In this document: piece by piece, positions 1-64,000 of the stretch
How positions within the stretch are numbered: the first letter of the stretch is position 1
How the letters are laid out: every line of letters begins with the position of its first letter
IMG/VR virus record: IMGVR_UViG_3300028840_001835
Length of the DNA stretch: 64,000 nucleotides
Origin: a virus
Taxonomy: Duplodnaviria > Caudoviricetes
Strand: one strand, 5' to 3'
Notes under the pieces: model-generated
The model's database searches: none
What the model was told of the DNA's origin: nothing
Seen by the model: the letters and a program-made list of their open reading frames with translations, nothing else
Translations under genes and position numbers: made by a program

Positions 1-100
1 TCCTTCGGTACACAAGTCGAATTAAACGCCTCGACACAGGCTGGACATTCTCTCCAGTTCTCACCGTATTCGCAATCTTTAATATGGTTATCCATCTTTG

Positions 101-176
101 TGGTCGGGCACCCGGGAATTGAACCCGGCACCGCTAGCTTATAAGACTAAAGGGATCGACCAGACCTCCGTGCCCA
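101..176 (-). tRNA. tRNA-Ile(UAU)
   Basis: Cloverleaf; anticodon loop CT-TAT-AA; A73, encoded CCA. Confidence 0.85.
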
Positions 177-402
177 ATGTGTATTAAGGTTCTTCTATTC
201 GTTTACTAAACATCATACCTTCTGTCACATAGTTAGGATCATCTAATGTTTGATGAAAAAAGTGAATCCAGACCCTTGAAGAATTGTCCTCTTTTCCTAA
301 CATGGCAAGCCTGGGCGCATAGACACGTTTCTTCTTGACCCAATAGTATCCAGTCCTCTTCGGAATTCGTTTAGTAAATCTCATTTCAATTTCCTTTCAA
401 AT

Positions 403-477
403 TGGTGCAAGGAGTGGGAGTTGAACCCACTACAAGTGGTTTATCAGACCGCTCCGCATTACCGATGCGCTCCTTGC
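403..477 (-). tRNA. tRNA-Ile(GAU)
   Basis: GCAAGGA/TCCTTGC acceptor, loop CT-GAT-AA, CCA. Confidence 0.92.
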
Positions 478-479
478 AA

Positions 480-1205
480 TTATTCTTCCTCTTCCAAACT
501 ATTTAGAAGATCATCTGCGTCTTTAAACTTTACCAGGGGCTCCGTTCCGTTTCGTATTCTCTCAGACGTGTCTCTAAGATCCTGAGCCGCTTTATTTCTA
601 TCCGCGGGTGAACCCATAAAAGATAGTTCCCAGATTATACCGTAAAGAATATGGGCAAAGGAAAACTCTCCCTTATCGTAACTAAACTCCTTAAATCCCG
701 ACTTCTCTTTATGAAGCGATATATCGACCCTATCACGCAATCTGATCTCTATATTGATAAGCTCGTTACAAGGGGTGAACTCTATCGCCCAATGTATTCT
801 ATCGCCCTTCTTACATTCTATTATATCGGTACCTTCAGCATACTTGTCTTTTGGCTGTTCAAAACCAACGCCATGAAAGTCTGGAAACATCATACCTTCC
901 AGAGTCCTTTCACCATCAAACTTCCAAGATTCAAGACACCAGTAAAGTTCTAAGTATTCAATCTCATGATCCCGTCCACCTGGCGAGCCCTTGAGACCTT
1001 CAGCAACCAGTTCATCAACCCAGTTGCCAAATAATACATTGTAAAAAGTTATATCCCGCTGAAGTAGAAGAAACACATCCTTGAGAGTAACTCCTTTTTC
1101 AATCTCACAAGCATAAAATAGAAATCTGGTGGCGAATGGGGTCACATCGTTTTTGCGTTCCGTGTCCCAGAGCAGACCTCCTTTTTTAATCATCACTTTT
1201 GTCAT
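480..1205 (-). CDS. hypothetical protein (241 aa)
   Basis: Long ORF with SD, natural composition; no recognised motif. Confidence 0.8.
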   Translation of the reverse strand: MTKVMIKKGGLLWDTERKNDVTPFATRFLFYACEIEKGVTLKDVFLLLQRDITFYNVLFGNWVDELVAEGLKGSPGGRDHEIEYLELYWCLESWKFDGERTLEGMMFPDFHGVGFEQPKDKYAEGTDIIECKKGDRIHWAIEFTPCNELINIEIRLRDRVDISLHKEKSGFKEFSYDKGEFSFAHILYGIIWELSFMGSPADRNKAAQDLRDTSERIRNGTEPLVKFKDADDLLNSLEEEE

Positions 1206-1374
1206 TGTGCTCCTCTAATATCTTCTTCATTGGCATTCCACATTTTCTACAGACCATATTTTTATAATCTACCACATGAATACAGAATGATTTTCTTTCC
1301 TTTGTTTTGTTCACTGATGGAATATATATCGACCAATCGATCATATCCATCGCAATCTTTCCAAGATCCATTTC

Positions 1375-1518
1375 TTATCCTTTCTTCTTTTTCTTTTTCT
1401 TCTTTCTGACTTCGCCTTTTCTTAGACACCCACAGGGCGAGTATCTGGAACAACCACAGTTATCACATTGATAACTTGGTCTCTTGGCGGTTGACCTTCT
1501 AAATGAGATTCTACCCAT
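1375..1518 (-). CDS. small basic Cys-rich protein (47 aa)
   Basis: MGRISFRRSTAKRPSYQCDNCGCSRYSPCGCLRKGEVRKKKKKKKKG; SD upstream; stop abuts next RBS; below ORF-track cutoff. Confidence 0.75.
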   Translation of the reverse strand: MGRISFRRSTAKRPSYQCDNCGCSRYSPCGCLRKGEVRKKKKKKKKG

Positions 1519-1885
1519 ATATGTTCCACCTTTATTTAATTGACAATCGTTCCTTGACCATTGAATATAATGTTCCTACAATCCATCCTCTTTTTGTTGC
1601 ATAATATTTAATTCTTACAGTAGTTGCTTTCTTATTGATATCAAAGTAACCATCCAACTGACTGGGGTCCAGCTCAAATACATTAAACGCACAAACATCC
1701 TGGGTCCACTGTCGTTCTAAAATCTTTCTAATGTCTTTATTAAATATTATGATGGGATCTTGACCAGAACCAATTGACTCAAGGATGCCCACGGCCTCGC
1801 CAATATTTAAACTAATCATTTCAAAATCCTTTCAAGAGATTGATGCCCTACCTCATTTATAGGGCATCCATATATTTGTTATCTT

Positions 1886-2173
1886 CTATATTAATTTTTG
1901 CAAGTCATCTAAATGTGGTTTTATTTTCTTCTCAAAATCCTTTACGATATTACTATCGCCACCAGGGGTCCAGATTTTAAAATTCTTAGGATCATTAATA
2001 TTAGCAAGTTGTCCATTGCTAATTTTACTTGATGCAAATTCAACCCAAGGACCACCTTTCATTTTCTGTACACCTGTTACTCTAAAACTTGCATCTCCTA
2101 AAACAGTAGATAATAGTTTTTCAATTTTCTTCTTTTGAACCTTTTCGGTCATTAAATAAGATTTCCAGTTCAT
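1886..2173 (-). CDS. putative capsid-internal protein (CTS-like N-terminus)
   Basis: MNWKSYLMTE start; TATAAATA at 2192-2199. Confidence 0.65.
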   Translation of the reverse strand: MNWKSYLMTEKVQKKKIEKLLSTVLGDASFRVTGVQKMKGGPWVEFASSKISNGQLANINDPKNFKIWTPGGDSNIVKDFEKKIKPHLDDLQKLI

Positions 2174-2201
2174 ACAATCCTCCTTTGATTGTATTTATAT
2201 T

Positions 2202-2276
2202 TGGTACCCAGTGAGGGACTCGAACCCCCGTCTGCTGGATGTAAGCCAGATATTCTAGCCGCTGAACTAACCGGGC
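2202..2276 (-). tRNA. tRNA-Val(UAC)
   Basis: Cloverleaf, loop CT-TAC-AT, CCA. Confidence 0.92.
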
Positions 2277-2284
2277 ACAATTAT

Positions 2285-2611
2285 TTATATTCCGTATACC
2301 TTATTTTTAATTTCCTGGATCACCTTTTCATCGACAGGCATGGTCTCGGGTCCAGGTCTCTCAATCTGTCTCCGGGTCCGTCCCTTCATCTCGCAGTAAG
2401 CAATATGATAATGACGGAAGTCCCTTCTCATGCCAAAGAGCTGTCCCTGCTCTCTCCAGACAGCTTCACCTTTTCTCTGCTTATCCCGAAGGTCTCTCTT
2501 AAATCTTCCAAGTCCCTTTGCCTTTAGTTTGATAACCTGCTTTAGTGCCCGAAATCTTTCTTTGGTGCCAATGATTGCGTCCAATCCTTTTTCGTCTATC
2601 ATAAGTTCCAT
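2285..2611 (-). CDS. conserved phage hypothetical protein (RHxHIAY...KGR...QIE)
   Basis: Motif RHYHIAYCEMKGRTRRQIE, which I recall from genes beside phage PTH2-like genes. Confidence 0.65.
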   Translation of the reverse strand: MELMIDEKGLDAIIGTKERFRALKQVIKLKAKGLGRFKRDLRDKQRKGEAVWREQGQLFGMRRDFRHYHIAYCEMKGRTRRQIERPGPETMPVDEKVIQEIKNKVYGI

Positions 2612-2693
2612 AATATATCTCCTTTTAAGTTAGTGTTTAATTGTATCCGTGTTCAATCAATATATTATGGTGGTTTGAATACATGGTTCTAAG

Positions 2694-3026
2694 TCATGCT
2701 CCCTCCCTCATTAGTTTAAGGTTTGAGAACACCTTCCTCTTATCACCCTTAATGGGTGTCGTGGAGAAGGCCGTGATTATGTTACCAATATCCGGTTCCC
2801 TAAATATGTATGTCTTTATCTCTTTCTGTTTCGCCTTATATAATAATTTTTCAATCGTTTGTTCATCGGTGTTACAGAGTACCAAATGTGGATGTGTCTC
2901 TGTACCATTCATATACATTCTTGCCATCTCTATCGCTGCATGACAAGACTGAACACATTGTTGAGGGATAGAAAGATCGTCCCTCACAACAACATAAACG
3001 TATTCGGTTTCCTAGGTATGATTCAT
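2694..3026 (-). CDS. peptidyl-tRNA hydrolase 2-like protein with in-frame TAG at codon 5
   Basis: ATG AAT CAT ACC TAG GAA ACC GAA TAC GTT TAT GTT GTT GTG AGG GAC; PTH2-like motifs YVVVRDDL..Q..Q.CHA, FREPDIGN.ITA. Confidence 0.75.
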
Positions 3027-3027
3027 T

Positions 3028-3285
3028 TTATTTCACCTTCTTTTTAATCAATCGTATACTTGCTTCAATTTGTTTTAACTGCTTTTTCATTACCTGTACA
3101 TTCTCTGTGCCAAGTGCCTGTTCAAAAACTTCAATATTTTGTTTTAAAACATTAACCCTATCTTTCACATAAGCCGCGTATTCTAATCCACCTTCTTTTC
3201 TAGGCTTATATACGCCTCTCTGTTTCATCACTTTCATTACGCCAGCAAAATCGTCACCATCTTTCAAATAGTTTTTATAGTCCAT
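3028..3285 (-). CDS. putative capsid-internal protein (CTS-like N-terminus)
   Basis: MDYKNYLKD start; TATAAATA at 3314-3321. Confidence 0.55.
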   Translation of the reverse strand: MDYKNYLKDGDDFAGVMKVMKQRGVYKPRKEGGLEYAAYVKDRVNVLKQNIEVFEQALGTENVQVMKKQLKQIEASIRLIKKKVK

Positions 3286-3323
3286 ATTGTCGCTCCTAAT
3301 GTTGATACATTAGTATTTATATT

Positions 3324-3399
3324 TGGTGCGTCCGGGTGGACTTGAACCACCAACCAGAGTGTTTAGAATACTCTGCTCTACGAGTTGAGCTACGGACGC
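3324..3399 (-). tRNA. amber suppressor tRNA (CUA)
   Basis: 76-nt cloverleaf GCGTCCG/CGGACGC-A-CCA; anticodon arm GAGTA-TT CTA AA-CACTC. Confidence 0.85.
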
Positions 3400-3400
3400 A

Positions 3401-3478
3401 TGGTGCCCAGAGTGGGATTCGAACCCACACATTAATTGGCTCTCGACCAACCTCCTCTACCAATTGGGATACCTGGAC
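3401..3478 (-). tRNA. tRNA-Leu(GAG), short variable arm, C33
   Basis: Leu-type D arm; loop TC-GAG-AG; CCA. Confidence 0.7.
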
Positions 3479-3492
3479 ATGATTAAAAGTTC

Positions 3493-3567
3493 TGGTGGAG
3501 TCGAGGGGAATCGAACCCCTATCTCCTGGGTGCAAGCCAAGCATGTTTCCGTTGTCACCACGACCCC
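3493..3567 (-). tRNA. tRNA-Ala(UGC)
   Basis: G3:U70, loop CT-TGC-AC, CCA. Confidence 0.92.
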
Positions 3568-3611
3568 TTTAATTTTATTTATATCTAACATGAATGGATT
3601 GGTTTACTGTT

Positions 3612-4028
3612 CTATTTGATTTTCACTTTTCTAGTCTGCGCGGATTCCTTTATAGGAATCTTTATAGTTAGCAGACCATTCTCCAGCTTGGCTTCAAGAT
3701 TGTCAAGTTCAAACTTGGCTCCTATCTTCCAGGCATGGTTGAATGATTTTCTTGTGATATGTCTGGCGATATAGTCTGACTCGGGAATATCCCGGGCCTT
3801 TTTATCGTACTTCACACCAAGGATATCCCCCTCAATGGAAATTTCTATATCGTCCTTCTTCAGACCAAGAGCTGCGATCTGTAGCTCCAATCCATCTGTT
3901 CTTTTGAGTATATCAACCGGGTAACCAATCTTCACAGAACCATCTTGTATCGGACCAAAACCCGTGTGTGATTCAAAAATGTTGCTGAATAGGATGTCGA
4001 ACTCATCCCAGTTAAATAGTGTAGTCAT
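3612..4028 (-). CDS. hsp20: small heat-shock protein Hsp20/IbpA family
   Basis: YPVDI...ALGLKKDDIEI...RHITRKSF...AKLENGLLTIKIP; late promoter 4110-4117. Confidence 0.92.
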   Translation of the reverse strand: MTTLFNWDEFDILFSNIFESHTGFGPIQDGSVKIGYPVDILKRTDGLELQIAALGLKKDDIEISIEGDILGVKYDKKARDIPESDYIARHITRKSFNHAWKIGAKFELDNLEAKLENGLLTIKIPIKESAQTRKVKIK

Positions 4029-4146
4029 ACTTTCCTCCTTGTGCCCTTAGGTCACATTTCAATAATTGTTGAATGGTTATCCAATCCATCCATTCTCTTA
4101 ATGTAGAAATATTTATATCCTTTCGGTAGTATATTTTGGACTTAAT

Positions 4147-4764
4147 TTATCTCAATTTGTCAAACATTCCGATGTTACCTTTACAGTATTCCTTCAACTG
4201 TTTCAACCAGGCGTCTGACTTGATCTTGAACATCATGGGATAGGAGAACTTCTTAGGCCTCTCGGCACCCTTACACACCACACCTTCAAATGTCATCCCC
4301 TCAAGTGTCGAATCCTTCACGCTGTCAACAAAGTCCTTGGTGACCTCTCCTCTATATAGAAGGCGGGCCTCGAACCCAGAGTCCCCAAATAATTTAAGGA
4401 ACTCCTGCGGTGTCATTAACCCCTGCTTATATACACTAACATCAATCAACTTGACCTCATGTATCTCTTTGGTATGCTGACCAAACATTGAATGTTCGCC
4501 TAAGTATTCAAAGAAACAGATAACCTTCTGATATCTCTGTCGTTTGAATATATGATTGAAGTACGGCTCCGTGTTCTTTATCAGCTGCTTTGCCTCACCA
4601 AGAAGCGGATCATTCTCATCTAGTAATCTCCTCCGGGAACCAAACTTCCAGAATCCTTTTCTATGATCCCACTCCGCACGAACATTAGAACCATCGAGTT
4701 TATCAAACGCATAGACCTTGCCTGAATGATTTTTATAATGTGCTATGGTCATATACTCTTTCAT
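4147..4764 (-). CDS. RNA ligase-like nucleotidyltransferase
   Basis: Motif I DKLDGSN, FFEY, EGVV, FKIK. Confidence 0.75.
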   Translation of the reverse strand: MKEYMTIAHYKNHSGKVYAFDKLDGSNVRAEWDHRKGFWKFGSRRRLLDENDPLLGEAKQLIKNTEPYFNHIFKRQRYQKVICFFEYLGEHSMFGQHTKEIHEVKLIDVSVYKQGLMTPQEFLKLFGDSGFEARLLYRGEVTKDFVDSVKDSTLEGMTFEGVVCKGAERPKKFSYPMMFKIKSDAWLKQLKEYCKGNIGMFDKLR

Positions 4765-4767
4765 GAT

Positions 4768-5040
4768 TCACCTTTTTGATTTCTTTATCTTCATGCAGGT
4801 TCCGAATGTTTTCTTCTTACGAATAAACCTAATCCACTTCTGAACTCTCTCATTCTTCAACAATCTTTCCGATGTATTGTAATAATCACGAAGTTCATTA
4901 TTGGTAAATAGTAGATGAACCTGACCATGACAATCTATACATAAAGAGATCGTTTCCTTGCCCTTCTTACAAGCAGGAATGAGATGATGCTCCGTGATGT
5001 AATCATTCGGGGTCTCCCTTTGGCAAATTGGGCACCTCAT
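4768..5040 (-). CDS. HNH endonuclease
   Basis: CPIC...TEHHLIP...LCIDCHGQVH; start refined to MRCPIC. Confidence 0.85.
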   Translation of the reverse strand: MRCPICQRETPNDYITEHHLIPACKKGKETISLCIDCHGQVHLLFTNNELRDYYNTSERLLKNERVQKWIRFIRKKKTFGTCMKIKKSKR

Positions 5041-5854
5041 TTGGATCCTCCTTAAATAGACACGTTCCTTTTGTGTGGTCGACCCTATTCTCGCAACCAA
5101 GTCCGCAGAATGCAAATACAGGTTGGCCATGCCAGAACTTTTGTCCCTCTATCCATTCCGAATATCCACAACCTGCACATATTTCTTCATGTGAAAATAA
5201 ACTCATCTTAGATTTTCTATTCTTTTGAATATATCTATTAGATAAAACTCTGGATCCAGATCTGTTACATTTATACCATATATCTTTTCTATCTTTTCAA
5301 TGGCGTTATCAATATCCTTATCTCTCTGATCCTGTTCGTCCTCATTAAAGGCTATGAAGAAATCCGTAAGCGAGGATTCATCTGTAATCAATACATCACA
5401 ATAGTTCATTCCAATTATCTCTGGAAAGAATCTCTCGGCAACATCGTGATACGAATCAACATCGATCTGAGGAGCAATTTCAATGTCTTTTTTATTGAAT
5501 TTCTTTTTATCCATTATTTTACCTTTAACTTATATTTGTCTACAAAATATTGTATGTCCGATTCGTGGCATTTAATCCATAAGAAATAATCTGGCGCACC
5601 ACTTAGTGTACAAAATCCAATTTCCAAATGCCTTTCAATAAACTTTCGATGTATTATGGTGAAAAGACAGTCATTTGTTAATTTTTTCAATATATCTTCA
5701 AATTCCATTTGAGTTTTCTGTCTCGAAAAACTTATACTACAGTCCAGAGTATCTACCCACCATTCATAACATCGATCTTTGGAATCCCGAAGTAATGTAT
5801 CTTTTTCTTCAATAGATAAATGATCCGTATCAAAAAATGTATTTGTCATTAATT

Positions 5855-5934
5855 TGGAAGCGGGGGCCGGAATCGAACCTGACCATAAGTCCGGGCTTAT
5901 GAAACCCAGTAGCCCACCAGGGCTTGTCCCCGCA
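5855..5934 (-). tRNA. tRNA(CAU), initiator-Met-like
   Basis: TGCGGGG...CCGGCCCCCGCT resembles fMet; unpaired 1:72; GGG/CCC in anticodon stem; loop TT-CAT-AA. Confidence 0.75.
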
Positions 5935-5939
5935 ATTCT

Positions 5940-6248
5940 TTATTTGTATAATCGAAAATATTTAAAAGCCTTTGGCCATTCCTTTCGTGGAGCAAATACC
6001 AATCCAATCTCGGCTCCATCAAAAGCCATTTCTGTAATGGTAATGTAATTGTTGAATTCTTTAGCTTGCTGAAATTCTACCTCTGATACTTTGCAAGTTA
6101 CTTTTCTAAAGTGATTATTTAACCAATCCTGATATATGGGGTCGTTCTTAAATTTCTTGTGTAACATAAGTACACCATGACCGACTCCATTTATCGCATG
6201 GCCGAGGTCAATGTCCTCTTTCATTAGTATATATATTTTCAATGCCAT
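5940..6248 (-). CDS. second PTH2-like protein
   Basis: KIYILMKEDIDLGHA..GVGHG...W....FRKVTCKV...LVFAP. Confidence 0.75.
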   Translation of the reverse strand: MALKIYILMKEDIDLGHAINGVGHGVLMLHKKFKNDPIYQDWLNNHFRKVTCKVSEVEFQQAKEFNNYITITEMAFDGAEIGLVFAPRKEWPKAFKYFRLYK

Positions 6249-6260
6249 TTCAATCCTTTA

Positions 6261-6332
6261 TGGTACCGATGGAGAGACTCGAACTCTCTTGCTAAGGCAT
6301 ATGAGACCTTGCCCTGTCCCACAGTCATCGGC
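6261..6332 (-). tRNA. tRNA(CAU) Met/Ile2 with miniature D loop
   Basis: 72 nt; loop CT-CAT-AT; D arm CTGT-GGG-ACAG; CCA. Confidence 0.7.
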
Positions 6333-6335
6333 TTG

Positions 6336-6665
6336 TTATTTTTTATTATATGTTATCATTACATGAATTTCTTTGTTTCCACCATCAACCGGAAATATTT
6401 GAACATCAGTATTAGTAATCTCAAAGTCCTGATGTAAAAACTTATCATGAATCTTTTTTTGAACTGCCCTACTAACTCTTTGAAAATCAGAATTAGTTGG
6501 GTTTACCTTCTTATATTTAACAATAACATGATTACCATGAGGAACCCACATAGAAAATCTTTTGGGTGTCATAATGGATTTAGTAAAGGTTTTGCCTAGA
6601 AATTTTATAATATCATTTTTAATGTTTATGGAATTACCTTCCCGTAAATACTCTTTCCAACTCAT
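6336..6665 (-). CDS. putative capsid-internal protein (CTS-like)
   Basis: MSWKEYLRE start. Confidence 0.6.
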   Translation of the reverse strand: MSWKEYLREGNSINIKNDIIKFLGKTFTKSIMTPKRFSMWVPHGNHVIVKYKKVNPTNSDFQRVSRAVQKKIHDKFLHQDFEITNTDVQIFPVDGGNKEIHVMITYNKK

Positions 6666-6701
6666 AATGACTCCTATAGTTAATAAAATCCTTTTAACTA
6701 T

Positions 6702-7313
6702 TTAGAATTTGAAATCCTCTCTTATCTGTTTCACGCAATCATCTATGGTATAAAAACTTTTCACTTGACCGTTATTTGAAATCTGACTTGCAAACAACAG
6801 GGTCGAGTTTGCGTTAGTGTTTTTATCATCCGGAAGTATAAGATATATTGGAATTCGAAATAGGAACGCAAATGTGACCTCTATAATCGTTCCGACCATC
6901 TTTGACTCCTTTGGAACATGAGCCACAATGAAGTCAGACCTTACCACGGCCTCACTGTCTCCCCAGTATTGTATCTTCTCAGCATAGTTACCGTCCACGT
7001 ATTTTCTCATCCTGAGATTTCCAAGGAGCTGAATTAGATCCGTGTTCTGTGAGATGGTACCGAACCAAATTCTCCACATCTCATTGAAAAAGATATCCCA
7101 CTGTCCAGCTCGTTTAAGATTCTTTATTCTCTCAATCTGCTCAGTGACCTCCAGACCTCCTTTTTCAGATTCCTGTACAACAGGATTGTATATCATGAGG
7201 TCTGGGTGTTTTAGTTTCTCAGTTATCTCATCTCGCCATCCAGTCATGTCCTCGGTTGTGGAGAACTCCATCGATCCTGCAAGATATGTGGTATACTTGA
7301 ATCTCTTTTTCAT
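6702..7313 (-). CDS. nucleoside 2-deoxyribosyltransferase-like protein
   Basis: YLAGSM...WR...YNP...D...V.RSDFIVA...GTIIEV.FA....P. Confidence 0.8.
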   Translation of the reverse strand: MKKRFKYTTYLAGSMEFSTTEDMTGWRDEITEKLKHPDLMIYNPVVQESEKGGLEVTEQIERIKNLKRAGQWDIFFNEMWRIWFGTISQNTDLIQLLGNLRMRKYVDGNYAEKIQYWGDSEAVVRSDFIVAHVPKESKMVGTIIEVTFAFLFRIPIYLILPDDKNTNANSTLLFASQISNNGQVKSFYTIDDCVKQIREDFKF

Positions 7314-7564
7314 TATACATCTCCGTTCATTAATCTGGCTTCATTCTCTCTGGCGTCTAGCCTTCGTCTACGAAACTCGTCCGCACAATGTGCCGCGGCG
7401 TATACCGTGTCATGTAAATCGGAGTACCTCTCCTCACGGTCGGCCATATATAACTGCATCAATCTATATATGCAAAATTCAAGCTCACCTTTACTTTTCA
7501 TTCTTGGGAGCTTGTCAAGAACAGATTGAAATTTTGATCTATCATTCTGATCAATATAAGGCAT
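7313..7564 (-). CDS. conserved phage hypothetical protein (MPYI...GEL...EFRRR...NGDV)
   Basis: Recognisable phage family pattern. Confidence 0.7.
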   Translation of the reverse strand: MPYIDQNDRSKFQSVLDKLPRMKSKGELEFCIYRLMQLYMADREERYSDLHDTVYAAAHCADEFRRRRLDARENEARLMNGDV

Positions 7565-7577
7565 ACAATCTCCTTAG

Positions 7578-7751
7578 TTAAACCTTGACTCCCCTCTTAT
7601 CGAAGGTACCACACTTACACTCAGCGACCATCTTCCTATTACCAATGGTCACCTTCAAGATCCATTTCTTGAATTCGCCGCAAGCGGGGCAGAGATTTTT
7701 TCTCTCCGCCCCTCTAGCTGCAGGGTTGTTTTTACTTCCTCTTGTTCCCAT
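7578..7751 (-). CDS. small zinc-ribbon protein (57 aa)
   Basis: MGTRGSKNNPAARGAERKNLCPACG...ECKCG; below ORF cutoff. Confidence 0.7.
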   Translation of the reverse strand: MGTRGSKNNPAARGAERKNLCPACGEFKKWILKVTIGNRKMVAECKCGTFDKRGVKV

Positions 7752-7765
7752 ATTACCCTTTTAAG

Positions 7766-8212
7766 TTAAAATTCGATCTTTGGTTTGTCCTCTTCCTTGA
7801 AGTCCTTTAAGCACTTGCCACTATTCACCACCTTCCCTATTGCTGTCTTTGTCCGATACATGAATCGCATCATACGGAGCAAGATGATGTACATAGAAAC
7901 TAACAAGACCCCTGGCCATGCGCCCATCATGACTATTGCCCCCACGCTATATGCAAGAAATACAAACTCCATGTCAACTGTCTGACAGAAATTCGGTCTC
8001 TGGAACTCCTCCAATGTTGCTATCATATTCGGAGTGAACACCTTCTGAAAGAACTTGTGAAATGGATATATCACCGTTGGTCTCTTGTATGGCTTGTCCT
8101 TGATGAAGGACAGATTCCATGCCACGAATAGAGAAAGAAGGATAAAGATCACAACGGCCACCAACGGAGCGGCGCATAATGCACCTATCGTGTAATACAA
8201 TGCTTCAGTCAT
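7766..8212 (-). CDS. membrane protein, KPK(I/L) family paralog 1
   Basis: 2-3 TM; C-terminal LRMMRF.YR.K.AIGK.V..GKCL.D..E.DKPKIEF. Confidence 0.8.
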   Translation of the reverse strand: MTEALYYTIGALCAAPLVAVVIFILLSLFVAWNLSFIKDKPYKRPTVIYPFHKFFQKVFTPNMIATLEEFQRPNFCQTVDMEFVFLAYSVGAIVMMGAWPGVLLVSMYIILLRMMRFMYRTKTAIGKVVNSGKCLKDFKEEDKPKIEF

Positions 8213-8226
8213 ACCTTTCCTTTCAT

Positions 8227-8652
8227 TTAGAAATTAAGTTTAGGTTTGTCCGCCTCGGTGTATTCAGCAAGGCACTTCTTACCATTGACCAGCTTCATCA
8301 GACCTTTCTTCAAGCGGAAGGAGAACCTGAGCATTCTGAGCATTGTGTAATACACACATCCTATTCCTGTCACGGGCCAGAACAATCCTCCAAAGATCGA
8401 TGGCATCAGAATCATGGCGCTGAAGTTACCGTAATCATTATCCTCGAACAGCTCATATTTGATCTCACTGTCGCCGAACGACTTCGCCAGGCTGTTGTAC
8501 ATGGCCACTATGATCTTGGGCCACCTGAACCTTCTCTCGTCAATGTAAGTCATGTTCCATTCAACAAACAGAAGCAGTAATGATAATAACCAGAGTGCCA
8601 CCCCTGGGGCGGCGCAGATGGCAGCGATGATAAAATAGAATCCAAGAGTCAT
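8227..8652 (-). CDS. membrane protein, KPK(I/L) family paralog 2
   Basis: Same C-terminal motif (KKCLAEYTEADKPKLNF). Confidence 0.8.
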   Translation of the reverse strand: MTLGFYFIIAAICAAPGVALWLLSLLLLFVEWNMTYIDERRFRWPKIIVAMYNSLAKSFGDSEIKYELFEDNDYGNFSAMILMPSIFGGLFWPVTGIGCVYYTMLRMLRFSFRLKKGLMKLVNGKKCLAEYTEADKPKLNF

Positions 8653-8669
8653 CCTTCACCACCTTTCAA

Positions 8670-9104
8670 TTAAAGTTCAATCTTGGGCTTGTCCGCGTCC
8701 TCATAGTCCTTCAGACACTTCTTACCGCTAACCAGCTTACCGATGGCACTTTTGATCCTATATGCGAATCTGAGAGTTCTCATCATGCCGTATATTAGAC
8801 CGCCGATAATAAATATGGGCCATATCAACATCACTAAAAAACCAAGTGTAATATATAACATTCCCATCAATCCAACAAGTACATCATCATTGTCAAGGTC
8901 TGCTGCATTCATTTCAACGTCGGGTTGAAATACGTTATAAAAAAATACGGCAAGGTTGACTACAAACCTGGGGTATTTAATCTCTGTTTCTACTATATAG
9001 GACTTGATGAAAGTCCATATTGTTCCAACAAACATCAGGAGACCTAATGACATTATCATGCCTCCAAGTATAAGACCTATTATTCCGTACAAATCCATTT
9101 TCAA
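8670..9104 (-). CDS. membrane protein, KPK(I/L) family paralog 3
   Basis: Same C-terminal motif (KKCLKDYEDADKPKIEL). Confidence 0.8.
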   Translation of the reverse strand: MKMDLYGIIGLILGGMIMSLGLLMFVGTIWTFIKSYIVETEIKYPRFVVNLAVFFYNVFQPDVEMNAADLDNDDVLVGLMGMLYITLGFLVMLIWPIFIIGGLIYGMMRTLRFAYRIKSAIGKLVSGKKCLKDYEDADKPKIEL

Positions 9105-9129
9105 TCCCTTTCAATTTTATGTTAATTTT

Positions 9130-9206
9130 TGGTGACCAGGGTGGGGGTCGAACCCACACTGAACAGGGTTTAAGCCTGATCCCTCTTCCAGTTGGGGTAC
9201 CTGGCC
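9130..9206 (-). tRNA. tRNA-Leu(UAA), short variable arm
   Basis: Loop CT-TAA-AC; CCA. Confidence 0.88.
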
Positions 9207-9216
9207 TTCTAATGAA

Positions 9217-9244
9217 AATATAGTAAAGAAATTCGTTTTGTCAA
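9217..9244 (-). promoter_or_regulatory. sigma70-type promoter
   Basis: TTGACA-N16-TATATT. Confidence 0.7.
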
Positions 9245-10141
9245 CTATCGAATTTTTAGTATTTGGTAACTGAAGTCCTTAACGCCTATGCGTAAACCTT
9301 TCACTTGAAAAATTATATCATTGTAATCCATATCGCTTGTCTCTGGATTGGAGTCCTCCTCAAATCCAAACTCACAGATCGAGTTTGTTGATAGTCCAGC
9401 AACACTAAACGGGCCGCCTGTGTATTTCATCCACCAGCTTGCTGGGTTACCATTCGATGGATGCTCATCCATTCCATCCTCGCACATTTCCGGATCCTTG
9501 ACTTTGTATGTGAAATGTATCGGCTTGTTTTTCGGAATGTCAAAAATACGACTAAGATTCACCTCTGCGCCAGGCTCCACTTCACTTGAAAAGATTCTAT
9601 AAAATCCTATCTTTCCAGATTCGCAATCCTTTAAACATTCGACATAAAAACATCTCTCTGGGTCATCCTCCTTACATTCGTTTCCGCACGTAACCTCATC
9701 ATCATAAGCATATACACATTCCTCGACTGGTTCAAAATCTCTCCATAATTCTGGGTCTAACCAAGGTCCATATATTGCTGGAGGTTCTGGTTCCTCAAAA
9801 GAACATCCGTCCTTCGCAAATATATTGAGTCCCTCCGACGATGCCTTGTCCCAGTAATTATCACAACCCATTCTGCAGTACATCTTATCTTCATTTGAGA
9901 GCTCAGTTCTTCTCTCACAATCGAGGCACATTAGATATAGATCGCCTTGCCACTTTGCCGTCTTATTCTGAAGCCAGACGACCACACTGTCATCGGTCTC
10001 CCTTATGAACTCTGCCCCCTTATATAACTTCTGTGCAGTCCAGAGTCCCTTGTCCTTATCTTCTGGTTGAAACAATCTTGGTTCTTCTGTTGTTCCTATA
10101 CATAGAATGAAGGCAAGTATTAGAAATATTTTCTTAATCAT
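9245..10141 (-). CDS. secreted Cys-rich protein with DUF4114-like C-terminus
   Basis: True start MIKKIFLILAFILCIG (signal peptide); EFGFEED...DMDYNDIIFQV; the ORF-track N-extension overlaps tRNAs. Confidence 0.7.
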   Translation of the reverse strand: MIKKIFLILAFILCIGTTEEPRLFQPEDKDKGLWTAQKLYKGAEFIRETDDSVVVWLQNKTAKWQGDLYLMCLDCERRTELSNEDKMYCRMGCDNYWDKASSEGLNIFAKDGCSFEEPEPPAIYGPWLDPELWRDFEPVEECVYAYDDEVTCGNECKEDDPERCFYVECLKDCESGKIGFYRIFSSEVEPGAEVNLSRIFDIPKNKPIHFTYKVKDPEMCEDGMDEHPSNGNPASWWMKYTGGPFSVAGLSTNSICEFGFEEDSNPETSDMDYNDIIFQVKGLRIGVKDFSYQILKIR

Positions 10142-10152
10142 ATTGATTCTCC

Positions 10153-10227
10153 TGGCAGGTCCGCCCGGACTTGAACCGGAACTAACAGCTTCAAAGGCTG
10201 GTGTGCTGCCAATTACACCACAGACCT
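10153..10227 (-). tRNA. tRNA-Gln(UUG)
   Basis: Loop CT-TTG-AA, G73, CCA. Confidence 0.92.
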
Positions 10228-10237
10228 TCGTATGTAT

Positions 10238-10311
10238 TGGCTGGGGTAAAAGGAATCGAACCTCTATCTCTGCGTTCAGAGCGCAGTGCGCTACCATTGC
10301 ACCATACCCCA
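10238..10311 (-). tRNA. tRNA-Gln(CUG)
   Basis: U1-A72, loop CT-CTG-AA, CCA. Confidence 0.92.
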
Positions 10312-10318
10312 ATATATC

Positions 10319-10392
10319 TGGTAGCGGTACGGGGAATCGAACCCCGGTCTACCGGTAGAAAGCCGGCTGATCTGCCACTGAACTATACCGCC
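10319..10392 (-). tRNA. tRNA-Glu(UUC)
   Basis: Loop CT-TTC-TA, CCA. Confidence 0.88.
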
Positions 10393-10401
10393 TAGTAAAC
10401 T

Positions 10402-10813
10402 TGGTGGAGATGGCGGGAGTCGAACCCGCGTCCAAGAATCCTTCCTTATACACTTCTCCATGCTGAGTCCCCAGAACTTAATCGGTCGGACACCCCTGTG
10501 GACACAAATGCCCTGACCTATTCCTTGATATCCTCTACCACCTGTGTCTAAGGAAACCCTTCAGATGGTGTATCCTCCTTTATAACACCACTCCCCGGGC
10601 GGAGATAACTCCGGGGTAGGCGCCTATGCCCTCAAGCGTAGGTAGGGACTTGTGCCAGCCCGGTGAGAGCAGCGAACTGCATCACGAACTGAAGTCCTGT
10701 ATGATCTACGGTGTTGCCGTCTATCGTGTCTCTGGTTTTTTAAGAGGCCACCAGCACCTCTGCATGCTATGTATAGTTCTGCACCCCTGTCGAAGCCAGT
10801 TGTAAGCATCCCC
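10402..10813 (-). ncRNA. ssrA: tmRNA; tag ORF 10718..10632 = GNTVDHTGLQFVMQFAALTGLAQVPTYA
   Basis: GGGGATG/CATCTCC-ACCA with G3:U70; 5' TTCGAC; 3' GGACGCGGGTTCGACTCCCGCC; ATAGAC-GGCAAC resume context. Confidence 0.92.
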
Positions 10814-10816
10814 ATA

Positions 10817-11929
10817 TTATTTATAAATCAAAGAAGGAGTTTCCTCAGACCTAAATCGTATCACCTTATATGCCCCCAATTTAGTCTGAATAGCCTCCAC
10901 AAACTCATCCTCACTTCCAAATTCCTTCAATTCACCATTCTCCGTGAATCTCCATTCTCCCTCGACATGATCCAGGCAGGTGATCACCAGCTTGGAGAAA
11001 ACATTCGTCCTTAGACAATCATCGGACTCGATTGCATATCTCAACAGATCAAGATCAAGAACTGTCTTACGAAACTCACCCTGATACTCATGCATCTGGT
11101 TGGTCTCGTTTGGGTTGTCCTTTATATCATGATCTATGTGCTCATTTGTCATCGGGCCATTTCCATGCCGTGTCTGATATGCCCGGGTCACCATGTATAT
11201 ATCACGGCCTTCAAGTATCCTATCTGCGTCCTCGATCATCTTTAGAATATTCTTTGTACCCGTGTTTGATCTCGTCACGTGCGGGAAGAACCCTATATCC
11301 TTGTCGAGCAGCAACCCCTGCGAACCCTCAAAGACCTTCTCTCCGTCTGGCATCTCTGCGTTCATCGTTATCCACATTGGCATTAAATCTTCCAATGTAT
11401 CGACCGCTTTATAAAACTCACCAAGGTCCAGATCCTCGAATCCATAATACTTCTGAATCAGGTTCATCTTAATCTTAAGGACCGATGTATTAAACAGGTC
11501 CTTGAACCGTAGAGAGTAAAAGTTCTCCTCCCTCTCTATAGTCGCACCAAACCCGACCCCACAGGTTCCATGTTCCTTAGTCAATGCGCTGTGTTGATTA
11601 AAATGCCTATCAAAAGGTGTCGTTATAGGGCAGTCGGGGTGTATGGTCATATATGGGTCAGCCCCTTTAGCCTTCAGCACATGAAACTCGGTTATTAATG
11701 CCTCGGGATCGACTGTGCAGAATCTCGACCAGTAAGTGGGAATCCCACTCAATGTACCAGAACCGAAATTCGAGAACACATGGCGAACACCATCACGCAC
11801 GACGGTATGCCCTGCCTGGCTCCCTCCCGAGAACCTTACAACAACTGGGCTCTGGGCCTCAGAGCAAAGGTAGTCCGTGAGGATACCCTTGCCCGAGTCA
11901 CCAAAACCTAAGTCTATGACAGCCTTCAT
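10817..11929 (-). CDS. divergent adenylosuccinate synthetase-like (PurA-fold) protein
   Basis: GDSGKG, GGSQAGHT, EGSQGLLLD, PHVTRSNT, RAYQTRHGNGP. Confidence 0.88.
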   Translation of the reverse strand: MKAVIDLGFGDSGKGILTDYLCSEAQSPVVVRFSGGSQAGHTVVRDGVRHVFSNFGSGTLSGIPTYWSRFCTVDPEALITEFHVLKAKGADPYMTIHPDCPITTPFDRHFNQHSALTKEHGTCGVGFGATIEREENFYSLRFKDLFNTSVLKIKMNLIQKYYGFEDLDLGEFYKAVDTLEDLMPMWITMNAEMPDGEKVFEGSQGLLLDKDIGFFPHVTRSNTGTKNILKMIEDADRILEGRDIYMVTRAYQTRHGNGPMTNEHIDHDIKDNPNETNQMHEYQGEFRKTVLDLDLLRYAIESDDCLRTNVFSKLVITCLDHVEGEWRFTENGELKEFGSEDEFVEAIQTKLGAYKVIRFRSEETPSLIYK

Positions 11930-12792
11930 AACATGACTTCTTCCGAGGGCTCCTCGGTCGAACTTTCTTTCTTCCCTGTTACTTTCTGCTGTCCGTTTTC
12001 GTTCTTTGTTACTATGTCAGCGATTATGTCTGAAACCTCTGCATGGTGTTTGACCTCAATCAGGTTCTTACCCATGAGCTGTCTCCAACCTGCGACTGTC
12101 GTAGGATCACTTCCTGCACCAGTTTCCGAGATATGGAGATGATATACATTGTATGTCTCCCTCGCCTTGTCAAGAAGCTGTGCCGCCGTGTACTTTTGAT
12201 ACTGGCCAGGACCCATGATCTTCTGAACCGCTGCCTTCGGAACATCCTTCAATGTAGGCTCATCGCCTATCGTGAAGAGGTATCCCTTTCTCTGGCGTTT
12301 CTCCCAGCAGTCGATGGACGTGTGGTATCCGGCAAAGTACCATGCAAGCAGGTAACTCTCACCGTAGTTCCCCCCACCTCCACCTTCCAGGTATATATCG
12401 GTCAGCCATTTGTCCAACAGCTCATCGCTGGACTCAAACTGTCCCACCTGAAGGGGCGAGTCATCGCACTCATGGTCGCCCACGCCAACGAATAACAGCT
12501 GAGGGTCTTTCACGCCCTTCTGAATGATCCCATCCATGATGTTGGGCAACCCGTCCTTCACAAGGTGATGAGGAACGGAACCCATTGACCCTGTCAGGTC
12601 GAGAGCCAACATGATTGCGACTGAGTTTGGGTGCTCCTTGGAGTCCCTAGCCTCCCTTAGCTTGACGCCATGGGGGTTCATCGCATTGTTGATCTGTCTC
12701 TGGCTAAAAGTCTCATGAACAGACTTTGTGTGATAGCCCAGGTCTTCGGCCCGGGCCATCCGTGTCGTTGTGCAATATGATCCACCTCCCAT
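11926..12792 (-). CDS. vWA-domain protein
   Basis: MIDAS DLTGSM; GVGD; EGGGGGN.GESY; FTIGDE. Confidence 0.85.
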   Translation of the reverse strand: MGGGSYCTTTRMARAEDLGYHTKSVHETFSQRQINNAMNPHGVKLREARDSKEHPNSVAIMLALDLTGSMGSVPHHLVKDGLPNIMDGIIQKGVKDPQLLFVGVGDHECDDSPLQVGQFESSDELLDKWLTDIYLEGGGGGNYGESYLLAWYFAGYHTSIDCWEKRQRKGYLFTIGDEPTLKDVPKAAVQKIMGPGQYQKYTAAQLLDKARETYNVYHLHISETGAGSDPTTVAGWRQLMGKNLIEVKHHAEVSDIIADIVTKNENGQQKVTGKKESSTEEPSEEVML

Positions 12793-13166
12793 TATATTGC
12801 CTCCCCGAACAATCTGAGATACTGCGCCTTTGCAATATCAAGTTCGATGGTCTTGTTGCGGATCTTCACACCGAGATCCAGATCGGTCGCCACGAAGGCA
12901 TCTGGATCAAAATCCGCTGCAACCTTAAGATTCATCGCATTGTCGGGCGACAGGTCGAGCATATTCTCACGCTGTCGATTCAGACGTTTGATGGAAACCT
13001 CAAGATCCTCGATCTTGCGTTTGTATATCAACTGAGCATCCTCAGCGATGGCCTGCGCACGATCTTCACGGATCTTTTTGTTGTTCCGTATAAGGCTATC
13101 AAGAAACGCCCCTGTGGGTTTCGCATCCGCGGCGGGTGCTTCTTGAACCTGTGTATCTTCAGCCAT
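12792..13166 (-). CDS. coiled-coil hypothetical protein, first gene of the vWA/PurA-like operon
   Basis: Helical; stop/start overlap with vWA gene. Confidence 0.75.
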   Translation of the reverse strand: MAEDTQVQEAPAADAKPTGAFLDSLIRNNKKIREDRAQAIAEDAQLIYKRKIEDLEVSIKRLNRQRENMLDLSPDNAMNLKVAADFDPDAFVATDLDLGVKIRNKTIELDIAKAQYLRLFGEAI

Positions 13167-13204
13167 TCTATCTCCTTTTGTTAAAAATGAAAATGGTTAA
13201 ATAC

Positions 13205-13232
13205 AATATAGTAAAATATTTTCAATTGTCAA
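13205..13232 (-). promoter_or_regulatory. sigma70-type promoter of the vWA/PurA-like operon
   Basis: TTGACA-N16-TATATT. Confidence 0.7.
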
Positions 13233-13233
13233 C

Positions 13234-13515
13234 CTACTCTCCATGATACTGCCAAAGGACCGCATTACATTTCGCATGGACCGCGCCAATCGTCATTCCT
13301 GTATTATGATCGTGATGTAAATGTATAGGGTTCTTGAAAAAGCCCCTTGGAAACAAAGTTAAAAGAATCGGCAATTCCCTTATCTGTCTATCAGGCTTCC
13401 CGCTAAGTGACGCACCGCAGTGGCAACATATGTTATTCTGACGCCTTACATATTCCTCTCTAACGAGCCTGCGTTTTGAATAATGTAACCTGTCATAATT
13501 AACCGGAAGCTCCAT
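13234..13515 (-). CDS. endonuclease VII-like (His-Me finger) protein
   Basis: Q...CCHC...HLHHDHNTG...GAVHAKCN. Confidence 0.75.
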   Translation of the reverse strand: MELPVNYDRLHYSKRRLVREEYVRRQNNICCHCGASLSGKPDRQIRELPILLTLFPRGFFKNPIHLHHDHNTGMTIGAVHAKCNAVLWQYHGE

Positions 13516-13534
13516 TCAATTTCCTTTCAAGTTG

Positions 13535-13617
13535 AGGAGGACGGAGGAGTCGAACCCCTAGCCTCTCGGCCACCCCAGGGTTCAAACCTGGTTGCGGACC
13601 ATCCCGCGGCGCCCTCC
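13535..13617 (-). tRNA. tRNA-Ser(UGA), atypical (U73, no encoded CCA)
   Basis: Loop TT-TGA-AC; long variable arm GCC-GAGA-GGC. Confidence 0.75.
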
Positions 13618-13936
13618 TATTCGTTTTCTTCAATCAATTTCTTCAATGTCGATACAATCTATTGACATAAAACAGGTTCCTCAACAAAAAGAACAGTCAC
13701 CTCCGACTCTGGATCGATATATACAGGACCAAGGTCGTTTCCCGTCTTGGAATTAAACTCGTTTCGATACTCACCCATACCTATTCCTAATGGATGTATC
13801 TTTAGGTATGTGGTGTTCTGCTCCTTTCGTGTTACAACCTTCCCATAGTTATAATGCTTCACAACACCCTCATAGGAGAAGATGGTACCAACTGTCAGCT
13901 GTTTTAGTTTTCCTTTCCAGACAGTCATAATCAAGT

Positions 13937-14024
13937 TGGCGGAGGGTAGGCGAATCGAACACCTGCTGGGTTCCCCCAGGCCACCCGGTAGCAGCGGGGC
14001 ACATTACCTCTCTGTCAACCCTCC
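13937..14024 (-). tRNA. tRNA-Ser(GCU)
   Basis: Loop CT-GCT-AC, long variable arm, G73, CCA. Confidence 0.92.
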
Positions 14025-14031
14025 ATATATA

Positions 14032-14397
14032 CTAATCCCTTCTTTCTATGGGACAGCGTTTCTCATCCTTTATTGATAATTTCCTTCCGTAACCTTTAAT
14101 CTTTTTTGGTACACCTTTTCCACTTGTTTTCTTCACCTTTATCACTTTGTCATCGTCTGGTACATCAAAACAATTTACATATCTCCAGTCCACCTTTCCA
14201 CACTTCTTACAGACTCTCTGCCACTTGATGTTGGTGAACCAGTAACCACTGGGTCCCGGCGGGTTCGCGGCCTTCCTCTGCCGCTCCTTGATCTCGTCCT
14301 CGGTCATTACCCGTTCTCTAAGACCTGTCGTTTTATTAACCTCAAAAGTCAATGGTTGAAATTTTTCAAAATCGTGTTTCTTTCTACATCTAGCCAT
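14032..14397 (-). CDS. basic zinc-finger protein
   Basis: Start refined to MARCRKKH; CKKC; Lys-rich tail. Confidence 0.7.
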   Translation of the reverse strand: MARCRKKHDFEKFQPLTFEVNKTTGLRERVMTEDEIKERQRKAANPPGPSGYWFTNIKWQRVCKKCGKVDWRYVNCFDVPDDDKVIKVKKTSGKGVPKKIKGYGRKLSIKDEKRCPIERRD

Positions 14398-14539
14398 CGG
14401 ATTTTCCTTTAATTTCTTTAAGCGCCAACCACACTCCAAGTACCGCACCAACCGCCGCGCCAGGCCAACCAAAGATACAACATGCGCCCGCTCCGATTAT
14501 TGTTAGTCTTACTATCGTATCTATCTTCTCAAAGGTCAT
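14390..14539 (-). CDS. small glycine-zipper membrane protein (49 aa)
   Basis: IIGAGACCIFGWPGAAVGAVLGVWLAL; below ORF cutoff. Confidence 0.65.
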   Translation of the reverse strand: MTFEKIDTIVRLTIIGAGACCIFGWPGAAVGAVLGVWLALKEIKGKSDG

Positions 14540-14546
14540 AATTAGT

Positions 14547-14621
14547 TGGTAGCCCCGGGAGGAGTCGAACCCCCATCGAGCGGTTCGTAGCCGCTAATTC
14601 TATCCATTGAACTACAGGGCC
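14547..14621 (-). tRNA. tRNA-Arg(ACG)
   Basis: Loop CT-ACG-AA, A20, CCA. Confidence 0.92.
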
Positions 14622-14633
14622 ATATGTATTTAG

Positions 14634-14718
14634 TGGTGGAGGATGCGCGGACTTGGACCGCGGTCTTCTGCCTGCGATTACACCAGCAAGCAGACGTTCT
14701 CCATTGAACTACACCCCC
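14634..14718 (-). tRNA. tRNA-Ala-like gene with 11-nt anticodon-loop insertion
   Basis: Ala-type acceptor; stem TCTGC/GCAGA encloses 18 nt; T loop TCCAAGT; CCA. Confidence 0.6.
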
Positions 14719-14721
14719 ATA

Positions 14722-15171
14722 TCATTGTAAACCGTTCTTGAATAAAGTGTCCTTGATCGTCTTGACCGTTATATACTTTAGATGAGTACCTATCTCTATT
14801 CTATTTATCTTATTGTTACAAAAAACATAGGCCGCCCAATGAACATCCTTATTCCATCTACCAGCCCTTGCTTCCTTACGAATAAGAGCATGACCTTCGG
14901 GGAAAAAAGATTTTATATATGTCTCAATCAGTTCAAAACTCTTGAACGGTATGAAATCCTTTATCCGTTCCAACTTATATTTGTTCTCTTTATCAACCTC
15001 TATGATAAATTTAATATGATATGGCTCGGGTTTATATCCTCCATATCTTGCATAGTATTCTGGCCCGTACCTACCATAGTAAGGTTCTTTATCAAATTCA
15101 AGCCCACTTATAAAAAGATATTGACTTACATGCTCCTCGTGGTATGGAGGTATATTAAACACCCGTTTCAT
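14722..15171 (-). CDS. FLxG-family paralog
   Basis: QYLFISGL; tandem duplicate of 15155. Confidence 0.75.
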   Translation of the reverse strand: MKRVFNIPPYHEEHVSQYLFISGLEFDKEPYYGRYGPEYYARYGGYKPEPYHIKFIIEVDKENKYKLERIKDFIPFKSFELIETYIKSFFPEGHALIRKEARAGRWNKDVHWAAYVFCNNKINRIEIGTHLKYITVKTIKDTLFKNGLQ

Positions 15172-15580
15172 CTACGCCTCCTAAGATTATCCCAACGGTT
15201 TCCAATCTCTCTCTCAATCTCTCAAGGGTTAGGTACTTCAGAGCGTCACTGACCTCTATCCTGTTGATCCTCTTGTTGTGATATATGTACATCACTATCC
15301 CACATCCTCTCTCCCGGTTGACCAATATATCACCGGGTGGGAACTGTTCCTGCAAAAACTTTTCAAGCGAACGGGAGGACTTGAATGGTATGAAATCCTT
15401 TATCCGCTCCAGCTTGGGCCTGTCCTCCTTCTTCACATCAAGCTCGAAGATGGCCTCTATAATTCTTTCGCCCCAGTATTCCTTTCTTATTTTCTTATTG
15501 ACAATCTTTATGCCACTAATGAACAGATACTTCTCTGCCTTCTCTGCATTGTACCCAGGGATACTAAACACACGTTTCAT
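15155..15580 (-). CDS. FLxG-family paralog
   Basis: KYLFISGI; shares LERIKDFIPFKS and NRIE with 14722. Confidence 0.75.
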   Translation of the reverse strand: MKRVFSIPGYNAEKAEKYLFISGIKIVNKKIRKEYWGERIIEAIFELDVKKEDRPKLERIKDFIPFKSSRSLEKFLQEQFPPGDILVNRERGCGIVMYIYHNKRINRIEVSDALKYLTLERLRERLETVGIILGGVDETGV

Positions 15581-15602
15581 TTAAACGTCCTTTCAATTGA
15601 AA

Positions 15603-15677
15603 TGGTAGGTCTGCAGGGAGTCGAACCCCGATCTGAACCTTAGGAGGGTACTATTCTATCCATTGAACTACAGACCC
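15603..15677 (-). tRNA. tRNA-Arg(CCU)
   Basis: Loop CT-CCT-AA, CCA. Confidence 0.92.
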
Positions 15678-15684
15678 ATATATT

Positions 15685-15760
15685 TGGTACCCCTGGAAGG
15701 AATCGAACCCTCATCCTGGCGTTAGAAGCGCCGTATTCTAATCCGTTGAACTACAGGGGC
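15685..15760 (-). tRNA. tRNA-Arg(UCU)
   Basis: Loop CT-TCT-AA, CCA. Confidence 0.92.
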
Positions 15761-15766
15761 TAGTTC

Positions 15767-15843
15767 TGGGGTGACCGGCCGGAATCGAACCGGCATTGCT
15801 AGAGTCACAGTCTAGTATCTTAACCAATTAGATGACAGTCACC
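15767..15843 (-). tRNA. tRNA-His(GUG)
   Basis: G-1/C73, loop CT-GTG-AC, CCA. Confidence 0.92.
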
Positions 15844-15960
15844 ATGCACAACGTCCGTGATAAAGAACCCTAACACAAGATGCCATTTCCCGCATCCGAG
15901 GTTTGACCGCCGGGACCATTCATCCTCGACCTTTTGGTGCCTTATCAAAGAGAAACTTTT

Positions 15961-16037
15961 TGGTGACCAGGGTGGGGGTCGAACCCACACTGAACAGGGT
16001 CTAAGCCTGCTCCCTCTTCCAGTTGGGGTACCTGGCC
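15961..16037 (-). tRNA. tRNA-Leu(UAG), short variable arm
   Basis: 75/77 identical to tRNA-Leu(UAA) at 9130. Confidence 0.88.
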
Positions 16038-16461
16038 ATTAAATCTCGTTTAATTCAAATTCAACTATCTTTATGTCAGAAGGATTAATACTTCCAAATC
16101 TTATACCAATATTTATCTTTCCCTGGGTCACCTGAAAGTTGGCAGCTCCTCTCGTCTTGTATAGGTTACCAAACTCCTTCCTGAACCCACCGTTGGTGAA
16201 GAAGGTATTATCCTTCGTGTTCTTGATTGAATAAACAATCATACCAATCCTTTCGGTTACAATCTCTCCACCAAGGTCCAGTTCTTATACTCATCAGGGT
16301 TTGCCCATGTGCTTGTGCCATCGGCATGCTGGACCTTAAAATACTCTTTGGAGGGCGAGGTCTCTATCACCTTCACCTCTTCCATGTTCCAGTTCGGATA
16401 CCTCTTGATTAACATCCGACCTTTTATATCCGTTGCTTTCATTCAATCCTCATTCAAAAGT

Positions 16462-16536
16462 TGGTACCCCCGCTAGGTAACGATCCCAGTTCCCCGAGTT
16501 AAAAGCCCGGTGCATCACCATTAATGCTTCGGAGGC
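16462..16536 (-). tRNA. tRNA-Lys(UUU)
   Basis: Loop CT-TTT-AA; T loop ATCGTTA; CCA. Confidence 0.88.
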
Positions 16537-16542
16537 ATAAAT

Positions 16543-16755
16543 CTATCTTAATGTATCTCCCACATTGTACAGGCTACACGGCGCAACGAAATAAACATAA
16601 TTAATCGGATCGCCAACGGCCCATATATCAAATGAACAAAGGTCCCTTTTAAGATCCTCAATTTCCTTGTTGTTTATGATAAGAGGATGTACTAATTGAT
16701 CACCACATCCCAATAACATCACGCCTAACATAAGTAGGTAAATAAACTTTTTCAT
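16543..16755 (-). CDS. lipoprotein
   Basis: Signal peptide with lipobox LLG-C. Confidence 0.7.
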   Translation of the reverse strand: MKKFIYLLMLGVMLLGCGDQLVHPLIINNKEIEDLKRDLCSFDIWAVGDPINYVYFVAPCSLYNVGDTLR

Positions 16756-16797
16756 GTTCGTTCCTTTCTTGTTTAGTTTTCTTGTTTAGTATATATC

Positions 16798-16873
16798 TGG
16801 TGCCAGCGCCCAGAATCGAACTGGAATCTTCCGGGCTTCAACCGGACGAGTTGACCACGTTTTCCACACTGGC
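16798..16873 (-). tRNA. tRNA-Phe(GAA)
   Basis: Loop TT-GAA-GC, CCA. Confidence 0.88.
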
Positions 16874-16884
16874 ATAAAACTCTT

Positions 16885-16962
16885 TGGAGGCTCCGGTGGG
16901 AATCGAACCCACTACCAACTGGTTAACAACCAGACGCTCTACTCCGGTGAGCTACAGGAGCC
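16885..16962 (-). tRNA. tRNA-Asn(GUU), bulged acceptor, U73
   Basis: Loop TT-GTT-AA, CCA. Confidence 0.75.
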
Positions 16963-16973
16963 TTATTGAATGA

Positions 16974-17246
16974 TTAATATAATATATCTGCGGTCCTTGC
17001 TTCTTTCTTATCAATAAGATGTTGCCCAAGTTTATCAAGTTCACCTTTTCTTTTTGATCTTGTTTCTATTCCTGTTTTTCTATCAAAGGATTGTTCCTTT
17101 GTAATTATTTCCTTTGGGGTTAATTTAATTATCTTAACCCAGCCCATCTGTTCATCATCTGATGAAAAAATCTCAACGTATTTTCCAACTTGTAATTTTT
17201 CATCAGTAAAATCTTTACTCTCATTTAGATATTCTTTAAAATCCAT
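16974..17246 (-). CDS. putative capsid-internal protein (CTS-like)
   Basis: MDFKEYLNE; TATAAATA at 17265-17272. Confidence 0.7.
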   Translation of the reverse strand: MDFKEYLNESKDFTDEKLQVGKYVEIFSSDDEQMGWVKIIKLTPKEIITKEQSFDRKTGIETRSKRKGELDKLGQHLIDKKEARTADILY

Positions 17247-17272
17247 ACAACCTCCGTTTAAGAATATTTATA

Positions 17273-17347
17273 TGAAGCCCCAGGGCAGGAGTCGAACCGC
17301 CGTCGCCTGAGTACGAAACAGGCATTCTACCGTTGAACTACAAGGGC
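17273..17347 (-). tRNA. tRNA-Thr(CGU), ends TCA
   Basis: Loop TT-CGT-AC. Confidence 0.75.
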
Positions 17348-17355
17348 ATAACATC

Positions 17356-17429
17356 TGGAGCTGGAGGACAGAATCGAACTGTCGTCCCCTGCATACCACG
17401 CAGGTGTTCTACCATTTAACTACACCAGC
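17356..17429 (-). tRNA. tRNA-Thr(GGU)
   Basis: Loop GT-GGT-AT, CCA. Confidence 0.88.
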
Positions 17430-17436
17430 AAACATC

Positions 17437-17512
17437 TGGTGGAGAGTATCAGAATCGAACTGATCACACAAACCTTGCAAAAGTTCGTCGCCGCCTTGGC
17501 ACATGACCCCCC
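17437..17512 (-). tRNA. tRNA-Ala(UGC), second copy with atypical D arm
   Basis: G3:U70; loop TT-TGC-AA; CCA. Confidence 0.8.
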
Positions 17513-17519
17513 AAACTCT

Positions 17520-17595
17520 TGGAGCCGGTGAGAGGATTCGAACCCCCAATCTTCTCCTTACAAGGGAGCTGCATCGCCAATTATGCTACACCGGC
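17520..17595 (-). tRNA. tRNA-Thr(UGU)
   Basis: Loop CT-TGT-AA, CCA. Confidence 0.92.
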
Positions 17596-17602
17596 ATATA
17601 TC

Positions 17603-17676
17603 TGGTAGCGGTATGGGGAATCGAACCCCAGTCTGAAGGTTGAGGGCCTCCCGATCTACCACTGAACTATACCGCC
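17603..17676 (-). tRNA. tRNA-Glu(CUC), C33
   Basis: Same body as Glu(UUC) at 10319; loop CC-CTC-AA. Confidence 0.8.
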
Positions 17677-17874
17677 TCAAACTTGTCCTGTTTTATGAAG
17701 TTCAAGAACTACATAATCTTCAAATGTCTTTATATAGGGCAACTCTTTCGCCTCTTGACTTTTCTTAAACAGATTATAAGAATACTTTAGTTCTTTTTTC
17801 GATTTTAAATAAGACTGTTTGAATCTTTTATAAAAATCCTTATCATCCTCATTTACATATGTTCTCCAATCCAT
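17677..17874 (-). CDS. putative capsid-internal protein (CTS-like)
   Basis: MDWRTYVNE start. Confidence 0.6.
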   Translation of the reverse strand: MDWRTYVNEDDKDFYKRFKQSYLKSKKELKYSYNLFKKSQEAKELPYIKTFEDYVVLELHKTGQV

Positions 17875-17890
17875 ATGTTCTCCTTATATT

Positions 17891-17964
17891 TGGAGCGGGC
17901 GAGGGGAATCGAACCCCTGTCTACTGGACGGCAGCCAATCGTAATACCATTATACTACGCCCGC
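17891..17964 (-). tRNA. tRNA-Gly(GCC)
   Basis: Loop CT-GCC-GT, U73, CCA. Confidence 0.92.
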
Positions 17965-17972
17965 TTGAAACT

Positions 17973-18047
17973 TGGCCAGGCCACGGGGAATCGAACCCCG
18001 ATCTGCAGGTCGACAGCCTACTGTTCTAACCGTTGAACTATGACCCG
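17973..18047 (-). tRNA. tRNA-Asp(GUC)
   Basis: Loop CT-GTC-GA, G73, CCA. Confidence 0.9.
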
Positions 18048-18054
18048 AAAACTT

Positions 18055-18129
18055 TGGAGTACCGACTCGGAATCGAACCGAGGATCACTGGGTTGCAGCC
18101 AGCCGCCTTAACCACTTGGCCACCGGTAC
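18055..18129 (-). tRNA. tRNA-Cys(GCA)
   Basis: Loop CT-GCA-AC, U73, CCA. Confidence 0.92.
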
Positions 18130-18153
18130 TTGAATTCTCTTTTAATATTTATA

Positions 18154-18247
18154 TGGTGGGCAGGGAGGGAGTCGAACCCCCGATGTTCACCGCAAAGGGA
18201 AGTGGGTTACAGCCACTCACAGCACAACCGACAGCTGCCTCCTACCC
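18154..18247 (-). tRNA. tRNA-Tyr(GUA)
   Basis: Loop CT-GTA-AC, long variable arm, CCA. Confidence 0.88.
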
Positions 18248-18595
18248 AAATAAAAAACACCAAATCCTTCTTACAGTTCCTACAATAAATGTTATCTTCT
18301 TAAAATATTTACATTTAAAATTCTTATTTAATTGTCCTTGTCCTTGAATTCTTTTCTTTGTTTTTATTATGCCACTTATTTTATCTATCCGACTTCCAAA
18401 CTCCCAACATACTGGATGTTGACACATGGGAATCGTTCCTACATCAGAAACCAGATCAAAACTTAAATCTCTAATTCCTGTTGTATATGTAAAGCCGTTA
18501 ATAAATTCATCCGCTACACTCGATTCAGTACCGTAATAATACCAACAGTCTTTACAAAATTTCAATTTCTTTTCAATATTCATTTTTAAATAACT

Positions 18596-18672
18596 TGGTC
18601 AGGGAGGTGGGATTTGAACCCACGACCTTTTGGTTCCAAACCAAACGACCTACCAGACTGGCCTACACCCTG
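18596..18672 (-). tRNA. tRNA-Pro(UGG)
   Basis: Loop TT-TGG-AA, CCA. Confidence 0.9.
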
Positions 18673-18681
18673 TTTCAATTC

Positions 18682-18760
18682 TGGTCTGGGTTGAGGGATT
18701 CGAACCCCCACGATATTCTTGGCCCCAAACCAAGTGGCCTTCCTAATGGCCCTAACCCAG
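18682..18760 (-). tRNA. tRNA-Pro(UGG), second copy
   Basis: Loop TT-TGG-GG, CCA. Confidence 0.88.
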
Positions 18761-18770
18761 AAAAACTTTA

Positions 18771-18885
18771 TAGATGTGAATGCAGGACTTGAGCCTGCAT
18801 CTCCCATGTTCTCAGATTCCTGTCATCTCGAAGTGACCACCTCCCAGTTGTTCAACTGGGTATGCTACCATTTACACCACAATCT
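18771..18885 (-). pseudogene. tRNA-like element with ~40-nt enlarged variable region
   Basis: D arm GTGT-AAATGGTA-GCAT; stem CCCAG/CTGGG; T arm GCAGG-CTCAAGT-CCTGC; imperfect acceptor, no CCA. Confidence 0.55.
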
Positions 18886-18930
18886 TCTAGCGAACATTTG
18901 CCCCGAAGGCGGGGTGTTCTCCCTATTAAA

Positions 18931-19332
18931 CTAATTCACATCTAAAATTCTATGCACCTCATCCTCATGTATTGGTGAGGTTAAAAACTCGTCCAGCTCC
19001 TTATTATTTATGTTATCACTAGAGTACCCAACTATGAACTCGTCCCCAGTGACCTTAAAGGAGTGCATCTGCTTGTACGTTCGGATCATTCCTGACAGGT
19101 CTATCTTTAATTCTCTCTCCAGATCCAGGGAGAGGAATATGTAATCGTAACCATCGTACCCATTGACCTGCAGGTACATCAAATGTTTAAAGTAACTCAA
19201 CCAATCCTGCGCCTCTTCGATGTTCACCTCGTGATCAGCCCAATCGTATCTTTCCAAGGCCGACCTTAGAACCGCCTTATTTTCAGGATTGCTATCAACC
19301 AACAATACGTTGATGATATCCCCGGTTTGCAT
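18931..19332 (-). CDS. CheY-like (pseudo-)receiver domain protein
   Basis: NVLLVDSN...LRSALE...YDYIFLSL; Ser at the phospho-acceptor Asp position. Confidence 0.6.
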   Translation of the reverse strand: MQTGDIINVLLVDSNPENKAVLRSALERYDWADHEVNIEEAQDWLSYFKHLMYLQVNGYDGYDYIFLSLDLERELKIDLSGMIRTYKQMHSFKVTGDEFIVGYSSDNINNKELDEFLTSPIHEDEVHRILDVN

Positions 19333-19351
19333 GATTCCCCCATGTTATGAT

Positions 19352-19427
19352 TGGCTGGCAGGGAGGGCTTCGAACCCCCATCTTCCCGGTTAACAGCCGA
19401 GCGCATTACCAGTTATACTACCTGCCA
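19352..19427 (-). tRNA. tRNA-Asn(GUU)
   Basis: Loop CT-GTT-AA, G73, CCA. Confidence 0.92.
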
Positions 19428-19577
19428 TTTATTATATATATAATTCTAGGAGGTTTTATGTTTGAACACGCTAATGAGATAACCCCTCAGCTTCCAACCC
19501 AGAAAAAAACCAACCAGAAGAGCTATCAGTAATGGTAGCATTTTTATCCTTTCTGTTTAGTCAAGCATATTTGATTA

Positions 19578-19606
19578 ATTGTACTATACTTTTAAACCGC
19601 TGTCAA
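19578..19606 (-). promoter_or_regulatory. sigma70-type promoter heading the tRNA array
   Basis: TTGACA-N17-TACAAT. Confidence 0.8.
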
Positions 19607-19644
19607 GTATTTTTTTAAATTTATTGGACTTTTATTTTAGAAAA

Positions 19645-19678
19645 CAAAAGAAAAGTCCGGGAATTACCTCCCCGGACT
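19645..19678 (-). terminator. intrinsic terminator
   Basis: AGTCCGGG-gaggtaatt-CCCGGACT then TTTCTTTT. Confidence 0.8.
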
Positions 19679-19990
19679 CATCTCCCAATAAAGATTATTC
19701 TTATACAATGGCACCTTAAACCTAGGAGAACAACTTGGTGAAGGGTGTTTTTAAACCTTTGGTTTATAGCGCCCGTCCTTCTATATCGTATTATTAATTC
19801 CCTACCTCCCTGATGCTATCCATCTATAATTTAGTTCTCAGAGCCCCGACCAACTACATGGCACCGGGGTTGTTCTGAAAGACAGTAAAAAGGATTATCC
19901 GGAACCCCTAGATACTATCTACTTGTTGGGACTGGTGGGAAACCAACACCGTTGTTGACTCCTATTTCACATACGTTAATATATGAAACT
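19645..19990 (-). ncRNA. candidate ~340-nt structured ncRNA
   Basis: ORF-free; TATAAATA at 19997-20004; terminator; long-range pairings. Confidence 0.55.
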
Positions 19991-19999
19991 CTATTTTAT

Positions 20000-20422
20000 T
20001 TATAAATCAAATATATGAGGCAGATCAGTTCTCATGTAACGCCACCTCTTATATTTCTTTTCGTATTCCTGAAACGTCATCTCCCTAAAGGGTATGGACT
20101 TTTCATCGAAAAACCTTTTCTTTAATTTTATGAGTGATTCATACTGATACCCAAAATATACCTGAGGAAGTTCATCAGACTCGTTTCTACAATATCTTTT
20201 AAACCGATCAAATTCATTTTGATTTGCCATTGTCCTTGTCCAGAATATGAATGGGTTCTCGGTCGTCCCACCAAAATCCAAAACAAAGAAACAGCGCCAT
20301 TTTTCCTCGGGCGTATTCCATGTGTGTTTGTCTGCCTCATCCTTGGTCAGATAGAAATAATTATTACCAGCCATCCAGGCCTTGAGATATGCGACACCGA
20401 AAAATCTAACATCTATAATCAT
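20000..20422 (-). CDS. EFFG-family paralog
   Basis: DVRFFGVAY...FFVLDFGG..PFIFW...LK.RFF...IP. Confidence 0.75.
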   Translation of the reverse strand: MIIDVRFFGVAYLKAWMAGNNYFYLTKDEADKHTWNTPEEKWRCFFVLDFGGTTENPFIFWTRTMANQNEFDRFKRYCRNESDELPQVYFGYQYESLIKLKKRFFDEKSIPFREMTFQEYEKKYKRWRYMRTDLPHIFDL

Positions 20423-20437
20423 TCAAAATCCTTTCAC

Positions 20438-20869
20438 TCAAACATGCGGAACCGTGTTTTGACAGAAATCCAATTTCTTATATCTCCTCTCCCATTCTTT
20501 AATGGTGAGATTCCTAATCGGTACATCTTTTGTGCCAAACAATTTGAGTTTTAGTTCCATTATCATTTTCTCTACGTTACTAAATTTGCTATAACATTTA
20601 TGTATCTTATCACGATTGATCAATGCAACGCCCGCATTCTTACAGATGTTTCTCATCTTCTTTATAGTACCTGGCGTTCTATATCTCATCGACCAGAACA
20701 GATGTGGTTGTGTTGTTCCGGCACCAAAATCCATAACAAAATAACAGTACCAATACTTCTTAAAAGCAGGACCTTCTTGCTTGTCAGATACATCCTTGCC
20801 AGCCCAGGCATTCTGCGATGCCCAACACTCTAGGATTGCCAGACCAAAAAACTCAACATCTATCTTCAT
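20438..20869 (-). CDS. EFFG-family paralog
   Basis: DVEFFGLA...YFVMDFG...HLFW...LKLKLFG...PI. Confidence 0.75.
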   Translation of the reverse strand: MKIDVEFFGLAILECWASQNAWAGKDVSDKQEGPAFKKYWYCYFVMDFGAGTTQPHLFWSMRYRTPGTIKKMRNICKNAGVALINRDKIHKCYSKFSNVEKMIMELKLKLFGTKDVPIRNLTIKEWERRYKKLDFCQNTVPHV

Positions 20870-20885
20870 TTGAAAAACCTTTCAC

Positions 20886-21332
20886 TTAAATTTCATTTGG
20901 TATTTTCTGCATTGTATCTCTTAAATTTCTATACCTATTTAACCATTCATCCTTGGTCAGATATTTTATAGGTATTGGTTCGTTTCCAAATTTCATCTTT
21001 AAGGTCGTCACCATTTTCTCTGCGATGGAAAGCTTGCCTTGTGTATTCAATGATCTCTGATTCATTAATGCCAACCCCGGGTTCTCACATATGGCGATTA
21101 ATTTCCTTACCGGATCTTGATTGGCGTACTTCTTTGACCAGAACAATATAGGGCTCTTGGTATTCCTTCCAAGATCCAGAACAAAATAACAACGACTAAT
21201 CACCTGAATCGGACCATAGTAATTATGTTTATGCTGTTCAGCACTCTCCTCTGTATCATAAACCTCATAATTACCAAACTGACCATATCCTTTATATATG
21301 GCAAACCCAAAAAACTCAACGTCTAAATTCAT
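20886..21332 (-). CDS. EFFG-family paralog
   Basis: DVEFFGFA...YFVLDLG...PILFW...LKMKFG..PIPI. Confidence 0.75.
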   Translation of the reverse strand: MNLDVEFFGFAIYKGYGQFGNYEVYDTEESAEQHKHNYYGPIQVISRCYFVLDLGRNTKSPILFWSKKYANQDPVRKLIAICENPGLALMNQRSLNTQGKLSIAEKMVTTLKMKFGNEPIPIKYLTKDEWLNRYRNLRDTMQKIPNEI

Positions 21333-21589
21333 GTCTTATCCGCTTTCCTTCTTAACACGATATAATGTCTATGTTTTGAACACCAGAACACCAGATCCCC
21401 AATACCCATATATATGATATTGGTCGAGACCACATATCCATTATCCAACACCAATATTGATAGATCCTTCTCCGTTGGAACAATATGAAACGTGGAAATC
21501 CTGCCAATATATTCCTTGCCACATTCCTTTTTGATACATCCCATGAACAATAGGGCGGACAACAAAAACATATACATCATTCCTCGCAT
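21329..21589 (-). CDS. lipoprotein
   Basis: Lipobox FMG-C. Confidence 0.65.
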   Translation of the reverse strand: MRGMMYMFLLSALLFMGCIKKECGKEYIGRISTFHIVPTEKDLSILVLDNGYVVSTNIIYMGIGDLVFWCSKHRHYIVLRRKADKT

Positions 21590-21942
21590 TCAAACACCTT
21601 CTTTATCTTGTAATAATCAAATGTAATCTCTTTAAATTCAAAAGCATCCTGAAGTATCCTCATCACCTGCAACCATTGTTTGAATGTATATATGTGATAC
21701 CTATAAACATCATTGACTATTATGAAATCCAGGTTCTTCAGTAAAAACAACTTCCTTGCCTTAATGATCCCCTCAGCCAGTTCCAGAGTTCTATACTCAA
21801 ACGGGTTCTTCTCAAAGAATGAAAATATAATAAAACCCTTATCCTCCCTGGTCTTGGCTATGTCATAACCCCAAGACGAAAAATTTGATTTAGTATCCGC
21901 CATGAGCCTATTCTCAATCAACATCAGAAATGACTTACTCAT
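21577..21942 (-). CDS. FLxG-family paralog
   Basis: RKLFLLKNL. Confidence 0.6.
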   Translation of the reverse strand: MSKSFLMLIENRLMADTKSNFSSWGYDIAKTREDKGFIIFSFFEKNPFEYRTLELAEGIIKARKLFLLKNLDFIIVNDVYRYHIYTFKQWLQVMRILQDAFEFKEITFDYYKIKKVFECEE

Positions 21943-22343
21943 AATCCGGCATTTTTATTGACTTTCCAATCCTCGGTGATACTCTTGACATTAAACGGAG
22001 AGAAATATTCATCTATAAACTGTTGCTCCCCATAATGTTTATCCCCATGTTCATTGATGAAGGTTGTCTTATCCATGAACTGATATATCTTTCCCTCTTT
22101 GGCCTCGATTGTACCATCTGACATAACTAGGGTCCTTTTACACATCTTTTTAAACTCTGACGACATCCACTCTCCTCCATCGACCGCCGTTAATCTTTGG
22201 ATTGGATCTTATCTCCGACGCATGCTTGTCGCAGTAGTAGAATGTCTTATATCTTCCACTAACTTGTCGAACCTTGTAGTTCTCCCACATGACCCTTGCC
22301 ACACATCTGCGAGTATGACCAATATTACTACACGATCTCCGTC

Positions 22344-22649
22344 TCATCTATTCCTTATATCACTAAGTGCGTGTTTTATATCCTTCTCCCTAAACTTTTC
22401 CCCAATCTGATCTTCCACGATCTTGACAAACCGCTTGAATGTCTTTTTCGATCTGAACTCAATCCTTACATACTGTTTAGTCACCCTATATTTCATGCCC
22501 GAGATAAGAATCATCCTTTCAACCAATTCAAAGAAACTAAGGTTCATATCTATATGTGGAATAATTCTTTTTCCATACAATATATGAAATTGATTCTTTC
22601 CAGAATCTGTGTTCACACAGGTTATTAACTTTCTATTTTTTAAAAACAT
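22344..22649 (-). CDS. FLxG-family paralog
   Basis: ERMILISGM. Confidence 0.65.
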   Translation of the reverse strand: MFLKNRKLITCVNTDSGKNQFHILYGKRIIPHIDMNLSFFELVERMILISGMKYRVTKQYVRIEFRSKKTFKRFVKIVEDQIGEKFREKDIKHALSDIRNR

Positions 22650-22659
22650 AATCTATCTC

Positions 22660-23157
22660 TTAATTCTCATCTCGAAACCATGGATGATCAAGACTTTTAG
22701 GCCTACTATTTTTCCTAGCCTCATAATCCTCCGAGACAAACTTTTTGTATCCATCGGGATATATTATAATTATCCTCTTTCCTTTCTTAACCGCATATCT
22801 TATGGTTGCCCATGTTCCCGATCTCAATCTATTGGCAATACCATCGGGAGTTGCGATCAGAAGTGATGAACCATCCACTATATCACGATTACGATCAAGA
22901 TATGGTTTTTCATCAAGTGTTACAACCCTTTCATTCTTGGGTTCCTTGAATCTCTTTCTTGCGACAACAGGTGGATGTAATATCACTCTATTGTTCTCAT
23001 TGATGGCAAGGGTTATTAGATACGCCTCATGGTCAGCACCAATACATTGACCATTTCTCAAGGTTATATCCTGATTAGCTATCATATCGGAAAAGACCTT
23101 TAGTTGCTTTTTAGTCATACCCTTCTGGGTTCCTGTGAAACCAATAGTAACCATCAC
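22660..23157 (-). CDS. SLOG-superfamily (DprA/Smf/YspA-like) protein
   Basis: IGFTGTQKG...GQCIGAD...YLDRNRDIVD...SGTWATIRYA. Confidence 0.8.
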   Translation of the reverse strand: MMVTIGFTGTQKGMTKKQLKVFSDMIANQDITLRNGQCIGADHEAYLITLAINENNRVILHPPVVARKRFKEPKNERVVTLDEKPYLDRNRDIVDGSSLLIATPDGIANRLRSGTWATIRYAVKKGKRIIIIYPDGYKKFVSEDYEARKNSRPKSLDHPWFRDEN

Positions 23158-23501
23158 ATATTCTCAAATATTTCCTCGCCGGTATCCTTTCTCCAGACCC
23201 GACCAGAGCCATTCATCTTCATGGTGATTCTATTCTTGGGAAACAAGTTTTCAAGAAAAACGATTCCATGAAGTAGATGACCAAGTATCGGAACCTCACC
23301 TGCACGGTCGAGGGTATCCTTTATCTTATTCACCTTAAGATAGTCCTCCATGGTGAGAAGGTTGGAGCCACACTTAGGACATTCCATGTTGACCCATTTA
23401 TAATATTCATCGAGAGGAACCTCCATGTTCTCCCAATTACATCCTTTGGCATCACATTGAATACCAGCGACCTTCATAACCTTTTCAGATAACGGTCTCA
23501 T
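23154..23501 (-). CDS. zinc-finger phage protein
   Basis: IQCDAKGC...ECPKCGSNLLT.ED. Confidence 0.7.
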   Translation of the reverse strand: MRPLSEKVMKVAGIQCDAKGCNWENMEVPLDEYYKWVNMECPKCGSNLLTMEDYLKVNKIKDTLDRAGEVPILGHLLHGIVFLENLFPKNRITMKMNGSGRVWRKDTGEEIFENM

Positions 23502-23536
23502 GATTCATCCTTTCTTTTTTATTTCCGTTCAACACA

Positions 23537-23565
23537 AATATAGTAAAAAGTTTTCTATCTGTCAA
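23537..23565 (-). promoter_or_regulatory. sigma70-type promoter
   Basis: TTGACA-N17-TATATT. Confidence 0.75.
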
Positions 23566-23884
23566 CCATTTCATCTAACCTCTCCTTCACCAAACTAATA
23601 TCATTTTTGTCAAGAGTACATCTATAACCAGGCTCAAAACAATAGATAAATTCATCAAAAGCCTCTGTTGTTGGGAATTGAAAAATATATGTTCCTGGCT
23701 CTTTAATATATTTTAAACCTTTAAGAAATACCAATTTAGAAAAACCAAATTCAGGATCTTCATACCAACTTCTGGCGATTGTAATATAAGGAATCTCCCT
23801 ATCAAAAGATACATCGAAACAAGGTCCTGTTGAACCGACCGTTATGTCAGAACGATTCTTCATGTCACCAATCCATAATTTCAA
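23555..23884 (-). CDS. FLxG-family paralog
   Basis: SKLVFLKGL. Confidence 0.75.
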   Translation of the reverse strand: MKLWIGDMKNRSDITVGSTGPCFDVSFDREIPYITIARSWYEDPEFGFSKLVFLKGLKYIKEPGTYIFQFPTTEAFDEFIYCFEPGYRCTLDKNDISLVKERLDEMVDR

Positions 23885-24149
23885 TTATTTCATTTTGTGA
23901 ATCTATTTCAAATTCAATATCCCAGACCTTTTCCAGTAAATCAACCACAATGACAAACTCTTCCGGAGTCTTGATGAATATACTACAATCTTTACCAAAT
24001 CGTTTTTCCTCTATCTTTGATAGAAATATTAGATTATAAAATTTAATATTTCTTCCAATCGACCATTGAAAATTCAAAAGAAGATATCCATCCTCTTTAC
24101 GAAAAGCAATATGATAATCACCATCCGTGGTATGTAACTTTAAATTCAT
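23865..24149 (-). CDS. FLxG-family paralog
   Basis: YNLIFLSKI. Confidence 0.6.
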   Translation of the reverse strand: MNLKLHTTDGDYHIAFRKEDGYLLLNFQWSIGRNIKFYNLIFLSKIEEKRFGKDCSIFIKTPEEFVIVVDLLEKVWDIEFEIDSQNEIIEIMDW

Positions 24150-24383
24150 TTATTAGAATGTAAAAGATATACCCTCGGACTGGTCCACCTTACCACGTTC
24201 CACGGGTGCGAAACTGGCACCGTTCCACGTCATCTGCTCATATGTGCCATTCGGTGAGAGTCTTATTATATCGAGCAGTCCATTCTTGACGGCTTTAATA
24301 TCTCCCTCAGGTATCGCTTGATGTGAGACCTGTTTAATCGTTCCATCGTCAAAAACATAAATGTATAACATACCTTCCTCCTT

Positions 24384-24677
24384 TTACCATGCCATCTCTG
24401 TTATCACCTTTTGGATATCTTCCACTCTACTTTTATCATTTAGATGTTTGTCTGAGAATTGAATAAACTTTAAAAACTCCTCACGGTTGAAAATGCTAAC
24501 ATACGTCCAACCTTTACGTTTAAATAATTTATAATTCGCAAGAAATAACCACTTTATTATTCTATCGTGTGTACCTTGATTCCGTGAAGCAATCCTAATT
24601 CTTAATCGTTTACTATTCACCTTTCGAAATAGTGTACGATTAGTTTTGCCGTGTACATGAAATGTTTTCATCGCCAC
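24384..24677 (-). CDS. FLxG-family paralog
   Basis: IKWLFLANY. Confidence 0.65.
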   Translation of the reverse strand: MAMKTFHVHGKTNRTLFRKVNSKRLRIRIASRNQGTHDRIIKWLFLANYKLFKRKGWTYVSIFNREEFLKFIQFSDKHLNDKSRVEDIQKVITEMAW

Positions 24678-24964
24678 CCCATCGCCTGTGACAAGGCCAC
24701 CACATCATTGGCCATTGTGTTAGTCTTGAATTCATGATGAAATGAAAATATCTTAAAGAACTTTCTAAGCTCGTTTTCGTTATAGACAAAAAACCTAGTC
24801 AACCCCTCCTGCCTGAATGATTCAATACCAGATAGAAACAACAACCTCAATAACTGGACATGGATGTTACTTATATCAATGTATATGTAACCCTCCAGAT
24901 GTCCAGTATAAGAGAAGTCCGTTAGATGAGGATCTCTTGCATAGAATTTACAAGCGTCCCTCAT
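24668..24964 (-). CDS. FLxG-family paralog
   Basis: LRLLFLSGI. Confidence 0.75.
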   Translation of the reverse strand: MRDACKFYARDPHLTDFSYTGHLEGYIYIDISNIHVQLLRLLFLSGIESFRQEGLTRFFVYNENELRKFFKIFSFHHEFKTNTMANDVVALSQAMGWR

Positions 24965-25361
24965 CCGTTCTGTTCTTTCAATGTTGGTTGTAAACCTTGA
25001 CTATATGCCACATTCAAGAGATACATATACTCTGTCCATATTGTCTTGGGTTTCCATGCATCTGCAGACAACCACGGCGTTCTATTACAACCAACTCTAC
25101 CAGTGTCCAAACGAATAGGACAACCAATACAATGATCTTTATTGGATATATTCTGGTCATGCACAAACACGTTACAATAAGCACAATCCTCACCGCGTTT
25201 TGAGAATCCACCATTAACGGTTGACCAGAGCTTAACCTCGCAACCCGTCTCCTTCGCCTCTTCGGAGAGAATCACATTTCTTCTCCAATGTTTGAGAACC
25301 CTACGGGTAAGAGAACGCATTCTGCGTTCCCCTACCTTTCGCGGCTTTTTTGTTTTATCCT

Positions 25362-25658
25362 TCATTCCCATCCCCATGCTCTTTGAGCACGCCAGGCGCT
25401 ATCATTACAATTCGGTTTCAACCTAATCGGCTCCATGGTCTCAAACCCGAATATGATTACCGGGGCCACTATGGTCTCGACCAGGATGACGCCCCAGACG
25501 ATGTTACCAATAGATGCCGAATAATCGACACAGTCCGATCTGTACTCTCCAGAATCGAACAGGCCATAGGTCTCATACTTGAAACCATCAAGCACCTTTG
25601 GATCGGCGCATGCTGTAAGCAGGACCACGGCAACCAGAATGGTTAAAATCTTTTTCAT
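25362..25658 (-). CDS. phage lipoprotein
   Basis: Lipobox LTA-C; YETYG...NIVWGVILVETIVAP. Confidence 0.75.
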   Translation of the reverse strand: MKKILTILVAVVLLTACADPKVLDGFKYETYGLFDSGEYRSDCVDYSASIGNIVWGVILVETIVAPVIIFGFETMEPIRLKPNCNDSAWRAQRAWGWE

Positions 25659-25682
25659 TTCTTTCTCCTTTGTTAAGTGTGG

Positions 25683-26051
25683 TTACCAGTTAATCTTTTT
25701 TATGAATGTTTCAATGAGTTTCTTATCATATTTTATTTTTTCATTATTAAATCCTACATGGCAAGCGTAACAATATTTCCTAAGATCATCTGCAGTCTTA
25801 ATGTATACGATTGTCATATCCTCCGCTTCTTCATGTTCAAGATTTGATAAAAAGAACATTCTTGAAAATGTACAATCCGACTTTACCCATGAACTATTAA
25901 CATAGGTTTCCCAATGATCCCGCTTGGGATCAAACCTAAGATCAATAGTGACAGATAGACCGATTGATACCTCCACTGAGAAATCTGGATCAGATCGTTC
26001 CTCCGATCTAAGTGCTTCAAAGAAACCGTTGGACATTAAACTCCCACTCAA
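25683..26051 (-). CDS. FLxG-family paralog
   Basis: SRMFFLSNL. Confidence 0.65.
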   Translation of the reverse strand: MSGSLMSNGFFEALRSEERSDPDFSVEVSIGLSVTIDLRFDPKRDHWETYVNSSWVKSDCTFSRMFFLSNLEHEEAEDMTIVYIKTADDLRKYCYACHVGFNNEKIKYDKKLIETFIKKINW

Positions 26052-26292
26052 AAGGTCCTGTCAAGACCATACCATTATCGGCCATCACATCATATAAGGT
26101 CTTTACAATCTTCATATCAAATTCAAAACAATGTTCATACCAAGACTTTGTAAATTTGTTTGTCGGTCTAATACCAAGAAGAAATAATTGTCGAAACAAT
26201 CTTGCTCTCATATCAAGATATGTCATATGTGCCATAATTCCACCTGGCTGTGGATATGAACATTTACCCAACAGTTTAGACATACCTCTCAT
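26017..26292 (-). CDS. FLxG-family paralog
   Basis: FRQLFLLGI. Confidence 0.7.
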   Translation of the reverse strand: MRGMSKLLGKCSYPQPGGIMAHMTYLDMRARLFRQLFLLGIRPTNKFTKSWYEHCFEFDMKIVKTLYDVMADNGMVLTGPFEWEFNVQRFL

Positions 26293-26552
26293 TCTCCTTC
26301 ATCGTAATACTGGTCACTCTCTGGAACAAAGCAAAGTTCATCCAACCTTCGTATCATCTTCTTATCTCTTTCGGACTCTTTGTTGTATAGGACGACATAT
26401 GTGGTGGCCGTTCCCACCCATCCATGAAGACCAGTCAGCAAAACAAGACTGACAAATCTCTCCATGTTATATGTTCTATATCTTTTCATCCATCGTTCCA
26501 TATATCTATCCCAGTTTCGGAGCCTCACGATCTGAAAAATATATGACATCAA
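26289..26552 (-). CDS. FLxG-family paralog (WLSG subgroup)
   Basis: SLVLLTGLHGW...Y..ES.RD..MI.RL. Confidence 0.7.
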   Translation of the reverse strand: MMSYIFQIVRLRNWDRYMERWMKRYRTYNMERFVSLVLLTGLHGWVGTATTYVVLYNKESERDKKMIRRLDELCFVPESDQYYDEGE

Positions 26553-26754
26553 TCACTGGATATGCATTCTTATTCCACTCCTGAATAGCCAGGTCGTTCA
26601 ATCTTTTCAACATCCACTTTTCCCTCTCGGACCTTGAATCATATCTCACAGAGAAAGAGACAGAGTTCTCTTCCCACCCCTTCAATCCGGATAACCAGAC
26701 CAATCTTCTGAAGGCGGTTATATCATAAACTCTAAATGTCCTAATCCTCTTCAT
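26506..26754 (-). CDS. FLxG-family paralog (WLSG subgroup)
   Basis: FRRLVWLSGLKGW. Confidence 0.75.
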   Translation of the reverse strand: MKRIRTFRVYDITAFRRLVWLSGLKGWEENSVSFSVRYDSRSEREKWMLKRLNDLAIQEWNKNAYPVIDVIYFSDREAPKLG

Positions 26755-26756
26755 AT

Positions 26757-26972
26757 CTAGGGTAACCCGGAGTCCTCATCAACAAAAATGGCAAGGGTAT
26801 CTAATCTCTCTATCATCTTCGTATCCCTTTTAGAATCCTTATCATAACGAACAGCAAATGTATAGTAACTTTCCCTCCATCCCTTCAGCCCAGACAACCA
26901 GACCAATCTTCTAAAATTTTCCATGTCCGCCGCCAGATCGCCGGTCCTATAGACCCTCACCCGCTTGTTCAT
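26757..26972 (-). CDS. FLxG-family paralog (WLSG subgroup)
   Basis: FRRLVWLSGLKGW. Confidence 0.75.
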   Translation of the reverse strand: MNKRVRVYRTGDLAADMENFRRLVWLSGLKGWRESYYTFAVRYDKDSKRDTKMIERLDTLAIFVDEDSGLP

Positions 26973-26979
26973 GATCCCC

Positions 26980-27276
26980 CTAGGGCACCCAGATATGATC
27001 ATCCCGTGCCCTCATCTCTTCCTTAAATGATCTCAATCTTCTTAGGGCCCCCAGACAGTTTCGATGTTCGATCTTCCCGTGAACATATCGGATCATAAAC
27101 CTTCCCTTCCATCCACTCTCCAGATGCCGCATACCCGAAAGAAACATATATGCCTTCGCCCTCTTTGAATCAGGACCCATGTTGACTGTGAAAATCATAT
27201 CCATATCATTTCCTTCTATACAAATTTTTGAACCAAAGCCTAGTATCGGGGTGATAACTAAATCTTCTCCTTCCAA
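26980..27276 (-). CDS. FLxG-family paralog
   Basis: KAYMFLSGM. Confidence 0.7.
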   Translation of the reverse strand: MEGEDLVITPILGFGSKICIEGNDMDMIFTVNMGPDSKRAKAYMFLSGMRHLESGWKGRFMIRYVHGKIEHRNCLGALRRLRSFKEEMRARDDHIWVP

Positions 27277-27583
27277 TTATCCTTATCTTGATCGTCTTTA
27301 AAATAAACTCCAGCTGTTTCCTATCAACAAGATAACATGGATCGTCATCCTTATCAATCGCAACCTGTTCAATATTCTTTAGAAAAAGCAAAGTATTCAT
27401 AGGGCTATCCTGCGGTAGACAGACCAAGAACTTATGATGGCTCTTATAGAACGTCAGAATTATAAACCCTCGATGCATTGTCCCTTTCCTTTTCATAAAA
27501 TGAAGTGCACCAACAAGATTCGCTGAATCATGCGTATTAAAACTTTCCAAAATTCGTTCTCCTGTTTCTAAGAAGATATCCAA
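27206..27583 (-). CDS. FLxG-family paralog
   Basis: NTLLFLKNI...DDDPCYLVD. Confidence 0.7.
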   Translation of the reverse strand: MDIFLETGERILESFNTHDSANLVGALHFMKRKGTMHRGFIILTFYKSHHKFLVCLPQDSPMNTLLFLKNIEQVAIDKDDDPCYLVDRKQLEFILKTIKIRIIGRRRFSYHPDTRLWFKNLYRRK

Positions 27584-27780
27584 TGTACCAGGCTATGCCT
27601 TCGCAGGGCATGATGCTTCGCTCGGTCCTTCTTATCATCAAGATCCAGACCCTCCACCACAAAGACTGAGGGAAGTGTTTCTGGTACCACGAACCATGCT
27701 TTCAATTGTGAGAGAAAAAGAACCTTCTCAAATGCCTCCCGTCGGTCTGGCATGACCCTATAACGAACATCATATTTCAT
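27568..27780 (-). CDS. FLxG-family paralog
   Basis: EKVLFLSQL. Confidence 0.65.
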   Translation of the reverse strand: MKYDVRYRVMPDRREAFEKVLFLSQLKAWFVVPETLPSVFVVEGLDLDDKKDRAKHHALRRHSLVHWISS

Positions 27781-27788
27781 TTTTCTTG

Positions 27789-28110
27789 TTCCAGAATCCT
27801 AAGTTATCATACCCGTTCCAAGATTCTCTCAAAAAACAGGCCATTAAGGCATACCCGTATAAGAATAACAATCCTTGATCAATGACTTTAATAATCTGGT
27901 ATGGGTTCTATTCCCTGGATCATAAATGACATGATAAGACCCTCCTCCAGATGCCCGAAACTCTATACCAGAGATGAATAACATCTTTCTCATACCTTCG
28001 CCTTTCAGAATATCAATAAATATACTAATGTGGAAGGTGGCCTCCTTATATCCGGGTCTTACCTTAATCATTTATTTTTGTTCCATATTCCAGAATCCTA
28101 AGTTATCATA
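27789..28110 (-). repeat. 23-bp direct repeat (27789-27811, 28088-28110), promoter/leader-like
   Basis: TATGATAACTTAGGATTCTGGAA just upstream of two consecutive start codons. Confidence 0.85.
27844..28071 (-). CDS. FLxG-family paralog
   Basis: RKMLFISGI. Confidence 0.75.
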   Translation of the reverse strand: MIKVRPGYKEATFHISIFIDILKGEGMRKMLFISGIEFRASGGGSYHVIYDPGNRTHTRLLKSLIKDCYSYTGMP

Positions 28111-28159
28111 TGGACCGGGGTCTGTCCAGAAAAAAGAGGGTATTAAGACGATGAGGGGG

Positions 28160-28245
28160 TCTGGGTTTTGGGTCTGGGTCCCTCCTGCAAGGCAAGACGT
28201 TTCTGGGTCCGGGTCTGGGTCCCTCGCAAAGCAAGACCATTTCAC
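28160..28245. repeat. imperfect tandem repeat, ~41 bp x2
   Basis: GGGTCTGGGTCCCTC..GCAA.GCAAGAC..TTTC twice. Confidence 0.7.
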
Positions 28246-28292
28246 GACCGCCGAAGAGAACTCTAAACGGTCCCTCCTTTTTCAAAAACGGC

Positions 28293-28479
28293 TTAATTCA
28301 GGGTATCTCTCACGACCACCCCGCTGTCAGGTTCATAGCATGGACCTATGGACCTCTCAATCCTCATCCGTTCTGTATGCTGTTCGGTGTCGTGTTTTAT
28401 ACATTCGGCGATCACGATCAAACAGACCACCCCCCAGGACGCCAGCAATCACATAAGACATTACCTCCTCCCAGTCCAT
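28293..28479 (-). pseudogene. membrane-anchored protein gene frameshifted in a G6 tract
   Basis: G5 would give MDWEEVMSYVIAGVLGVVCLIVIAEC...(61 aa), similar to the upstream neighbour. Confidence 0.6.
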
Positions 28480-28637
28480 CATGGCCCTCCTGTGGTGTCG
28501 ATGGGGAATGTGCAGTGGCGGAGCCGCTCCTCGAGCACTTTTATTTGAATCTCGCGGTTGTTACACTCGCTTACGAATATCATCACCACGGCGAACAGGA
28601 TTACAATCCATGCTATGATTAAATCAGATTTAGTCAT
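28479..28637 (-). CDS. small membrane-anchored protein (52 aa)
   Basis: MTKSDLIIAWIVILFAVVMIFVSECNNRE...; strong SD. Confidence 0.7.
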   Translation of the reverse strand: MTKSDLIIAWIVILFAVVMIFVSECNNREIQIKVLEERLRHCTFPIDTTGGP

Positions 28638-28668
28638 TCCTTCCTTTCATGTTTTGTTCTCAATTGAA

Positions 28669-28696
28669 AATATACTAAAGTTTTGGACTTTGTCAA
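28669..28696 (-). promoter_or_regulatory. left-arm sigma70-type promoter (twin of 33078)
   Basis: TTGACA-N16-TATATT. Confidence 0.8.
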
Positions 28697-28911
28697 CCAC
28701 CGGATGCTGGGGCCTTGGCGGGGTGGTGGCCGGGCTCTGGGTTGTGTTTTTGATTAAAAAGAAAGGGACCGGGGTGCCTGAATGTAGGGGGTTGGAGGTG
28801 GCAGCCCGGTCCCGGTGGGTGCGGGTGTCGTTCAGTATATCTCCTAGAACGCTTTCATGCCACCCTTTGGCGGGCACCCGCTGATGTGAGATAGGATCTT
28901 CCTCGACCTTC

Positions 28912-29109
28912 TCACCATCCTATCTTCTTTGAAATTACGGCTTTCATGCCGGGGGGTAATCTGGACCCTTTTTCTTCCATCACTTGGATGAAGTATTCGC
29001 CCGTGTCCCCGATGAACATAGAATCTCCAGACGGGGCGAAGCGGACGAGCCTAAGCATGACCTCATAGTCCATGTTGTCTATTGCCTTTTTTGTGTCTGG
29101 CGCTATCAT
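28912..29109 (-). CDS. conserved phage hypothetical protein
   Basis: IDNMDYE.MLR..RFAP.G..MF.G..GEYF...SKKIGW. Confidence 0.7.
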   Translation of the reverse strand: MIAPDTKKAIDNMDYEVMLRLVRFAPSGDSMFIGDTGEYFIQVMEEKGSRLPPGMKAVISKKIGW

Positions 29110-29121
29110 GTGATCTCCTTT

Positions 29122-29165
29122 TTAAAAGAAAAGATAAGGGATGAGGGAGCGACCCTCATCCCTGA
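29122..29165 (-). terminator. intrinsic terminator
   Basis: GGGATGAGGG/CCCTCATCCC stem followed by TTATCTTTTCTTTT. Confidence 0.8.
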
Positions 29166-29391
29166 ACCATGTTACGTTGGTGGGAGGGACGGATCAATTG
29201 ACTGCACAGTGCTTAACGATTATCGAGAGTCTAATGTTACAACGTGTGCACCACCCAGAGTAATCATGGTCACCGCTTTGTGAGCGGCTACTTGGTCGCC
29301 TCATCATGAACCCGCGAAAGCGGGCAGATAATAGGAAGTTTAATTATACCCCCAACTAACGACCAAGATTCCTTAAACAGAGAAAGGCCCC

Positions 29392-29571
29392 CTAGTGGAG
29401 GGAGCCATCTCGTCTTTGATACTTTCCATTACGCCGCAGAACCTCATGATAGGTCCTGGACAGCTTTTTGCCATTCTTGATAGTGGCGGTCTCCAAAACC
29501 ATCCGCTTGACGGCTACGGGAAACCCCTTCTTCATTGTCTTGGAAATAACCTTTGTCTCTATTGTTGCCAT
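29392..29571 (-). CDS. small basic protein (59 aa)
   Basis: MATIETKVISKTMKKG...; GGAGG SD; below ORF cutoff. Confidence 0.7.
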   Translation of the reverse strand: MATIETKVISKTMKKGFPVAVKRMVLETATIKNGKKLSRTYHEVLRRNGKYQRRDGSLH

Positions 29572-29827
29572 TCACTTAACCTCCGTTGATGTTTAATACC
29601 CCTAAAAAGACCGTTCTATATTTAGCCCACCGAACGGCAGGCGGGCCCTATTTGTCAACCGCGGGGCCGCGGCGTCCCGATTTGTTTTGTCTGGTCAGGG
29701 TGCCCAGAATTCTTTTAAATAATTAACGGCCCCCGTTAAGGTGGGGGCGAAACCTTGTCCACATTCAGGGCGGGACACACCTCTTATAAAGGGCCGTTGC
29801 CCCTTCGATGCTCTATCTACCACCAGT

Positions 29828-29858
29828 GCCCCGCCGACAAGAGCGATGTCGGCGGGGC
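29828..29858. repeat. perfect 12-bp inverted repeat
   Basis: GCCCCGCCGACA-N7-TGTCGGCGGGGC. Confidence 0.85.
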
Positions 29859-29882
29859 GATTTGACTGGGCAGTGGCGTCCG

Positions 29883-30290
29883 CTATTTCAGGTCAGCGGT
29901 GCCCAGGTAGTTCAGGTGCTCCTCGCAGAACCTGATATTCTCACCAGAGAGGCTGGAGGCACGAACCTTGGGAACGTGGGTGAGAACCTTGTAGGCACGC
30001 CGGGCCTGGGCGCCAGAAAACTTCTGGGTCACGCCGTTGGCCGTCAGGCTAATAGTGTAACGAGGATGCTTCAGAGCCTTGGACTCTTCCTGCCGCACCT
30101 CGATCACGGCGCCAGTTTTGGTTTTCTGGGAAACGAACCGCAGTCCGCTAAGGGCATTCCCGTCCTTGTCCTTGCCCGTGACTTTCTGGGCCTTGCCCAT
30201 CACGATGGTCTTGGCCTTGATGCCGTCCACGATCATCTTGGCATACTTCTGAGCGGCGGACAGGGGTTTGGGGGTTGACTTGTTGGCCAT
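29883..30290 (-). CDS. basic early protein (135 aa)
   Basis: GGAGG SD; first gene of the leftward operon; GC-rich codons. Confidence 0.75.
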   Translation of the reverse strand: MANKSTPKPLSAAQKYAKMIVDGIKAKTIVMGKAQKVTGKDKDGNALSGLRFVSQKTKTGAVIEVRQEESKALKHPRYTISLTANGVTQKFSGAQARRAYKVLTHVPKVRASSLSGENIRFCEEHLNYLGTADLK

Positions 30291-30352
30291 GTTGGCCTCC
30301 TTTCGGATAAAGGGTGGTTGATGAAAAAACTAATTAACTAACTGTTACTATA

Positions 30353-30381
30353 ATTATAACACGAAAAACCCTTTCCGTCAA
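30353..30381 (-). promoter_or_regulatory. leftward divergent promoter
   Basis: TTGACG-N17-TATAAT with extended -10. Confidence 0.85.
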
Positions 30382-30579
30382 GAAAAAAATGGACTTTCTC
30401 CAAAAATAATTAACCCTTATTCTAGACCGTAAACCGGGGACCTGTTTCATTCATCATAACCCGTTGATCTATAAGGGCTTAGAAGGATCGGGCTCGGGCC
30501 CCGGAAATTAGCGGAATTTCGGGACCTTCTAGATTCCTGTTTTTGATTCAAATACCGTGATCTGGGGCAGGTTTTTCCC

Positions 30580-30608
30580 TTGAGGTTTATTCAGAAGGTT
30601 GTTATAAT
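30580..30608 (+). promoter_or_regulatory. rightward divergent promoter
   Basis: TTGAGG-N17-TATAAT; shares TGTTATAATTATAGT with the leftward promoter. Confidence 0.8.
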
Positions 30609-30645
30609 TATAGTATAAACAACAGGTTAACAAAGGAAGGAAATA

Positions 30646-32877
30646 ATGAAACTTGAACTTAACAGCATCCTCGAATGGACCACCGACTCAGGCGATAGCC
30701 AGGGAATCGTTGCCAGCCCCTTGTTTGAATATGATTTCAATAATTACCCCGATGACGCCTTTATCCCCTGCTACAAACTCAAGAGCCTGCGCAGCACCCG
30801 GACCCGTCACTGGATTGAGGTCAAGGTGATGAAGAAAAATCTCAAATGGGCGGGGTTCTACTCGAAACTTGAAAAGATACTCAATGATAGAATGGAGTAT
30901 AATCGCCAGCGGGCCGCCCAACGGAGACAGGCACGGAGACGGGATTTCGACCCCGCTGCTTTCACAAGGGCTCTGAACAACACCATCAAGAAATTCAATC
31001 TGGACTAATCAAATGAAAGATTTTTCAATAACTATGATCGGGTTCGGGGTTGCCGCTTCTATAGGTCTCGCCGTGCCCTTCATGGTTATGTACCACGATG
31101 TTTATTTCTGTAAAATGATTTTAACTTTAATTCAAATTAAACTCAAAACAAGGAGAGCGTAATGAAAGAACTGGCTAAAATAGTTTCCAAGAATCTGATC
31201 GAGATGGGGGCGGACGGGTTCACCATCGTGATCGAAAATGACTCGATTCATGTGACCAAGACCGTGGGGTTGGTGGCTTGGATTCTTATAGTCGTGCCCC
31301 AGGCTTATTCGTTAGTCAGGCGATATGACATGAATGTGATTCCCCTTGAACCCGAGACCGTCAAGTGCACTGGTTGTATCAAAGAGGCCATTGCCTACTA
31401 CACCGGGGCCGTAATGATAGGGGGTAAATAATGGACTTTGAACTTGAGGAAAGAAAAGAGAAGGTCAGGAACGCCCAGCGTAACCCCAACACCCTGGGGC
31501 CCAACGGGGGCTTCAAGTTAATCTGGGGCTGGGTCAAACAGGGGGCCATTGACTTCAAACAGTATTTGGAGCTGATCGATGCGGCAACCCCTACCACGGA
31601 GCTTTACGAATACAACTGCCCCGCCTGTAAATGTACGACCACTTTAAAATGTGACCACTGCGGGGACATTATCTTAATTAAAGGGAGGCAGATATGAGAA
31701 AACCAACAATCTATGACATAGCCAGGGCGACCGAGGAGAAGCAGCCCCATTTCTTCACCCGAAAAACTCTCAAGTTCTTCAACCAGACTATGAGGGATTT
31801 CTCAGTCTGGAAGCAGGACGGTCGGGTGTTCATCACCGCCCCAATGAAAGATGGCCGCGGGCACATAATCGGTTATACTCACCGCGAGTTCACCGGGGAT
31901 GATCTTATTCATTTTAACCCAGAGGAGGTATAACATGAACCTGAAAGTTAAAGCAAAGGTGGGGATCGGTTATGATTACAAAAAGAATGAATATGTGGAG
32001 GGGATGAAGGAGGTCGAGGTCCTGACCATCCATTTCGAGAAGAACACGATGCGGGTCCGCTATAAGGCAGACTTCTGGGGGGATGGTGTGAGGACCCATG
32101 TGGACAACATCCCCGCGGACCCGTTCTTTGAGCAGTATCAAATAAACAAAAAGGAGGCGTAAAATGATGACACCAAGAGACCCTGATTTTCTGGACCCCG
32201 AAATAACCCCAGACCCCATGCAGCCCGAGTTCTTATTGAGGGCTGGCATGAGCCCCACCCGGACCCCGAAGCTCTGGAGCCTCTTTACGGGCGAGACCCA
32301 GGGGAGCCGGGAGCGCGGTCACATCACAAGGGACGACATGACCAACCTCAAGATATCCCTGGGCATCACCGAGTCTGTGGATGATTTTCTCAAACAATTA
32401 AACTAAGGGGATCAAAATGGAAACAATAATCTGGTATAGTATAAGAAATGGTGGGGATGGTTCTGCATTTCCCATCTTTTTTGAATCAAAAGAACTTGCC
32501 GAGATCGACCAGGAATATCTGGACGAAGGATGGGGCGAGTCTTGCGTTGGTCCCTTGATGATAACTTCCGATGGTCCCATCTCAATAAAGCCGTTCATGA
32601 CCCAGGAAGATTACATTAAAGAGATCGAGGAAGAACTGGAGTATGCGGAATCAGGAAAACTAAGAGAGAAACTTCAGAAAGTAATCGACCTTTATTAAAG
32701 GAGAACATCATGACAAAAGAAGAGGCTATTAATTACTGTTATAATCACAGGGATGAATACATTCGGGACTCCGAAAACATTGATCAGGGGATCCGGCAAT
32801 TCGATTGTCTTATCGCCTGCCTCGAGTCCGGGACCATAACCCCAGAACAGCTCCCGGACTACGGAATGGAATACTAA
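30646..32877 (+). other. operon of ~9 small hypothetical early genes (30646-31008, 31162-31431, 31431-31697 Zn finger, 31694-31933, 31935-32162, 32164-32406, 32417-32698, 32710-32877)
   Basis: Tightly packed ORFs with SD sites; GC-richer than the flanks. Confidence 0.75.
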
Positions 32878-33077
32878 TCGACCTATAATCTAAAGACCCA
32901 CACACCGCTGATACGCCTCGTATCAGCGGCCGGGAGCCCGCGCCCCGACCACCATCATTTAAAGCAAGACTCCCCACCCAGAGCCCGGCCACACCCGCAG
33001 TTCTCGCTATGGGGACCCCCTTTAAAACGACCAGCTTTCAACGATTAGGTCCAAAAGTGAGGTCCAAAGAAACTAGC

Positions 33078-33105
33078 TTGACAAAGTCCAAATCTTTACT
33101 ATGTT
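33078..33105 (+). promoter_or_regulatory. right-arm sigma70-type promoter (twin of 28669)
   Basis: TTGACA-N16-TATGTT; 29/32 identical to the left twin. Confidence 0.8.
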
Positions 33106-33129
33106 TTCATTAAGAAAGGAGAACCCGTT

Positions 33130-33405
33130 ATGACAAACGAAAAAGATCCATGCAACCCGGGTTGCAGTTCATGCAGAAGCAACGATACTGGTCGCTGTAA
33201 AAAAACCGCATTCATTGTACATAGACCCCATGGCGATGAAACTGTGATGCACTATTGCAGGGATGCGAACAAGAATCGCCAGTGCAAGGACTGGGAGCCA
33301 CGGACCGTCATGCAGAAACTCGGGCCCGTCTTAGGGGCCATTGGTCTCTTTGTCGGCGTCCCCGGTGTAATAGTATTATTCTCAGTTCTTGTGGCAGGGC
33401 TCTGA
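33130..33405 (+). CDS. Cys-rich protein with C-terminal TM
   Basis: C..C..C...C...C...N....C..W, hydrophobic tail. Confidence 0.7.
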   Translation: MTNEKDPCNPGCSSCRSNDTGRCKKTAFIVHRPHGDETVMHYCRDANKNRQCKDWEPRTVMQKLGPVLGAIGLFVGVPGVIVLFSVLVAGL

Positions 33406-33592
33406 GATTCAGGGGTGGTCTCGCAAAATATGGCCCTCGCCGGAGACACGCCGAAATGGTACCGTGGCCGCAGTCATTTCACCCTGATATCCCGGTCCAG
33501 GGCAGCCCAGGGCGGTCCTCCGGGATATGGACTGATCGGACAGCCGCCGGACCGGTTATTTGGGGTTTTGAGTTATTGAAAGGAGATTCATC

Positions 33593-33904
33593 TTGATTCC
33601 TGATTTAAGATTTAAAGTAGTCACGGCCACAAGCTGGTTCTTTTACACGGGTTCTGGTTTATGGAGATTGGAGGCTACTTATGAACTCTCTAAACTCTTG
33701 TTCCTTAAGGGTATGGGATCTGGGAGACCCTCAAAAATATCAACATTTTACATATACAATAATCTTGAGGTTGATATGATGCTTGAGATTATTATTCTTT
33801 TTCATGAAACGGGTATTACTATATTCTCTGGAGGGGGACATTGGGTTCCTTCTTTTATTTCTGCTTATAAACGGCTGGGTGAATGTGAATATGGCACACT
33901 TTGA
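33593..33904 (+). CDS. FLxG-family paralog
   Basis: SKLLFLKGM. Confidence 0.75.
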   Translation: MIPDLRFKVVTATSWFFYTGSGLWRLEATYELSKLLFLKGMGSGRPSKISTFYIYNNLEVDMMLEIIILFHETGITIFSGGGHWVPSFISAYKRLGECEYGTL

Positions 33905-34202
33905 TATAAGTTGGGACGATGGAAGGATTGATGCAACACGGATGCTCTATGTGAGGTCTAATTATGATGGGGGCTTTATGATTATCTGTTTCGATGAGAG
34001 GGTGGGGAGATTGGCTTTTCTAAAGGGGTTCCGGGTTGGTTCAAGGAGACAGCGATGGGCAAGATATGATTTGAATTACGATGAGATGTTAGAGATGGTG
34101 GGGTTCTGTCGTCTTGTCTGTCCCGGGGTCTATCTCGCAGATGGAGAATATGGGACGGGGCTGGGGAGGGCCCTGCGGGCCGCCCTGGGAGGGCGGATCT
34201 AG
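33891..34202 (+). CDS. FLxG-family paralog
   Basis: GRLAFLKGF. Confidence 0.75.
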   Translation: MAHFDISWDDGRIDATRMLYVRSNYDGGFMIICFDERVGRLAFLKGFRVGSRRQRWARYDLNYDEMLEMVGFCRLVCPGVYLADGEYGTGLGRALRAALGGRI

Positions 34203-34312
34203 GGGGGGTCTATGCAAGTGGGAGCGGGAGACTGAGACCTTTATGGAGAAGCGGAAGAGGGAGAAGGCGATTAATAAGAAACTGAAGTATCGGGCGATCT
34301 CTGAGAGGAGTT

Positions 34313-34630
34313 GTGAGGGTGCCACAGAGACGGGTTCACAAGAATAACGCCGAGATATATTTGGACATATTCGATAGAGAATGGAACTGGGTGGCTACAC
34401 TGTTCCCGTGGATTGGGGAGCATGGTGTCATAAGGGTCGGTCATGGTGCGGCTCGGGAACCTCTGAGGCGTATCTGTTTTCTACGAGGTCTGAAGTATGA
34501 TGATAGAATTGATTACCCGATGGACATATACCTGAAGGAGGGGCATGGTATCAAAAAATTTCTTAGTGATGTAAGATGGACTTATAAAGGAGAAAAAAGA
34601 ATTGATGGAAAGGAGATGAAAAATGATTGA
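34313..34630 (+). CDS. FLxG-family paralog
   Basis: RRICFLRGL. Confidence 0.75.
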   Translation: MRVPQRRVHKNNAEIYLDIFDREWNWVATLFPWIGEHGVIRVGHGAAREPLRRICFLRGLKYDDRIDYPMDIYLKEGHGIKKFLSDVRWTYKGEKRIDGKEMKND

Positions 34631-34823
34631 TTTTCTATTAGTTATGGGAATTCTCATAGGAGCTCAGTGGTTGATGGTGACCCTCTTTACCTTATTCGAT
34701 GCGTTAGATGAGTTCGATTCAGCGATAAAAACACGGAAGGAATTATTGAGACTATACATTCCGCTTGTCTGGGTCGTCTGGTATGCCATAAAGGTGATTA
34801 GATATTATAGGAGCCTAGGCTGA
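34623..34823 (+). CDS. small 2-TM protein (IPLVWVV pair)
   Basis: Paralog of 36039. Confidence 0.7.
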   Translation: MIDFLLVMGILIGAQWLMVTLFTLFDALDEFDSAIKTRKELLRLYIPLVWVVWYAIKVIRYYRSLG

Positions 34824-34863
34824 TGTCACGAGGCATAGAGATAACAGTCGAAAGAGAGAAGTT

Positions 34864-35286
34864 TTGATGAAAAAGAGAAAGAAAGTTAAGGCCTATGGAA
34901 ATTCATTCACGAAGTTTCTACTCGGTAATGGATTTACGGATAACATGAAATGGATAATTCGAGCAGAAAGTCCAGTCATAACAGATATAGATATCTTTGG
35001 GCTCACTTCAAATGTTGGTCGGCTATGGACAAACCGATATGATGAGGCATTAAGTAGAATGTTATTTCTACTTGGGTTTGGAAAGAATAAAGTATTGACT
35101 ACCAAGATGCATATCTGTTATAGTATCAATTGTAAGGATCTTCAAAAGTTTCTCTATTGCTATCTAAAGATGGTGAAGGCCAGAGGTTTTGTACAGTTGA
35201 CGATATGTTTTAATGATGAAGAAAGTCATAATTTTAAACAGATACCAGTGTGGTGGGAAGATCGCTGTTTAAAGGAGATTTTATGA
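34864..35286 (+). CDS. FLxG-family paralog
   Basis: SRMLFLLGF. Confidence 0.75.
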   Translation: MMKKRKKVKAYGNSFTKFLLGNGFTDNMKWIIRAESPVITDIDIFGLTSNVGRLWTNRYDEALSRMLFLLGFGKNKVLTTKMHICYSINCKDLQKFLYCYLKMVKARGFVQLTICFNDEESHNFKQIPVWWEDRCLKEIL

Positions 35287-35687
35287 GAGCTTTCATAGAG
35301 AGATCCGAACTAGGTTATTACAAATGTAATGTAGATGAAATTCCAGGAATGTTGGAGAAAAAAGGAACTGATGAGATATTTCTTTCAAGATTTCCATTTC
35401 GAACCCTAACTGATGTTTGGGTTCGAATTGAAAAATCGGTCAACAATAGATATAAGATATTTGTACTGGAAGGAGAACTTTCACGATTACTATTTCTTAA
35501 AAATCTCAAACCATTTAGATCAAAAAACGAAAGTGAAAAAGTAGTTGGATACATGATTGAGGAAAAGGACATACGGACGGTGGTGAAGATGCTTCAGTTA
35601 ATAATGAGAAAGAAAAATGTTGAAGTCGGTCTCTTTCAGGCCGATCCAAGAATCGTGTCTTGTGGAGAGGTGGATAATGTCGAGTGA
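35283..35687 (+). CDS. FLxG-family paralog
   Basis: SRLLFLKNL. Confidence 0.75.
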   Translation: MRAFIERSELGYYKCNVDEIPGMLEKKGTDEIFLSRFPFRTLTDVWVRIEKSVNNRYKIFVLEGELSRLLFLKNLKPFRSKNESEKVVGYMIEEKDIRTVVKMLQLIMRKKNVEVGLFQADPRIVSCGEVDNVE

Positions 35688-36033
35688 ATCATATTTTGAA
35701 TTATGCGAGGATAAACAAATCGGTTGTTTCTTGTGTGCCGCCTTTGTTAAAGGTAAATGGAATGTCATCTGTTGCTCTGAGAGAATCGTCAAATACTCTT
35801 TTCTAAAAGGAATATATGGAGAACTTCCGAACGAAAATGAACGTGGTATACGGAGATATAGATTAAATACAAAACAGGTTTCCCGTATGATAGAGATATC
35901 AAAGATTGAGTTTTCTAAACTTTCCTGGAACGGTTCGTATCTACCATGGGAGGTCAACGAAGCTCTTCAAGGAATAAGGTTCAACAATCGTGATGAATAT
36001 GACGAGGATGCCGTTGATTGTTATGAAAAATAA
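35677..36033 (+). CDS. FLxG-family paralog
   Basis: VKYSFLKGI. Confidence 0.7.
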   Translation: MSSESYFELCEDKQIGCFLCAAFVKGKWNVICCSERIVKYSFLKGIYGELPNENERGIRRYRLNTKQVSRMIEISKIEFSKLSWNGSYLPWEVNEALQGIRFNNRDEYDEDAVDCYEK

Positions 36034-36038
36034 GTCAA

Positions 36039-36254
36039 TTGAAAGGAGATAAGATGAGTGAAGTATTTGGATTTATCATGGCATTATATATTGTACAACT
36101 ATTTCTTGTATTCATGGCAGTCATCATTCAAACTCTTTTGAATGAAGATATATTCAGAAGTATTCGACATATACTATTCTGGTGTATACCTCTCGTATGG
36201 GTTGTCCTTATTGTACGTACTATAATTAAAAATCTAAAGAAGCTCGGCTGGTAA
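36039..36254 (+). CDS. small 2-TM protein (IPLVWVV pair)
   Basis: Paralog of 34623. Confidence 0.7.
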   Translation: MKGDKMSEVFGFIMALYIVQLFLVFMAVIIQTLLNEDIFRSIRHILFWCIPLVWVVLIVRTIIKNLKKLGW

Positions 36255-36284
36255 GAAACGCTGGAACGATGAACTTGTAAATGG

Positions 36285-36686
36285 ATGGTTACGAGGATTT
36301 ATGGGTTGCCCGATATGAAAGACGGAATGACTATAATAAATAGAGAGACTAAATATTTCATTGCGAGCGTAATGTTAAATTCGCCAACAGGTGGCTATCA
36401 TTCTATTGCATGGATTAGATATTGGAGAAAGAAGTTTATTGTTTGTGTCAACATTCGTTCTGAGAGAATTTCTAGATTATTATTTCTTAAAGGCATCAAG
36501 AAATGGTGTATTGATTATGATGGTGACTTTTGTTATCTTCTCGATTGGAATAAACTTAGGATGTTTCTTAAACTTATAAAATTGATGGATAAAAATATAG
36601 ACATTTATGAGTGTAAATATCAATGGTTTCTTAGAGAAATTAGAGCGTTAGGTTTTGAGACTAAATGGGATAGCCCTAAGCCATGA
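36285..36686 (+). CDS. FLxG-family paralog
   Basis: SRLLFLKGI. Confidence 0.8.
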   Translation: MVTRIYGLPDMKDGMTIINRETKYFIASVMLNSPTGGYHSIAWIRYWRKKFIVCVNIRSERISRLLFLKGIKKWCIDYDGDFCYLLDWNKLRMFLKLIKLMDKNIDIYECKYQWFLREIRALGFETKWDSPKP

Positions 36687-36934
36687 TACTTGATCTGATA
36701 CTGGCCCTATGTAGCCTAACGTTTGCTATGTCGATCCTTCCTCAGATAATAAGAGTGTATCGAATGAAGAAGGTTGATCAACTATCCTTCATGTTTCTAA
36801 TACCCACGACGGTGGCGTTATTTGTATCGGTGGTTGTGTTATTCATACTCGGTTTATACTTCACAATGGCCATGAACGCATTACAGTTTATTGAATATAT
36901 CATACTGGTTTCACTAAGGATGTATTATGGGTGA
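36683..36934 (+). CDS. SemiSWEET/PQ-loop family protein
   Basis: 3 TM, 83 aa, ILPQIIRVYRMKKVDQLS. Confidence 0.75.
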   Translation: MILDLILALCSLTFAMSILPQIIRVYRMKKVDQLSFMFLIPTTVALFVSVVVLFILGLYFTMAMNALQFIEYIILVSLRMYYG

Positions 36935-37289
36935 ATACGAATATTGGTCTGATCGTGATTGTACAGATATTCTATTTGGTATCTATTATGAAAGAAGGGA
37001 ACTCATAGAATATGATTACGGGCATGAAATACTTGTCAAGAAATGGAAAGAACAATGGCTAATGTGTATTAATAGGAATTGTGAATCAATGAATAAGATC
37101 ATGTTTCTAAAGGGGTTTAGGGTGTTTGATTATGATGAGGATCAGGATCCAAACTACATTGTCACATTTGAACAGATTTTCATGATTCTCAAAGAGTTAT
37201 TTAGAATAAATCATAATCGTGTACCTAATTTTCATGAGGAAGGCAAATGGTGGTTTTTAAAGATACTGGGGTCAATATATGAGTTTTAA
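36927..37289 (+). CDS. FLxG-family paralog
   Basis: NKIMFLKGF. Confidence 0.8.
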   Translation: MGEYEYWSDRDCTDILFGIYYERRELIEYDYGHEILVKKWKEQWLMCINRNCESMNKIMFLKGFRVFDYDEDQDPNYIVTFEQIFMILKELFRINHNRVPNFHEEGKWWFLKILGSIYEF

Positions 37290-37677
37290 AATAAGGCCCG
37301 TGGACATGGAACAACATCGGGAAGATAGAACGTGTAAACTTGTTAGGGGCACAAAAAAGCCAGTTAAGGATATATGGACATTTGGAAACTCCCGTAATCC
37401 GACTTTCTTTTTAACGGTTGATGTGAAGGTAAAAATATACGAACATATTTACATATGTATCTATGAGGAGACATTTGAAAAATTAATCTTTCTAAAGAAC
37501 ATAAGGTTTGAGAACAAAGAATTTCTACAGAATGGAATATTGTATCGGATAGATACAAAAGCATTATGGGAAATTCTTGAACTTTATCTTGAACATACAT
37601 GGTCAAAGAAACTTGATGTATATTGTAGAAGTACAACCAGATTTCCTGGAGCGTTACTGGTGACGGGGATAGAATGA
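37279..37677 (+). CDS. FLxG-family paralog
   Basis: EKLIFLKNI. Confidence 0.75.
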   Translation: MSFKIRPVDMEQHREDRTCKLVRGTKKPVKDIWTFGNSRNPTFFLTVDVKVKIYEHIYICIYEETFEKLIFLKNIRFENKEFLQNGILYRIDTKALWEILELYLEHTWSKKLDVYCRSTTRFPGALLVTGIE

Positions 37678-38024
37678 AATTTAAACATTCATTACAATAC
37701 TATGATCAAACATTTGGTTCAAAACGAATCTGGGCTATACATTCTACAGAGTGTGGGGTCTACATTGTACGAATTGGATCTTACTATAATGTATGGCACG
37801 ATTCTGAGAAACTTCATAAACTACTATTTCTAAAGAGATTAGATGATAATTGGGCAAATTTAGAGGATAAGGAAAATGGTCATATTTACTGTCTTAGATA
37901 CATAACTAAGAAGGATCTTATTAATGTTCTCAAAATGTATAAGGCTTCTTATGATACGATGAATATGCATCCTTGTTCAGACACACCAAAATGGATATAC
38001 AAATTATTGGAGATTGAATATTGA
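37674..38024 (+). CDS. FLxG-family paralog
   Basis: HKLLFLKRL. Confidence 0.75.
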   Translation: MKFKHSLQYYDQTFGSKRIWAIHSTECGVYIVRIGSYYNVWHDSEKLHKLLFLKRLDDNWANLEDKENGHIYCLRYITKKDLINVLKMYKASYDTMNMHPCSDTPKWIYKLLEIEY

Positions 38025-38389
38025 GTGATTTTTTCAATGGAGATAAGTCTGTTAATGAGATTGGATTTATTCTCGGATTACATTCTAGAAAACACATGAA
38101 CTTGTTTCGTGACTTCTGTCTATTGGTTCGAAGATTTAGAAAGAAGTTTTTAATAAGTGTTCCTGAAGAACATGAGAGGGCGAACAGATTGATATTTCTA
38201 AAAGGATACAAGATATTTGGTAGGGGTTCCTATAATGACCCGCTTTACTATGTGGACTGGTGGATGGTGGAACTTCTAATCAAGGACATGATAATGATAG
38301 ATAAAGGTTTGGCTATGAACAATCACACTGCACAATGGATAAAGAGGGATCTACTTGCATTAAACCCACATCTCGTGGATAACATATAA
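38021..38389 (+). CDS. FLxG-family paralog
   Basis: NRLIFLKGY. Confidence 0.8.
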   Translation: MSDFFNGDKSVNEIGFILGLHSRKHMNLFRDFCLLVRRFRKKFLISVPEEHERANRLIFLKGYKIFGRGSYNDPLYYVDWWMVELLIKDMIMIDKGLAMNNHTAQWIKRDLLALNPHLVDNI

Positions 38390-38730
38390 TGAGAAAGACA
38401 TATATATTACATACAAATGATGGATTTGTCTGCTTCGATAGGGACACCTTTCTTGGATGGCGGTTGTCATACACATCTGAAAGGATCGACAGGTTGATAT
38501 TTCTTAGAGGTATACAGAAGATAAACAACACAAACGATTACTATACCCCTGGAAAGCATTGCACCCGAAGGTTTCGCACATACAAGGAGTTCAAGAGGAT
38601 GGTGATACCATGTATTAGAATGGCATTTAGGGGTACATATGTAGCACAGCATCAGGACTTCCCGAGGAAACTTAATAGGGATCTTGGTTTTGTGGGGTTT
38701 GATTTTGACTATAGAAGGGCGATGTTATGA
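38389..38730 (+). CDS. FLxG-family paralog
   Basis: DRLIFLRGI. Confidence 0.8.
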   Translation: MRKTYILHTNDGFVCFDRDTFLGWRLSYTSERIDRLIFLRGIQKINNTNDYYTPGKHCTRRFRTYKEFKRMVIPCIRMAFRGTYVAQHQDFPRKLNRDLGFVGFDFDYRRAML

Positions 38731-39089
38731 TTAACCCTAATGAAATAAACAGTGATCGAATAATCGCTGACTATATGTTTCTAAGAATGGATCCTCTCAG
38801 GGACGCATGTTGGGCAGTGTTCTTTCAAGAGAATGAAAAGATCAGTTATGTAGCATTTAGAGACATTAATGCAGGAGACTTTATAATGACAGTAAACTCC
38901 GAGAAGATAGGTAAGCTGGTTTTACTTGGCGGTTTTAAAGAGAGAAAACGAACTAACAAACTCCCTCAGTTCGTGATTTCATTCATTGGTCTTTGCACAG
39001 TTGCTGAGTTTGTAAGAAAGCACTGCGATGATATACATTTTGTTGAGGGCGTTCCGCCCTGGTTTGTGGAGCTGGTAAAATGCGGATGA
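38727..39089 (+). CDS. FLxG-family paralog
   Basis: GKLVLLGGF. Confidence 0.7.
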   Translation: MINPNEINSDRIIADYMFLRMDPLRDACWAVFFQENEKISYVAFRDINAGDFIMTVNSEKIGKLVLLGGFKERKRTNKLPQFVISFIGLCTVAEFVRKHCDDIHFVEGVPPWFVELVKCG

Positions 39090-39445
39090 CGGACACGATG
39101 GGGTCGTTGGAATCTAAGGATATCTGGGAAGTGTCCCTCCATGACAAGGGAATAATTGGAGGACACGTTGCGACAGTGTTTAGGCGACTGGGTGGTTACT
39201 ATGATCTATGGTTCACGCCCGAGATGGCTGGTCTATCGGGAATTCTGCTCCTTAAGGGTCTTCGACCCAGGATGAGGTTGTGCGAGACCACAAAATATGT
39301 TGGGGACGACTTGTGGTGGTACATGGGACGATTGAGAAAGCATGAGCTGAAGAAGATATTAGGAATGTTGGGGTTCGTTCTCAGGACAAAAAAGATAGCC
39401 GTCTGTTCCGACACACCTGAGTGGATAAAGGACATTATTACATGA
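39080..39445 (+). CDS. FLxG-family paralog
   Basis: SGILLLKGL. Confidence 0.7.
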   Translation: MRMTDTMGSLESKDIWEVSLHDKGIIGGHVATVFRRLGGYYDLWFTPEMAGLSGILLLKGLRPRMRLCETTKYVGDDLWWYMGRLRKHELKKILGMLGFVLRTKKIAVCSDTPEWIKDIIT

Positions 39446-39813
39446 TAGGAAATTATCAACTATTGCAAGAAATGCTTAACGATGGAAATATAATACATTT
39501 TCATCTAAATCGTACTGAATTTATTGATATATTTAGAATCTGCAACGATAGATATAGTGTCTGGTTTAATATAGAAGGTCTTAGTCGTGTATTGTTACTA
39601 AAAGGTTATAACATTCAATTTGATCAAGATACTAATGCTTGGGTAGTGGAGGGTCTAAGTAATCCTAAAGTACATCAACTTATTAAAGAGGTTGTCTTTC
39701 TGTGGAGAAATATTAAAGCAAACATAAGTAGATCAACTAACATTCCCGATTGGGGAACTAAGTTTGTGAACACATTTTATAGAGAAATAAAAAAGGTACA
39801 GCAATGTTTATGA
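39421..39813 (+). CDS. FLxG-family paralog
   Basis: SRVLLLKGY. Confidence 0.75.
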   Translation: MDKGHYYMIGNYQLLQEMLNDGNIIHFHLNRTEFIDIFRICNDRYSVWFNIEGLSRVLLLKGYNIQFDQDTNAWVVEGLSNPKVHQLIKEVVFLWRNIKANISRSTNIPDWGTKFVNTFYREIKKVQQCL

Positions 39814-40241
39814 AGGACGAATTAATTGGTACGATTGAGGGAACATACATCGGCGGATTCGTTATACATAATCGAATTGAGGGTCTAATTGAGGCGGTAC
39901 ATTATGAGAAGATCATATTCTCTCGAAATATTCATAATAAATATCTGATGTATTTTGAGTGTGCGGAACTTGGTAAGTTGGTGTTTCTAAAGAACGTGAA
40001 CTATGATGTGCTGGAACGTGGACCCCGACCTTTTTTCGTTTCAACATCGGTCGCGCAAACGGCGACTACCTGGACAGACAATAATCTATTCAAGACTAAG
40101 CAGATACATACAAAGGAAAAGATTTATGAACTTATAAAAGTGATATTTCATAAATACAAGGACATGATAATTTATATTGATGAAGATTCTGAATCATGGT
40201 TAATAAACAAGTTCGAGAAACTAACGAATGAAAATAGGTAA
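39804..40241 (+). CDS. FLxG-family paralog
   Basis: GKLVFLKNV. Confidence 0.75.
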   Translation: MFMKDELIGTIEGTYIGGFVIHNRIEGLIEAVHYEKIIFSRNIHNKYLMYFECAELGKLVFLKNVNYDVLERGPRPFFVSTSVAQTATTWTDNNLFKTKQIHTKEKIYELIKVIFHKYKDMIIYIDEDSESWLINKFEKLTNENR

Positions 40242-40572
40242 GATGCCCTGGCTAGGGTTGACGCAGATGGGTATAGGATACGAACATGATGCATCATCGT
40301 ATCTTGAATGTAAAGATTCTGCCCAGGGTTCTAAGGAGATCATAATTGGTGGAAAGTGGGGAGACTCCCTTGCAAGGTTATTGTTTTTATCGCCAGGTAA
40401 GATCAAATACGAGAAACATGATAAGTATGGACATGGTCATTACAAATTCTACTTGACAACATGGGAACAATTGAATATATTTTTAAAGTGTATCTTCTTA
40501 ATTTACAAGGAAAGTAAATCTATAAGATTGATAGATTATGCTAACAGACAAATATTGTACAGGAGACGATGA
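40228..40572 (+). CDS. FLxG-family paralog
   Basis: ARLLFLSPG. Confidence 0.7.
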   Translation: MKIGKMPWLGLTQMGIGYEHDASSYLECKDSAQGSKEIIIGGKWGDSLARLLFLSPGKIKYEKHDKYGHGHYKFYLTTWEQLNIFLKCIFLIYKESKSIRLIDYANRQILYRRR

Positions 40573-40951
40573 AGTGGCTATTTTTCGAGTGTTAAAAGGT
40601 TCTGATATACCTCTTATTAGCGGCAGACTTAAGGTCGAGTATGTACATACCAGTTCTAGTTTTAATGGAAAAGATCATTATAGATATGGAGATGAATATT
40701 TTCCTAGAACCGATGTATATCCCTTAGATAAAGCAGGAGCGGGCGGATTAATATACTTTGGATTCAATAAAGACTCGGCGTTTTATAGAATCGCTTTCCT
40801 TCGTGGCATTGCTCTACCAAGCAAATATCCCGGCCATTATCTAGTCCATATACATACATCGGAAGATTTTGATAAATTTGTTGAGGTCATATGTATGATC
40901 TATAGAGGAACACAAAGATTTCAGATAACATATTCTTGTCCGACTAAATGA
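40538..40951 (+). CDS. FLxG-family paralog
   Basis: YRIAFLRGI. Confidence 0.75.
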   Translation: MLTDKYCTGDDEVAIFRVLKGSDIPLISGRLKVEYVHTSSSFNGKDHYRYGDEYFPRTDVYPLDKAGAGGLIYFGFNKDSAFYRIAFLRGIALPSKYPGHYLVHIHTSEDFDKFVEVICMIYRGTQRFQITYSCPTK

Positions 40952-41295
40952 TGTTACCAGCGAAAGGAAGAGGAATGTTTGAGATTGGAATGAATCTCAA
41001 GGATGATGATTGGACACTTGAGGGTGTATATTTAACAGATGTAAGGGTCACGGATTATGGACCTTGGATAAATCTAGAATTTAGTGATGATACACTAAAG
41101 AGATTGGTATTTCTTAAAGGAATAAAAACGTTTGAAGATAGGGGAAAGTTTTTGACAAATGTATACATAACAGAGGATCAGATCAAGGACTTTCGTGAGG
41201 CCTTGATGTTGGCGTTCAAGGGTAGACCGATCATATACACAGGGTCTATGTATCTTGGTCAGAAATTTGATTTTGATGTCTATGAAAAGAATTGA
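40948..41295 (+). CDS. FLxG-family paralog
   Basis: KRLVFLKGI. Confidence 0.8.
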   Translation: MMLPAKGRGMFEIGMNLKDDDWTLEGVYLTDVRVTDYGPWINLEFSDDTLKRLVFLKGIKTFEDRGKFLTNVYITEDQIKDFREALMLAFKGRPIIYTGSMYLGQKFDFDVYEKN

Positions 41296-41587
41296 ATTTA
41301 TATTTGTATATGAACGTGGAATATTAGGATATTCCAATCATCAGATAGAGACAGCATGGACTCCAGAACTTGGTCTGATCTTCAAACTGCCGCCATACTT
41401 AGGTAGACGAACACAGGACCATCTATTACTTGCTGGGTTTGATGTTAAGATCGATAGAATATACATACAATCCAGAAGTCAGTTAAAGAAGGCGTGTGAT
41501 GTATTGGCCGCATCGACACCCAACCTTAGACAGATAAGATTTAGACCGGAGAACGCAGTTGATAAAATCTTTCCTAAAAAAACATAG
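41255..41587 (+). CDS. FLxG-family paralog
   Basis: DHLLLAGF. Confidence 0.6.
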   Translation: MVRNLILMSMKRIEFIFVYERGILGYSNHQIETAWTPELGLIFKLPPYLGRRTQDHLLLAGFDVKIDRIYIQSRSQLKKACDVLAASTPNLRQIRFRPENAVDKIFPKKT

Positions 41588-41918
41588 ACCAAAACGAGGC
41601 ACTCTCTCGATAAAAATAAATCTATATGGTGAAATAATGACTAAGCCTTATTATTTTTTAAATGACAATGAAGCGATAGAAATAGAAAAAAGACGGATTG
41701 GAGCAAGAATAAAAATCACCCATCCGAAATTAGTTGATCTACTATTTCTAAGAAAGAAACAAGAACTATATCAAAACAAAGAGGGAGGTTATTTCATAGT
41801 GGCCAAAACCCCCATGGAGATCAATCAGTTTCTATACATATGGAATTTGGTATACAAGAATACTCCAAAGGATTTATCAAAAATTAGACAGGCACTTATA
41901 AGAGAGATAACATGGTAG
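41559..41918 (+). CDS. FLxG-family paralog
   Basis: VDLLFLRKK. Confidence 0.65.
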   Translation: MIKSFLKKHRPKRGTLSIKINLYGEIMTKPYYFLNDNEAIEIEKRRIGARIKITHPKLVDLLFLRKKQELYQNKEGGYFIVAKTPMEINQFLYIWNLVYKNTPKDLSKIRQALIREITW

Positions 41919-42241
41919 ATAGAGTATTCGTAACAATACATTCGCATGATGGTATTTCTGAGGAAAAGTCATTTGAATTTAAAAAGGATCATCTACCAAT
42001 ATATGTATCTGGAGATAAATTAAAAAAACTCTTATTTCTAAAGGGAGTGAATGTAGAAAACGCACCCGGTTTGTTTAGTACCGATAGAGGTCTTGTGAGA
42101 TGTAAGACCAAGAAAGATTTTGATCTAATTGCGAGTATGGTCAAATTAGTAGGAGATCCCGTGGTTGAAATAACCTATGATCATCAGATGTTCGCCGAAG
42201 CATTTAAAGAATTAAACAAAAAGAAAGGAAAGAAATCATGA
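41912..42241 (+). CDS. FLxG-family paralog
   Basis: KKLLFLKGV. Confidence 0.8.
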   Translation: MVDRVFVTIHSHDGISEEKSFEFKKDHLPIYVSGDKLKKLLFLKGVNVENAPGLFSTDRGLVRCKTKKDFDLIASMVKLVGDPVVEITYDHQMFAEAFKELNKKKGKKS

Positions 42242-43263
42242 AACTTATTCAGAATATTACAATGGTGTGCAGAAAACCAGAGAAGGATGGTACCATGCAT
42301 GCGTATCCTATTGAGAAGGGCAACACAAAGGCATTAAAGAGTGCCAAATGGTGGGCTACTCAATATCGATCAAATAAACCAGGACCCATTGTGGATATAC
42401 ATGGCGTCACCAATAATGTGAAAGTTATTGACTATAATCATAGAAAATCTAATACTGTGTTTAAGGTATTGGTAAATGATAAGTACATCATGGATCTTCG
42501 TGATAGACATCTACTTGAGATTATGCAAACCAATGGTATACATAAAGGTGGAATTGTTATGGGCGATCTTGTTTTCTGCATGGATCATAGTATAGGACTA
42601 ATACCCGATCATGGAACGATGTATGAAAAGGCATTGTTAGACTCCAAACGTTCAGTTGCCAAGTTTATCCCATTCACTCAGATGTCACCAGGAAATACAT
42701 ATGTCATGCGATCTGGAAAGGAGGAATTGTATCTAGGAAACTGGAAGATCCTCCGTGCAAAAGTCGAGAGAATTTGGGATAGAAATATGATGTATACACC
42801 AAGCTCAGGAAGAGATGGCGGCTTCAATCTAAAGGGAGTTGTCAATAGTAAATCTGCCAAGGTGTTTCTTGACAAATGGAGATCCAACTCTGATGTTACA
42901 AGATTAAGAAATCTGAAGAGTCCTACGTCCGATAACATAGAGGAAATGGTTCTAAAATCAAGTAGTTCATTTATAGAATGTAAAAAAGGTAAAATAAAAC
43001 CAAATCCAAAGGACATTCGTGAGGGAGTCTTTAAAAGGTTTCTGGAGAATGCTATTCTTAAAGATAGGGAGTCATATAAAGACTATAAAGGTGTAACAAG
43101 AAAGTCATCAGAGATTAGATTATGGAATATGTATTTTCGTATCATACCTTTCTCAAAGGACGAGGATGTGGCGATTCCTAGAACAGTGTTCGATGAGATG
43201 AAAAGACGTTTCCCTCACAACGCCCAGGAAATTGATAAACATTATAGTAAATATGTGATCTAG
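42238..43263 (+). CDS. hypothetical protein (341 aa) interrupting the array
   Basis: Long ORF; no recognised catalytic motif. Confidence 0.8.
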   Translation: MKLIQNITMVCRKPEKDGTMHAYPIEKGNTKALKSAKWWATQYRSNKPGPIVDIHGVTNNVKVIDYNHRKSNTVFKVLVNDKYIMDLRDRHLLEIMQTNGIHKGGIVMGDLVFCMDHSIGLIPDHGTMYEKALLDSKRSVAKFIPFTQMSPGNTYVMRSGKEELYLGNWKILRAKVERIWDRNMMYTPSSGRDGGFNLKGVVNSKSAKVFLDKWRSNSDVTRLRNLKSPTSDNIEEMVLKSSSSFIECKKGKIKPNPKDIREGVFKRFLENAILKDRESYKDYKGVTRKSSEIRLWNMYFRIIPFSKDEDVAIPRTVFDEMKRRFPHNAQEIDKHYSKYVI

Positions 43264-43265
43264 AC

Positions 43266-43568
43266 ATGCTTACATTGTTATTAAAGAATAAGGGTTCGGG
43301 TGTGGGCAAGTTCATATTCTCAGGCGATGGAAAAGGTGCCTGGTTGATTAAGGATGAGAAGGTGCAGAACCTTTTATTTCTAAGAGGATATAAAATAATA
43401 AATAATGACGGAGGATATTTCTTTGTGAGATTTCCAAAAAGTCATCGAGCAGCCTTCGTTAAATTCATTCTAAAAGCATACGGTAAAAGATATACATCAG
43501 TTAGGGTAACAAGGGAGATTCAGAAATCAGACATTGATAGAATGATTCAAAGAATAGGTGAAATTTAA
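43266..43568 (+). CDS. FLxG-family paralog
   Basis: QNLLFLRGY. Confidence 0.8.
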   Translation: MLTLLLKNKGSGVGKFIFSGDGKGAWLIKDEKVQNLLFLRGYKIINNDGGYFFVRFPKSHRAAFVKFILKAYGKRYTSVRVTREIQKSDIDRMIQRIGEI

Positions 43569-43571
43569 TTG

Positions 43572-43600
43572 TTGACAAACAATCAGTTCTTTTCTATATT
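43572..43600 (+). promoter_or_regulatory. internal sigma70-type promoter
   Basis: TTGACA-N17-TATATT. Confidence 0.75.
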
Positions 43601-43607
43601 TAGGAAT

Positions 43608-43886
43608 ATGGAAGAAAACAAATATCCTATACAGGTCTCGCTGTGGTACGGAATACATTTTGAGAAGGCCTCAAAATTGTTTCTACTGTCGGCCATTGAG
43701 CATAACATGAGTCAGGATAGGATAACTGTAATACTAAACACAAAGAAACAATTGAATAGGTTTGTGGACATACTAAATATTGATCTAAATAAAGGGATAC
43801 TTCCATTTGTAGTTCGCCCTACTGATGTACTTAACGAGCATTTTATGTTTCCGGTCAATCATGACAGAGAAAAAAGACATAGTTAG
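43608..43886 (+). CDS. FLxG-family paralog
   Basis: SKLFLLSAI. Confidence 0.7.
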   Translation: MEENKYPIQVSLWYGIHFEKASKLFLLSAIEHNMSQDRITVILNTKKQLNRFVDILNIDLNKGILPFVVRPTDVLNEHFMFPVNHDREKRHS

Positions 43887-44196
43887 TATTTCTTCGGTGT
43901 GGCCGAACACTAATGAGGTCGTACTTCTGGCGCCTCAAGGAAAGATATCTGGTCTATTATTAATCTCCGCAATTGATTTTGAGATTATAGAGATGGGATC
44001 AACGAATGAGGTAATTCGTGTGTATCTGAAGACCCTCAAAGACTATCAGAGGTTGATATATCTAATAAGGAAGTATGTTAGCACAAAGACATGGGGAACT
44101 CTTAGAAACAATCATATAAAGAAAGAACTAAAGCATATAAAACATCAACTTGAAGCAACGGAGTATTATGGGCAGTGTGAAACTGAAGGCACTTGA
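43861..44196 (+). CDS. FLxG-family paralog
   Basis: SGLLLISAI. Confidence 0.65.
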   Translation: MTEKKDIVSISSVWPNTNEVVLLAPQGKISGLLLISAIDFEIIEMGSTNEVIRVYLKTLKDYQRLIYLIRKYVSTKTWGTLRNNHIKKELKHIKHQLEATEYYGQCETEGT

Positions 44197-44485
44197 TCCT
44201 GAAAAGTTCAAGATGGTAATAGAGATCGCTGACGAGGAAGAAGTCGATAAGGTTCTTCGGTTGTTATTTGTTGCCGGTATAAAACACACCAAGCCGAAGG
44301 GTTCGTATTCTGTAGAGATAAAATGCACTGTGAACACGGAGGAGAAGTACGAAAGGATAATTAGATGTCTTGCGGATTGGCTCGGGACAACGGAAGGTAT
44401 GATAATGAGTTCACCAATATTCAAACGATATCTACGGAGAATACATGAAAAAGCAAATAAATCCAACAGACGTCGCACAAGCTAA
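44150..44485 (+). CDS. FLxG-family paralog
   Basis: LRLLFVAGI. Confidence 0.75.
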   Translation: MKQRSIMGSVKLKALDPEKFKMVIEIADEEEVDKVLRLLFVAGIKHTKPKGSYSVEIKCTVNTEEKYERIIRCLADWLGTTEGMIMSSPIFKRYLRRIHEKANKSNRRRTS

Positions 44486-44966
44486 ACTGTTTAAAACTAT
44501 ACATAGTATGCTGAATAGCCGTTTCGATGAATTGACTAAACCTAAAGAGAAAAAGACCTTCCTTAGTATGTTCATCCAAGCGATAACAAGTAAGGAAAAG
44601 TTAAAAGAGTTTAGAAACATAAAGAGACTTGACAAGGTGGTGAATGGTCTCTATGAGATTGAATGTACATTCAAAGTTAAAATTGGTAGTCAGTGGGTGG
44701 ATCATGAACTAATCAAAGCACTAACTATAGACGGGGATGATACACAAAGAAATTTGGATAACTTTAAGAAGATGTGCTTTATAGCAGGTATCGAATTTGA
44801 TAGACCACTAACTGATACCGCGGGAGGATTTGAGAGATTCTCTGTGACCATAAAGTCAAAAAAGCACTTGAAAGTTTTAAGGCATTTAACAGATGGAAAT
44901 ATAAGACTTGAGAAATGGAAGTACGGTAAGAGGAAAGTGGACAATGTTTGTGAGCCAGATACTTGA
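44445..44966 (+). CDS. FLxG-family paralog with N-terminal helical extension
   Basis: KKMCFIAGI. Confidence 0.7.
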   Translation: MKKQINPTDVAQAKLFKTIHSMLNSRFDELTKPKEKKTFLSMFIQAITSKEKLKEFRNIKRLDKVVNGLYEIECTFKVKIGSQWVDHELIKALTIDGDDTQRNLDNFKKMCFIAGIEFDRPLTDTAGGFERFSVTIKSKKHLKVLRHLTDGNIRLEKWKYGKRKVDNVCEPDT

Positions 44967-45219
44967 AATAAGGACGTATCAGGTTGATTCAGGCAAGACT
45001 GTGTGCAAGTTACATACATTCATACCAAATGATCACATTGATAAGTTTAACAAATTATTCTTTCTTCATCAGATGCCATACTTTATTGGAAGTAGATCAA
45101 CGGATGGTGTGTTTTGTAATTTTGTTCTTGATAACGAGAAAAGGTATAAGACATTCAGGTCTTTTTTAATAAGAAATAATGTGGCGGGTGCAGAGAATTT
45201 GACAAAGGAACTTGAATGA
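44908..45219 (+). CDS. FLxG-family paralog
   Basis: NKLFFLHQM. Confidence 0.65.
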   Translation: MRNGSTVRGKWTMFVSQILEIRTYQVDSGKTVCKLHTFIPNDHIDKFNKLFFLHQMPYFIGSRSTDGVFCNFVLDNEKRYKTFRSFLIRNNVAGAENLTKELE

Positions 45220-45416
45220 CCATTTTACTAATTTACGGATTGTTCATGGGGTCTCTTGGTCTATTAAATTGCCTGATCTTTTTAACAACATTATCAACGC
45301 TTAATGCTATAAGTACATTATTCTGTACTTACATATTCTGGAAGACAGGTGGTATGAATTTTATTCTTGACTGGTACAGGGATATACGAAATAGAATTTA
45401 CTTATGGTAACAAGAG

Positions 45417-45638
45417 ATGTGGAAAGTTAAACCAGGATTAAAAAAGATGAGAGACCCAAATAGAATTCCAGAAATAATTAGTCTGTTATATCAAGTTTGG
45501 AAAAAACATCCAGACTCTAGACTTGGACAACTTTTATGTAATGCCGTCTCATTTAACGGATTCATGTCAGGAACTCACATATTTAGTATTGAAGATAAAG
45601 ACCTTGTGGAGGGTTTGAAGAAACTATTAGAATTATAA
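45417..45638 (+). CDS. YihD/DUF1040-like protein
   Basis: RDPNRI..I..LL...W..HPDSRLGQL. Confidence 0.7.
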   Translation: MWKVKPGLKKMRDPNRIPEIISLLYQVWKKHPDSRLGQLLCNAVSFNGFMSGTHIFSIEDKDLVEGLKKLLEL

Positions 45639-45772
45639 CTACATATGAGGGTCCCATGCCCACGGACCCATCGGTTACGCCGCCAGGCAACCAAGGGAAG
45701 AGATTATACGTCAATACATCCTCACTAATAATCCCTTCCCTAAAACAACCATTTAGATGAAAGGAAATTGAA

Positions 45773-46981
45773 ATGTTTTCATTTATAGTTCCGGGGTTCA
45801 TAGCATGGGTTACTATTATTGCTGCCTTTTTATTTTTAGTGTCATTCTTGACACGAAACAATAAGTCATTATCTGATGTCTTTTTTGCATTAAGTCTTGT
45901 AACAATAGCCTTTTGCACTATCATTGGGATAGTATCTAATCATCACAAGATACATAGGGTTTATTATCCAGTAGAGATCGTAAGGTCTCAGACAGCCATA
46001 ATGCTTAGGGATACGGATGACAAATTTGTTAGAACAATCGAGATGAAATTTAAAGACGAACCAGATTCATTGTTATGTATCAAACATCGTAAGGCCTATA
46101 GTCCCCTTGGCGTAAATACGATAGATGAGAAAACAGTTGTCTTTTGCGATGTATTTGGAGGCGAATAATGTTCGTCGGTGAGTTTTTTGCAATTGGATTC
46201 TTTTTTACCTTTGGAGCCATATTTTGTTTTGAGGGTATTCTATTTATTTTCGGACTTCTATTCGACTCTGACAATCTTTCCTTATTTGTGGTGCTCTCAT
46301 TTCTTGTTACGCTTGTAATCTTTATAGTTTGGTCGACTGAAGATAATAGAAGGGCAACTCGGTTACTGGAGGGTGAGAACGTATGGAGAACCAAACATAA
46401 TATTTACGTAGAGAAGAAAGGTATAGTCGTCGGAACGGTTGACATGGCGTTTGTCGATTTGCATGATAGTTCATTCTGTATTGAAAGTAGTCTTGATTAT
46501 ACATATTGGGGATATACAAATAAAAAACCAAAGTACAATGTCATTAAATGTCCGGAGGAATGGACGAAAGGAGAACAGGATGTTTGTAGGTGAGTATTTC
46601 ATACTAGGGTACTTCATCGGTTGGGGACTCGGTATACTTGCGTTTATTGCTCTAGCATTACTTATCTCTATTTTAACTGATGCAGGGGAACCTGTTGCGA
46701 TAGGTATATTGGTTGGTACATTCTGGTTTTTTGGAATCACCATGAACGGATTGGTCTCAGAAAAGACAGAGAACTCCAGATTATTGCCAGCACATAATGT
46801 GATGAGGTCAGATTTTCAAATTGTCGTGGAGCATGAAGAGGTATCCGTCTCAACAGATGAGATACGATTTACCATCGAACCTGACTCAAATCTCTGCATA
46901 AAACAGTCGGTCTGGTTCAATCATTTTGGATATAACAACGAAGAACCTGTAAATGAAGTTCATAAATGCGATTCTTTCTAA
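45773..46981 (+). other. three tandem paralogous 2-TM proteins (45773-46168, 46168-46593, 46580-46981)
   Basis: N-terminal TM pair plus soluble domain with (P/H)DS..CI and G(V/Y)(N/T). Confidence 0.75.
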
Positions 46982-47041
46982 CCCGTGTCGGCGGTTTTAA
47001 AGGTGGTTTAAGGCCGTCAAATTCTGGGCGTTTTACGAAAC

Positions 47042-47049
47042 TATAAATA
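47042..47049 (+). promoter_or_regulatory. T4-like late promoter
   Basis: TATAAATA upstream of 47089. Confidence 0.65.
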
Positions 47050-47050
47050 G

Positions 47051-47074
47051 AAAAAAGGGGCGCTACGGCGCCCC
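47051..47074 (-). terminator. intrinsic terminator for minus-strand transcripts
   Basis: GGGGCGC-CGTA-GCGCCCC-TTTTTT. Confidence 0.8.
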
Positions 47075-47088
47075 ATACTGATGAAGAG

Positions 47089-47433
47089 GTGGTTATGAAT
47101 AACAAGATCATATTTACATTCCTGAAATGCTCAGGAAATCCCGAAGAGAGTATACTGACCAATGTATCAATTGTCCAAATTCAGGAGAGAGGAATACAGG
47201 TCAAAAAGAATTATCCTATTCCAAAGATACTTCATAAAAAGTTCTACATGAACAAATTTGTAAAGCACCTGGAAGGCCATCTTAATAATCTTTTGATGGA
47301 TGGTGGACAACTCCTATTGGCCATGAAGTCAAAGGACGAGTTCCCTAGGGCCCTCGCCTTGTTCCTCTATAGGATTCAATCTACTTTTAAGGGGAAAATT
47401 GATGGTGTTATTTGTGGTGTCGAGGACGTCTGA
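47089..47433 (+). CDS. hypothetical late protein
   Basis: ORF with SD; stop abuts the convergent gene. Confidence 0.65.
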   Translation: MVMNNKIIFTFLKCSGNPEESILTNVSIVQIQERGIQVKKNYPIPKILHKKFYMNKFVKHLEGHLNNLLMDGGQLLLAMKSKDEFPRALALFLYRIQSTFKGKIDGVICGVEDV

Positions 47434-47889
47434 TTACTTGTTACGCCACGAGTCCTCAAACATATAACACAGTGCTGGTCTATCATTCCAGTGTTGAGCA
47501 CTAAACCTATCAATCTCTTCCTCAGTAAGTGCTTTGATAGGTATATCGGCATTACCAAAAAACTTAACTTTGTAATTGGCCAACTCACGTATGGCCTTTA
47601 TCTGTTTCGGGTCTCTCATAAGAACAAGGGCCTTTGCAGGATTGGTCCGAATCTGTTCTATCCTATCCATCGCCCATTTTGCCTTATAGTCACCCGTCCA
47701 GAAAATAATAGGTTTCGTTATCTGCTTGGATAACTGAAGATATAGATAATACCTTCTTTTCTTAATCTCTTTGATTTGGGATGCAACATCCCTCCAACCA
47801 AATGGTGTTTTTTGACGTTTGCATCCAATGATTTTCTGGCCAATGATTGTATGATAACCCAGACCGAAGAATTCCACCTCACACTTCAT
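47434..47889 (-). CDS. EFFG-family paralog
   Basis: EVEFFGLGY...PIIFW...KVKFFG...IPIK. Confidence 0.75.
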   Translation of the reverse strand: MKCEVEFFGLGYHTIIGQKIIGCKRQKTPFGWRDVASQIKEIKKRRYYLYLQLSKQITKPIIFWTGDYKAKWAMDRIEQIRTNPAKALVLMRDPKQIKAIRELANYKVKFFGNADIPIKALTEEEIDRFSAQHWNDRPALCYMFEDSWRNK

Positions 47890-50219
47890 TGTTGCCTCCT
47901 TTTATAAACTTAAGGAATTCCTTGAATCTTTCCTTGTTAAAGGCCAACTTCATTTCGGCCACATAGAAAGTCTTTCCATCTGAACCCTTTTGACTATAGG
48001 CTCGGGTCCCGGAGTTTAGTCTAACATATGATTCAGTAGATGATATCTTTACATGATCAATTTTCATCTCATCTAATAGACCTTGTAGTTCTATTAACAA
48101 TATATTGTTTACCTTTTCCTCTCTCTCAGCCTTCTGTTTCTTTAACTGAAGTATCTTTATACTTTCATATATGGCCTTCTTGACAGCCTGTATGTACTGT
48201 TCATCTGAGTTGTAGTTATTAGAACAGACTATAGTGTTGTTACCAGGACGCCAAACTTTGACCATATCTTCATAGATAACAAACTCGACAGCAGTCTTGG
48301 TACCACCAATATAGGGGAGAATGATTTCTCCCCTTTTATCGTGCTTCATCTTAACGCCATGGAATCTACTCTTTATAACGTTAATTAATTTCTTCTCCCT
48401 ATTCTTCATACTTGAATACACCTGCATTGATGAATCCCGTGATAATCTCCTTTAATTGAAATTTATCAAGGGAGAGTTCCAGACCGGAGTATCTAGCCGG
48501 AAGCCGGATATAGGTCTCGTATCGTGTACCCTCTTTAAGATCCCTTGGTGTGATCTTTATAGATAACTGTTTTCGAGAGTCCTTCTTGATGGCGTCCTTA
48601 GAACCTTTTATTCTAAGTTCACCCTCATCGATCTCTACATTGAAACCTATGTCGGCCGAGACCTTTCCTGCGAGAGCCATAAGGGCAAACTCATCTTTCT
48701 TCTTTTGGATGGCTGCCTGTTTCTCCATCTCGGCCTTGGTCTCTGCAAACTTCTCAATAGACTCGATCAACTTACTGACATTCAACCTACCCTTGGTCTT
48801 TTTCTTCTCTGAGATCCTGAGATATTTATCCTTGTCGGCCGTACCAAAATCATATTCGCTTCGTGCGACCATGACCTTAATCCTCGAGCAAGAACGGTAA
48901 TAAGAATTTGGTTCACTAACCCTATCAAACCTCAAAAACACTGTGGCGTTCTTAACCGTTAGTTTCCCTCTACTCTCATCATACTTGGGACCATACTTAC
49001 CCTTAAAGAAGGCCTTGACTTTTTGCTTACGACCGCCGTAACCATCGTCATCAGTAAACTCGATGTAGGTATGCTTATAGGTATGTAATAGTTTTATCAC
49101 CAACTCTGGTTCTTTTGTTTTGGACATTAGAATCTCCTTTCTCTGGATTGCCTTCATTTAAAATTTATAAAAACCCAAAGATTTGTCAAACTTTTTTGTT
49201 CTCTTTTTCCAAAAAGTCGACCATCATATTGAAGGTTCTTGTCCTAAGGAGTACAGTTGAGGAAATCACCAAACCAAAAGGCCATAGAGTTGTTGCCAAC
49301 ATTGAAAACCCTAACAAGGTAAATAACCATCTTGATATGGTATCAAAAAATCCGGAGGCGCCCTCTGCGTTTAAATACTTTTCAAATAACTGTTTGGTTT
49401 TCTCTATTAACTCCTCAGTTATATCTGCAGAGGAGTTTTTGACTCTTATTATTTCCGTTAGACTTCTCCAGACAAATACATGAATAAAGAAAAACACCAT
49501 ACATGATACCGAATGAATTATGAGTAATGTTAGACAGAGGCCTGTAGCAAAAGGTGATAGTGGAACACTAAACACAATACTAAACACATAGGCCAGCATC
49601 AGCAGATTAATAAGTATTATGATCTTTTTATTTATCATTCTTTGTTTAAAACTATGCCAGTTGAATTACTATTGGAGTAGAACTTTGGTTTATTTGCAAA
49701 CTCCTTCTCCTGGATCGCATCAAAGAACTTCTGAACGTCATCAATAGACGTTTGTTTCTCCTTCTTCTTTCCGCCGGTTTGCCAGATGGCTTTTTCGGCC
49801 TCATGTGCCTTTTCATTAAACTCCTCAACCTTGTTAAGAAGATCCAGCCAGGTTGAATATTGAGCAAAGTTGGTCTGTGGAACTTCATCCAGAAACATAC
49901 TCGCCTTGGTCTCAGCAAAACTTCTAACATCAGGATGAACCTCTCGACCAAGATTGACTGCACAGACTGACTTGTTTCTGGAGGTTTCAAATATTTGTCT
50001 GGCAACCTCGGAACTACAACCTTTTCTATTCCACTTCCAGCTGAACGCCCCTTTCTTGTCAAACTCAATTATAAACTCTATATCACAAGACCCTTTTGTT
50101 GTTCCATTCTTTACGGTTGGAAAGAAATGTAACTTTATACTCTGTGCCGATATCTTTACCTTCTCAATCTGTTTCTTTTTTGCCTTTGGTTTGGGTGTGA
50201 TGTTTTTTGCCATATACAT
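47879..50219 (-). other. four hypothetical genes (47879-48427, 48399-49157, 49186-49638 membrane, 49635-50219)
   Basis: Overlapping ORFs with natural composition. Confidence 0.75.
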
Positions 50220-50230
50220 ATCTCCAATTA

Positions 50231-50623
50231 TTATTTTATTTTCTTTTTGAACCTGACAAACTCTTTTTTAAAGTTATCACGAACCTCATTAAACACCCGT
50301 GACTCATTAATATATTTAATGATTATATTTCCTGGATTCTTTGGTGTCATGTCAGGAAACATATCTATCTTTAATTTTGCGAGAAAGCCTAGTGTTGTAT
50401 TGTCTTTATTTATCAGGGCGGTACCCTTGTCAGATATTATCTTAAAGGCGATCTCCAATTCATTCACATGAATCTTTCTACCAAACAACTGAATATGTTT
50501 ACCACCAAAATCAGCAAGAAGATAAAACCCGACAACATCACTATCCTTTGGCGGTCTTACCATATCTATACAGGTGATATCCACCCATAGATTATTACAG
50601 AATACCTGTTCTCTGTTGTTCAT
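50231..50623 (-). CDS. divergent EFFG-family paralog
   Basis: FYLLADFGG...ALI...LAKLKIDMFP. Confidence 0.6.
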   Translation of the reverse strand: MNNREQVFCNNLWVDITCIDMVRPPKDSDVVGFYLLADFGGKHIQLFGRKIHVNELEIAFKIISDKGTALINKDNTTLGFLAKLKIDMFPDMTPKNPGNIIIKYINESRVFNEVRDNFKKEFVRFKKKIK

Positions 50624-51048
50624 ACCTTTTTCTTGAACATATCAAACTTTTTATTAAATATCTTGATCTCATCTTGCCATTTATCATTAAGCTCCTTGCC
50701 CGCCTTAGTAAGATGGATGAGCTCCTTTATACAGTTGATTGGAATGGAATCTGGAAAATGGTTAACCTTTAATTTTGCCAACTCACCAAGATCCTTATCG
50801 TCCTTGAATAACAAGGCCTTCTCCTTCTTAGTGATGACCTCAAGCACATCACCCAATCTGGATGTAAGAAACTTCTTTTTATACATGATGTTTGGCACCT
50901 TATCTATCTTATAACAGACAGCAATCTCCGTCATTGAGCTTGACTCCAACTTTAGATCGGTACCTACCAGATCAATGTACATCCGTTTACAGATGATTGT
51001 ATATTTGGGCATTAGACCTCTCTCTTTGTGCCATGTATCCATTTGCAA
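50620..51048 (-). CDS. divergent EFFG-family paralog
   Basis: ALLF...LAKLKVNHFP..IPI. Confidence 0.55.
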   Translation of the reverse strand: MQMDTWHKERGLMPKYTIICKRMYIDLVGTDLKLESSSMTEIAVCYKIDKVPNIMYKKKFLTSRLGDVLEVITKKEKALLFKDDKDLGELAKLKVNHFPDSIPINCIKELIHLTKAGKELNDKWQDEIKIFNKKFDMFKKKV

Positions 51049-52307
51049 GTCGGAAATCTTAGAGAGACCTTACCCTCTTTGTTTCTTGACTCCTCAAAAT
51101 ATTGAACAGTGATCATCTTACCAACTATCAGTTTTGGATCGTGATAACAATTCACACGCTGTTCAATTGTGAATCCTGAGCCAACACTAACCCTCTCACC
51201 TTTATGCTCTATTATGACATTGGTCATACATTCGGTGATCTCCTGACCCTGACCCTTGATTGTATGCTGAAAAGGTCCTGTCTCAATGTCAAGCACCTTG
51301 TACTCGGCATCATAAAACTTCTTGACCTTAAGAAGATCATTAGACCTCTTGCCCTTGTATCCACTATCCTTTCTGAGCATAAGACCCTCCCATCCTTTCT
51401 TGGCAGACTCATCCTGTAATCTGGCAAAGGACTTCTCTGTGAGTTTTTCCTGTTCAAGAAATGATATGGTCTTGAAACTCTTACCCTTAAAGGCAGACTT
51501 CAATGTCGCAAGTCTGGCACTAAGATTTGTATTGCCTGCCTTGTTATCAAATTCATCTTCAGTGAGAACATCAAATACCTTGAACATTGGGTTCTCGATG
51601 GTGTAATCCTTCTTCCTTATCAGCTTCATGATCGACTGAAAATCCTCATCGCCGTTTTCATCCATTATACAAATCTCTCCGTCAAGGACAAAGTCTCCGC
51701 CAATGCGTAACTTCTGAAGTTCTGGAATCAGGTTATCAAGTGTATAAAAAGGTTTGCCCTTCCTTGAAAAGAACAGGAAGCCGTTACCCTTCTTCATAAC
51801 TATACATCTGCAACCGTCGAGCTTTCGGCTAACCAACCAAGAACCATCAAACGTGACATGCTTGGCTGTCTTTTTATCATATGGATAAGCCAGCGCCACA
51901 TCAAATGTCGGAATGGTATTTGGTAAGGCCTTGTTTATTGTAGATGAAGAAATGCCAACATTAAGATTCCTTCCAAGTATGTTCTCAATAATCTCCTGAG
52001 ACTCCTCATCAAAACCGTTTAGTAAAACCTCGATCTCATTTAAGGCATCATGACCTCTAACAGACCTAGCAGATAGCCTGGATAAAAGATCCTCAACAAC
52101 CTTAAAATCTTTAGGATTGTCTATAGACCTCTTTCCGACCTCTGTGGGTTCTGGAATCTGCTTGGCATAAAAGTTCAGTTGTTTGTTATAAGTCCACTTC
52201 AGAATCTTTACAAGAACCTTATTGGAGGCGTTATCACTAAGGATCTCCTCCTTGTCTAACTTACTGGCCGTATTCTCCAGTTCGTCAAGTATATCAACTA
52301 TTCTCAT
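51012..52307 (-). CDS. lig: ATP-dependent DNA ligase
   Basis: SRKLDGCRC, LDGEI, VFDV, EGLMLR, KVK; OB-fold tail RFP. Confidence 0.95.
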   Translation of the reverse strand: MRIVDILDELENTASKLDKEEILSDNASNKVLVKILKWTYNKQLNFYAKQIPEPTEVGKRSIDNPKDFKVVEDLLSRLSARSVRGHDALNEIEVLLNGFDEESQEIIENILGRNLNVGISSSTINKALPNTIPTFDVALAYPYDKKTAKHVTFDGSWLVSRKLDGCRCIVMKKGNGFLFFSRKGKPFYTLDNLIPELQKLRIGGDFVLDGEICIMDENGDEDFQSIMKLIRKKDYTIENPMFKVFDVLTEDEFDNKAGNTNLSARLATLKSAFKGKSFKTISFLEQEKLTEKSFARLQDESAKKGWEGLMLRKDSGYKGKRSNDLLKVKKFYDAEYKVLDIETGPFQHTIKGQGQEITECMTNVIIEHKGERVSVGSGFTIEQRVNCYHDPKLIVGKMITVQYFEESRNKEGKVSLRFPTCKWIHGTKREV

Positions 52308-52846
52308 GCTTTTCTCCCGCTGAGTGCTGTGGAAAAAGTTTCATCTGTTCCGACCTTGGAGTCTTTTATAACATCGGTCAGGAACTTATCGACAAAATCC
52401 TTGGTGAACCGAAACACACTATCATCCCCGGCCTTATCTATCTTACCTGAGATGTGCAAGGTCTCGATCTTGTTCTTCTGAATGAAGTCGACCATCATCC
52501 TTGGGGAGCTTGGTGACTGGATGGAGATATTAAATATGGGCTTTCTCGCCCTATCGCACATATCTCTCACAAACTGTTCCGGTTTTGTTATGTCATTCTC
52601 AGACCCTATGAACAGTACAGTTCCCTGGGAGTTCTCAATGTTCTGCGCAACGGCGTGCGGAAACTTCTCGGTCTTCATCTCTGTCAATCCAAAGACCTTC
52701 AGCTTGGGCTGATCACCATGCGCAGTTCTATAATCCTTTGGTATAAAACCGCCCGTCGGACAATCCTTCAAAAAAGCCGCCGCCAGAGCTCCCTGCTCTG
52801 CACCTTCCTGTCCACTATTCACAATCTTCTTTAAACAAAGGTTCAT
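52304..52846 (-). CDS. SLOG-family (MoCo-carrier/YpsA-like) protein
   Basis: KIVNSGQEGAEQGAL...TGGFIPK...N...S.GT. Confidence 0.75.
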   Translation of the reverse strand: MNLCLKKIVNSGQEGAEQGALAAAFLKDCPTGGFIPKDYRTAHGDQPKLKVFGLTEMKTEKFPHAVAQNIENSQGTVLFIGSENDITKPEQFVRDMCDRARKPIFNISIQSPSSPRMMVDFIQKNKIETLHISGKIDKAGDDSVFRFTKDFVDKFLTDVIKDSKVGTDETFSTALSGRKA

Positions 52847-52882
52847 GATCTATCCTTTCATTCTGTGGTACTTTTCGATTAA

Positions 52883-52910
52883 AATGTAGTAAATATTTTT
52901 ACTTTGTCAA
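52883..52910 (-). promoter_or_regulatory. sigma70-type promoter for the ligase operon
   Basis: TTGACA-N16-TACATT. Confidence 0.7.
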
Positions 52911-53468
52911 GTTGTTTTTTTTGACGAATCGGTCCCTGGTCTTTTTATCCCAGGAATGAAAGTAGGTATAAAACCTCTTCTCTGAACATTGATTTGGAGA
53001 ATGGAATCTCTCCTTCACCCATTCAAACCTCTCATTATCAATTAGGCCTAAACAGTACGGGTTTATAATATAAATGCAAAGTATATCGGCCAGCTCCTCA
53101 TCATAGTTATCACTGGACTGTGGTGTTAGGTAACAATGTTGATTAGAAAATCCTGCCTTCCTGTATTGTTTTATTAGGTCTGTCTTATGATTTATTAGGT
53201 GGGCGTACTCATGTATAAGAACAGAGAAAAGACTATAATCCTCAGGATGCCCAATTCTAACAGGATCGTTCTCATCGAAGTTAAGTGGATTGATGTATAT
53301 GTTGGTATCTTCTGGATGTTTATCGACACGGACGAATCCGAGAAACTTTGAATTAAAGTTGAATTTAATTTCAACCTTAAATGAAAGAAGGTTCCTCTTC
53401 TGGAACCTTTCTATCAGTCTGTAAGCTCTCTTATAGACCCCTGGTGTATTAACGAGTTCAATCCTCAT
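52899..53468 (-). CDS. HEXXH zinc metallopeptidase-like protein
   Basis: LIHEYAH...EELAD. Confidence 0.75.
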   Translation of the reverse strand: MRIELVNTPGVYKRAYRLIERFQKRNLLSFKVEIKFNFNSKFLGFVRVDKHPEDTNIYINPLNFDENDPVRIGHPEDYSLFSVLIHEYAHLINHKTDLIKQYRKAGFSNQHCYLTPQSSDNYDEELADILCIYIINPYCLGLIDNERFEWVKERFHSPNQCSEKRFYTYFHSWDKKTRDRFVKKNNLTK

Positions 53469-53480
53469 GTAACTCCCGGT

Positions 53481-54017
53481 CTATTTGGTCAGCTTCTGTA
53501 TCTCCTTCCCAATGTCGATCAAGGACTTCTTATCGAATTCCTTTTTTAGTTTCTTTTCATCAAATTTCTTCTTGGCCTTCTTTAACGCCTCTATGTATTT
53601 CTTCCAGAGCTTGTCTTTCTGCTTCGGATTTAGTTTACCAACTGTAGTTGACTCCTCAAGGGGTTCCATGTCCATAGTCATTTCCCCTTCATCTCCACCA
53701 AATACATCGGTCGTGAATATACGGAAACTCTGAGCCTCATGTCCAAACATCTGTCCTGCAGGATCGGGTCCTAAATCAAGATACTCGTCCTGATTGCCAG
53801 AGAAGGAAATGGTAATGTGGTCGACATTCCATCTATGGTTTGTGATAAACTCAGCAAGTGTTCCCTTGGTGATACCAAGTATTTGAACAAACTCGTCAGT
53901 GGTGTATTGAACGCCCCAATCAAGGAGCTCTGCTTCCACGTTGTTATGTATCGCATCGACTATCTGTTGATGTGTAGGAGTGTTCATCTCCTCATTAAGT
54001 AGGTGCTTAAACTTCAT
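53481..54017 (-). CDS. putative capsid-internal protein (CTS-like)
   Basis: MKFKHLLNE. Confidence 0.65.
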   Translation of the reverse strand: MKFKHLLNEEMNTPTHQQIVDAIHNNVEAELLDWGVQYTTDEFVQILGITKGTLAEFITNHRWNVDHITISFSGNQDEYLDLGPDPAGQMFGHEAQSFRIFTTDVFGGDEGEMTMDMEPLEESTTVGKLNPKQKDKLWKKYIEALKKAKKKFDEKKLKKEFDKKSLIDIGKEIQKLTK

Positions 54018-54030
54018 GTATCTACTCCTT

Positions 54031-54258
54031 TTAGTATTTCAGTAGTGCCTTTTTGAAATTGATAATTCCTTTTTGAATATCATCATAAGCCTTACTAGCT
54101 GCTTTAAAATGGCGTACCATTTTTGAATCTTCCTCTGACGCCATTTCGAATCCTGGAAGTATGTCCTCCATAAAATCAATTAGAGGATCTGCTTTCTTTT
54201 GAAAATCCTGAGCCTCTTGTTTGTTCTCACCTAAAAACTCTTTAAATGTATCTGCCAT
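54031..54258 (-). CDS. putative capsid-internal protein (CTS-like)
   Basis: MADTFKEFLGE. Confidence 0.7.
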   Translation of the reverse strand: MADTFKEFLGENKQEAQDFQKKADPLIDFMEDILPGFEMASEEDSKMVRHFKAASKAYDDIQKGIINFKKALLKY

Positions 54259-54264
54259 GATATT

Positions 54265-54501
54265 CTACTCCCATTTTATTCTACCAACAACCTTCTTGAA
54301 TTGAGCAAATTGTTTTTGAAGTTTCTCCCAGCTATTGTCAACTATTTTATAAATTGATCTTAGATTAGGATCCTCATCCTTATCCAGTTCAAGTTCGCCA
54401 ACTATTGTATCAGCTTGCTCTGCAAAAGCAGTCCATGCCTTATCGAGTTTCTTAATATCCTCTTTGTCCTCTTTGACGAAATCTTTAAATGTGTCTGCCA
54501 T
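54265..54501 (-). CDS. putative capsid-internal protein (CTS-like)
   Basis: MADTFKDFVKE; TATAAATA at 54528-54535. Confidence 0.7.
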   Translation of the reverse strand: MADTFKDFVKEDKEDIKKLDKAWTAFAEQADTIVGELELDKDEDPNLRSIYKIVDNSWEKLQKQFAQFKKVVGRIKWE

Positions 54502-54538
54502 AATATTCTCCTTTAGGCCTTTTCATATATTTATATTT

Positions 54539-55054
54539 TCAGGTGATCCCCAAGATCCTGAATATCTCGTCAATATGAATAGGTTTGTAACGGGTATTCT
54601 CTATAGAAACATTAAACCCACACCTCACATCGGGGTCCCCATTATTATGGACATGACCATAGAGCAGAATGTCACCGTGGTAATCTGGAAGGGGGAAATG
54701 GGACAGAACTATGTCCTTTTCTCTGTATCGGACTGTGATATTCTGACGGCAATTTGTCGTCAATACATCCTCACTAAATTTGCCCAATCTCTTATCGTGA
54801 TTTCCGTGAAGAAAATACTTCTCGCCGTTTAGGGCTTCCCAAATCTTTTTGGCATTTGTTTTTCTTCCGAAAATAAAATCACCTAGAAAGAATATCACGT
54901 CCTCATTAGACACAGTTCTGTTCCAGTTTGCAAATAGTACGGCGTTCATCTCCTCCACGGACTTGAACGGTCTATCACAATATTCAATAATGTTTCTATG
55001 AAAAAGATGAAGATCACTTGTAACATAGAAACCTTTTTCATCGATCTCTACCAT
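54539..55054 (-). CDS. calcineurin-like metallophosphoesterase
   Basis: SDLH, LGD, GNHD, SH, GHVH. Confidence 0.92.
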   Translation of the reverse strand: MVEIDEKGFYVTSDLHLFHRNIIEYCDRPFKSVEEMNAVLFANWNRTVSNEDVIFFLGDFIFGRKTNAKKIWEALNGEKYFLHGNHDKRLGKFSEDVLTTNCRQNITVRYREKDIVLSHFPLPDYHGDILLYGHVHNNGDPDVRCGFNVSIENTRYKPIHIDEIFRILGIT

Positions 55055-55073
55055 AAACTATCTTTCAATTGAA

Positions 55074-56066
55074 TTAGAATTCTTCCAGCATATATAGGTA
55101 CTCGGCCAGGGAGCTACTCTCCTTTAGCCTGTCCTTCCTTGCTAATTCTTTTGACTTGGTGAATAGGTCTGTGATGACCTTGAACATCCTACCGTTTGAT
55201 AGGTTGATTACTATACCTTCCATCTCGGAGCCCCATTTACCCGTAACGAATGAACCACGGATCTTGTTGGCAACCTTTTTCTGGAACTTTAATATCTCCG
55301 CCTTTATCTCTTTCCTCTTCTGAACGGCAGGGCGCTTCCTAGACTTATCAAGGAGTACATCCTTGATCTTCTGTTTGTGTTTCTTCTCTATAACGTCAAC
55401 CGCTTTCTTTATCTGCTTGATCTCATTCTTTAATGTAACCTTCTTAAACACCTTTACTATGGTGTCATCAAAAATAATATTCTTATCACTAATAGCTTTT
55501 ATTTCGGATATTATCTTTTTGGATTTAGGATGCTGATGGCCCTCCCCATCCTGTACATCAATCAGTATGAACGATGCCCAGTTACCAAGTAGATCACGTT
55601 TATATTGTATTGCCACAAACTTCACGTCCTGGGACACTGGTGTTTTAGACTTACCGTTCGGAAGATAGAATGCCTCGCAAATTATCTTTATACCCGTCGG
55701 TGTATTATACTTTCTAAGTATATCAAGTAATTTCTTAAACTTACTTAACCTCTCCAGTATATCATCATAACCTTTACTTATCTCATTGGCCGTGCCGAAT
55801 TTCTTTTTGGTATAAGCAGCAAAGGCCCCTACATCAAAGACGGGGCCTGAGTGCGAGGACTCTATGAAAAACTTTCCTTTCTCATCTAGACCAAAACGTA
55901 ATCCAAAACCGTCGGCCTTCTCGGTCACCGATGCAATTTCCGGTGTTATACTGGAGTCGTTCTTCTCTATGAAATTTATTATGTCAAGAAAGTCTGTGGT
56001 CTTGATCCCCATGACCTCCTTGTCCAAATGCGGGACCCCTGCCCGTTTTGTCTTTTGAATTGGCAT
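55074..56066 (-). CDS. ligase-fold nucleotidyltransferase-like protein
   Basis: TEKADG, E(AFY), EGIV, FKV. Confidence 0.7.
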   Translation of the reverse strand: MPIQKTKRAGVPHLDKEVMGIKTTDFLDIINFIEKNDSSITPEIASVTEKADGFGLRFGLDEKGKFFIESSHSGPVFDVGAFAAYTKKKFGTANEISKGYDDILERLSKFKKLLDILRKYNTPTGIKIICEAFYLPNGKSKTPVSQDVKFVAIQYKRDLLGNWASFILIDVQDGEGHQHPKSKKIISEIKAISDKNIIFDDTIVKVFKKVTLKNEIKQIKKAVDVIEKKHKQKIKDVLLDKSRKRPAVQKRKEIKAEILKFQKKVANKIRGSFVTGKWGSEMEGIVINLSNGRMFKVITDLFTKSKELARKDRLKESSSLAEYLYMLEEF

Positions 56067-57211
56067 TAAGTCATCCTATACTTGCTGTAGTATTCCTCGA
56101 TCATTTTCTTGATCTCTGGCTCATGTTTCTTTAGGAAAGGGAACACCTTGAGGAACTCCTTATAGGCGGCCATCTTTATGTTCTTATCCTCGGCCGGGTT
56201 GTTTCTCTCTATTCCCTGAGACCCCTTACTCCATAGTAATCTAATAAAAAGCCAGAAAATCTGCTCGACTTTTTGGACTTTAAATTCTTTCTTCATTATC
56301 TTTAAAGTCTTAGCAAATGACTTCAGGTCTCGCCTCTCTGCTCCCTTTGGCAACCTGCCAAACATGAACTCGAATATCTTTGGTATGTCCGTCACGAACT
56401 TTGCACCCTTTGATGGTATCTCTCTATAGGTAGGCAGCCCGTCGGTCTGAATGATTTTTCCCTTATCATCAAGTACAGGTTCCAGTTTCTTTCTGAAGCC
56501 CCTGTCCACACTGAACCCAAAGAAGGAAACGGTGTCTGGACGTTGGAGGCGTTTACCCTTCTTACCTACTATGGCGACCTCTCCCCGTTGTATAGAGGAT
56601 GTTATGGCCCTCACAAGATACTTGATGAATAGACCTTTAATGCCTTTCTGTATGTCTGTCCATGAGCTGGAGTGACCGAACGTTGCGAACTCTGTTGGCT
56701 CATTGTTTGAGAACTCCGTACCCTCAAAGTCGACCTGTATATACTTTATTATGTCGTGCCATTCTGGTGTAGTCTCAAGTATACCATTAAACTGAAGTCC
56801 CGCGGAGGTGAAGCCGCGCCATTTGAAGTTACCAACCTTCTTACCTTTTAAACCTTCAAGAACACTACGAAGGTCTCCCATATAGGAGACCGGAACCTGG
56901 AGATCCATATCTCCAACTTTCTTCTTAACCTTTGAAAAAGATTTCAATGGTTTGTTAAAGAACAGCCGTGTCGAGCCAGAGAATATCATACCCGAGGAGA
57001 CCAGTTTCTTGAAGTCGGCCCAGAGGGGTTTCTTTGCTTTACGATTGAAGGCATCATTAAAACCCTTAAAGGAGCGCATTAGCTCCTCCTTAAGTTTCTT
57101 GAACTTAGGTTCATCTAACCTATCCATGGGTATCTTCTGAGCCTGCTCACCATCAACTATGACGTTGCCGCCCTCATTTAGTGTCATGTAGAAATCTTTA
57201 AAACTTCTCAT
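56066..57211 (-). CDS. Pol beta-fold nucleotidyltransferase-like protein with CTS-like N-terminus
   Basis: FSGS...GDMD...QVDF; MRSFKDFYMTLNE. Confidence 0.65.
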   Translation of the reverse strand: MRSFKDFYMTLNEGGNVIVDGEQAQKIPMDRLDEPKFKKLKEELMRSFKGFNDAFNRKAKKPLWADFKKLVSSGMIFSGSTRLFFNKPLKSFSKVKKKVGDMDLQVPVSYMGDLRSVLEGLKGKKVGNFKWRGFTSAGLQFNGILETTPEWHDIIKYIQVDFEGTEFSNNEPTEFATFGHSSSWTDIQKGIKGLFIKYLVRAITSSIQRGEVAIVGKKGKRLQRPDTVSFFGFSVDRGFRKKLEPVLDDKGKIIQTDGLPTYREIPSKGAKFVTDIPKIFEFMFGRLPKGAERRDLKSFAKTLKIMKKEFKVQKVEQIFWLFIRLLWSKGSQGIERNNPAEDKNIKMAAYKEFLKVFPFLKKHEPEIKKMIEEYYSKYRMT

Positions 57212-57864
57212 AGCCAGGTCTCTGCCTCCTTAACAACCTTGTTCTTCTTTAGCATGTCTCTCATATATCTCCACATGGATACATCGTAACCAGTCATCTT
57301 GATAAATGTATCCATATCATTATCGACCAGGGCCTTTCTTATCTTGGTGCCAGAGGTCTCGTTTCTCTTGACGACCATCATCTCCCCCATACCGAACTTC
57401 TTATTATTTGGATCTCGGACCCCCTTGTTCTTCTTATTATAGTTGATAAAGACCTTCCCGAACTCCTTCTTCCTGTCGCCCCCAATCAAAAACACCGGTC
57501 TGGTGATCCCTTCATTCAGAAGCTCCGTAAACATGCGCACTGGGATGGTTGCCTTCACATTCAGGAACTTCTCCTTTGTCGCCCTTTTGACTATCTCTCC
57601 CCTCTGCTCTGGTGAGAATATGTTGGCTCCATACTTACCCTTTTTCTCCGTCTTGGTGCGTAACGGGGAGACGACCATCACATTCTTGAATTTCTTCTTT
57701 GCTTCAGTAATTAGCCTTCCGTGGCCATTGGGTCCTGTCCATGGAGAGAACTTACCGAATATGACGGCGGTTGGTTCGGCCTTTTCGTCTATAACGTATC
57801 TTTTTAACGTGACCTGTTTGGTAGGGTCCTTTCTATCTTGAACCTGTATGTCTATGAGTGGCAT
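57208..57864 (-). CDS. HIGH-class (cytidylyltransferase-like) nucleotidyltransferase
   Basis: FGKFSPWTGPNGHGRL...GGDR...SGTKIRKA. Confidence 0.8.
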   Translation of the reverse strand: MPLIDIQVQDRKDPTKQVTLKRYVIDEKAEPTAVIFGKFSPWTGPNGHGRLITEAKKKFKNVMVVSPLRTKTEKKGKYGANIFSPEQRGEIVKRATKEKFLNVKATIPVRMFTELLNEGITRPVFLIGGDRKKEFGKVFINYNKKNKGVRDPNNKKFGMGEMMVVKRNETSGTKIRKALVDNDMDTFIKMTGYDVSMWRYMRDMLKKNKVVKEAETWL

Positions 57865-57879
57865 CTATGTATGGGCTCC

Positions 57880-58209
57880 TTAATTCTTTTCCCCGAGCAA
57901 CCAGGTCTTCTGAATGGTTTCAAACTTTCCAGACCTCACATATACATTTGCCTTCTTTCCCCCGACAACATCCTCTGCGAACTTCTTATAGTCTATCTGT
58001 CCCATTGTCTTTGGTCTTGAACCCGGCGTAGCTCCGAGGTCCTCAAGAAATCTCTGCATTGTTGTTATGGCATCCTTTTCACTAACCTTAATGTAATTGA
58101 GCTTACCAGTCTCTGTATTTCTAAATGACCAGCGGGACTCGTTCTTCTTTATAGTGAACACCATCCAAGGATTTCTACCCTCATAGTATGTATCTATAAA
58201 TCTTCCCAT
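57880..58209 (-). CDS. hypothetical protein (weak CTS-like start)
   Basis: MGRFIDTYYE. Confidence 0.6.
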   Translation of the reverse strand: MGRFIDTYYEGRNPWMVFTIKKNESRWSFRNTETGKLNYIKVSEKDAITTMQRFLEDLGATPGSRPKTMGQIDYKKFAEDVVGGKKANVYVRSGKFETIQKTWLLGEKN

Positions 58210-58218
58210 GAGGCCCCC

Positions 58219-58722
58219 TTATTTCTTTAGTCCAAACGTGGCTCTCTTTCTCTTTGAGATTGCCCGTTTGATTCTGGCGGTTGCCTGCTTTGCTTTTCTC
58301 TTTATGGCGCCGAGCTTCTGAGACTTCTTACGTTTACGAACTTCAGCGGCCTTCATTCTTACCTCTTTGGGTCTACCTGTTGAAGGGTCGAGCACCACCC
58401 TATAGCCAGGTCTATCCGATTTGAACTTCTTGATTTTCTTCCCGCCCCGAACAACGATCTTTTTGAATAGCCGTTCATTAAGGTCGGCGTCCTCACAATC
58501 CTGCTCAGAGAACACCGCAGTTCCTTCCTCTTCCTCGATTTGATCATCGAGGATATTGGATATCTTACCAAGGGTCTTCTCAGAAAGGTTCTCATACTTC
58601 TCAATTAGTTCCTCTTCAGAAAGTTCATTCTCGACATCCTTTATAATGTTAGCCATAACATCATTAATGATCTCTTCCTCAGCCTTCGTTTCCTGGAGGT
58701 AAAATTCTTTGAAATTTCTCAT
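58219..58722 (-). CDS. T4 gp68-like prohead core protein
   Basis: Acidic N-half, very basic C-tail (VRGGK...RKRKK...KRKRATFGL); CTS-like start; late promoter. Confidence 0.65.
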   Translation of the reverse strand: MRNFKEFYLQETKAEEEIINDVMANIIKDVENELSEEELIEKYENLSEKTLGKISNILDDQIEEEEGTAVFSEQDCEDADLNERLFKKIVVRGGKKIKKFKSDRPGYRVVLDPSTGRPKEVRMKAAEVRKRKKSQKLGAIKRKAKQATARIKRAISKRKRATFGLKK

Positions 58723-58752
58723 CCTATTCTCCTTGCTAGCCTTTTTATATAT

Positions 58753-58902
58753 TTATAAAAAGAACTCTGGATGTGTAAAGTCTAATTCTCTGGGCTCATC
58801 GTCATCAGTCTCATCTCCAATCACCTGATACTCATCCTCCATAGTCTCAAACTCGCCATCATCCGGAAAGTCCAGAAGTTCTCTATCGTGATAACCTCCC
58901 AT
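58753..58902 (-). CDS. small acidic protein (49 aa)
   Basis: MGGYHDRELLDFPDDGEFETMEDEY...; AGGAGG SD. Confidence 0.7.
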   Translation of the reverse strand: MGGYHDRELLDFPDDGEFETMEDEYQVIGDETDDDEPRELDFTHPEFFL

Positions 58903-58911
58903 ACATTCCTC

Positions 58912-59313
58912 CTAATCTACGACCTCAACATCATTTACATTGAATTTATGGGAGATCACCCATTTATACTTCTCCTTAAAGGGAAGAACATACACAAACT
59001 TGTCGTGCTTCTCAATGTCATCCTCATTAACCACGTCAATTAGACCCCAGTTTTTCAAACAAAAAATAATCGAGTTCTTGCGCTCGATATCTTCATCACT
59101 TATGTTATTGTAACCATTATCTCGGGTCAGTATAAACATCTCTTTAAAATGGACAATGTAATACTCCTCAAAATTCTGATAGAGGTAACATGATGGATAA
59201 AGTATCTTCTGCCGTTTGTTGGCGATACCTATTCGTGTGAGGGTTTCTTTGATGATCTTAATGTCGGTCTTTGGTACAACCTGTACCATATGCTTAATCT
59301 CTTTCATAATCAC
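58912..59313 (-). CDS. regA: RegA translational repressor
   Basis: KETLTRIGIA...LYPSC...YIVHFKEMF...R.N.I...L.NWGLI. Confidence 0.92.
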   Translation of the reverse strand: MIMKEIKHMVQVVPKTDIKIIKETLTRIGIANKRQKILYPSCYLYQNFEEYYIVHFKEMFILTRDNGYNNISDEDIERKNSIIFCLKNWGLIDVVNEDDIEKHDKFVYVLPFKEKYKWVISHKFNVNDVEVVD

Positions 59314-59367
59314 TCACGGTTTAAATGAACAAACTTTCGATAAAATCTCAATACAAATGTATTTATA

Positions 59368-59841
59368 TTAACGCCTAGTTTTTGGCTTGGTTTTTTTCTT
59401 TGGAAGTTTTCCTTCTGCGTATTTTTTAATGTCATATCGTTTTAGAGGATTGCTAACTGTTCGTGGATATGTTACCCAAAGATGTGTTGCTTTCGGAAAT
59501 AACTCATAAAATTTCTTGAAAATCTGTTGAATATTTTTTGACTTCATATTTATTTTATGCGTCCAGATGATCCTGTTATCTCCATCATAACCAAAACCGA
59601 TATCAAAATCTAACTTTCGTTCCATAAAACGATGTTCAATACTGGCGTCCCAAGCATAAAAGATTGGACGTGTTTTATCAACAATCCCGCCGCGAACCGA
59701 ATCGTACAGATTATCTTTCTCTAATTCTCTCACTTCACTTGCTGAAGGATTGACAAAAATTTCAACCGTTTGAGGGGAGCCCCACGTTGCAACCCGGACT
59801 GTCTTCATAAACTTTTCATCCAAGATATCTCTAAATTTCAT
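59368..59841 (-). CDS. putative capsid-internal protein (CTS-like)
   Basis: MKFRDILDE. Confidence 0.6.
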   Translation of the reverse strand: MKFRDILDEKFMKTVRVATWGSPQTVEIFVNPSASEVRELEKDNLYDSVRGGIVDKTRPIFYAWDASIEHRFMERKLDFDIGFGYDGDNRIIWTHKINMKSKNIQQIFKKFYELFPKATHLWVTYPRTVSNPLKRYDIKKYAEGKLPKKKTKPKTRR

Positions 59842-59849
59842 ACAATACC

Positions 59850-60386
59850 TTAATTGTTAAGGACCTTGGTCGTGGACACTATGTTAAAATCATCGAAAGC
59901 AAATGTACAACTAAACTGAAGCTCCTCTGAACTTCCGAATACAAGTGATAACGAACTTAATGAAACAAGAAAACATCTATCAAATGTTAGGGTGTTTGTT
60001 TTTCTACTTTGATTGTCCAACATTATAACACTTATCACATCAATCACTGTGTCTGATGACGCCCTTCCGTCAGCGTTATTACCGCATCCATATCTAAGTA
60101 ACTTCATCCAATCAAAGAATGCCTTATAGTTCGACAAATCCTCGTCGGCGAAAAACTCTATTGTGAGCTGGGAGAGATCGTTGTTATATTTGGAGATTGG
60201 ATAACGCCTCACTATGTTCATAAACTCAGACTGTGTTAATTCTATACTGGAATCTGGTAGTGTTATCGATCTAACAAAGTTATTAAATATCTCCATATCT
60301 ATCCTGGTCGTCCTGGTGTCGGGCATTGGGATATTGGAGAACACCGCCTTAAATCGATCTGAATTTGCCTGGTTTACTGTTGACAT
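59850..60386 (-). CDS. T4 gp3/gp19-like tail completion (tube-fold) protein
   Basis: V.SITLP...LTIEF..DEDL.NY....DWM...L.F..CF..SLS; late promoter 60406-60413. Confidence 0.8.
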   Translation of the reverse strand: MSTVNQANSDRFKAVFSNIPMPDTRTTRIDMEIFNNFVRSITLPDSSIELTQSEFMNIVRRYPISKYNNDLSQLTIEFFADEDLSNYKAFFDWMKLLRYGCGNNADGRASSDTVIDVISVIMLDNQSRKTNTLTFDRCFLVSLSSLSLVFGSSEELQFSCTFAFDDFNIVSTTKVLNN

Positions 60387-60408
60387 ATACTTCTCCTATT
60401 TGAAGTAT

Positions 60409-61026
60409 TTATACTTCTGTCTCCATGTATCCGGGTGTCTTTGTCTTGTTGGAATTGTGCATTCTGTAACGATAAAGTGGCAATCTAAGATGATGAATAT
60501 TATAAAATCCGCCCAATCTCTTTCTAAGCTCCTCTTCCTCTCTATGTCTAAAACTCTCATTGTAGCCATTCACCTTGAGTAGAAGATCCTTTCTATACAT
60601 TATGCCGCAGGATATGTTATCCCTCTCTGCGTATTTTCTCTCAATCTTATTCTCAAACTCGTCCACCAGAATGTAATCACAGGACACACCGAACGCATCA
60701 CGATTGTTCTGAAGATAGAAATGAAGAAAGAAACACAAGTCCTCATTTATGTAATCATCTGCGTCAACCCTCACGACAAACCTACCCTTGGCATTCATTA
60801 TACCAACATTAGACGCTCCTGCAACTCCAACATTCTCAGAGGTCTGAAAGAATGAAATCTCATTCAAGAACGGTCGAATTATCTCTTGGGTGTTGTCGGT
60901 GCTACAATCGTCCACAAGTATTACCTCATAAGTAATCCGTCTTTGTTTTAGACATGACCTTAAACAACGATCAAGATAACGACCGTAATTATAATTTGTT
61001 ACTATTATGGATATATCTGGAATCAT
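60409..61026 (-). CDS. GT2-family glycosyltransferase
   Basis: ISIIVTNYN...VDD.STD...GVAGA.N.G...RVDADD. Confidence 0.92.
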   Translation of the reverse strand: MIPDISIIVTNYNYGRYLDRCLRSCLKQRRITYEVILVDDCSTDNTQEIIRPFLNEISFFQTSENVGVAGASNVGIMNAKGRFVVRVDADDYINEDLCFFLHFYLQNNRDAFGVSCDYILVDEFENKIERKYAERDNISCGIMYRKDLLLKVNGYNESFRHREEEELRKRLGGFYNIHHLRLPLYRYRMHNSNKTKTPGYMETEV

Positions 61027-61786
61027 ATGTATCTACCTCATAATTCTCATAATCAAAAAACTCATTATTTGTATTCACAGGATCTTTATTTGAGTATATC
61101 GTCTTGAATGCCTCGTCTGCATCCACACGACTCTTATCCTCGAATTCCTGTAGTCTTAATTCATCACCATGCAGTATTGAGAACTGTCTGGCATCAACCC
61201 TATCTGCGGGATTTATTTCCCTAAGACCCATTAACTTTAAACGATGAAATAGATCATCGTCATCGCCACCATAATGACTCACCTTCTCATCCCATCCGCC
61301 GATGGATGCAAAGTCACTATTATAGACAATAATATTTCCGTAATTAACCTCTGGTGAAATTCTTTTTGATTGATGTGCCATGGACTCTTGGACTCGGGTA
61401 ACAAAAAACGTCTCCTCATATTTCACTCGTTTACACCAGTGACTTAGATAATCCATTGATAGAAATGTATCGGCATCAGAAAAAGCCAACATATAACTAC
61501 CACTACTTCTCGACACTCTGGCTCCAAGATTCTTAACCTTTCTTGGATTATATTGTAAATTTTCCTTGATGTTTATCACTCGCACTTCTTGAAGATCACG
61601 TGGAGCGATACCAACCATCATGTTTAGATGTGACTTGAAAACTTCTTCAAAGTTATCTACTGAAAAGAAGTTAACCAAGATTAGTTCATATGGAATGCCA
61701 ACCTGGGACAACATGAATGGAAGAGTCCGATCAAGATGTTGTGCCCGATTCTTAACACCAACTATTAATGAAACTTCTGGACGCAT
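60989..61786 (-). CDS. GT-A glycosyltransferase (GT2/GT7-like)
   Basis: FSDAD, GGWDE...YGGDDDDL. Confidence 0.85.
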   Translation of the reverse strand: MRPEVSLIVGVKNRAQHLDRTLPFMLSQVGIPYELILVNFFSVDNFEEVFKSHLNMMVGIAPRDLQEVRVINIKENLQYNPRKVKNLGARVSRSSGSYMLAFSDADTFLSMDYLSHWCKRVKYEETFFVTRVQESMAHQSKRISPEVNYGNIIVYNSDFASIGGWDEKVSHYGGDDDDLFHRLKLMGLREINPADRVDARQFSILHGDELRLQEFEDKSRVDADEAFKTIYSNKDPVNTNNEFFDYENYEVDTYDSRYIHNSNKL

Positions 61787-62484
61787 ATTCTATCAACCTC
61801 TTTTCTCAACATTCTAAGTTCATCAAAATTCATAGAGCAGGTATGAGCTCCCTCTGTGTCAGACTGTAGTGCATGATCAGTAGTAAAATGTTTTTCTATG
61901 TATCTGGCGCCTCGTTTCACAGCCTCTATACTCGCATCTATCCCGACTGAATGATCACTAAATCCTTCTATCTCATCGAACTTTTCTGGCATTAACTCGA
62001 TGGCCCTCTCAAAACTATGCGGATATTCTGCAACACAATGAAAGTAGGTAACATTATCGTTGGTAAATGGTAAACCCTTTTTATTAAGATCCCATACTCC
62101 CAAAGATATGAATATATTTTCAAACATATCCAGACTCTGTTTACATAAATCAAATTTAAATTCCAACATCATACTGGCGATCTTAAATGTATTCGTTCCG
62201 ATGGAATGAAGATATGAAATTCTATTTCTATCAAACGCTGAGGCAAAAAAATCAATATTAAGATTCTCCGAGAACTTCTTTAATCTCAATAACTGTTCAT
62301 GGGTCATTGATAGATACTCCCACCTCTCTCTGTTCTCTCCTGGAAGCTGGTAGGTGTCATAAAACTGAACCTTCACCGCATCTGCTCCCGCTATCTTGGA
62401 CTGAAGTATCATCTGCTCAGCACGACTAATAGAACCACCCCATTGACCGCAAAGCTCTGACACTATGTATACACTATCTTCCAT
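61765..62484 (-). CDS. neuB: NeuB-family nonulosonate synthase
   Basis: SELC..W.G...GADAVKVQ...FKIAS...HCVAEYP...GFSDHSVG...IEKHFT. Confidence 0.9.
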   Translation of the reverse strand: MEDSVYIVSELCGQWGGSISRAEQMILQSKIAGADAVKVQFYDTYQLPGENRERWEYLSMTHEQLLRLKKFSENLNIDFFASAFDRNRISYLHSIGTNTFKIASMMLEFKFDLCKQSLDMFENIFISLGVWDLNKKGLPFTNDNVTYFHCVAEYPHSFERAIELMPEKFDEIEGFSDHSVGIDASIEAVKRGARYIEKHFTTDHALQSDTEGAHTCSMNFDELRMLRKEVDRICVQKFH

Positions 62485-63028
62485 TTTCTTCTAATCTCCT
62501 TACATCGTCAATGTCATGCACGTCCATTAAGTCGCAAACAACAACCCCGCAGTTGGTACTTAGGTCTTTCTGAAAAACATAGTCACCCCTAAACACACGG
62601 AACGCTGCGTTCTGCATGAGATTACTGTTGACACTAAACACCTCATCTCTGTCATATTTATTTAACGTATCAATCGCCTGATCAAGGTATCCCCCTTTAA
62701 TCTCTGGGGAGTTCGGCTGAAGTGATATCCAGATACTTGGATTATATCTTAGTGATATGAATTTCGCTGCGTCCCGGATGACGGCCTGCTTCGGTGTGTC
62801 ATCGTTTGACAATCCAGATCCTCTATCTATAGTCTGTATTCCTAGACCAATACAACAATCAATAACCTCAACACTATTGGTGCTCACAAATGTATGTATC
62901 TGGAACCTGGAATCCTGGCAGGCCTTCCACGCCCAGTATAACATCGGCTTACCCCAGATAGGATGAATGTTCTTTTTCGGCAATCTTCTGGATTGTCCCT
63001 TTGCGGGTATGATGGCAACAATATCCAA
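62474..63028 (-). CDS. neuA: NeuA-family CMP-nonulosonate synthetase
   Basis: AIIPAKGQSRRLPKKNI...VST...LQP.SP...DV...DD. Confidence 0.88.
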   Translation of the reverse strand: MDIVAIIPAKGQSRRLPKKNIHPIWGKPMLYWAWKACQDSRFQIHTFVSTNSVEVIDCCIGLGIQTIDRGSGLSNDDTPKQAVIRDAAKFISLRYNPSIWISLQPNSPEIKGGYLDQAIDTLNKYDRDEVFSVNSNLMQNAAFRVFRGDYVFQKDLSTNCGVVVCDLMDVHDIDDVRRLEENGR

Positions 63029-63029
63029 A

Positions 63030-63587
63030 TCAAAACTCCTTTACAAAATACCAAGAGGCGTCCTCGGGTATGAGAATGTTTAACGTTATTGGTTTACCTA
63101 TAATGTATTCGTCAATTGCCCTCTTTACTCCAAACGAACCAAGTTCGTTCTCCATGTTGAAATAATCATGTCCGGCGAACACCCCTCCTTTCTTGACCTT
63201 AGGAACCCATGCCTCTATATCCATTTTAGCATGTTCGTAACTATGATCACCATCAAGGTATATGAAATCAAACGATCCGTCCTGAAACTTATCAATGGTA
63301 TCCTCGGAACGTGCTCTTATTATCTCGACAGAATCATCATTCTCAAAGTATGCTCTGACCCCTTGATGTATCTCCTCAAACTCATCATTTGATTTCTCAT
63401 TCATGGCATCCCTGTAACCCTCAAGCTGTCTCCATGGATCGAGAAGATATAACTTCTTATGTATATTCCATGAATGTATAATACGGGAGAATCTTCCACG
63501 CCATACACCTATCTCAAGATATGTACCATTGTCAAGACCAAGGTTTTTTAATAGCACATCAAAGTCGTTTCTAACAAATATCTTCAT
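63030..63587 (-). CDS. class I SAM-dependent methyltransferase
   Basis: LEIGVWRG...FDFIYLDGDHSYE...GG..AGHDY. Confidence 0.9.
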   Translation of the reverse strand: MKIFVRNDFDVLLKNLGLDNGTYLEIGVWRGRFSRIIHSWNIHKKLYLLDPWRQLEGYRDAMNEKSNDEFEEIHQGVRAYFENDDSVEIIRARSEDTIDKFQDGSFDFIYLDGDHSYEHAKMDIEAWVPKVKKGGVFAGHDYFNMENELGSFGVKRAIDEYIIGKPITLNILIPEDASWYFVKEF

Positions 63588-64000
63588 AAACTATATTCAA
63601 TACCTCCTTTGAGATACCTCGACAAATAGAAAGGCTCTCAGATATGGCCGTCTTAAAATTAAACTTATTTTCAATTAGATACATAATTACTCCACGTATC
63701 TGTTCCTTTGTGAAATTGGTCGGCATCTTTCTACAAAAATCATATTCATAAAGAAAAGGAAATATTAATCCAAATGGTTTTATGTTAAAATTAATAACAG
63801 GTCTTTCGCACATAACTATTTCTTCAATTGAAGTAGAATTAAAATTAACGGCAAGTCTTGACACCGAAAGTAACTCCATAGTCGTATGTGGAAACACCGT
63901 CGAATCATAAAACAATCTATCTCCTGGATGATTACATACGTCTTTCTTCCTTGATTTGACCAGCACCCTTAATCCGCATCCTTTTAAATGTTCATATAGC
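63571..64000 (-). CDS. C-terminus of a probable polysaccharide/glycosyl transferase (partial)
   Basis: Frame open to the window edge; STSIEE....RPVINF. Confidence 0.45.
   Translation of the reverse strand, partial: LYEHLKGCGLRVLVKSRKKDVCNHPGDRLFYDSTVFPHTTMELLSVSRLAVNFNSTSIEEIVMCERPVINFNIKPFGLIFPFLYEYDFCRKMPTNFTKEQIRGVIMYLIENKFNFKTAISESLSICRGISKEVLNIVYEDIC

Follow-up and report, generated by a model that had tools for sequence, protein, structure and literature searches.

The stretch of DNA analysed here, referred to as the window (64,000 nt; IMG/VR record IMGVR_UViG_3300028840_001835), has a G+C content of 40.7% and carries 33 tRNA genes, a tmRNA and genes for a RegA-like repressor, a tail tube protein, an RNA ligase and an Hsp20 protein. 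It appears to be a segment of a large T4-like phage from the metagenome of a sediment or of seawater. When the 4 kb around the gene described below were compared by megablast with 50,697 phage records, no match was obtained, so there was no close cultured relative among them.

A gene for a PTH2-fold hydrolase-like protein, the single member of its family in the window, was found on the minus strand behind a small ORF and a cluster of three tRNAs, the last of which has the anticodon CUA (Table 1). The reading frame of the hydrolase gene starts with ATG at 3026-3024, meets an in-frame TAG at 3014-3012 and then stays open for 105 codons until the TGA at 2696-2694. Only one base separates the TAA of the 85-aa ORF from the ATG of the hydrolase gene, which suggests that the two are translationally coupled; no match for the 85-aa ORF was found in Pfam or PHROG. 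The sole in-frame canonical start past the leader TAG is GTG 2987 (codon 14, nine codons further on), which has no Shine-Dalgarno (SD) sequence and falls within strand beta-1 of the protein (residues 9-15 in the AlphaFold2 model). The SD sequence, the ATG, the TAG at codon 5, the coupling and the coordinates were checked to the base and were all as given in the initial annotation of this DNA, and its statement that a start at GTG 2987 lacks an SD and would cut the first beta strand agreed with both the sequence and the model.

Table 1. Features of the hydrolase locus in the window.
Feature	Position	Strand	Remarks
PTH2-fold hydrolase-like gene	2694..3026	(-)	110 codons with TAG read through; ends with TGA
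Leader ATG AAT CAT ACC TAG	3012..3026	(-)	Amber is codon 5, followed by G
Shine-Dalgarno GAAGGTG	3034..3040	(-)	7-nt spacer to ATG; read from the sequence
85-aa ORF upstream of hydrolase gene	3028..3285	(-)	TAA at 3030-3028
TATAAATA motif, T4-late-promoter-like	3314..3321	(-)	Between the tRNA and the 85-aa ORF/hydrolase operon; pattern search
Suppressor tRNA, anticodon CUA	3324..3399	(-)	ARAGORN; Rfam RF00005, 59.3 bits
tRNA-Leu(GAG) and tRNA-Ala(UGC)	3401..3567	(-)	Directly upstream of the CUA tRNA, one cluster; ARAGORN
TATAAATA motif, T4-late-promoter-like	3576..3583	(-)	Ahead of the three-tRNA cluster; pattern search

The tRNA(CUA) is located 297 nt upstream of the hydrolase gene, on the same strand, and closes an Ala-Leu-CUA cluster. 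The 76-nt tRNA already proposed at this place was called by ARAGORN, and its score with the Rfam tRNA model was mid-range among the tRNAs of the window. It has an encoded CCA, a 7-bp acceptor stem, A73, an anticodon loop UU-CUA-AA and a 5-nt variable loop. No close paralogue was found among the other 32 tRNAs of the window (identity of 72% or less); its acceptor stem and T-loop recur in the cassette tRNA of a related locus (L217), and a near-identical stem was present in another (L061). The absence of the D-loop GG and the A31/C39 pair were seen as initially described, but the leaky suppression deduced from them is speculative, and the tRNAs of the relatives are without these oddities.

Several special identities of this tRNA were considered and rejected. 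The label tRNA-Pyl is given by ARAGORN to any CUA tRNA; tRNA-Pyl has an atypical architecture, and the tRNA of the window is an ordinary cloverleaf that scored 59.3 bits with the general tRNA model. Selenocysteine and pyrrolysine readings were likewise discarded for the family, whose suppressor tRNAs fold as ordinary cloverleaves 68-81 nt long. Initiation at UAG by an initiator-like CUA tRNA was also dismissed: bases 1 and 72 form a G1-C72 pair, three consecutive G-C pairs are missing from the anticodon stem, and the leaders always open with an SD-spaced ATG.

TAG as a stop codon in the window

TAG ends 22-24 of the ~123 ORFs of the window, and full-length family matches were obtained for the TAG-ended genes of the Hsp20 protein (just upstream of the tRNA cluster) and of the RegA-like protein. 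TAG is therefore still an ordinary stop in the window, as had been claimed. This is a difficulty whichever way the cassette is explained: readthrough at 22 ordinary ORFs would add 1-193 residues to their products, and since an efficient suppressor would extend about that many, suppression must be weak, context-dependent or tolerated. The TAG of the leader is followed by G, that is, by a purine, and so are 18 of the 22 ordinary TAG stops; the purine alone therefore does not mark the leader stop out.

Genome-wide recoding of a stop codon, with TAG read as Gln in "code 15," has been described in Lak, crAss-like and other gut phages by Borges et al. (10.1101/2021.08.26.457843), who do not discuss the cassette reported here. 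It is very improbable that the window comes from such a phage and that the hydrolase gene is just one of many recoded genes. In its favour, a CUA tRNA is encoded, and a second in-frame TAG was present in some family members (e.g., LR756501 and L067). Nevertheless, the 22-24 ORFs ending in TAG speak against it, the Hsp20 and RegA-like genes with their complete matches included; when TAG was read as Gln across the window, fragments were not merged into recognisable longer genes, and the cultured carriers of the cassette are annotated with the standard code. The likeness to code-15 phages is that a phage suppressor tRNA would let a gene with an in-frame stop be translated in a standard-code host, for which a regulatory use has been proposed in those phages. 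In them, however, many genes are recoded, mostly structural and lysis genes, and the stop has largely been given up as a terminator, whereas in the cassette TAG stays a normal stop, a single small gene (elsewhere a single operon) is concerned, the tRNA is physically linked to it, and the stop is always found 2-7 codons past the start.

Other clients of the suppressor were sought in the window among ORFs joined by a TAG (52899-54017, 54031-54501, 58753-59313 and others). No family match crossed the TAG in any of them, and no second convincing gene with an in-frame TAG was found within the 64 kb. The bare leader pattern, an ATG followed by one to five codons, a stop and a long open frame, is not rare within this one window, where it was counted six times with TAG, five with TGA and six with TAA. 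Among the six TAG patterns, the PTH2-like gene was alone in having an SD and no canonical start within seven codons past the TAG; the others have a canonical start 1-7 codons past the TAG and no clear SD. The leader owes its significance to its conservation in relatives.

The leader stop and its tRNA among relatives

A tblastn search of the phage records gave 40 homologues with 30-46% identity, nearly all from jumbo phages. Each reference homologue examined had an SD-led ATG, then one to three codons and then TAG. The residues ahead of the stop, MNHT in the window, were MAQ in CBB, MAH in Kaldavass and XbC2, MT in Acinetobacter phage ME3, MK in Tenacibaculum phage pT24 and ML in Ralstonia phage RsoM2USA, and MTH in LR756511, MK in LR756500 and MS in LR756501. 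Xanthomonas phage Xoo-sp13 has a longer protein with the PTH2-like domain as its C-terminal half, and the frame of this fusion opens with ATG AAG AAG TAG (MKK before the stop), eight codons ahead of the annotated start. The gene is started late in other annotations as well (CBB_406, which is 35 codons short, and Kaldavass CDS0237) or is omitted altogether (Serratia BF, with no CDS there, and the pEa_SNUABM phages).

The early stop is thus kept at ~30-50% protein identity. An in-frame stop 2-7 codons past the ATG was observed in cultured jumbo phages, in huge uncultured phages, in IMG/VR and metagenome contigs, and also in metagenome-assembled genomes (MAGs) of Planctomycetota and Nitrospiraceae. 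The MAG loci came from a profile scan with a narrow soil-clade alignment, and the carriers were Gemmataceae and other Planctomycetota, in one case with the cassette on a 1.64-Mb contig, plus one Nitrospiraceae MAG. When all of the loci were pooled and dereplicated at 90% identity, 121 distinct family members were obtained: 83 with a TAG leader, 7 with TGA, 1 with TAA, 23 with no leader stop and 7 that were ambiguous. A leader made of Met, one to six codons and a stop was accordingly present in 91 of the 121, and a purine followed the stop in 90 of these 91. The codon after the TAG varies, being GAA in the window and AAT, GTT, GTA, AAC or ACT elsewhere, and the residues right past the stop are conserved as protein across the relatives.

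A lone in-frame stop, seen in one metagenomic assembly, might mark a pseudogene, a recent nonsense mutation or a sequencing error. The 1-kb stretch was reproduced in two Logan assemblies, at a word depth of ~23 and with zero differences; these may be the source data, and possibly one data set filed twice, so that their agreement rules out no more than a one-off slip of assembly at the TAG. No RNA sequencing run containing the stretch was found. Apart from the leader stop the frame is uninterrupted and retains the invariant residues of the family, and the stop is found at the same leader position in 91 of the 121 distinct relatives, with varied flanking codons. Such an origin is already contradicted by these comparative data, and its probability is vanishingly small.

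Alternatively, the leader might be a mini-ORF unrelated to the tRNA, after which translation restarts at GTG 2987 or at a non-canonical codon, or which tunes translation. ORFs of two to seven codons are known as regulators, and ATT, a weak start codon, was found after the TAG in 16 of the 49 TAG leaders from IMG/VR. However, no restart codon was common to the relatives aligned, a start at GTG 2987 would remove strand beta-1, and RNA folding around the leader TAG gave no unusual structure (z = -0.41). A restart also does not explain why the type of stop and the anticodon of the tRNA change together (see below). This explanation is considered improbable. A +1 frameshift at the leader stop was rejected too, since the frame of the conserved protein is unchanged right after it. 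Such a frameshift operates in prfB, the gene of release factor RF2, where an early in-frame UGA senses the gene's own product. The cassette resembles prfB in having an early in-frame stop as a putative sensor in a translation-factor gene, with the output set by competition at the stop; unlike in prfB, the frame continues unchanged and a dedicated tRNA would do the decoding, a feedback by the product being only hypothetical.

Furthermore, a tRNA(CUA) was present in every reference phage tested. Its distance to the gene was 3-4 kb in Kaldavass and CBB, 8 kb in LR756511, 0.8 kb in LR756500 and 13 kb in RsoM2USA. Two copies were found in LR756501, 2.1 kb from the gene; in ME3 it is one of four tRNAs, 0.4 kb upstream of the gene, and pT24 has it 2.5 kb upstream, among a total of three or four tRNAs. 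In IMG/VR, a pattern scan independent of gene calls gave 80 loci (63 distinct). A leader of Met, one to four codons and TAG was observed in 49 loci, and in 41 of these a CUA tRNA was found within 10 kb. CUA was the commonest anticodon in the 63 distinct loci (46 loci), followed by CAU (25). Among 59 loci, no tRNA was nearer to the gene than the CUA tRNA in 36; among 47, it shared the strand of the gene in 45 and was no more than 1 kb away in 29. Of the 15 loci that had one tRNA only, 11 had the CUA tRNA. In many loci it lies 110-330 nt directly upstream of the gene, on the same strand. No CUA tRNA was detected in the retrieved flank of 24 of the 83 TAG-leader loci, many of which are on short contigs, and 7 of the 23 members without a leader stop are still near one. 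The alignment of homologues proposed with the initial annotation thus gave relatives that keep the early stop and in which a CUA tRNA co-occurs with the gene and is linked to it.

The strongest clue came from leaders with another stop codon. In three loci with an ATG-x-TGA leader (L062, L139 and L073) the nearest tRNA has the anticodon UCA, and more TGA-leader loci were obtained from a metagenome scan (L166, L176, L185 and L187); the contig with the one TAA leader is so short that it has no room for a tRNA. Where the locus contained a suppressor tRNA, TAG was paired with CUA in 59 cases and TGA with UCA in 6, with 0 mismatches (Fisher p = 1.2e-8), the leader stop thus matching the anticodon in 65 of 65 informative loci. 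On the maximum-likelihood tree the TGA forms do not group together, and the anticodon followed the leader stop in every independent contrast (four on supported branches, six on all branches); these contrasts are too few, and the sign test is underpowered by itself (p = 0.125 for 4/4). The UCA tRNAs were no closer to one another than to CUA tRNAs, as expected from repeated switches of the anticodon.

Mainly because of this covariation, which is not predicted by the restart, pseudogene or sequencing-error readings, it is most likely that the leader stop is read by the tRNA next to it. The core of the initial annotation, that the full protein is made only if the CUA tRNA reads the early TAG, gained support from the conserved stop, the linked tRNA and the pairing of TGA with UCA. 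The probability that the tRNA(CUA) decodes the leader UAG and gates the synthesis of the hydrolase is estimated at about 0.8.

The PTH2-like protein and its partner genes

The readthrough product matched the Pfam family PTH2 (PF01981) with E = 1.2e-7 and 32.4 bits, the cut-off being 23. Its AlphaFold2 model, built from a 42-sequence alignment, had a pLDDT of 91.7, and the best PDB matches found with Foldseek were all Pth2 enzymes (3erj, 2zv3, 1wn2, 1q7s and 1xty; E from 1e-6 to 1e-4, TM 0.62-0.77). A profile search of PDB sequences agreed with this assignment of the fold. With the Pth2 equivalogs of NCBIfam the window protein scored 19.8 against a cut-off of 126 and 18.1 against a cut-off of 82. 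As these cut-offs were failed by a wide margin though that of Pfam was passed, the protein is placed by its sequence in the Pth2 superfamily but probably not as an equivalog. With 2,828 cluster representatives (E up to 1e-10) the family is a large one, and many of the predicted proteins begin just past the leader.

Residues D17, V25, Q26, H29, A30, E77 and T85 are invariant in the family, and the motifs V-R-x-D-L, Q-x-x-H-A and T-A are kept. These motifs, with T-A after an acidic residue, and the fold (TM ~0.7) are shared with Pth2 (PF01981; human Bit1 is 1q7s). Unlike Pth2, to which it has ~20% identity, the window protein lacks the Gly-Lys loop after D-L, two residues being deleted in the profile alignments to 2zv3, 3erj and 24bt, and its second loop is four residues shorter. 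Additionally, a Glu (the invariant Glu77) aligns with the Asp of the Pth2 D-A-G motif. In the Pth2 of S. solfataricus, the conserved Lys of the Gly-Lys loop and the Asp of D-A-G are reportedly needed for activity. Pth2 enzymes normally act on N-blocked aminoacyl-tRNA and not on free aminoacyl-tRNA. The window protein is best described as PTH2-fold and hydrolase-like, with a predicted role as a hydrolase. Of the release of peptidyl-tRNA first ascribed to it, the PTH2 fold has held, whereas the missing Lys-bearing loop and scores far below the equivalog cut-offs tell against a canonical Pth2 activity.

No third protein was universal to the cassette loci. Two partners recurred on the same strand, an HD-type protein and a protein with the motif "WGFHPC." At least 18 loci contain the HD-type partner, which in Xanthomonas and Stenotrophomonas phages forms one protein with the PTH2-like domain. 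Its H, HD, H, D and H residues are invariant, and it is closest to part of a class-II tRNA nucleotidyltransferase (PDB 3wfo-3wfs; profile E = 1e-4, fold TM 0.6); it points to a possible chemistry at tRNA 3' ends. CBB, Kaldavass and Yen9-04 have an amber codon at one common position of its gene, which is annotated there as two ORFs. The gene is also amber-interrupted in two further loci (L111 and L086), and in another (L198) it has a leader of its own, ATG ACG TAG. The HD-type gene is probably a second conserved client of the suppressor. The "WGFHPC" partner, which occurs in at least 20 loci and in some of them as a fusion with the PTH2-like domain, gave no family match. In an hmmsearch of all ORFs of the window at E up to 10 neither partner was detected; the window holds the minimal two-part cassette, consisting of the suppressor tRNA and the PTH2-like gene.

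Possible workings and purpose of the cassette

If the tRNA acts as proposed, ribosomes would start at the SD-led ATG (3026) and meet UAG at codon 5, which would be the decision point between RF1 and the charged tRNA(CUA) of the phage. Should RF1 win, a tetrapeptide would be released and no enzyme made; should the tRNA win, an amino acid would be inserted in the unstructured N-terminal tail and the 110-residue enzyme would be produced. The identity of this amino acid should not matter in a disordered tail, which fits the suppressor tRNAs of the family, heterogeneous in acceptor stem and discriminator base; with this variation, and with no close paralogue in the window, they give no indication of the amino acid carried. 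As only readthrough would give enzyme, its level would track the activity of the suppressor, so that its output may report the charged suppressor tRNA relative to the release factor.

The purpose of such a gate is less clear. A timer, in which the hydrolase is an ordinary peptidyl-tRNA recycling factor delayed until the suppressor tRNA accumulates late in infection, is rather doubtful. Stop-codon recoding has been proposed as a late-gene timer by Borges et al. (10.1101/2021.08.26.457843), and the T4-late-like TATAAATA motif is present ahead of the tRNA cluster, where the initial annotation had placed a late promoter at 3576. In a pattern search the motif was enriched in the window (4.9 copies expected, 14 found, 13 being on the minus strand), and these copies may act as promoters; a sigma-70 promoter scan gave no site at 3576. 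However, a second copy, at 3314-3321, also heads the hydrolase operon, and the same signal on the tRNA cluster and on this operon implies no delay. Where the tRNA precedes the gene by 110-330 nt on its strand, as in many loci, the two probably share a transcript. In addition, the enzyme is no canonical Pth2, and bacterial MAGs, in which the cassette was once on a 1.64-Mb contig, would have little use for an infection clock.

A feed-forward damage control is about equally doubtful. The hydrolase would then be made at a level that scales with suppressor activity and would clear the consequences of suppression elsewhere, namely read-through products, stalled ribosomes and dropped peptidyl-tRNA. 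The PTH2 fold, the tmRNA encoded by the phage and the 22 TAG-ended ORFs that would be read through are all in keeping with this. Nevertheless, no other conserved client of the suppressor was found in the window, and no target was found behind amber stops by the authors of the XacN1 study (Sci Rep 2018, PMC5852040). A tRNA that, as far as can be seen, mainly serves its own clean-up enzyme would need another reason to exist.

It may instead be suggested, tentatively and by analogy with the control of prfB by RF2 at its in-frame UGA, that the gate is a self-limiting governor. The enzyme would act on the ester at tRNA 3' ends; if there were too much of it, acyl-tRNA would be stripped, that of the suppressor included, readthrough would fall and synthesis of the enzyme would stop. 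An esterase able to strip tRNAs would in this way be made only while charged tRNA is plentiful. Although the governor is favoured here, the timer or the damage-control loop would be about as defensible. A bolder reading, rather improbable, is that the cassette is a self-contained, mobile stop-codon sensor, in which a private suppressor tRNA licenses one or two tRNA-3'-end enzymes that feed back on it; these would be the PTH2-like esterase and, in many loci, the HD-type partner as a phosphohydrolase akin to tRNA nucleotidyltransferases.

A full-text search of the literature gave no description of a cassette of suppressor tRNA and PTH2-like gene. Two further known systems come near it. Very short ORFs tied to peptidyl-tRNA drop-off and Pth are found in the bar minigenes of phage lambda, which are free-standing and toxic when Pth is limiting; the mini-ORF of the cassette differs from them in being in frame with the hydrolase gene and paired with a suppressor tRNA. 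The other is the jumbo phage XacN1 (Sci Rep 2018, PMC5852040), for which CUA suppressor tRNAs were reported and 18 amber stops at gene ends were considered as sites of readthrough, with no target found. It resembles the present case in carrying a CUA tRNA in a genome otherwise on the standard code, and it has a homologue of the hydrolase gene; unlike in that search of gene ends, the client proposed here is interrupted at the start of the gene, where gene callers shorten or skip it.

The pairing of suppressor tRNA and leader stop recurs in more than 100 phages and in some bacteria. With it, the orphan suppressor tRNAs of standard-code jumbo phages would gain a first conserved and physically linked client, and covariation between stop and anticodon is the kind of evidence that normally establishes RNA-RNA pairing. 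Genes with such leaders are shortened or missed by annotation pipelines. Phages of Pectobacterium, Cronobacter, Serratia, Acinetobacter, Ralstonia and Xanthomonas are in culture, so that the question can be tested in them. If such feedback exists, a natural orthogonal suppressor tRNA would serve as a regulatory wire, until now an engineered device. If the sensor reading holds, the cassette would be a natural orthogonal tRNA-codon circuit that measures charged tRNA against release factor, and phages and some bacteria may use it to repair tRNA ends in tRNA-targeting conflicts or to hold them in check.

Partner genes of the PTH2-like family

A conserved in-frame TAG was found inside the HD-type gene neighbouring the PTH2-like gene in five of the fetched loci of relatives (L-numbers), namely those of the phages CBB (L095), Kaldavass (L004) and Yen9-04 (L091) together with L111 and L086. 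In CBB, where this TAG lies at locus position 10474 in the context 'ELDTG*GDS', the gene has been annotated as two, CBB_407 and CBB_408. The HD-type gene of L198 opened with an ATG ACG TAG leader. On the strength of its conserved TAG, the HD-type gene is a second putative client of the suppressor tRNA; none was found in the 64-kb window.

The second recurrent partner was a protein of 125-165 aa with a 'WGFHPC' motif, for which Pfam gave no match. Its gene was located on the same strand as the PTH2-like gene in at least 20 loci, and in two (L073 and L183) the protein was fused C-terminally to the PTH2-like domain.

Coordinates of partner genes in related loci and of RNA genes and promoter-like sites in the window
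Feature	Location	Positions	Strand	Detection
HD-type gene adjoining PTH2-like gene	L095 (CBB)	10336-10899		
HD-type gene adjoining PTH2-like gene	L004 (Kaldavass)	20336-20899		
HD-type gene adjoining PTH2-like gene	L091 (Yen9-04)	10336-10899		
HD-type gene adjoining PTH2-like gene	L111	11054-11608		
HD-type gene adjoining PTH2-like gene	L086	10320-10871		
HD-type gene adjoining PTH2-like gene	L198	2716-3282		
'WGFHPC' gene	L151	5368-5811		
'WGFHPC' gene	L147	5334-5753		
'WGFHPC' gene	L005	21498-21929		
'WGFHPC'/PTH2-like fusion	L073	9992-10795		
Phage-encoded tmRNA	Window	10402-10953	-	Rfam + ARAGORN
tRNAs with Leu anticodons (3)	Window	3401-3478, 9130-9206, 15961-16037	-	
Additional tRNA	Window	14638-14718	-	Rfam, 51.1 bits; missing from ARAGORN list
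TATAAATA sites (examples)	Window	2192-2199, 2282-2289, 3314-3321, 3576-3583, 4110-4117	-	

RNA genes, late-promoter-like motif and small ORFs of the window

The tmRNA scored 139.6 bits in Rfam across 10402-10813, and its tag peptide was predicted by ARAGORN as GNTVDHTGLQFVMQFAALTGLAQVPTYA. The three Leu-anticodon tRNAs measured just 77-78 nt and therefore lack the extended variable arm that characterises tRNA-Leu in bacteria. The T4 late-promoter consensus, TATAAATA, occurred 14 times (4.9 expected). Of these copies, 13 lay on the minus strand, and the ones inspected, near 2190-3590, were all intergenic. The plus strand carried, at about 27000-47500, a block of some 48 ORFs of at least 80 aa, mostly short and with frequent stop/start codon overlaps; some of them formed a few small families of paralogues (e.g., 36285-36686, 36927-37289 and 38021-38389).

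Cassette in bacterial MAGs and conservation of the leader

The cassette, a suppressor tRNA plus a PTH2-like gene with an early in-frame stop, was also present in bacterial MAGs (L220-L225), including one of Nitrospiraceae. The leader in Gemmataceae and other Planctomycetota MAGs was M-x-x-P-F-A-TAG; a CUA tRNA lay about 0.85-0.95 kb downstream in three of the five Planctomycetota loci, and one locus was borne on a 1.64-Mb contig.

In some members of the PTH2-like family (L014 [LR756501], L067, L069, L074, L077, L081, L084 and L120), a second TAG interrupted the reading frame some 40 codons into the gene. In a soil and sediment subgroup (metagenome loci L146-L161, L174, L183-L185 and L195), the leader peptide itself was conserved, with (G/P)-F-(T/A/G/Q) immediately 5' of the stop, which suggests that the final leader residues are constrained too.

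Follow-up and report, generated by a model that had tools for sequence, protein, structure and literature searches.

The enzyme described here has its closest characterised relative in the adenylosuccinate synthetase PurA (EC 6.3.4.4; PF00709; structures 1ADE and 1CG3). For the E. coli enzyme, we take Asn38, Thr129, and Thr239, together with Arg143 supplied by the partner subunit of the homodimer, to be the ligands of the IMP 5'-phosphate, Thr300, Thr301, Arg303, and Arg305 to bind aspartate, and Lys331 and Asp333 to recognise guanine. PurZ is reportedly the only re-tooled phage relative of PurA worked out so far, and is said to have led to the discovery of the Z-genomes. Companion genes of the Z pathway encode the dATP/dGTP hydrolases DatZ and MazZ and the polymerase DpoZ. 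PurZ and PurZ0 of the Z-genome phages (6FM1, 7ODX, and 7VF6) have Ser in place of the catalytic Asp13 and still use aspartate; the Ser is found in all 147 phage PurZ sequences of a 2026 survey, in which about 330 non-PurZ phage homologues of PF00709 were left unexamined as 'other PurA homologs' (PMC12884076). Two further systems are related through their gene neighbourhoods, namely the NrtR regulons, in which nrtR-prs-nadV is a published operon of Cytophaga (Rodionov et al. 2008, PMC2330246), and the ADP-ribosylglycohydrolase-centred systems that combine Nudix regulators with vWA 'chaperones' (Iyer et al. 2022, PMC9503650); both papers are silent on a PurA-like enzyme. The module of a vWA protein and a PurA-like enzyme reported below is undescribed in the literature searched in full text, which included the NrtR paper and the Aravind-group papers on conflict systems and jumbo phages (topics covered: jumbo phages, R2K ATP-grasp enzymes, NTP-dependent conflict systems, and viral NAD-ADPr systems).

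A phage operon of three coupled genes

The window, that is, the whole 64,000-nucleotide stretch of DNA analysed, from a large marine phage, encodes on its minus strand a 124-residue coiled-coil protein (12792-13166; the third component of the module, here of 'cc type'), a 288-residue vWA protein (11926-12792; phrog_2971), and a 370-residue PurA-like protein (10817-11929; PF00709, E 8e-45). As read from the sequence, the stop codon of the coiled-coil gene and the start codon of the vWA gene share 1 nt (TAATG), and the vWA and PurA-like genes overlap by 4 nt (ATGA). A sigma-70-like promoter on the same strand (13205..13232; TTGACA, 16 nt, TATATT) agrees with the consensus at 11 of 12 positions, lies 39 nt 5' of the coiled-coil start codon, and is followed by an AGGAGA ribosome-binding site; a scan of the region returned 6 promoter-like sites versus 4.3 expected, and the site is a consensus match rather than a proof. 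The sequence-only reading of these genes as a real operon is supported; the putative promoter would be used by the host RNA polymerase, which in a phage of T4 type would amount to early expression.

At the other end, the tmRNA starts directly past the stop codon of the PurA-like gene. The sequence TATAAATA (10817..10826, minus strand), which conforms to the T4 late-promoter consensus and overlaps this stop codon, is read as part of the downstream tmRNA gene, lying outside the module and marking its 3' boundary. The adjacency to the tmRNA, considered as a functional clue, is probably incidental: a tRNA or tmRNA lies within about 8 kb of the module in 23 of 80 phage loci and in 4 of 80 bacterial ones.

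Pfam vWA models gave no sequence-level match to the 288-residue protein. Its structure model (pLDDT 94.2) was matched by Foldseek to integrin I domains and vWF A3 (E 2e-6 to 1e-4, probability 1.0), with TM scores of about 0.5 by query and at most 0.64 by target, and its MIDAS site is complete (D65-x-T67-x-S69, D106, D177), the residues D65, T67, S69, D106, and D177-E178 being invariant in 66 sequences. The protein is therefore predicted to be a vWA fold with an intact metal site. Further features are a loop rich in Gly (EGGGGGN) and a disordered, acidic tail with a hydrophobic residue at its very end. The N-terminus is Met-Gly in 128 of 136 full-length representatives (pairwise identity at most 50%), within the motif MG[GYS][GS][ST][YWF]. 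Relatives of the vWA protein amount to 1,578 cluster representatives at E <= 0.001, and the longer ones comprise intein forms, forms with a TerF-like insert, and one fusion to a J-domain pseudokinase (P0280), in which the MG motif is internal. Because this fusion exists, a physical complex of the accessory parts is supported. Fusions of vWA to PurA were absent among the longer relatives of both proteins.

The coiled-coil protein is a helical hairpin with invariant residues including R27, N29, D35, R36, a DLSP motif, and L119. Its best Pfam match, to Sds3 (E 0.039), fell below the cut-off and is not significant, and PHROG, NCBIfam, and PADLOC returned nothing for it; its Atlas structure matches were generic helical hairpins, among which a GrpE-like row (TM 0.48) was too weak to be considered. 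A search of PADLOC-DB 2.0 with all three proteins returned no match at E <= 0.01 except a chance-level one to the vWA protein (E 0.01). At 43 of 80 phage loci and 48 of 80 bacterial ones, the gene immediately upstream of vWA encodes a homologue of the coiled-coil protein. The alternative third partner is a J-domain pseudokinase, which has the HPD motif in its J domain and lacks the catalytic Asp of kinases (HGAITPDN / CHAGLTPES). Homology between the two partner types was rejected at an hhalign probability of 0.6%.

TerY-P triads consist of a vWA protein, a protein kinase, and a PP2C phosphatase. The module presumably resembles the TerY type in having a cytoplasmic vWA protein with an intact metal site and, in many lineages, a kinase-fold partner; moreover, some vWA relatives of the module carry a TerF-C-like insert. 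It differs from TerY-P in having no phosphatase and in having a kinase partner with a J domain and without the catalytic Asp, and in the window the kinase-fold partner is replaced by the unrelated coiled-coil protein.

A third superfamily branch beside PurA and PurZ

The PurA-like protein scored far below the equivalog cut-offs of both described enzymes: 130.2 bits against NF002223 (PurA; cut-off 402), 119.2 bits against TIGR00184 (PurA; 395.55), and 49.3 bits against NF038379 (PurZ; 300). In the tree, its family (37 rows) formed a clade of its own with support values of 100/99 and a branch length of 1.18, and the six PurA rows were grouped with the PurZ rows on the opposite side. PDB searches by sequence and by fold ranked PurA first and PurZ last; in Foldseek, the matches to PurA structures had E values of 1e-21 to 1e-19 and TM scores of 0.72-0.80 by query, and those to PurZ structures were the weakest of the superfamily (E 1e-14 to 3e-9). 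These scores, the separate clade, and the presence of the catalytic Asp show that the enzyme, as had been claimed from its motifs, has the PurA fold and yet is neither PurA nor PurZ; within the adenylosuccinate synthetase superfamily, it represents a third branch with good support. Over 4,500 relatives were counted at E <= 1e-10, the longer of which are intein-bearing forms only.

Compared with PurA, the enzyme is about 60 residues shorter on the C-terminal side, is coupled to a vWA protein, and coexists with a true purA; indeed, all five bacterial genomes tested encoded a canonical PurA (565-615 bits) in addition to the PurA-like paralogue (140-153 bits), both detected with PF00709. It is similar to PurZ in being a phage paralogue of PurA with a shortened C-terminal part and, apparently, an altered substrate specificity. 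In the PurA-like enzyme, however, Asp13 is retained and the aspartate loop is lost, and the sets of phages carrying PurZ and the PurA-like enzyme do not overlap.

Residue conservation was counted over 120 relatives (about 50% identical) in the numbering of E. coli PurA. The fold, the P-loop, and the catalytic centre are those of PurA. Thus, the phage enzyme has the motifs GDSGKG and AGHT, whose retention had been noted before, and the catalytic residues D11, K14, H41, and Q204 (Asp13, Lys16, His41, and Gln224 of E. coli), and the catalytic set of G12, D13, K16, G17, H41, Q224, and R272 is present in 120 of 120 relatives. The inteins of the relatives are inserted exactly between the His and Thr of AGHT, that is, at the His41 motif.

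The aspartate loop, in contrast, is replaced, in agreement with the sequence-only reading: GATTGRRRR of E. coli corresponds to HEYQGEFRK in the phage enzyme. Throughout the family, Thr300 is changed to Tyr, Phe, or Trp, Thr301 to Gln (120/120), and Arg304 to Phe (107/120), and position 303, Arg in E. coli, is variable. Position 305 remains basic (Arg in 110 and Lys in 10 of the 120), and some carboxylate binding may survive via Arg305. Three of the four 5'-phosphate ligands are likewise altered. GTTGRG of E. coli is GTCGVG in the phage enzyme, the change from GTT to GTC reported earlier being shared by most of the family (Cys129 in 114/120); Asn38 is replaced by Gln (120/120), and the trans-acting Arg143 by Phe, His, or Tyr. 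The fourth ligand, Thr239, is retained next to a new Arg in place of Ser240 (118/120). Furthermore, His is found at position 273 in 120 of 120 relatives, and Gln270 is an invariant new polar residue. The rebuilding of the aspartate loop and of part of the IMP 5'-phosphate site is therefore family-wide and not peculiar to the phage of the window.

In the guanine motif, on the basis of the register of the strand and the motif, TKLD of E. coli corresponds to TCLD in the phage enzyme; MAFFT misplaces this stretch relative to E. coli, and the motif register and the invariance of Thr317 and Cys318 (alignment A1, where Asp320 is at least 90% conserved) support the alignment originally proposed. In this register, the T-x-x-D motif has kept its Asp and lost its Lys. 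Since the Asp that determines guanine specificity is retained, the use of GTP is likely unchanged.

Distribution and the NAD/ADP-ribose neighbourhood

In the gene-neighbourhood survey that had been proposed, the vWA gene is located directly upstream of the PurA-like gene in 78 of the 78 phage loci with enough sequence and upstream of it in 74 of 79 bacterial loci, leaving five bacterial members without an upstream vWA gene; the two genes are on the same strand and often overlap. These results support the vWA protein as the obligate partner of the PurA-like enzyme. The window contains the module as so defined, with a vWA gene upstream of a PurA-like gene bearing the Q38/C129/H273/Q301 signature and an adaptor gene. 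The PurA-like branch is represented in about 230 isolated phages, with all cluster C mycobacteriophages among them, and, on the bacterial side, in many Bacteroidota, Competibacteraceae, and cable bacteria; the vWA/PurA-like pair is present in cluster C mycobacteriophages as well as in Vibrio and Rhizobium phages. Small ORFs separate the vWA gene from the PurA-like gene in Sebata and phiKT1024, and others lie upstream in the Rhizobium phage; they have nothing obvious in common.

In Flavobacteriia, the triad lies within an operon running in one direction, nrtR-prs-cc-vWA-PurAL-NADAR-Macro-DUF4291-Tpt1-Metallophos-ARH-nadV, with PARG, Sir2, and a calcineurin-like phosphoesterase among the neighbours. 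It is thus embedded in an operon of the NrtR type and, through ARH, Macro, NADAR, and PARG, in the company typical of the ADP-ribosylglycohydrolase systems. NrtR adjoins the module in 44 of 80 bacterial loci. The Flavobacteriia loci, many of which are closely related to one another, amount to few independent observations. Competibacteraceae, other Pseudomonadota, and an Acidobacterium show the adjacency to NrtR as well, with a different third partner. A 21-bp palindrome precedes prs in 16 Flavobacterium loci and is a candidate operator, TTTGCGTATAATTAACGCAAA being the candidate NrtR target sequence in Flavobacterium.

The NAD context is strong in the bacterial loci and sparse around the module in metagenomic phage loci (Nudix in 6/80, NAMPT in 2/80, and NADAR in 1/80). 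Among isolated phages, the Rhizobium phage has genes for an NMN adenylyltransferase/Nudix protein and a phosphoribosyltransferase-like protein nearby, and Vibrio phage phiKT1024 has a NADAR gene. NAD-context genes are absent from the immediate surroundings of the module in the window; unlike the bacterial systems, the phage copy adjoins neither an NrtR gene nor an ADP-ribose hydrolase gene, and has the sigma-70-like promoter instead of an NrtR-type palindrome. From its bacterial neighbourhood, the module probably points to a so far undescribed reaction of nucleotides connected with the breakdown of NAD.

Candidate reactions of the module

Tentatively, and with somewhat less than even confidence, we favour a GTP-dependent ligase with a 6-oxopurine nucleotide as one substrate and a non-aspartate amine as the other, which would act in complex with the vWA partner and during NAD/ADP-ribose stress. 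The genes in the window would then be the phage copy of a widespread module with an invariant core of the vWA protein and the divergent PurA-fold enzyme. The first half-reaction of PurA would be retained, GTP phosphorylating the 6-oxo group of IMP or a close relative, and the phosphate would then be displaced by an amine other than free L-aspartate; the product would be an adenine nucleotide substituted at N6 or, with ammonia as the amine, AMP. For the amine, a compound other than aspartate, free or protein-borne, remains the most economical reading. The ligation of a different amine, suggested by the sequence-only reading, is upheld to this extent, and is qualified by the carboxylate binding that may survive at Arg305.

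The enzyme would function as a hetero-complex with the vWA protein, its translationally coupled, obligate partner with an intact metal site. Such a complex is likely because the trans-acting Arg143 is gone and a new, invariant Arg stands beside Thr239 in cis. The vWA protein might contribute to binding the substrate that bears the phosphate, or it might present the amine, and the coiled-coil protein, or the J-domain pseudokinase in other lineages, might serve as an exchangeable adaptor. Presumably, the module is active during NAD depletion or the ADP-ribosylation of targets, because its bacterial neighbours function in NrtR regulation, NAD salvage, and ADP-ribose removal and because the phage promoter is of the host (early) type.

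It is unlikely, but deserves consideration before other alternatives, that the reaction is directed at protein. The amine would be the N-terminal glycine of the vWA protein, after removal of Met, or the lysine of a client held at the metal site, so that a new kind of protein modification, by a purine nucleotide linked through N6, would exist beside ADP-ribosylation. The Met-Gly start of nearly all the vWA representatives is consistent with this possibility, as are the aromatic/hydrophobic character acquired by the aspartate pocket, the nature of the third partners as protein-interaction parts (J domain with HPD, pseudokinase, coiled coil), and the neighbouring ARH, PARG, Macro, and NADAR, which strip ADP-ribose from macromolecules. 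However, all characterised members of the PurA superfamily use small molecules, and the internal MG motif of P0280 means that a free N-terminus is not universal unless an internal start is used. A fuller and slightly more doubtful version would be a hitherto unknown 'purinylation' mark, for which IMP, activated by GTP, is coupled through N6 to the vWA N-terminal glycine or to a client lysine at the vWA metal site, and which bacteria would induce upon accumulation of ADP-ribose and large phages early in infection.

Less probably still, the acceptor itself differs: in place of IMP, the enzyme would use GMP or XMP or some other lactam or oxo compound from NAD/ADP-ribose metabolism, and the product would not be an adenine nucleotide. 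The invariant new polar residues at the nucleotide site (Q38, R240, Q270, and H273), the altered 5'-phosphate ligands, and a genomic context of NAD rather than purine synthesis all point in this direction, but a base other than a 6-oxopurine is hard to square with the invariance of D13, K16, H41, and Q224, which handle the 6-oxo group and N1. The same invariance bears on the improbable case that the PurA-like protein is not a catalyst but a GTP/IMP-sensing switch subunit of a chaperone-like vWA/J-domain complex for ADP-ribosylated or damaged proteins. The J domain recruits DnaK, and vWA proteins have been proposed as peptide-binding chaperones in the NrtR-linked ADP-ribosylglycohydrolase systems (PMC9503650). 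Nevertheless, the full catalytic set is invariant across a branch with an overall identity of about 40-50%, inteins target the His41 motif, and the altered loops are themselves conserved, which indicates a defined substrate.

An ordinary auxiliary metabolic gene, namely a divergent but true adenylosuccinate synthetase that raises the AMP supply for phage replication, is very unlikely. Its match to PF00709, the retained Arg305, and its database name, adenylosuccinate synthase, would agree with this assignment; the score of 130 bits against a cut-off of 402, the loss of the aspartate loop and Arg143, and the separate clade do not, the module-bearing bacterial genomes also hold a real purA, and the coupling to vWA has no role in AMP synthesis. 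A PurZ-like enzyme making a modified purine such as 2-aminoadenine for phage DNA is hardly credible despite the PHROGs assignment to a family labelled 2-aminooxy adenylosuccinate synthetase, since the catalytic Asp is retained where 147 of 147 phage PurZ sequences have Ser (PMC12884076), the NF038379 score is 49 bits against 300, the phages with PurZ are a different set and their PurZ falls in a different clade, and the module also occurs in bacterial chromosomes. The distinction from PurZ drawn by the sequence-only reading thus stands, but the purine modification that it suggested is not sustained for virion DNA: no evidence points to a modified base there, and bacteria with a normal purA carry the module inside operons for NrtR/NAD salvage and ADP-ribose processing.

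Next to PurZ, the PurA-like family is a second, much larger re-tooled branch of PurA, with the catalytic centre intact. Its strict pairing with vWA and its occurrence in operons for NrtR, NAD salvage, and the removal of ADP-ribose suggest that a reaction not described so far takes part in the cellular response to NAD depletion, a process now central to the conflict between phages and bacteria. The module is present in tractable organisms, namely Flavobacterium, Chryseobacterium, and Mycobacterium smegmatis with Bxz1-like phages.

Operon and PurA-fold enzyme

The operon lies on the minus strand of the window and encodes a helical, coiled-coil protein of 124 residues (12792-13166), a vWA protein of 288 residues (11926-12792), and a PurA-like protein of 370 residues (10817-11929). 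The junctions read TAATG (coiled coil/vWA) and ATGA (vWA/PurA-like), so that stop and start codons overlap by 1 and 4 nt, respectively. On the 5' side, TTGACA and TATATT, separated by 16 nt, are followed by an AGGAGA ribosome-binding site; early expression would be expected from this host-type promoter if the phage is T4-like. A late-promoter-like box matching the T4 late-promoter consensus, TATAAATA (10817-10826, minus strand), shares bases with the PurA-like stop codon and lies ahead of the tmRNA gene. ORFs, junctions, promoter, and tmRNA neighbour, re-read from the sequence, all agreed with the coordinates and description in the sequence-only reading.

The PurA-like protein matched Pfam Adenylsucc_synt over residues 4-323 (E 8e-45) and PHROG 1211, a mixed PurA/PurZ family. 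With the NCBI curated models, PurA identity was rejected at 130 bits (cut-off 402) and PurZ identity at 49 bits (cut-off 300). For its AlphaFold model (pLDDT 88.7), the best superpositions were with PurA of bacteria and eukaryotes (Foldseek E 1e-21 to 1e-17) and the worst with PurZ0 and PurZ (E 1e-14 to 3e-9). A maximum-likelihood tree of 47 sequences comprised the window protein, 15 metagenomic phage and 18 bacterial relatives, proteins of three isolated phages (mycobacteriophage Sebata, Vibrio phage phiKT1024, and Rhizobium phage RHph_TM21B), six canonical PurA, and four PurZ. The PurA-like family formed one clade (support 100/99; stem length 1.18), with canonical PurA and PurZ in a clade apart from it; long-branch warnings affect the deep joins of this tree and leave the monophyly of the family unaffected. 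The earlier assignment to a PurA fold that is not PurZ-like holds in score, model, and tree, and the enzyme belongs to neither PurA nor PurZ.

Among 120 relatives with 49-56% identity to the window protein, aligned to E. coli PurA (whose numbering is used here), G12, D13, K16, G17, H41, and Q224 constitute an invariant catalytic set. Rebuilding of the second-substrate loop follows a conserved pattern: T300 is replaced by Tyr, Phe, or Trp, T301 by Gln (120/120), and R304 by Phe (107/120); R303 is variable and R305 is retained. At the IMP 5'-phosphate site, Gln replaces N38 in all 120 relatives, Cys replaces T129 in 114, and Val replaces R131. The position of R143, the arginine lent to the IMP site by the other subunit of the E. 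coli dimer, is occupied by Phe, His, or Tyr, and a new Arg adjoining the retained T239 is found at position 240 in 118/120. V273 has become an invariant His, S270 is Gln in 119/120, and the guanine motif TKLD reads TCLD, with an invariant Cys and an Asp conserved in at least 90%. The roles given here to the second-substrate loop, the 5'-phosphate site, and the guanine motif are those of E. coli PurA in the crystallographic literature. Replacement of the aspartate loop, noticed beforehand in the window protein, is therefore family-wide, and the changes of GTT to GTC and KLD to CLD noticed with it correspond to the Cys residues at position 129 and in TCLD. In the alignment, the phosphoryl-transfer and 6-oxopurine-handling centre is intact, the second-substrate pocket is conserved but unlike that of PurA, and Arg143, the trans-arginine on which the obligate homodimer of PurA depends, is lost, with Arg240 in its stead. 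Inteins are inserted exactly between His41 and Thr42 in two PurA-like relatives, P0271 and P0273 (AGH/C...HN/T, slashes marking the boundaries), and beside a metal-site Asp in two vWA relatives, P0278 and P0279, positions that underline strong constraint on the site.

Partner proteins and gene neighbourhoods

The 288-residue protein had no Pfam match; its model (pLDDT 94) found structural matches in integrin I domains and vWF A domains, and the metal-site residues D65, T67, S69, D106, and D177 were invariant in 66 relatives. Among 136 full-length representatives sharing at most 50% pairwise identity, 128 start with Met-Gly, within MG[GYS][GS][ST][YWF][SND], and 98 carry a hydrophobic last residue, usually Leu, after an acidic low-complexity linker of 25-30 residues. 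The 124-residue protein is a helical hairpin with conserved motifs of its own and matched no known family. The third gene takes two unrelated forms (hhalign probability 0.6%): the coiled coil, in 43/80 phage and 48/80 bacterial loci, and a pseudokinase of about 295 residues that joins an HPD J-domain motif to a kinase fold lacking the catalytic Asp, in 26 phage loci, 16 bacterial loci, and Sebata (gp260). In the metagenomic protein P0280 (675 residues), the J-domain/pseudokinase protein is naturally fused to the vWA protein, and the MGGSSY motif, elsewhere N-terminal, is internal.

A gene-neighbourhood survey, which the sequence-only reading had proposed, covered 80 IMG/VR phage loci, 78 of them with room upstream of the PurA-like gene, and showed that the vWA coupling recurs: a vWA homologue lay upstream in all 78 (on the same strand in 77) and in 74/79 bacterial loci. 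Among isolated phages, about 200 cluster C mycobacteriophages, 10 Rhizobium phages, and 6 Vibrio phages likewise carry the pair. Four members without an upstream vWA gene (L101, L105, L113, and L120, from Raineya, Pontibacter, Bacteroidales, and Pedobacter) nest within the family tree beside Hymenobacter. Collectively, the vWA protein is an obligate, translationally coupled partner with an intact metal site, and the third protein is exchangeable.

Directly upstream of the PurA-like gene in L113 lies a fusion judged by eye to be sugar-kinase-like/nucleoside-deoxyribosyltransferase-like. In nine phage loci, a homing endonuclease gene of the GIY-YIG/NUMOD type separates the vWA gene from the PurA-like gene (e.g., L009:7127-7996). 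Some pseudokinase-type phage loci have nearby an R2K-clade ATP-grasp enzyme (PF18299), often following the module (e.g., L029:9183-9989), the HAD domain of 'Swiss Army Knife' RNA-repair proteins (PF18143; L029:1318-1812), and a DNA ligase (L024:10671-11765).

No PADLOC defence model matched the module, and it is not mentioned in the closest literature on jumbo-phage genomics (PMC7824862), viral NAD-ADPr systems (PMC9503650), NTP-dependent conflict systems (PMC7159879), R2K ATP-grasp enzymes (PMC4431377), or the NrtR regulon (PMC2330246). A 2026 PurZ survey assigned 147 of 481 phage PF00709 proteins to PurZ/PurZ0 and left the non-PurZ homologues unexamined (PMC12884076).

NAD and ADP-ribose context and proposed reaction

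Chryseobacterium, Flavobacterium, and Tenacibaculum carry the triad, with the coiled coil as its third gene, inside a long one-directional gene row that begins with an NrtR-type Nudix/winged-helix regulator and holds prs, nadV (NAMPT), and a varying set of ADP-ribose enzymes: NADAR, Macro, a DarG-like macro protein, microbial PARG, ADP-ribosylglycohydrolase, Tpt1/KptA, Sir2, DUF4291, a calcineurin-like phosphoesterase, and a 2OG-Fe(II) oxygenase. In Cytophaga, nrtR-prs-nadV forms an NrtR operon (PMC2330246); in the module-bearing rows, the triad is inserted after prs and before nadV. Within the 1.2 Mb of bacterial loci examined, a perfect 21-bp palindrome, TTTGCGTATAATTAACGCAAA, about 45 nt past nrtR and about 10 nt ahead of prs, was confined to 16 Flavobacterium loci within L114-L156 (e.g., L136:5623-5643); it is a candidate NrtR operator, although the species concerned are closely related. 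In Chryseobacterium, TTTGCGTATTCGTAACGCAAA was observed upstream of nrtR. Independent lineages back the NrtR link: Competibacteraceae and other Pseudomonadota carry a pseudokinase-type module with a divergent adjacent nrtR, and in one Acidobacterium the vWA/PurA-like pair is adjoined by ARH and nrtR. The NAD link is weaker in phages than in bacteria. NMN adenylyltransferase/Nudix and phosphoribosyltransferase-like genes lie 3-5 kb upstream in the Rhizobium phage and a NADAR gene 2 kb upstream in phiKT1024, and within 8 kb, the 80 metagenomic phage loci contained Nudix in 6, NAMPT in 2, NADAR in 1, and Prs in 1.

We tentatively propose a general mechanism in which the enzyme would use GTP to form a 6-phosphoryl purine nucleotide, which an amine other than free aspartate would then resolve. 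The enzyme and the vWA protein would act together as a hetero-complex, in which the vWA protein may aid binding of a phosphate-bearing substrate through its metal ion or may itself present the amine, and the module would function during NAD breakdown. In a small-molecule version, N6-substituted AMP, or AMP formed directly from ammonia, would enter the adenylate/NAD pool. In a protein-directed version, which has a rather low probability, a nucleotide would be attached to the vWA N-terminal glycine or a client lysine; the chaperone-like partners and hydrophobic pocket favour a protein substrate, and the internal MG motif of P0280 argues against vWA self-modification. An acceptor that is a different molecule is improbable, and slightly less probable, beside the invariant catalytic set, is a non-catalytic, nucleotide-sensing role. 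Ordinary PurA activity is very doubtful: canonical PurA is also encoded in all five module-bearing bacterial genomes checked, so the PurA-like paralogue is not a purA replacement. A PurZ-like DNA-base pathway is scarcely credible for a family lying apart from PurZ.

Accessory region surrounding the operon

The source phage is T4-like, marine, and uncultured, of about 202 kb, the longest contig with the PurA-like protein measuring 202,524 bases. The module lies in its tRNA/tmRNA region, where 33 tRNA genes accompany a single tmRNA gene. Besides tRNAs, the tmRNA, and an Endo VII-like ORF, the neighbours in this accessory region include an RNA ligase (4147-4764) and a nucleoside-2-deoxyribosyltransferase-like protein (6702-7313); farther off are an ATP-dependent DNA ligase (51012-52307), a circularly permuted YpsA (cpYpsA, SLOG) protein (52304-52846), and a cytidylyltransferase-like protein, possibly of the NMN adenylyltransferase type (57208-57864). 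The operon does adjoin the tmRNA, as had been pointed out, but a functional tie does not follow, since tRNA/tmRNA genes occur in the retrieved flanks of 23/80 phage and 4/80 bacterial loci; we read the adjacency as co-location in an accessory region.

The ARAGORN tmRNA call (10402-10953) extends about 130 nt inside the PurA-like gene, and its 5' end is probably overcalled. Between tRNA-Ser and the operon promoter, a 93-residue ORF (13234-13515, minus strand) matched phrog_14729 (E 6e-35) and, weakly, Endonuclease VII (Pfam E 0.0045), and may be a small mobile nuclease of the HNH/Endo VII type. A 355-residue ORF (9245-10312, minus strand) has its listed start within tRNA-Gln genes (10153-10311); translation probably begins at the internal MIKKIFLILAFILCIG, which resembles a lipoprotein signal sequence and precedes a Cys-rich protein. 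At 7766-9104 (minus strand), three tandem paralogues encode membrane proteins of about 145 residues, all sharing the C-terminal ...GKKCL(K/A)(D/E)(F/Y)...DKPK(I/L)(E/N)(F/L).

What the first reader, a model, noticed from the sequence alone, without database searches (positions are those of the whole stretch)
14722..28071. Left arm: 17 more FLxG paralogs on the opposite strand, with recent and old duplications
Seen: 15 members at 21577-28071 and a displaced pair inside the tRNA array (14722/15155, sharing LERIKDFIPFKS). Triplet 26289/26506/26757 shares FRRLVWLSGLKGW-type segments (recent duplication). Left-arm 27206 (DDDPCYLVDRKQLEFILK) most resembles right-arm 36285 (DGDFCYLLDWNKLRMFLK). Inference: ongoing birth-and-death expansion with exchange between arms, as expected under host-phage conflict.
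Basis: partly seen in the sequence, partly recalled or inferred. Interest (0 to 1): 0.65.

Follow-up and report, generated by a model that had tools for sequence, protein, structure and literature searches.

The report
Left-arm copies of orphan phage family
An uncultured 202-kb marine T4-like phage carries, beside its tRNA genes, 17 more very old and very diverged copies of a small protein that it also repeats about 27 times on the opposite strand. The family is real and almost unique to this phage, but its job, probably binding host molecules early in infection, is untested.

Summary
A profile built only from the 25 firm right-arm copies finds 16 of the 17 left-arm candidates ahead of every other minus-strand ORF. 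Eight are firm members. Nine (the triplet, the tRNA-array pair, 21577, 26017, 26980, 27568) match only around the motif helix and are probable members. A left-versus-right profile comparison gives 96% probability (E 4.5e-9), so the stated refutation test fails.

AlphaFold models show a small beta-alpha-beta-beta-alpha(-beta) sandwich with the L-L-F-L-x-G motif in helix 1. No catalytic residues are conserved. No Pfam, PHROG, PADLOC or clear PDB relative was found, and only four outside homologues turned up among 1.84 billion representative proteins.

"Recent duplication" is not supported: even the closest pair (55% identity) has saturated synonymous sites, with pN well below pS.

The arms are mostly separate lineages. 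The left arm mostly has F-L/I-S-G and shorter proteins; the right arm mostly has F-L-K/R-G. There is one clear cross-arm link (27206 to 36285/36927).

Both arms lack the T4 late-promoter motif and start from near-identical outward sigma-70-like promoters.

An earlier follow-up in this scan reported this family on the right arm of the same genome. This report adds the structure of the left arm. The function is inferred only.

The parts
27844..28071 (-). Family member, firm (75 aa, short form, motif MLFISGI); first family gene of the left arm
   Evidence: HMM E 9.6e-10; right-arm-only profile E 0.001
27568..27780 (-). Probable member (70 aa, VLFLSQL)
   Evidence: HMM E 0.037; hhalign score 19.5 against controls 6-14; its best partners are the triplet and 36285
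27206..27583 (-). Family member, firm (125 aa from TTG, or 114 aa as called in public data, 27206-27550). K-type motif LLFLKN and C-terminal W helix, as in the right-arm long forms
   Evidence: HMM E 6.6e-18; BLAST to 36927 E 5e-9 and to 36285 E 1e-8; AlphaFold model pLDDT 75.8, about 90 over residues 50-110; public gene call
26980..27276 (-). Probable member (98 aa from TTG; more likely 74 aa from the ATG at 27204, which removes the overlap with 27206); motif YMFLSGM
   Evidence: HMM E 0.041; hhalign score 21.4 over 49 columns; right-arm-only profile E 0.016
26757..27002 (-). Probable member, triplet copy 1 (81 aa, LVWLSGL)
   Evidence: 55% identical to 26506, E 1.6e-18; triplet profile against family hhalign 62%, E 7e-5; 9 of that profile's top 9 hits are family ORFs
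26506..26754 (-). Probable member, triplet copy 2 (82 aa, LVWLSGL)
26289..26552 (-). Probable member, triplet copy 3 (87 aa from TTG; 70 aa from the ATG at 26501); motif LVLLTGL
   Evidence: 43% and 37% identity to the other two copies, E 2e-12 and 1e-10; right-arm-only profile E 0.014
26017..26292 (-). Weakest candidate (91 aa, QLFLLGI)
   Evidence: HMM E 0.37; hhalign score 19.7 over 17 columns; not retrieved by the right-arm-only profile below E 1.5; 5 of its top 8 phmmer hits are family members
25683..26051 (-). Family member, firm (122 aa, or 117 aa as called); ends at the conserved Trp
   Evidence: HMM E 3.9e-15; right-arm-only profile E 2.6e-6; alignment A1 column 215
24668..24964 (-). 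Family member, firm (98 aa, LLFLSGI); ends one residue after the conserved Trp
   Evidence: HMM E 7e-17; right-arm-only profile E 1.6e-7
24384..24677 (-). Family member, firm (97 aa, WLFLANY); ends at the conserved Trp
   Evidence: HMM E 8.1e-14; right-arm-only profile E 3.6e-7
23865..24149 (-). Family member, firm (94 aa, LIFLSKI); ends at the conserved Trp
   Evidence: HMM E 6.4e-12; right-arm-only profile E 0.005
23555..23884 (-). Family member, firm (109 aa, K-type LVFLKGL)
   Evidence: HMM E 4.1e-17; best partner is right-arm 40538
22344..22649 (-). Family member, firm (101 aa, MILISGM)
   Evidence: HMM E 3.6e-17; right-arm-only profile E 4e-4
21577..21942 (-). Probable member (121 aa, LFLLKNL); last family gene of the left arm
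   Evidence: HMM E 0.011; left-firm profile E 2.8e-4; hhalign score 23.6 over 44 columns
15155..15580 (-). Probable member, pair copy 1 (141 aa): N-terminal family-like unit (YLFISGI in helix 1) plus an extra C-terminal alpha/beta domain; lies inside the tRNA array
   Evidence: Right-arm-only profile E 0.0014. AlphaFold pLDDT 83.5, with strand, helix 9-21, two strands and helix 51-63, then a second domain. Residues 1-65 match ferredoxin-like domains at Z 7.0-7.8
14722..15171 (-). Probable member, pair copy 2 (149 aa, YLFISGL); its start overlaps the end of 15155 by 17 nt
   Evidence: 36% identical to 15155, E 5e-26; HMM E 0.004
28665..28696 (-). Sigma-70-like promoter (TTGACA, 16 nt, TATATT) at the head of the left transcription unit; a near-identical inverted twin heads the right arm at 33078-33109
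   Evidence: 11/12 consensus match; 32-nt inverted repeat, 91% complementary (I3)
23537..23565 (-). Internal sigma-70-like promoter (TTGACA, 17 nt, TATATT) inside the left arm
   Evidence: 11/12 consensus match; shares only the two hexamers with the head promoters
27789..27811 (-). Copy 1 of an exact 23-nt repeat, 8 nt upstream of the start of 27568
   Evidence: Two exact copies in the window, none in 100 shuffles; (D12)
28088..28110 (-). Copy 2 of the exact 23-nt repeat, 16 nt upstream of the start of 27844

Best explanation
The left arm is one half of a single, old, lineage-specific gene family in an uncultured 202.5-kb marine T4-like phage.

What the proteins are (models and alignments): each copy is 70-150 aa and is built on a compact beta-alpha-beta-beta-alpha(-beta) sandwich. 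The hydrophobic L-L-F-L-x-G motif forms the buried face and the C-cap of helix 1. Everything else varies: the N-terminal extension, the sheet surface and the C-terminus.

How the family arose (shown): it grew mainly by local tandem duplication within each arm, long enough ago that synonymous sites are saturated. The copies have since been kept under purifying selection. The left arm is largely its own sub-lineage, with Ser at the motif's x position and shorter proteins. A few members (27206 clearly; 23555 less so) are related to right-arm types. One diverged pair sits in the tRNA array.

When it is expressed (inferred from sequence motifs): both arms are read outward from a GC-richer core by near-identical sigma-70-like promoters and contain no T4-type late promoter. 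They are therefore probably made by the host RNA polymerase early in infection.

What it does (inferred, untested): with a conserved core, no conserved polar or catalytic residue and variable surfaces, the proteins most likely act as a diversified set of non-enzymatic binders. Each would target a different host molecule, for host takeover or defence neutralisation.
For: One family:
- A right-arm-only HMM retrieves 16 of the 17 left candidates (E 1.6e-7 to 0.33) before any other minus-strand ORF.
- Left-firm against right profile: hhalign 96%, E 4.5e-9.
- Reciprocal profiles of the triplet and of the pair hit family members preferentially.

Fold:
- The 27206 model has pLDDT of about 90 over residues 50-110, with order strand, helix 61-68, strand, strand, helix 88-102, strand.
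- The 15155 model has pLDDT 83.5 and the same order in residues 1-63.
- Residues 1-65 of 15155 superpose on ferredoxin-like, ACT and EF-G domain V folds at Z 7.0-7.8, rmsd 1.4-2.4 A.

No enzyme signature:
- No column is 90% conserved apart from the start Met; only the motif and one Trp reach consensus.
- There is no family-wide Pfam, PADLOC or PHROG match.

Old but maintained: pS is 0.73-0.95 against pN 0.27-0.39 for the five closest pairs.

Local duplication and arm-specific lineages.

Early-type expression:
- TATAAATA occurs 14 times in the window (4.9 expected) but never between 20005 and 47041.
- Strong sigma-70-like promoters head both arms, and the two head promoters are 91% identical inverted twins.

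Orphan status: 36 hits among 1.84 billion representatives, of which 31 are this phage's own proteins and 4 are credible outside members.
Against: - There are no expression data, and the promoter calls are consensus matches only.
- The function has no direct support. The fold is among the commonest small folds, and Z values below 8 may reflect only a shared arrangement.
- Nine of the 17 left-arm ORFs match only across the motif helix and the next 20-50 residues.
- The alignment used for the 15155 model contained the family itself, so that model shows compatibility and is not independent proof.
- Selection for diversity could not be tested, because synonymous sites are saturated and no population variants exist.
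- The pair lies in a region with late-promoter motifs, the nearest upstream at 17265. It may therefore be expressed at a different time from the arms.
Confidence: 0.55

Rival explanations
1. Some or all of the nine marginal ORFs (triplet, pair, 21577, 26017, 26980, 27568) are unrelated small proteins. On this reading they share only a hydrophobic helix ending in Gly with the family, by convergence or chance, so the left arm holds about 8 members and not 17.
For: - Their HMM E-values are 0.003-0.4 against only 323 ORFs.
- hhalign probabilities are 22-62% over 17-49 columns.
- A loose version of the motif occurs in about 14 non-family ORFs.
- The phylogeny is a star and cannot place them.
- The pair carries an extra C-terminal domain that no other member has.
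Against: - All of them outrank every control ORF in three different profile tests.
- Their own profiles find family members first.
- Seven of the nine sit between firm members on the same strand.
- The 15155 model places the motif in helix 1 of the same strand-helix-strand-strand-helix unit.
- 27844, a firm member, links to the triplet and the pair at E 0.03-0.05.
Confidence: 0.2
2. The family consists of nucleic-acid-binding regulators. On this reading, these small ferredoxin-like proteins (an RRM-, ACT- or MotA-like fold) bind phage or host DNA or RNA to tune transcription or translation, and do not target host proteins.
For: - The fold is of the type used by RRM and ACT domains.
- There is a weak match to the DNA-binding C-terminal domain of T4 MotA (Z 3.7-4.1, 76 residues, rmsd 3.2 A).
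- Most members are basic (31 of 44 have pI above 8).
Against: - The basic charge is no different from that of other small ORFs of this phage (65% have pI above 8; Fisher p 0.67).
- A MotA score of about Z 4 is within the noise level stated by the tool.
- No conserved surface residues that could form a common nucleic-acid site were seen.
- More than forty regulators would be hard to rationalise.
Confidence: 0.15
3. The copies are remnants of a selfish mobile gene, such as a degenerate LAGLIDADG-type homing endonuclease domain, that multiplied by its own mobility and not for the phage's benefit.
For: - The top Foldseek rows for the 27206 model include LAGLIDADG meganucleases such as I-OnuI and I-CreI (E 0.08-0.4).
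- The order helix-strand-strand-helix-strand-helix resembles a LAGLIDADG half-domain.
Against: - Those rows have TM 0.23 and rmsd about 13 A.
- No LAGLIDADG chain appears among the 50 rows (Z 3.0 and above) listed from the Foldseek-independent search.
- No acidic residue is conserved after the motif helix.
- There is no Pfam match.
- pN well below pS indicates maintained proteins.
Confidence: 0.03
4. The proteins are packaged virion or internal proteins delivered with the DNA, like the capsid-targeted proteins that other reports of this scan describe elsewhere in this genome.
For: Other follow-up reports of this scan describe many capsid-tagged proteins in this phage. This is a lead only.
Against: - Neither arm has a late-promoter motif.
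- The N-termini are the most variable part of the family and share no tag.
Confidence: 0.03

Closest known systems
Hyperplastic regions of T4-like phages: blocks of small, fast-evolving ORFan early genes between core modules (Comeau, Arbiol and Krisch 2014, PMC4122927; Arbiol et al. 2010, PMC2839356)
   Same: - The host phage is T4-like.
- The genes are short and tightly packed, with no database relatives.
- They are driven by sigma-70-type promoters and lie beside the tRNA genes.
- No late promoters are present.
   Different: - Here most genes of the region belong to one paralogous family (about 44 copies), whereas hyperplastic regions hold unrelated ORFans.
- The repeated promoter-plus-stem-loop cassettes (PeSLs) said to shuffle those regions were not found. 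Internal promoters share only the two hexamers with the head promoters.
Lineage-specific tandem gene expansions in jumbo phages
   Same: Tens of tandem, highly diverged paralogues of unknown function in one large phage genome.
   Different: - I did not read the paper behind that note, so the comparison is by description only.
- This family is split into two divergently transcribed arms with twin promoters, plus a displaced pair.
- It has almost no relatives outside this one phage.
Multigene families at the variable genome ends of large eukaryotic DNA viruses (African swine fever virus MGF110/360/505; poxvirus host-range gene amplifications). From my own knowledge, not tested here
   Same: - Many diverged paralogues in two oppositely oriented blocks.
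- They are expressed early.
- They are thought to counter host defences.
   Different: The virus, the host and the protein fold are unrelated, and no homology exists. The resemblance is only an analogy for the proposed role.
Ferredoxin-like / ACT-like beta-alpha-beta-beta-alpha-beta domains (for example EF-G domain V, ACT regulatory domains, PII)
   Same: Same order of secondary structure elements. Residues 1-65 of the 15155 model superpose at Z 7.0-7.8, rmsd 1.4-2.4 A over 55-65 residues.
   Different: - No sequence similarity (3-18% identity) and no Pfam match.
- The 27206 model scores only Z 4.9 or below.
- The fold is very common, so it says nothing about function or descent.

Membership tests
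This phage's L-L-F-L-x-G family (defined here from the 25 firm right-arm copies) | Significant match to a profile built from right-arm copies only | tested here: met
   Seven left ORFs score E 1e-3 or better (24668, 27206, 24384, 23555, 25683, 22344, 27844), and 23865 scores 0.005. Left-firm against right profile: hhalign 96%, E 4.5e-9.
This phage's L-L-F-L-x-G family: the nine marginal ORFs | Significant match to the family profile | tested here: inconclusive
   E 0.0014-0.33 with the right-arm-only profile, and 26017 is not retrieved. hhalign probability is 22-62%. All nine rank above every control, but the similarity is confined to the motif region.
This phage's L-L-F-L-x-G family | Motif lies in helix 1 of a strand-helix-strand-strand-helix unit | tested here: met
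   27206: helix 61-68 between strand 51-55 and strands 73-76 and 82-86, then helix 88-102. 15155: helix 9-21 between strand 2-8 and strands 25-33 and 40-48, then helix 51-63. The 15155 alignment included family sequences. The triplet and the four single candidates were not modelled.
LAGLIDADG homing endonucleases | Conserved acidic catalytic residue at the end of the LAGLIDADG helix | tested here: not met
   The residues following the motif Gly are hydrophobic and then K/R/E/Q, with no conserved Asp or Glu.
LAGLIDADG homing endonucleases | Fold or sequence match to solved members or to Pfam models | tested here: inconclusive
   Foldseek E 0.08-0.4, TM 0.23, rmsd 13 A. None among the 50 rows listed from the wide search. 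No Pfam hit.
T4 MotA C-terminal DNA-binding domain | Structural match clearly above background | tested here: inconclusive
   Z 3.7-4.1, 76 residues, rmsd 3.2 A. This is within the range the tool describes as common for unrelated chains.
ACT / ferredoxin-like domains | Beta-alpha-beta-beta-alpha-beta topology and superposition on solved domains | tested here: inconclusive
   The topology fits. Z is 7.0-7.8 for 15155 residues 1-65 but 4.9 or below for 27206. No Pfam ACT match. This is a shared arrangement, and homology is not shown.
PeSL promoter/stem-loop cassettes of T4-like hyperplastic regions (PMC4122927) | The same composite promoter-terminator sequence repeated between the variable genes | tested here: not met
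   Eight strong promoter sites were aligned. Only the two head promoters (28696/33078) and the two core promoters (30381/30580) resemble each other beyond the hexamers.
T4-type early transcription unit | Sigma-70-like promoters present, late promoter TATAAATA absent, transcripts made early | tested here: inconclusive
   The motif evidence fits, but timing of expression cannot be tested with these tools.

The most novel reading that the evidence does not exclude
The roughly 44 copies would form a phage-encoded repertoire of single-domain binders on one minimal scaffold. Each copy would be tuned to disable a different host defence or takeover target. The two twin-promoter arms would be fired together at the start of infection, making the set a bacteriophage counterpart of the multigene families of large eukaryotic DNA viruses.
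Probability: 0.2. Interest if true: 0.75.

Novelty: new member of a known kind. Interest (0 to 1): 0.4.

Why it matters
Large phages devote much of their DNA to small early genes of unknown role. Here about 15 kb (23% of the window and about 7% of the genome) is spent on one orphan family. That gives an unusually large natural series of variants on one small scaffold.

If the copies are host-directed binders, they could be screened systematically for new inhibitors of bacterial defence or housekeeping proteins.

The left-arm analysis also corrects the picture of how the family evolved. It is an old, maintained, arm-structured family, and this analysis found no young copies that would mark an actively churning one.

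Tried and rejected
Searches for relatives and genomic context:
- Five scans of viral contigs found nothing: 27206, P0035, P0036, the 341-aa gene at 42238 and the flanking 20886 gene.
- Two scans of metagenome contigs found nothing.
- A megablast of 20000-30000 against the phage collection found nothing.
- No whole genome is held for this window, so copies outside the window could not be counted.
- A word-index search with the pair's profile found only the pair itself.

Phylogeny: the tree is a star. Only the triplet is a supported clade, and end branches are about 1.9 changes per site. It cannot date or order events.

Fold searches: the 27206 model has no clear PDB match (Foldseek best E 0.08; wide search best Z 4.9). 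ESM Atlas gave only low-score leads. A profile against PDB sequences gave nothing below E 0.29.

Ideas rejected:
- Charge as a clue to nucleic-acid binding: no different from background.
- An RNA structure as the cause of the conserved 33-nt block in the pair: z-scores -0.28 and 0.19.
- A PeSL-like repeated cassette as the vehicle of exchange between arms.
- Mirror-image colinearity of the two arms: the best cross-arm partners show no ordered correspondence (by inspection).
- P0034, a 216-aa outside 'hit' made of three near-identical repeats, was judged a false positive.

Full report
**Setting.** The window is part of a 202.5-kb contig. Its proteins are seen on three assemblies of essentially the same sequence. 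Other notes of this scan describe the genome as an uncultured marine T4-like phage. In agreement, the T4 late-promoter motif TATAAATA is enriched: 14 copies against 4.9 expected, a count no shuffle reaches. The window also holds 33 tRNA genes and a tmRNA gene.

Transcription diverges at about 30.3-30.6 kb. Minus-strand genes run from 30290 down to 20000. Plus-strand genes run from 30646 to about 47 kb. GC skew changes sign at the same place.

**Checking the observation.** All 17 ORFs exist as described.

- I built a family profile from 16 obvious right-arm copies and iterated it over all 323 ORFs of 50 aa or more in the window. It converged on 33 members: 25 on the plus strand and 8 on the minus strand (22344, 23555, 23865, 24384, 24668, 25683, 27206, 27844).
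- A profile made from the 25 right-arm copies alone ranks 16 of the 17 candidates directly behind its own training set and ahead of every other minus-strand ORF. Only 26017 is missed.
- The eight firm left copies, as a profile, match the right-arm profile at 96% probability (E 4.5e-9, 49 columns).

For the nine marginal ORFs the evidence is weaker but consistent.

- Their hhalign scores are 19.5-26.5, against 6-14 for 18 control ORFs or groups.
- Profiles of the triplet and of the pair find family members first. The triplet's top 9 hits are all family ORFs, and 6 of the pair's top 9 are firm members.

I therefore call these nine probable members, with 26017 the weakest.

Six other minus-strand ORFs inside the arm are not members. 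They include a SLOG/DprA-like protein, a zinc-ribbon protein and a lipoprotein.

**The specific resemblances.**

- The pair 14722/15155 is 36% identical (E 5e-26) and shares an identical 13-residue block.
- Within the triplet, identities are 55, 43 and 37%.
- 27206 matches right-arm 36927 (E 5e-9) and 36285 (47% over 51 aa, E 1e-8). Its best left-arm partner scores only 20 bits.

**What the protein looks like.** An AlphaFold model of 27206, made with the 33-member alignment, has mean pLDDT 75.8 and about 90 over residues 50-110. The order of elements is strand 51-55, helix 61-68, strands 73-76 and 82-86, helix 88-102, strand 108-110 and helix 116-123. The motif is the end of the first helix, with Gly as its cap.

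A model of 15155 has pLDDT 83.5 and shows the same unit at residues 1-63, with the motif in helix 9-21. A second alpha/beta domain follows that no other member has. Residues 1-65 superpose on ferredoxin-like domains (EF-G domain V, ACT, PII) at Z 7.0-7.8 and rmsd 1.4-2.4 A. By the tool's own calibration this shows a common arrangement and not kinship. The 27206 model has no match above Z 4.9.

Across the family no column except the start Met is 90% conserved. Only L-L-F-L-x-G and one Trp reach consensus. There is no family-wide match in Pfam, PHROGs or PADLOC, and no match to PDB sequences below E 0.29.

**How rare it is.** The 33-member profile was scored against 1.84 billion representative proteins and gave 36 hits.

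- Thirty-one are this phage's own proteins.
- One looks like a repeat artefact.
- Four, from contigs of 1.3-5 kb, are credible members carrying LFISGLKY or LFIKGIKY.

No relatives of the phage or of flanking genes could be fetched.

**Age and mode of duplication.** For the closest pair, 26757/26506, the proportion of synonymous differences is 0.88, which is saturated, against 0.27 for non-synonymous differences. Nucleotide identity is 60%. The other pairs tested are similar. None of the duplications is recent, and the copies have been kept as working proteins.

The tree is a star in which only the triplet is supported. Even so, a member's best partner is its immediate family neighbour in 8 cases against 2.0 expected (18 of 5000 shuffles reach 8). 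The best partner is in the same arm in 32 of 44 cases against 22.7 expected (44 of 5000 shuffles). Growth was therefore mainly by local tandem duplication.

**The arms are different lineages.**

- At the x position of the motif, 13 of 17 left copies have Ser, Thr or Ala, against 5 of 27 right copies (Fisher p 3e-4; p 0.0017 after collapsing the triplet and the pair).
- Lys or Arg is found in 19 of 27 right copies but in only three left ones: 27206, 23555 and 21577.
- The right-arm copies with a small residue are 40228 and four consecutive genes at the far end (43569-44966). These four follow an internal promoter at 43572.
- Left in-arm copies are shorter, with a median of 94 against 120 aa (p 2e-5).
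- Four left copies (23865, 24384, 24668, 25683) stop at or just after the conserved Trp, as does right-arm 41559.

Cross-arm relatedness is clear for 27206, weaker for 23555 (best partner 40538), and suggested for the distal right block. It is the exception and not the rule.

**Expression signals.** No TATAAATA lies between 20005 and 47041. The left unit is headed by a promoter-like site at 28696-28669 (11 of 12 consensus positions). Its 32-nt sequence is 91% identical to an inverted twin at 33078-33109 that heads the right arm. This confirms a lead from another first-reader note of this scan. Strong internal sites occur at 23565 (left) and at 40453 and 43572 (right), but they share only the two hexamers with the head promoters. 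Early, host-polymerase-driven expression of both arms is thus a reasonable inference, and it is untested.

**Interpretation.** The family combines a conserved buried helix, variable surfaces and ends, no catalytic signature, long-term purifying selection and early-type promoters. This fits a set of non-enzymatic binding proteins, most plausibly aimed at host molecules. I give the whole chain 0.55 confidence. Family unity is near certain for the eight firm copies, and the functional step is the weakest link.

The rival readings are set out in their own sections. They are convergence of the marginal ORFs, nucleic-acid-binding regulators, selfish endonuclease remnants and packaged proteins.

**Novelty.** The family itself is undescribed. 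The kind of thing it is, a lineage-specific expansion of small early genes in a large T4-like phage, is known (PMC4122927, PMC2839356). An earlier follow-up of this scan already reported the family from the right arm of this same genome, counting about 44 copies. This report adds:

- graded membership for the left arm;
- the common fold of the displaced pair;
- the evidence against recent duplication;
- the arm-specific sub-lineages.

Noticed in passing
window 14941-14973 and 15380-15412 (minus strand): Inside the pair 14722/15155, a 33-nt block is 32/33 identical at the DNA level, although synonymous sites elsewhere in the two genes are saturated (pS 0.82). It encodes the shared LERIKDFIPFK segment. 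No stable RNA fold was predicted. It may be a small gene-conversion tract or a sequence element read as nucleic acid.
   Followed up: partly
window 27789-27811 and 28088-28110 (minus strand): An exact 23-nt direct repeat (27/30 over 30 nt), with its two copies 299 nt apart. Each copy lies just upstream of the start codon of a family gene (27568 and 27844). It is the only long exact repeat in the left arm. It may be a regulatory site or the footprint of the tandem duplication unit.
   Followed up: partly
window 20000-21332 (three tandem genes, minus strand) and 47434-47889 (minus strand): A second, unrelated paralogous family of 140-151-aa proteins that start M-x-x-D/E-V-E-F-F-G. Identity is 36% (E 3e-31) between neighbours and 30% (E 2e-11) to the copy beyond the far end of the right arm. 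It has no Pfam or PHROG match. Copies sit just outside both arms.
   Followed up: partly
window 28072-28300: A GC-rich stretch lies between the left head promoter and the first family gene. It holds repeated GACCCAGACCC-type words and a doubtful 57-aa ORF. The whole core from 28 to 34 kb has 47-50% GC, against 36-41% in the arms.
   Followed up: no
window 30353-30381 (minus strand) and 30580-30608 (plus strand): Back-to-back promoter-like sites at the strand switch share the extended -10 region TGTTATAATTATAGTA. They form a second twin pair, inside the twin pair that heads the arms.
   Followed up: partly
window 22660-23157 (minus strand): A 165-aa non-family gene inside the left arm has a weak SLOG/DprA-like match (Pfam E about 0.03) and matches phrog_289, 'GTP-binding domain' (E 2e-8).
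   Followed up: no
window 25362-25658 and 21329-21589 (minus strand): Two small predicted lipoproteins (signal peptide with a lipobox Cys) are embedded in or next to the left arm. Only the signal region of the first resembles Cor-type superinfection-exclusion proteins.
   Followed up: no
window 14638-14718 (minus strand): Rfam calls a tRNA here (51 bits) that ARAGORN did not list. It directly abuts the end of gene 14722. Another report of this scan describes it as an Ala-type tRNA with an insertion in the anticodon loop.
   Followed up: no
window 43569-44966 (plus strand): The last four firm or probable right-arm copies carry the left-arm-type small residue in the motif. They follow a strong internal promoter-like site at 43572-43600 and the 341-aa non-family gene at 42238-43263. 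This may be a block with a separate history.
   Followed up: partly
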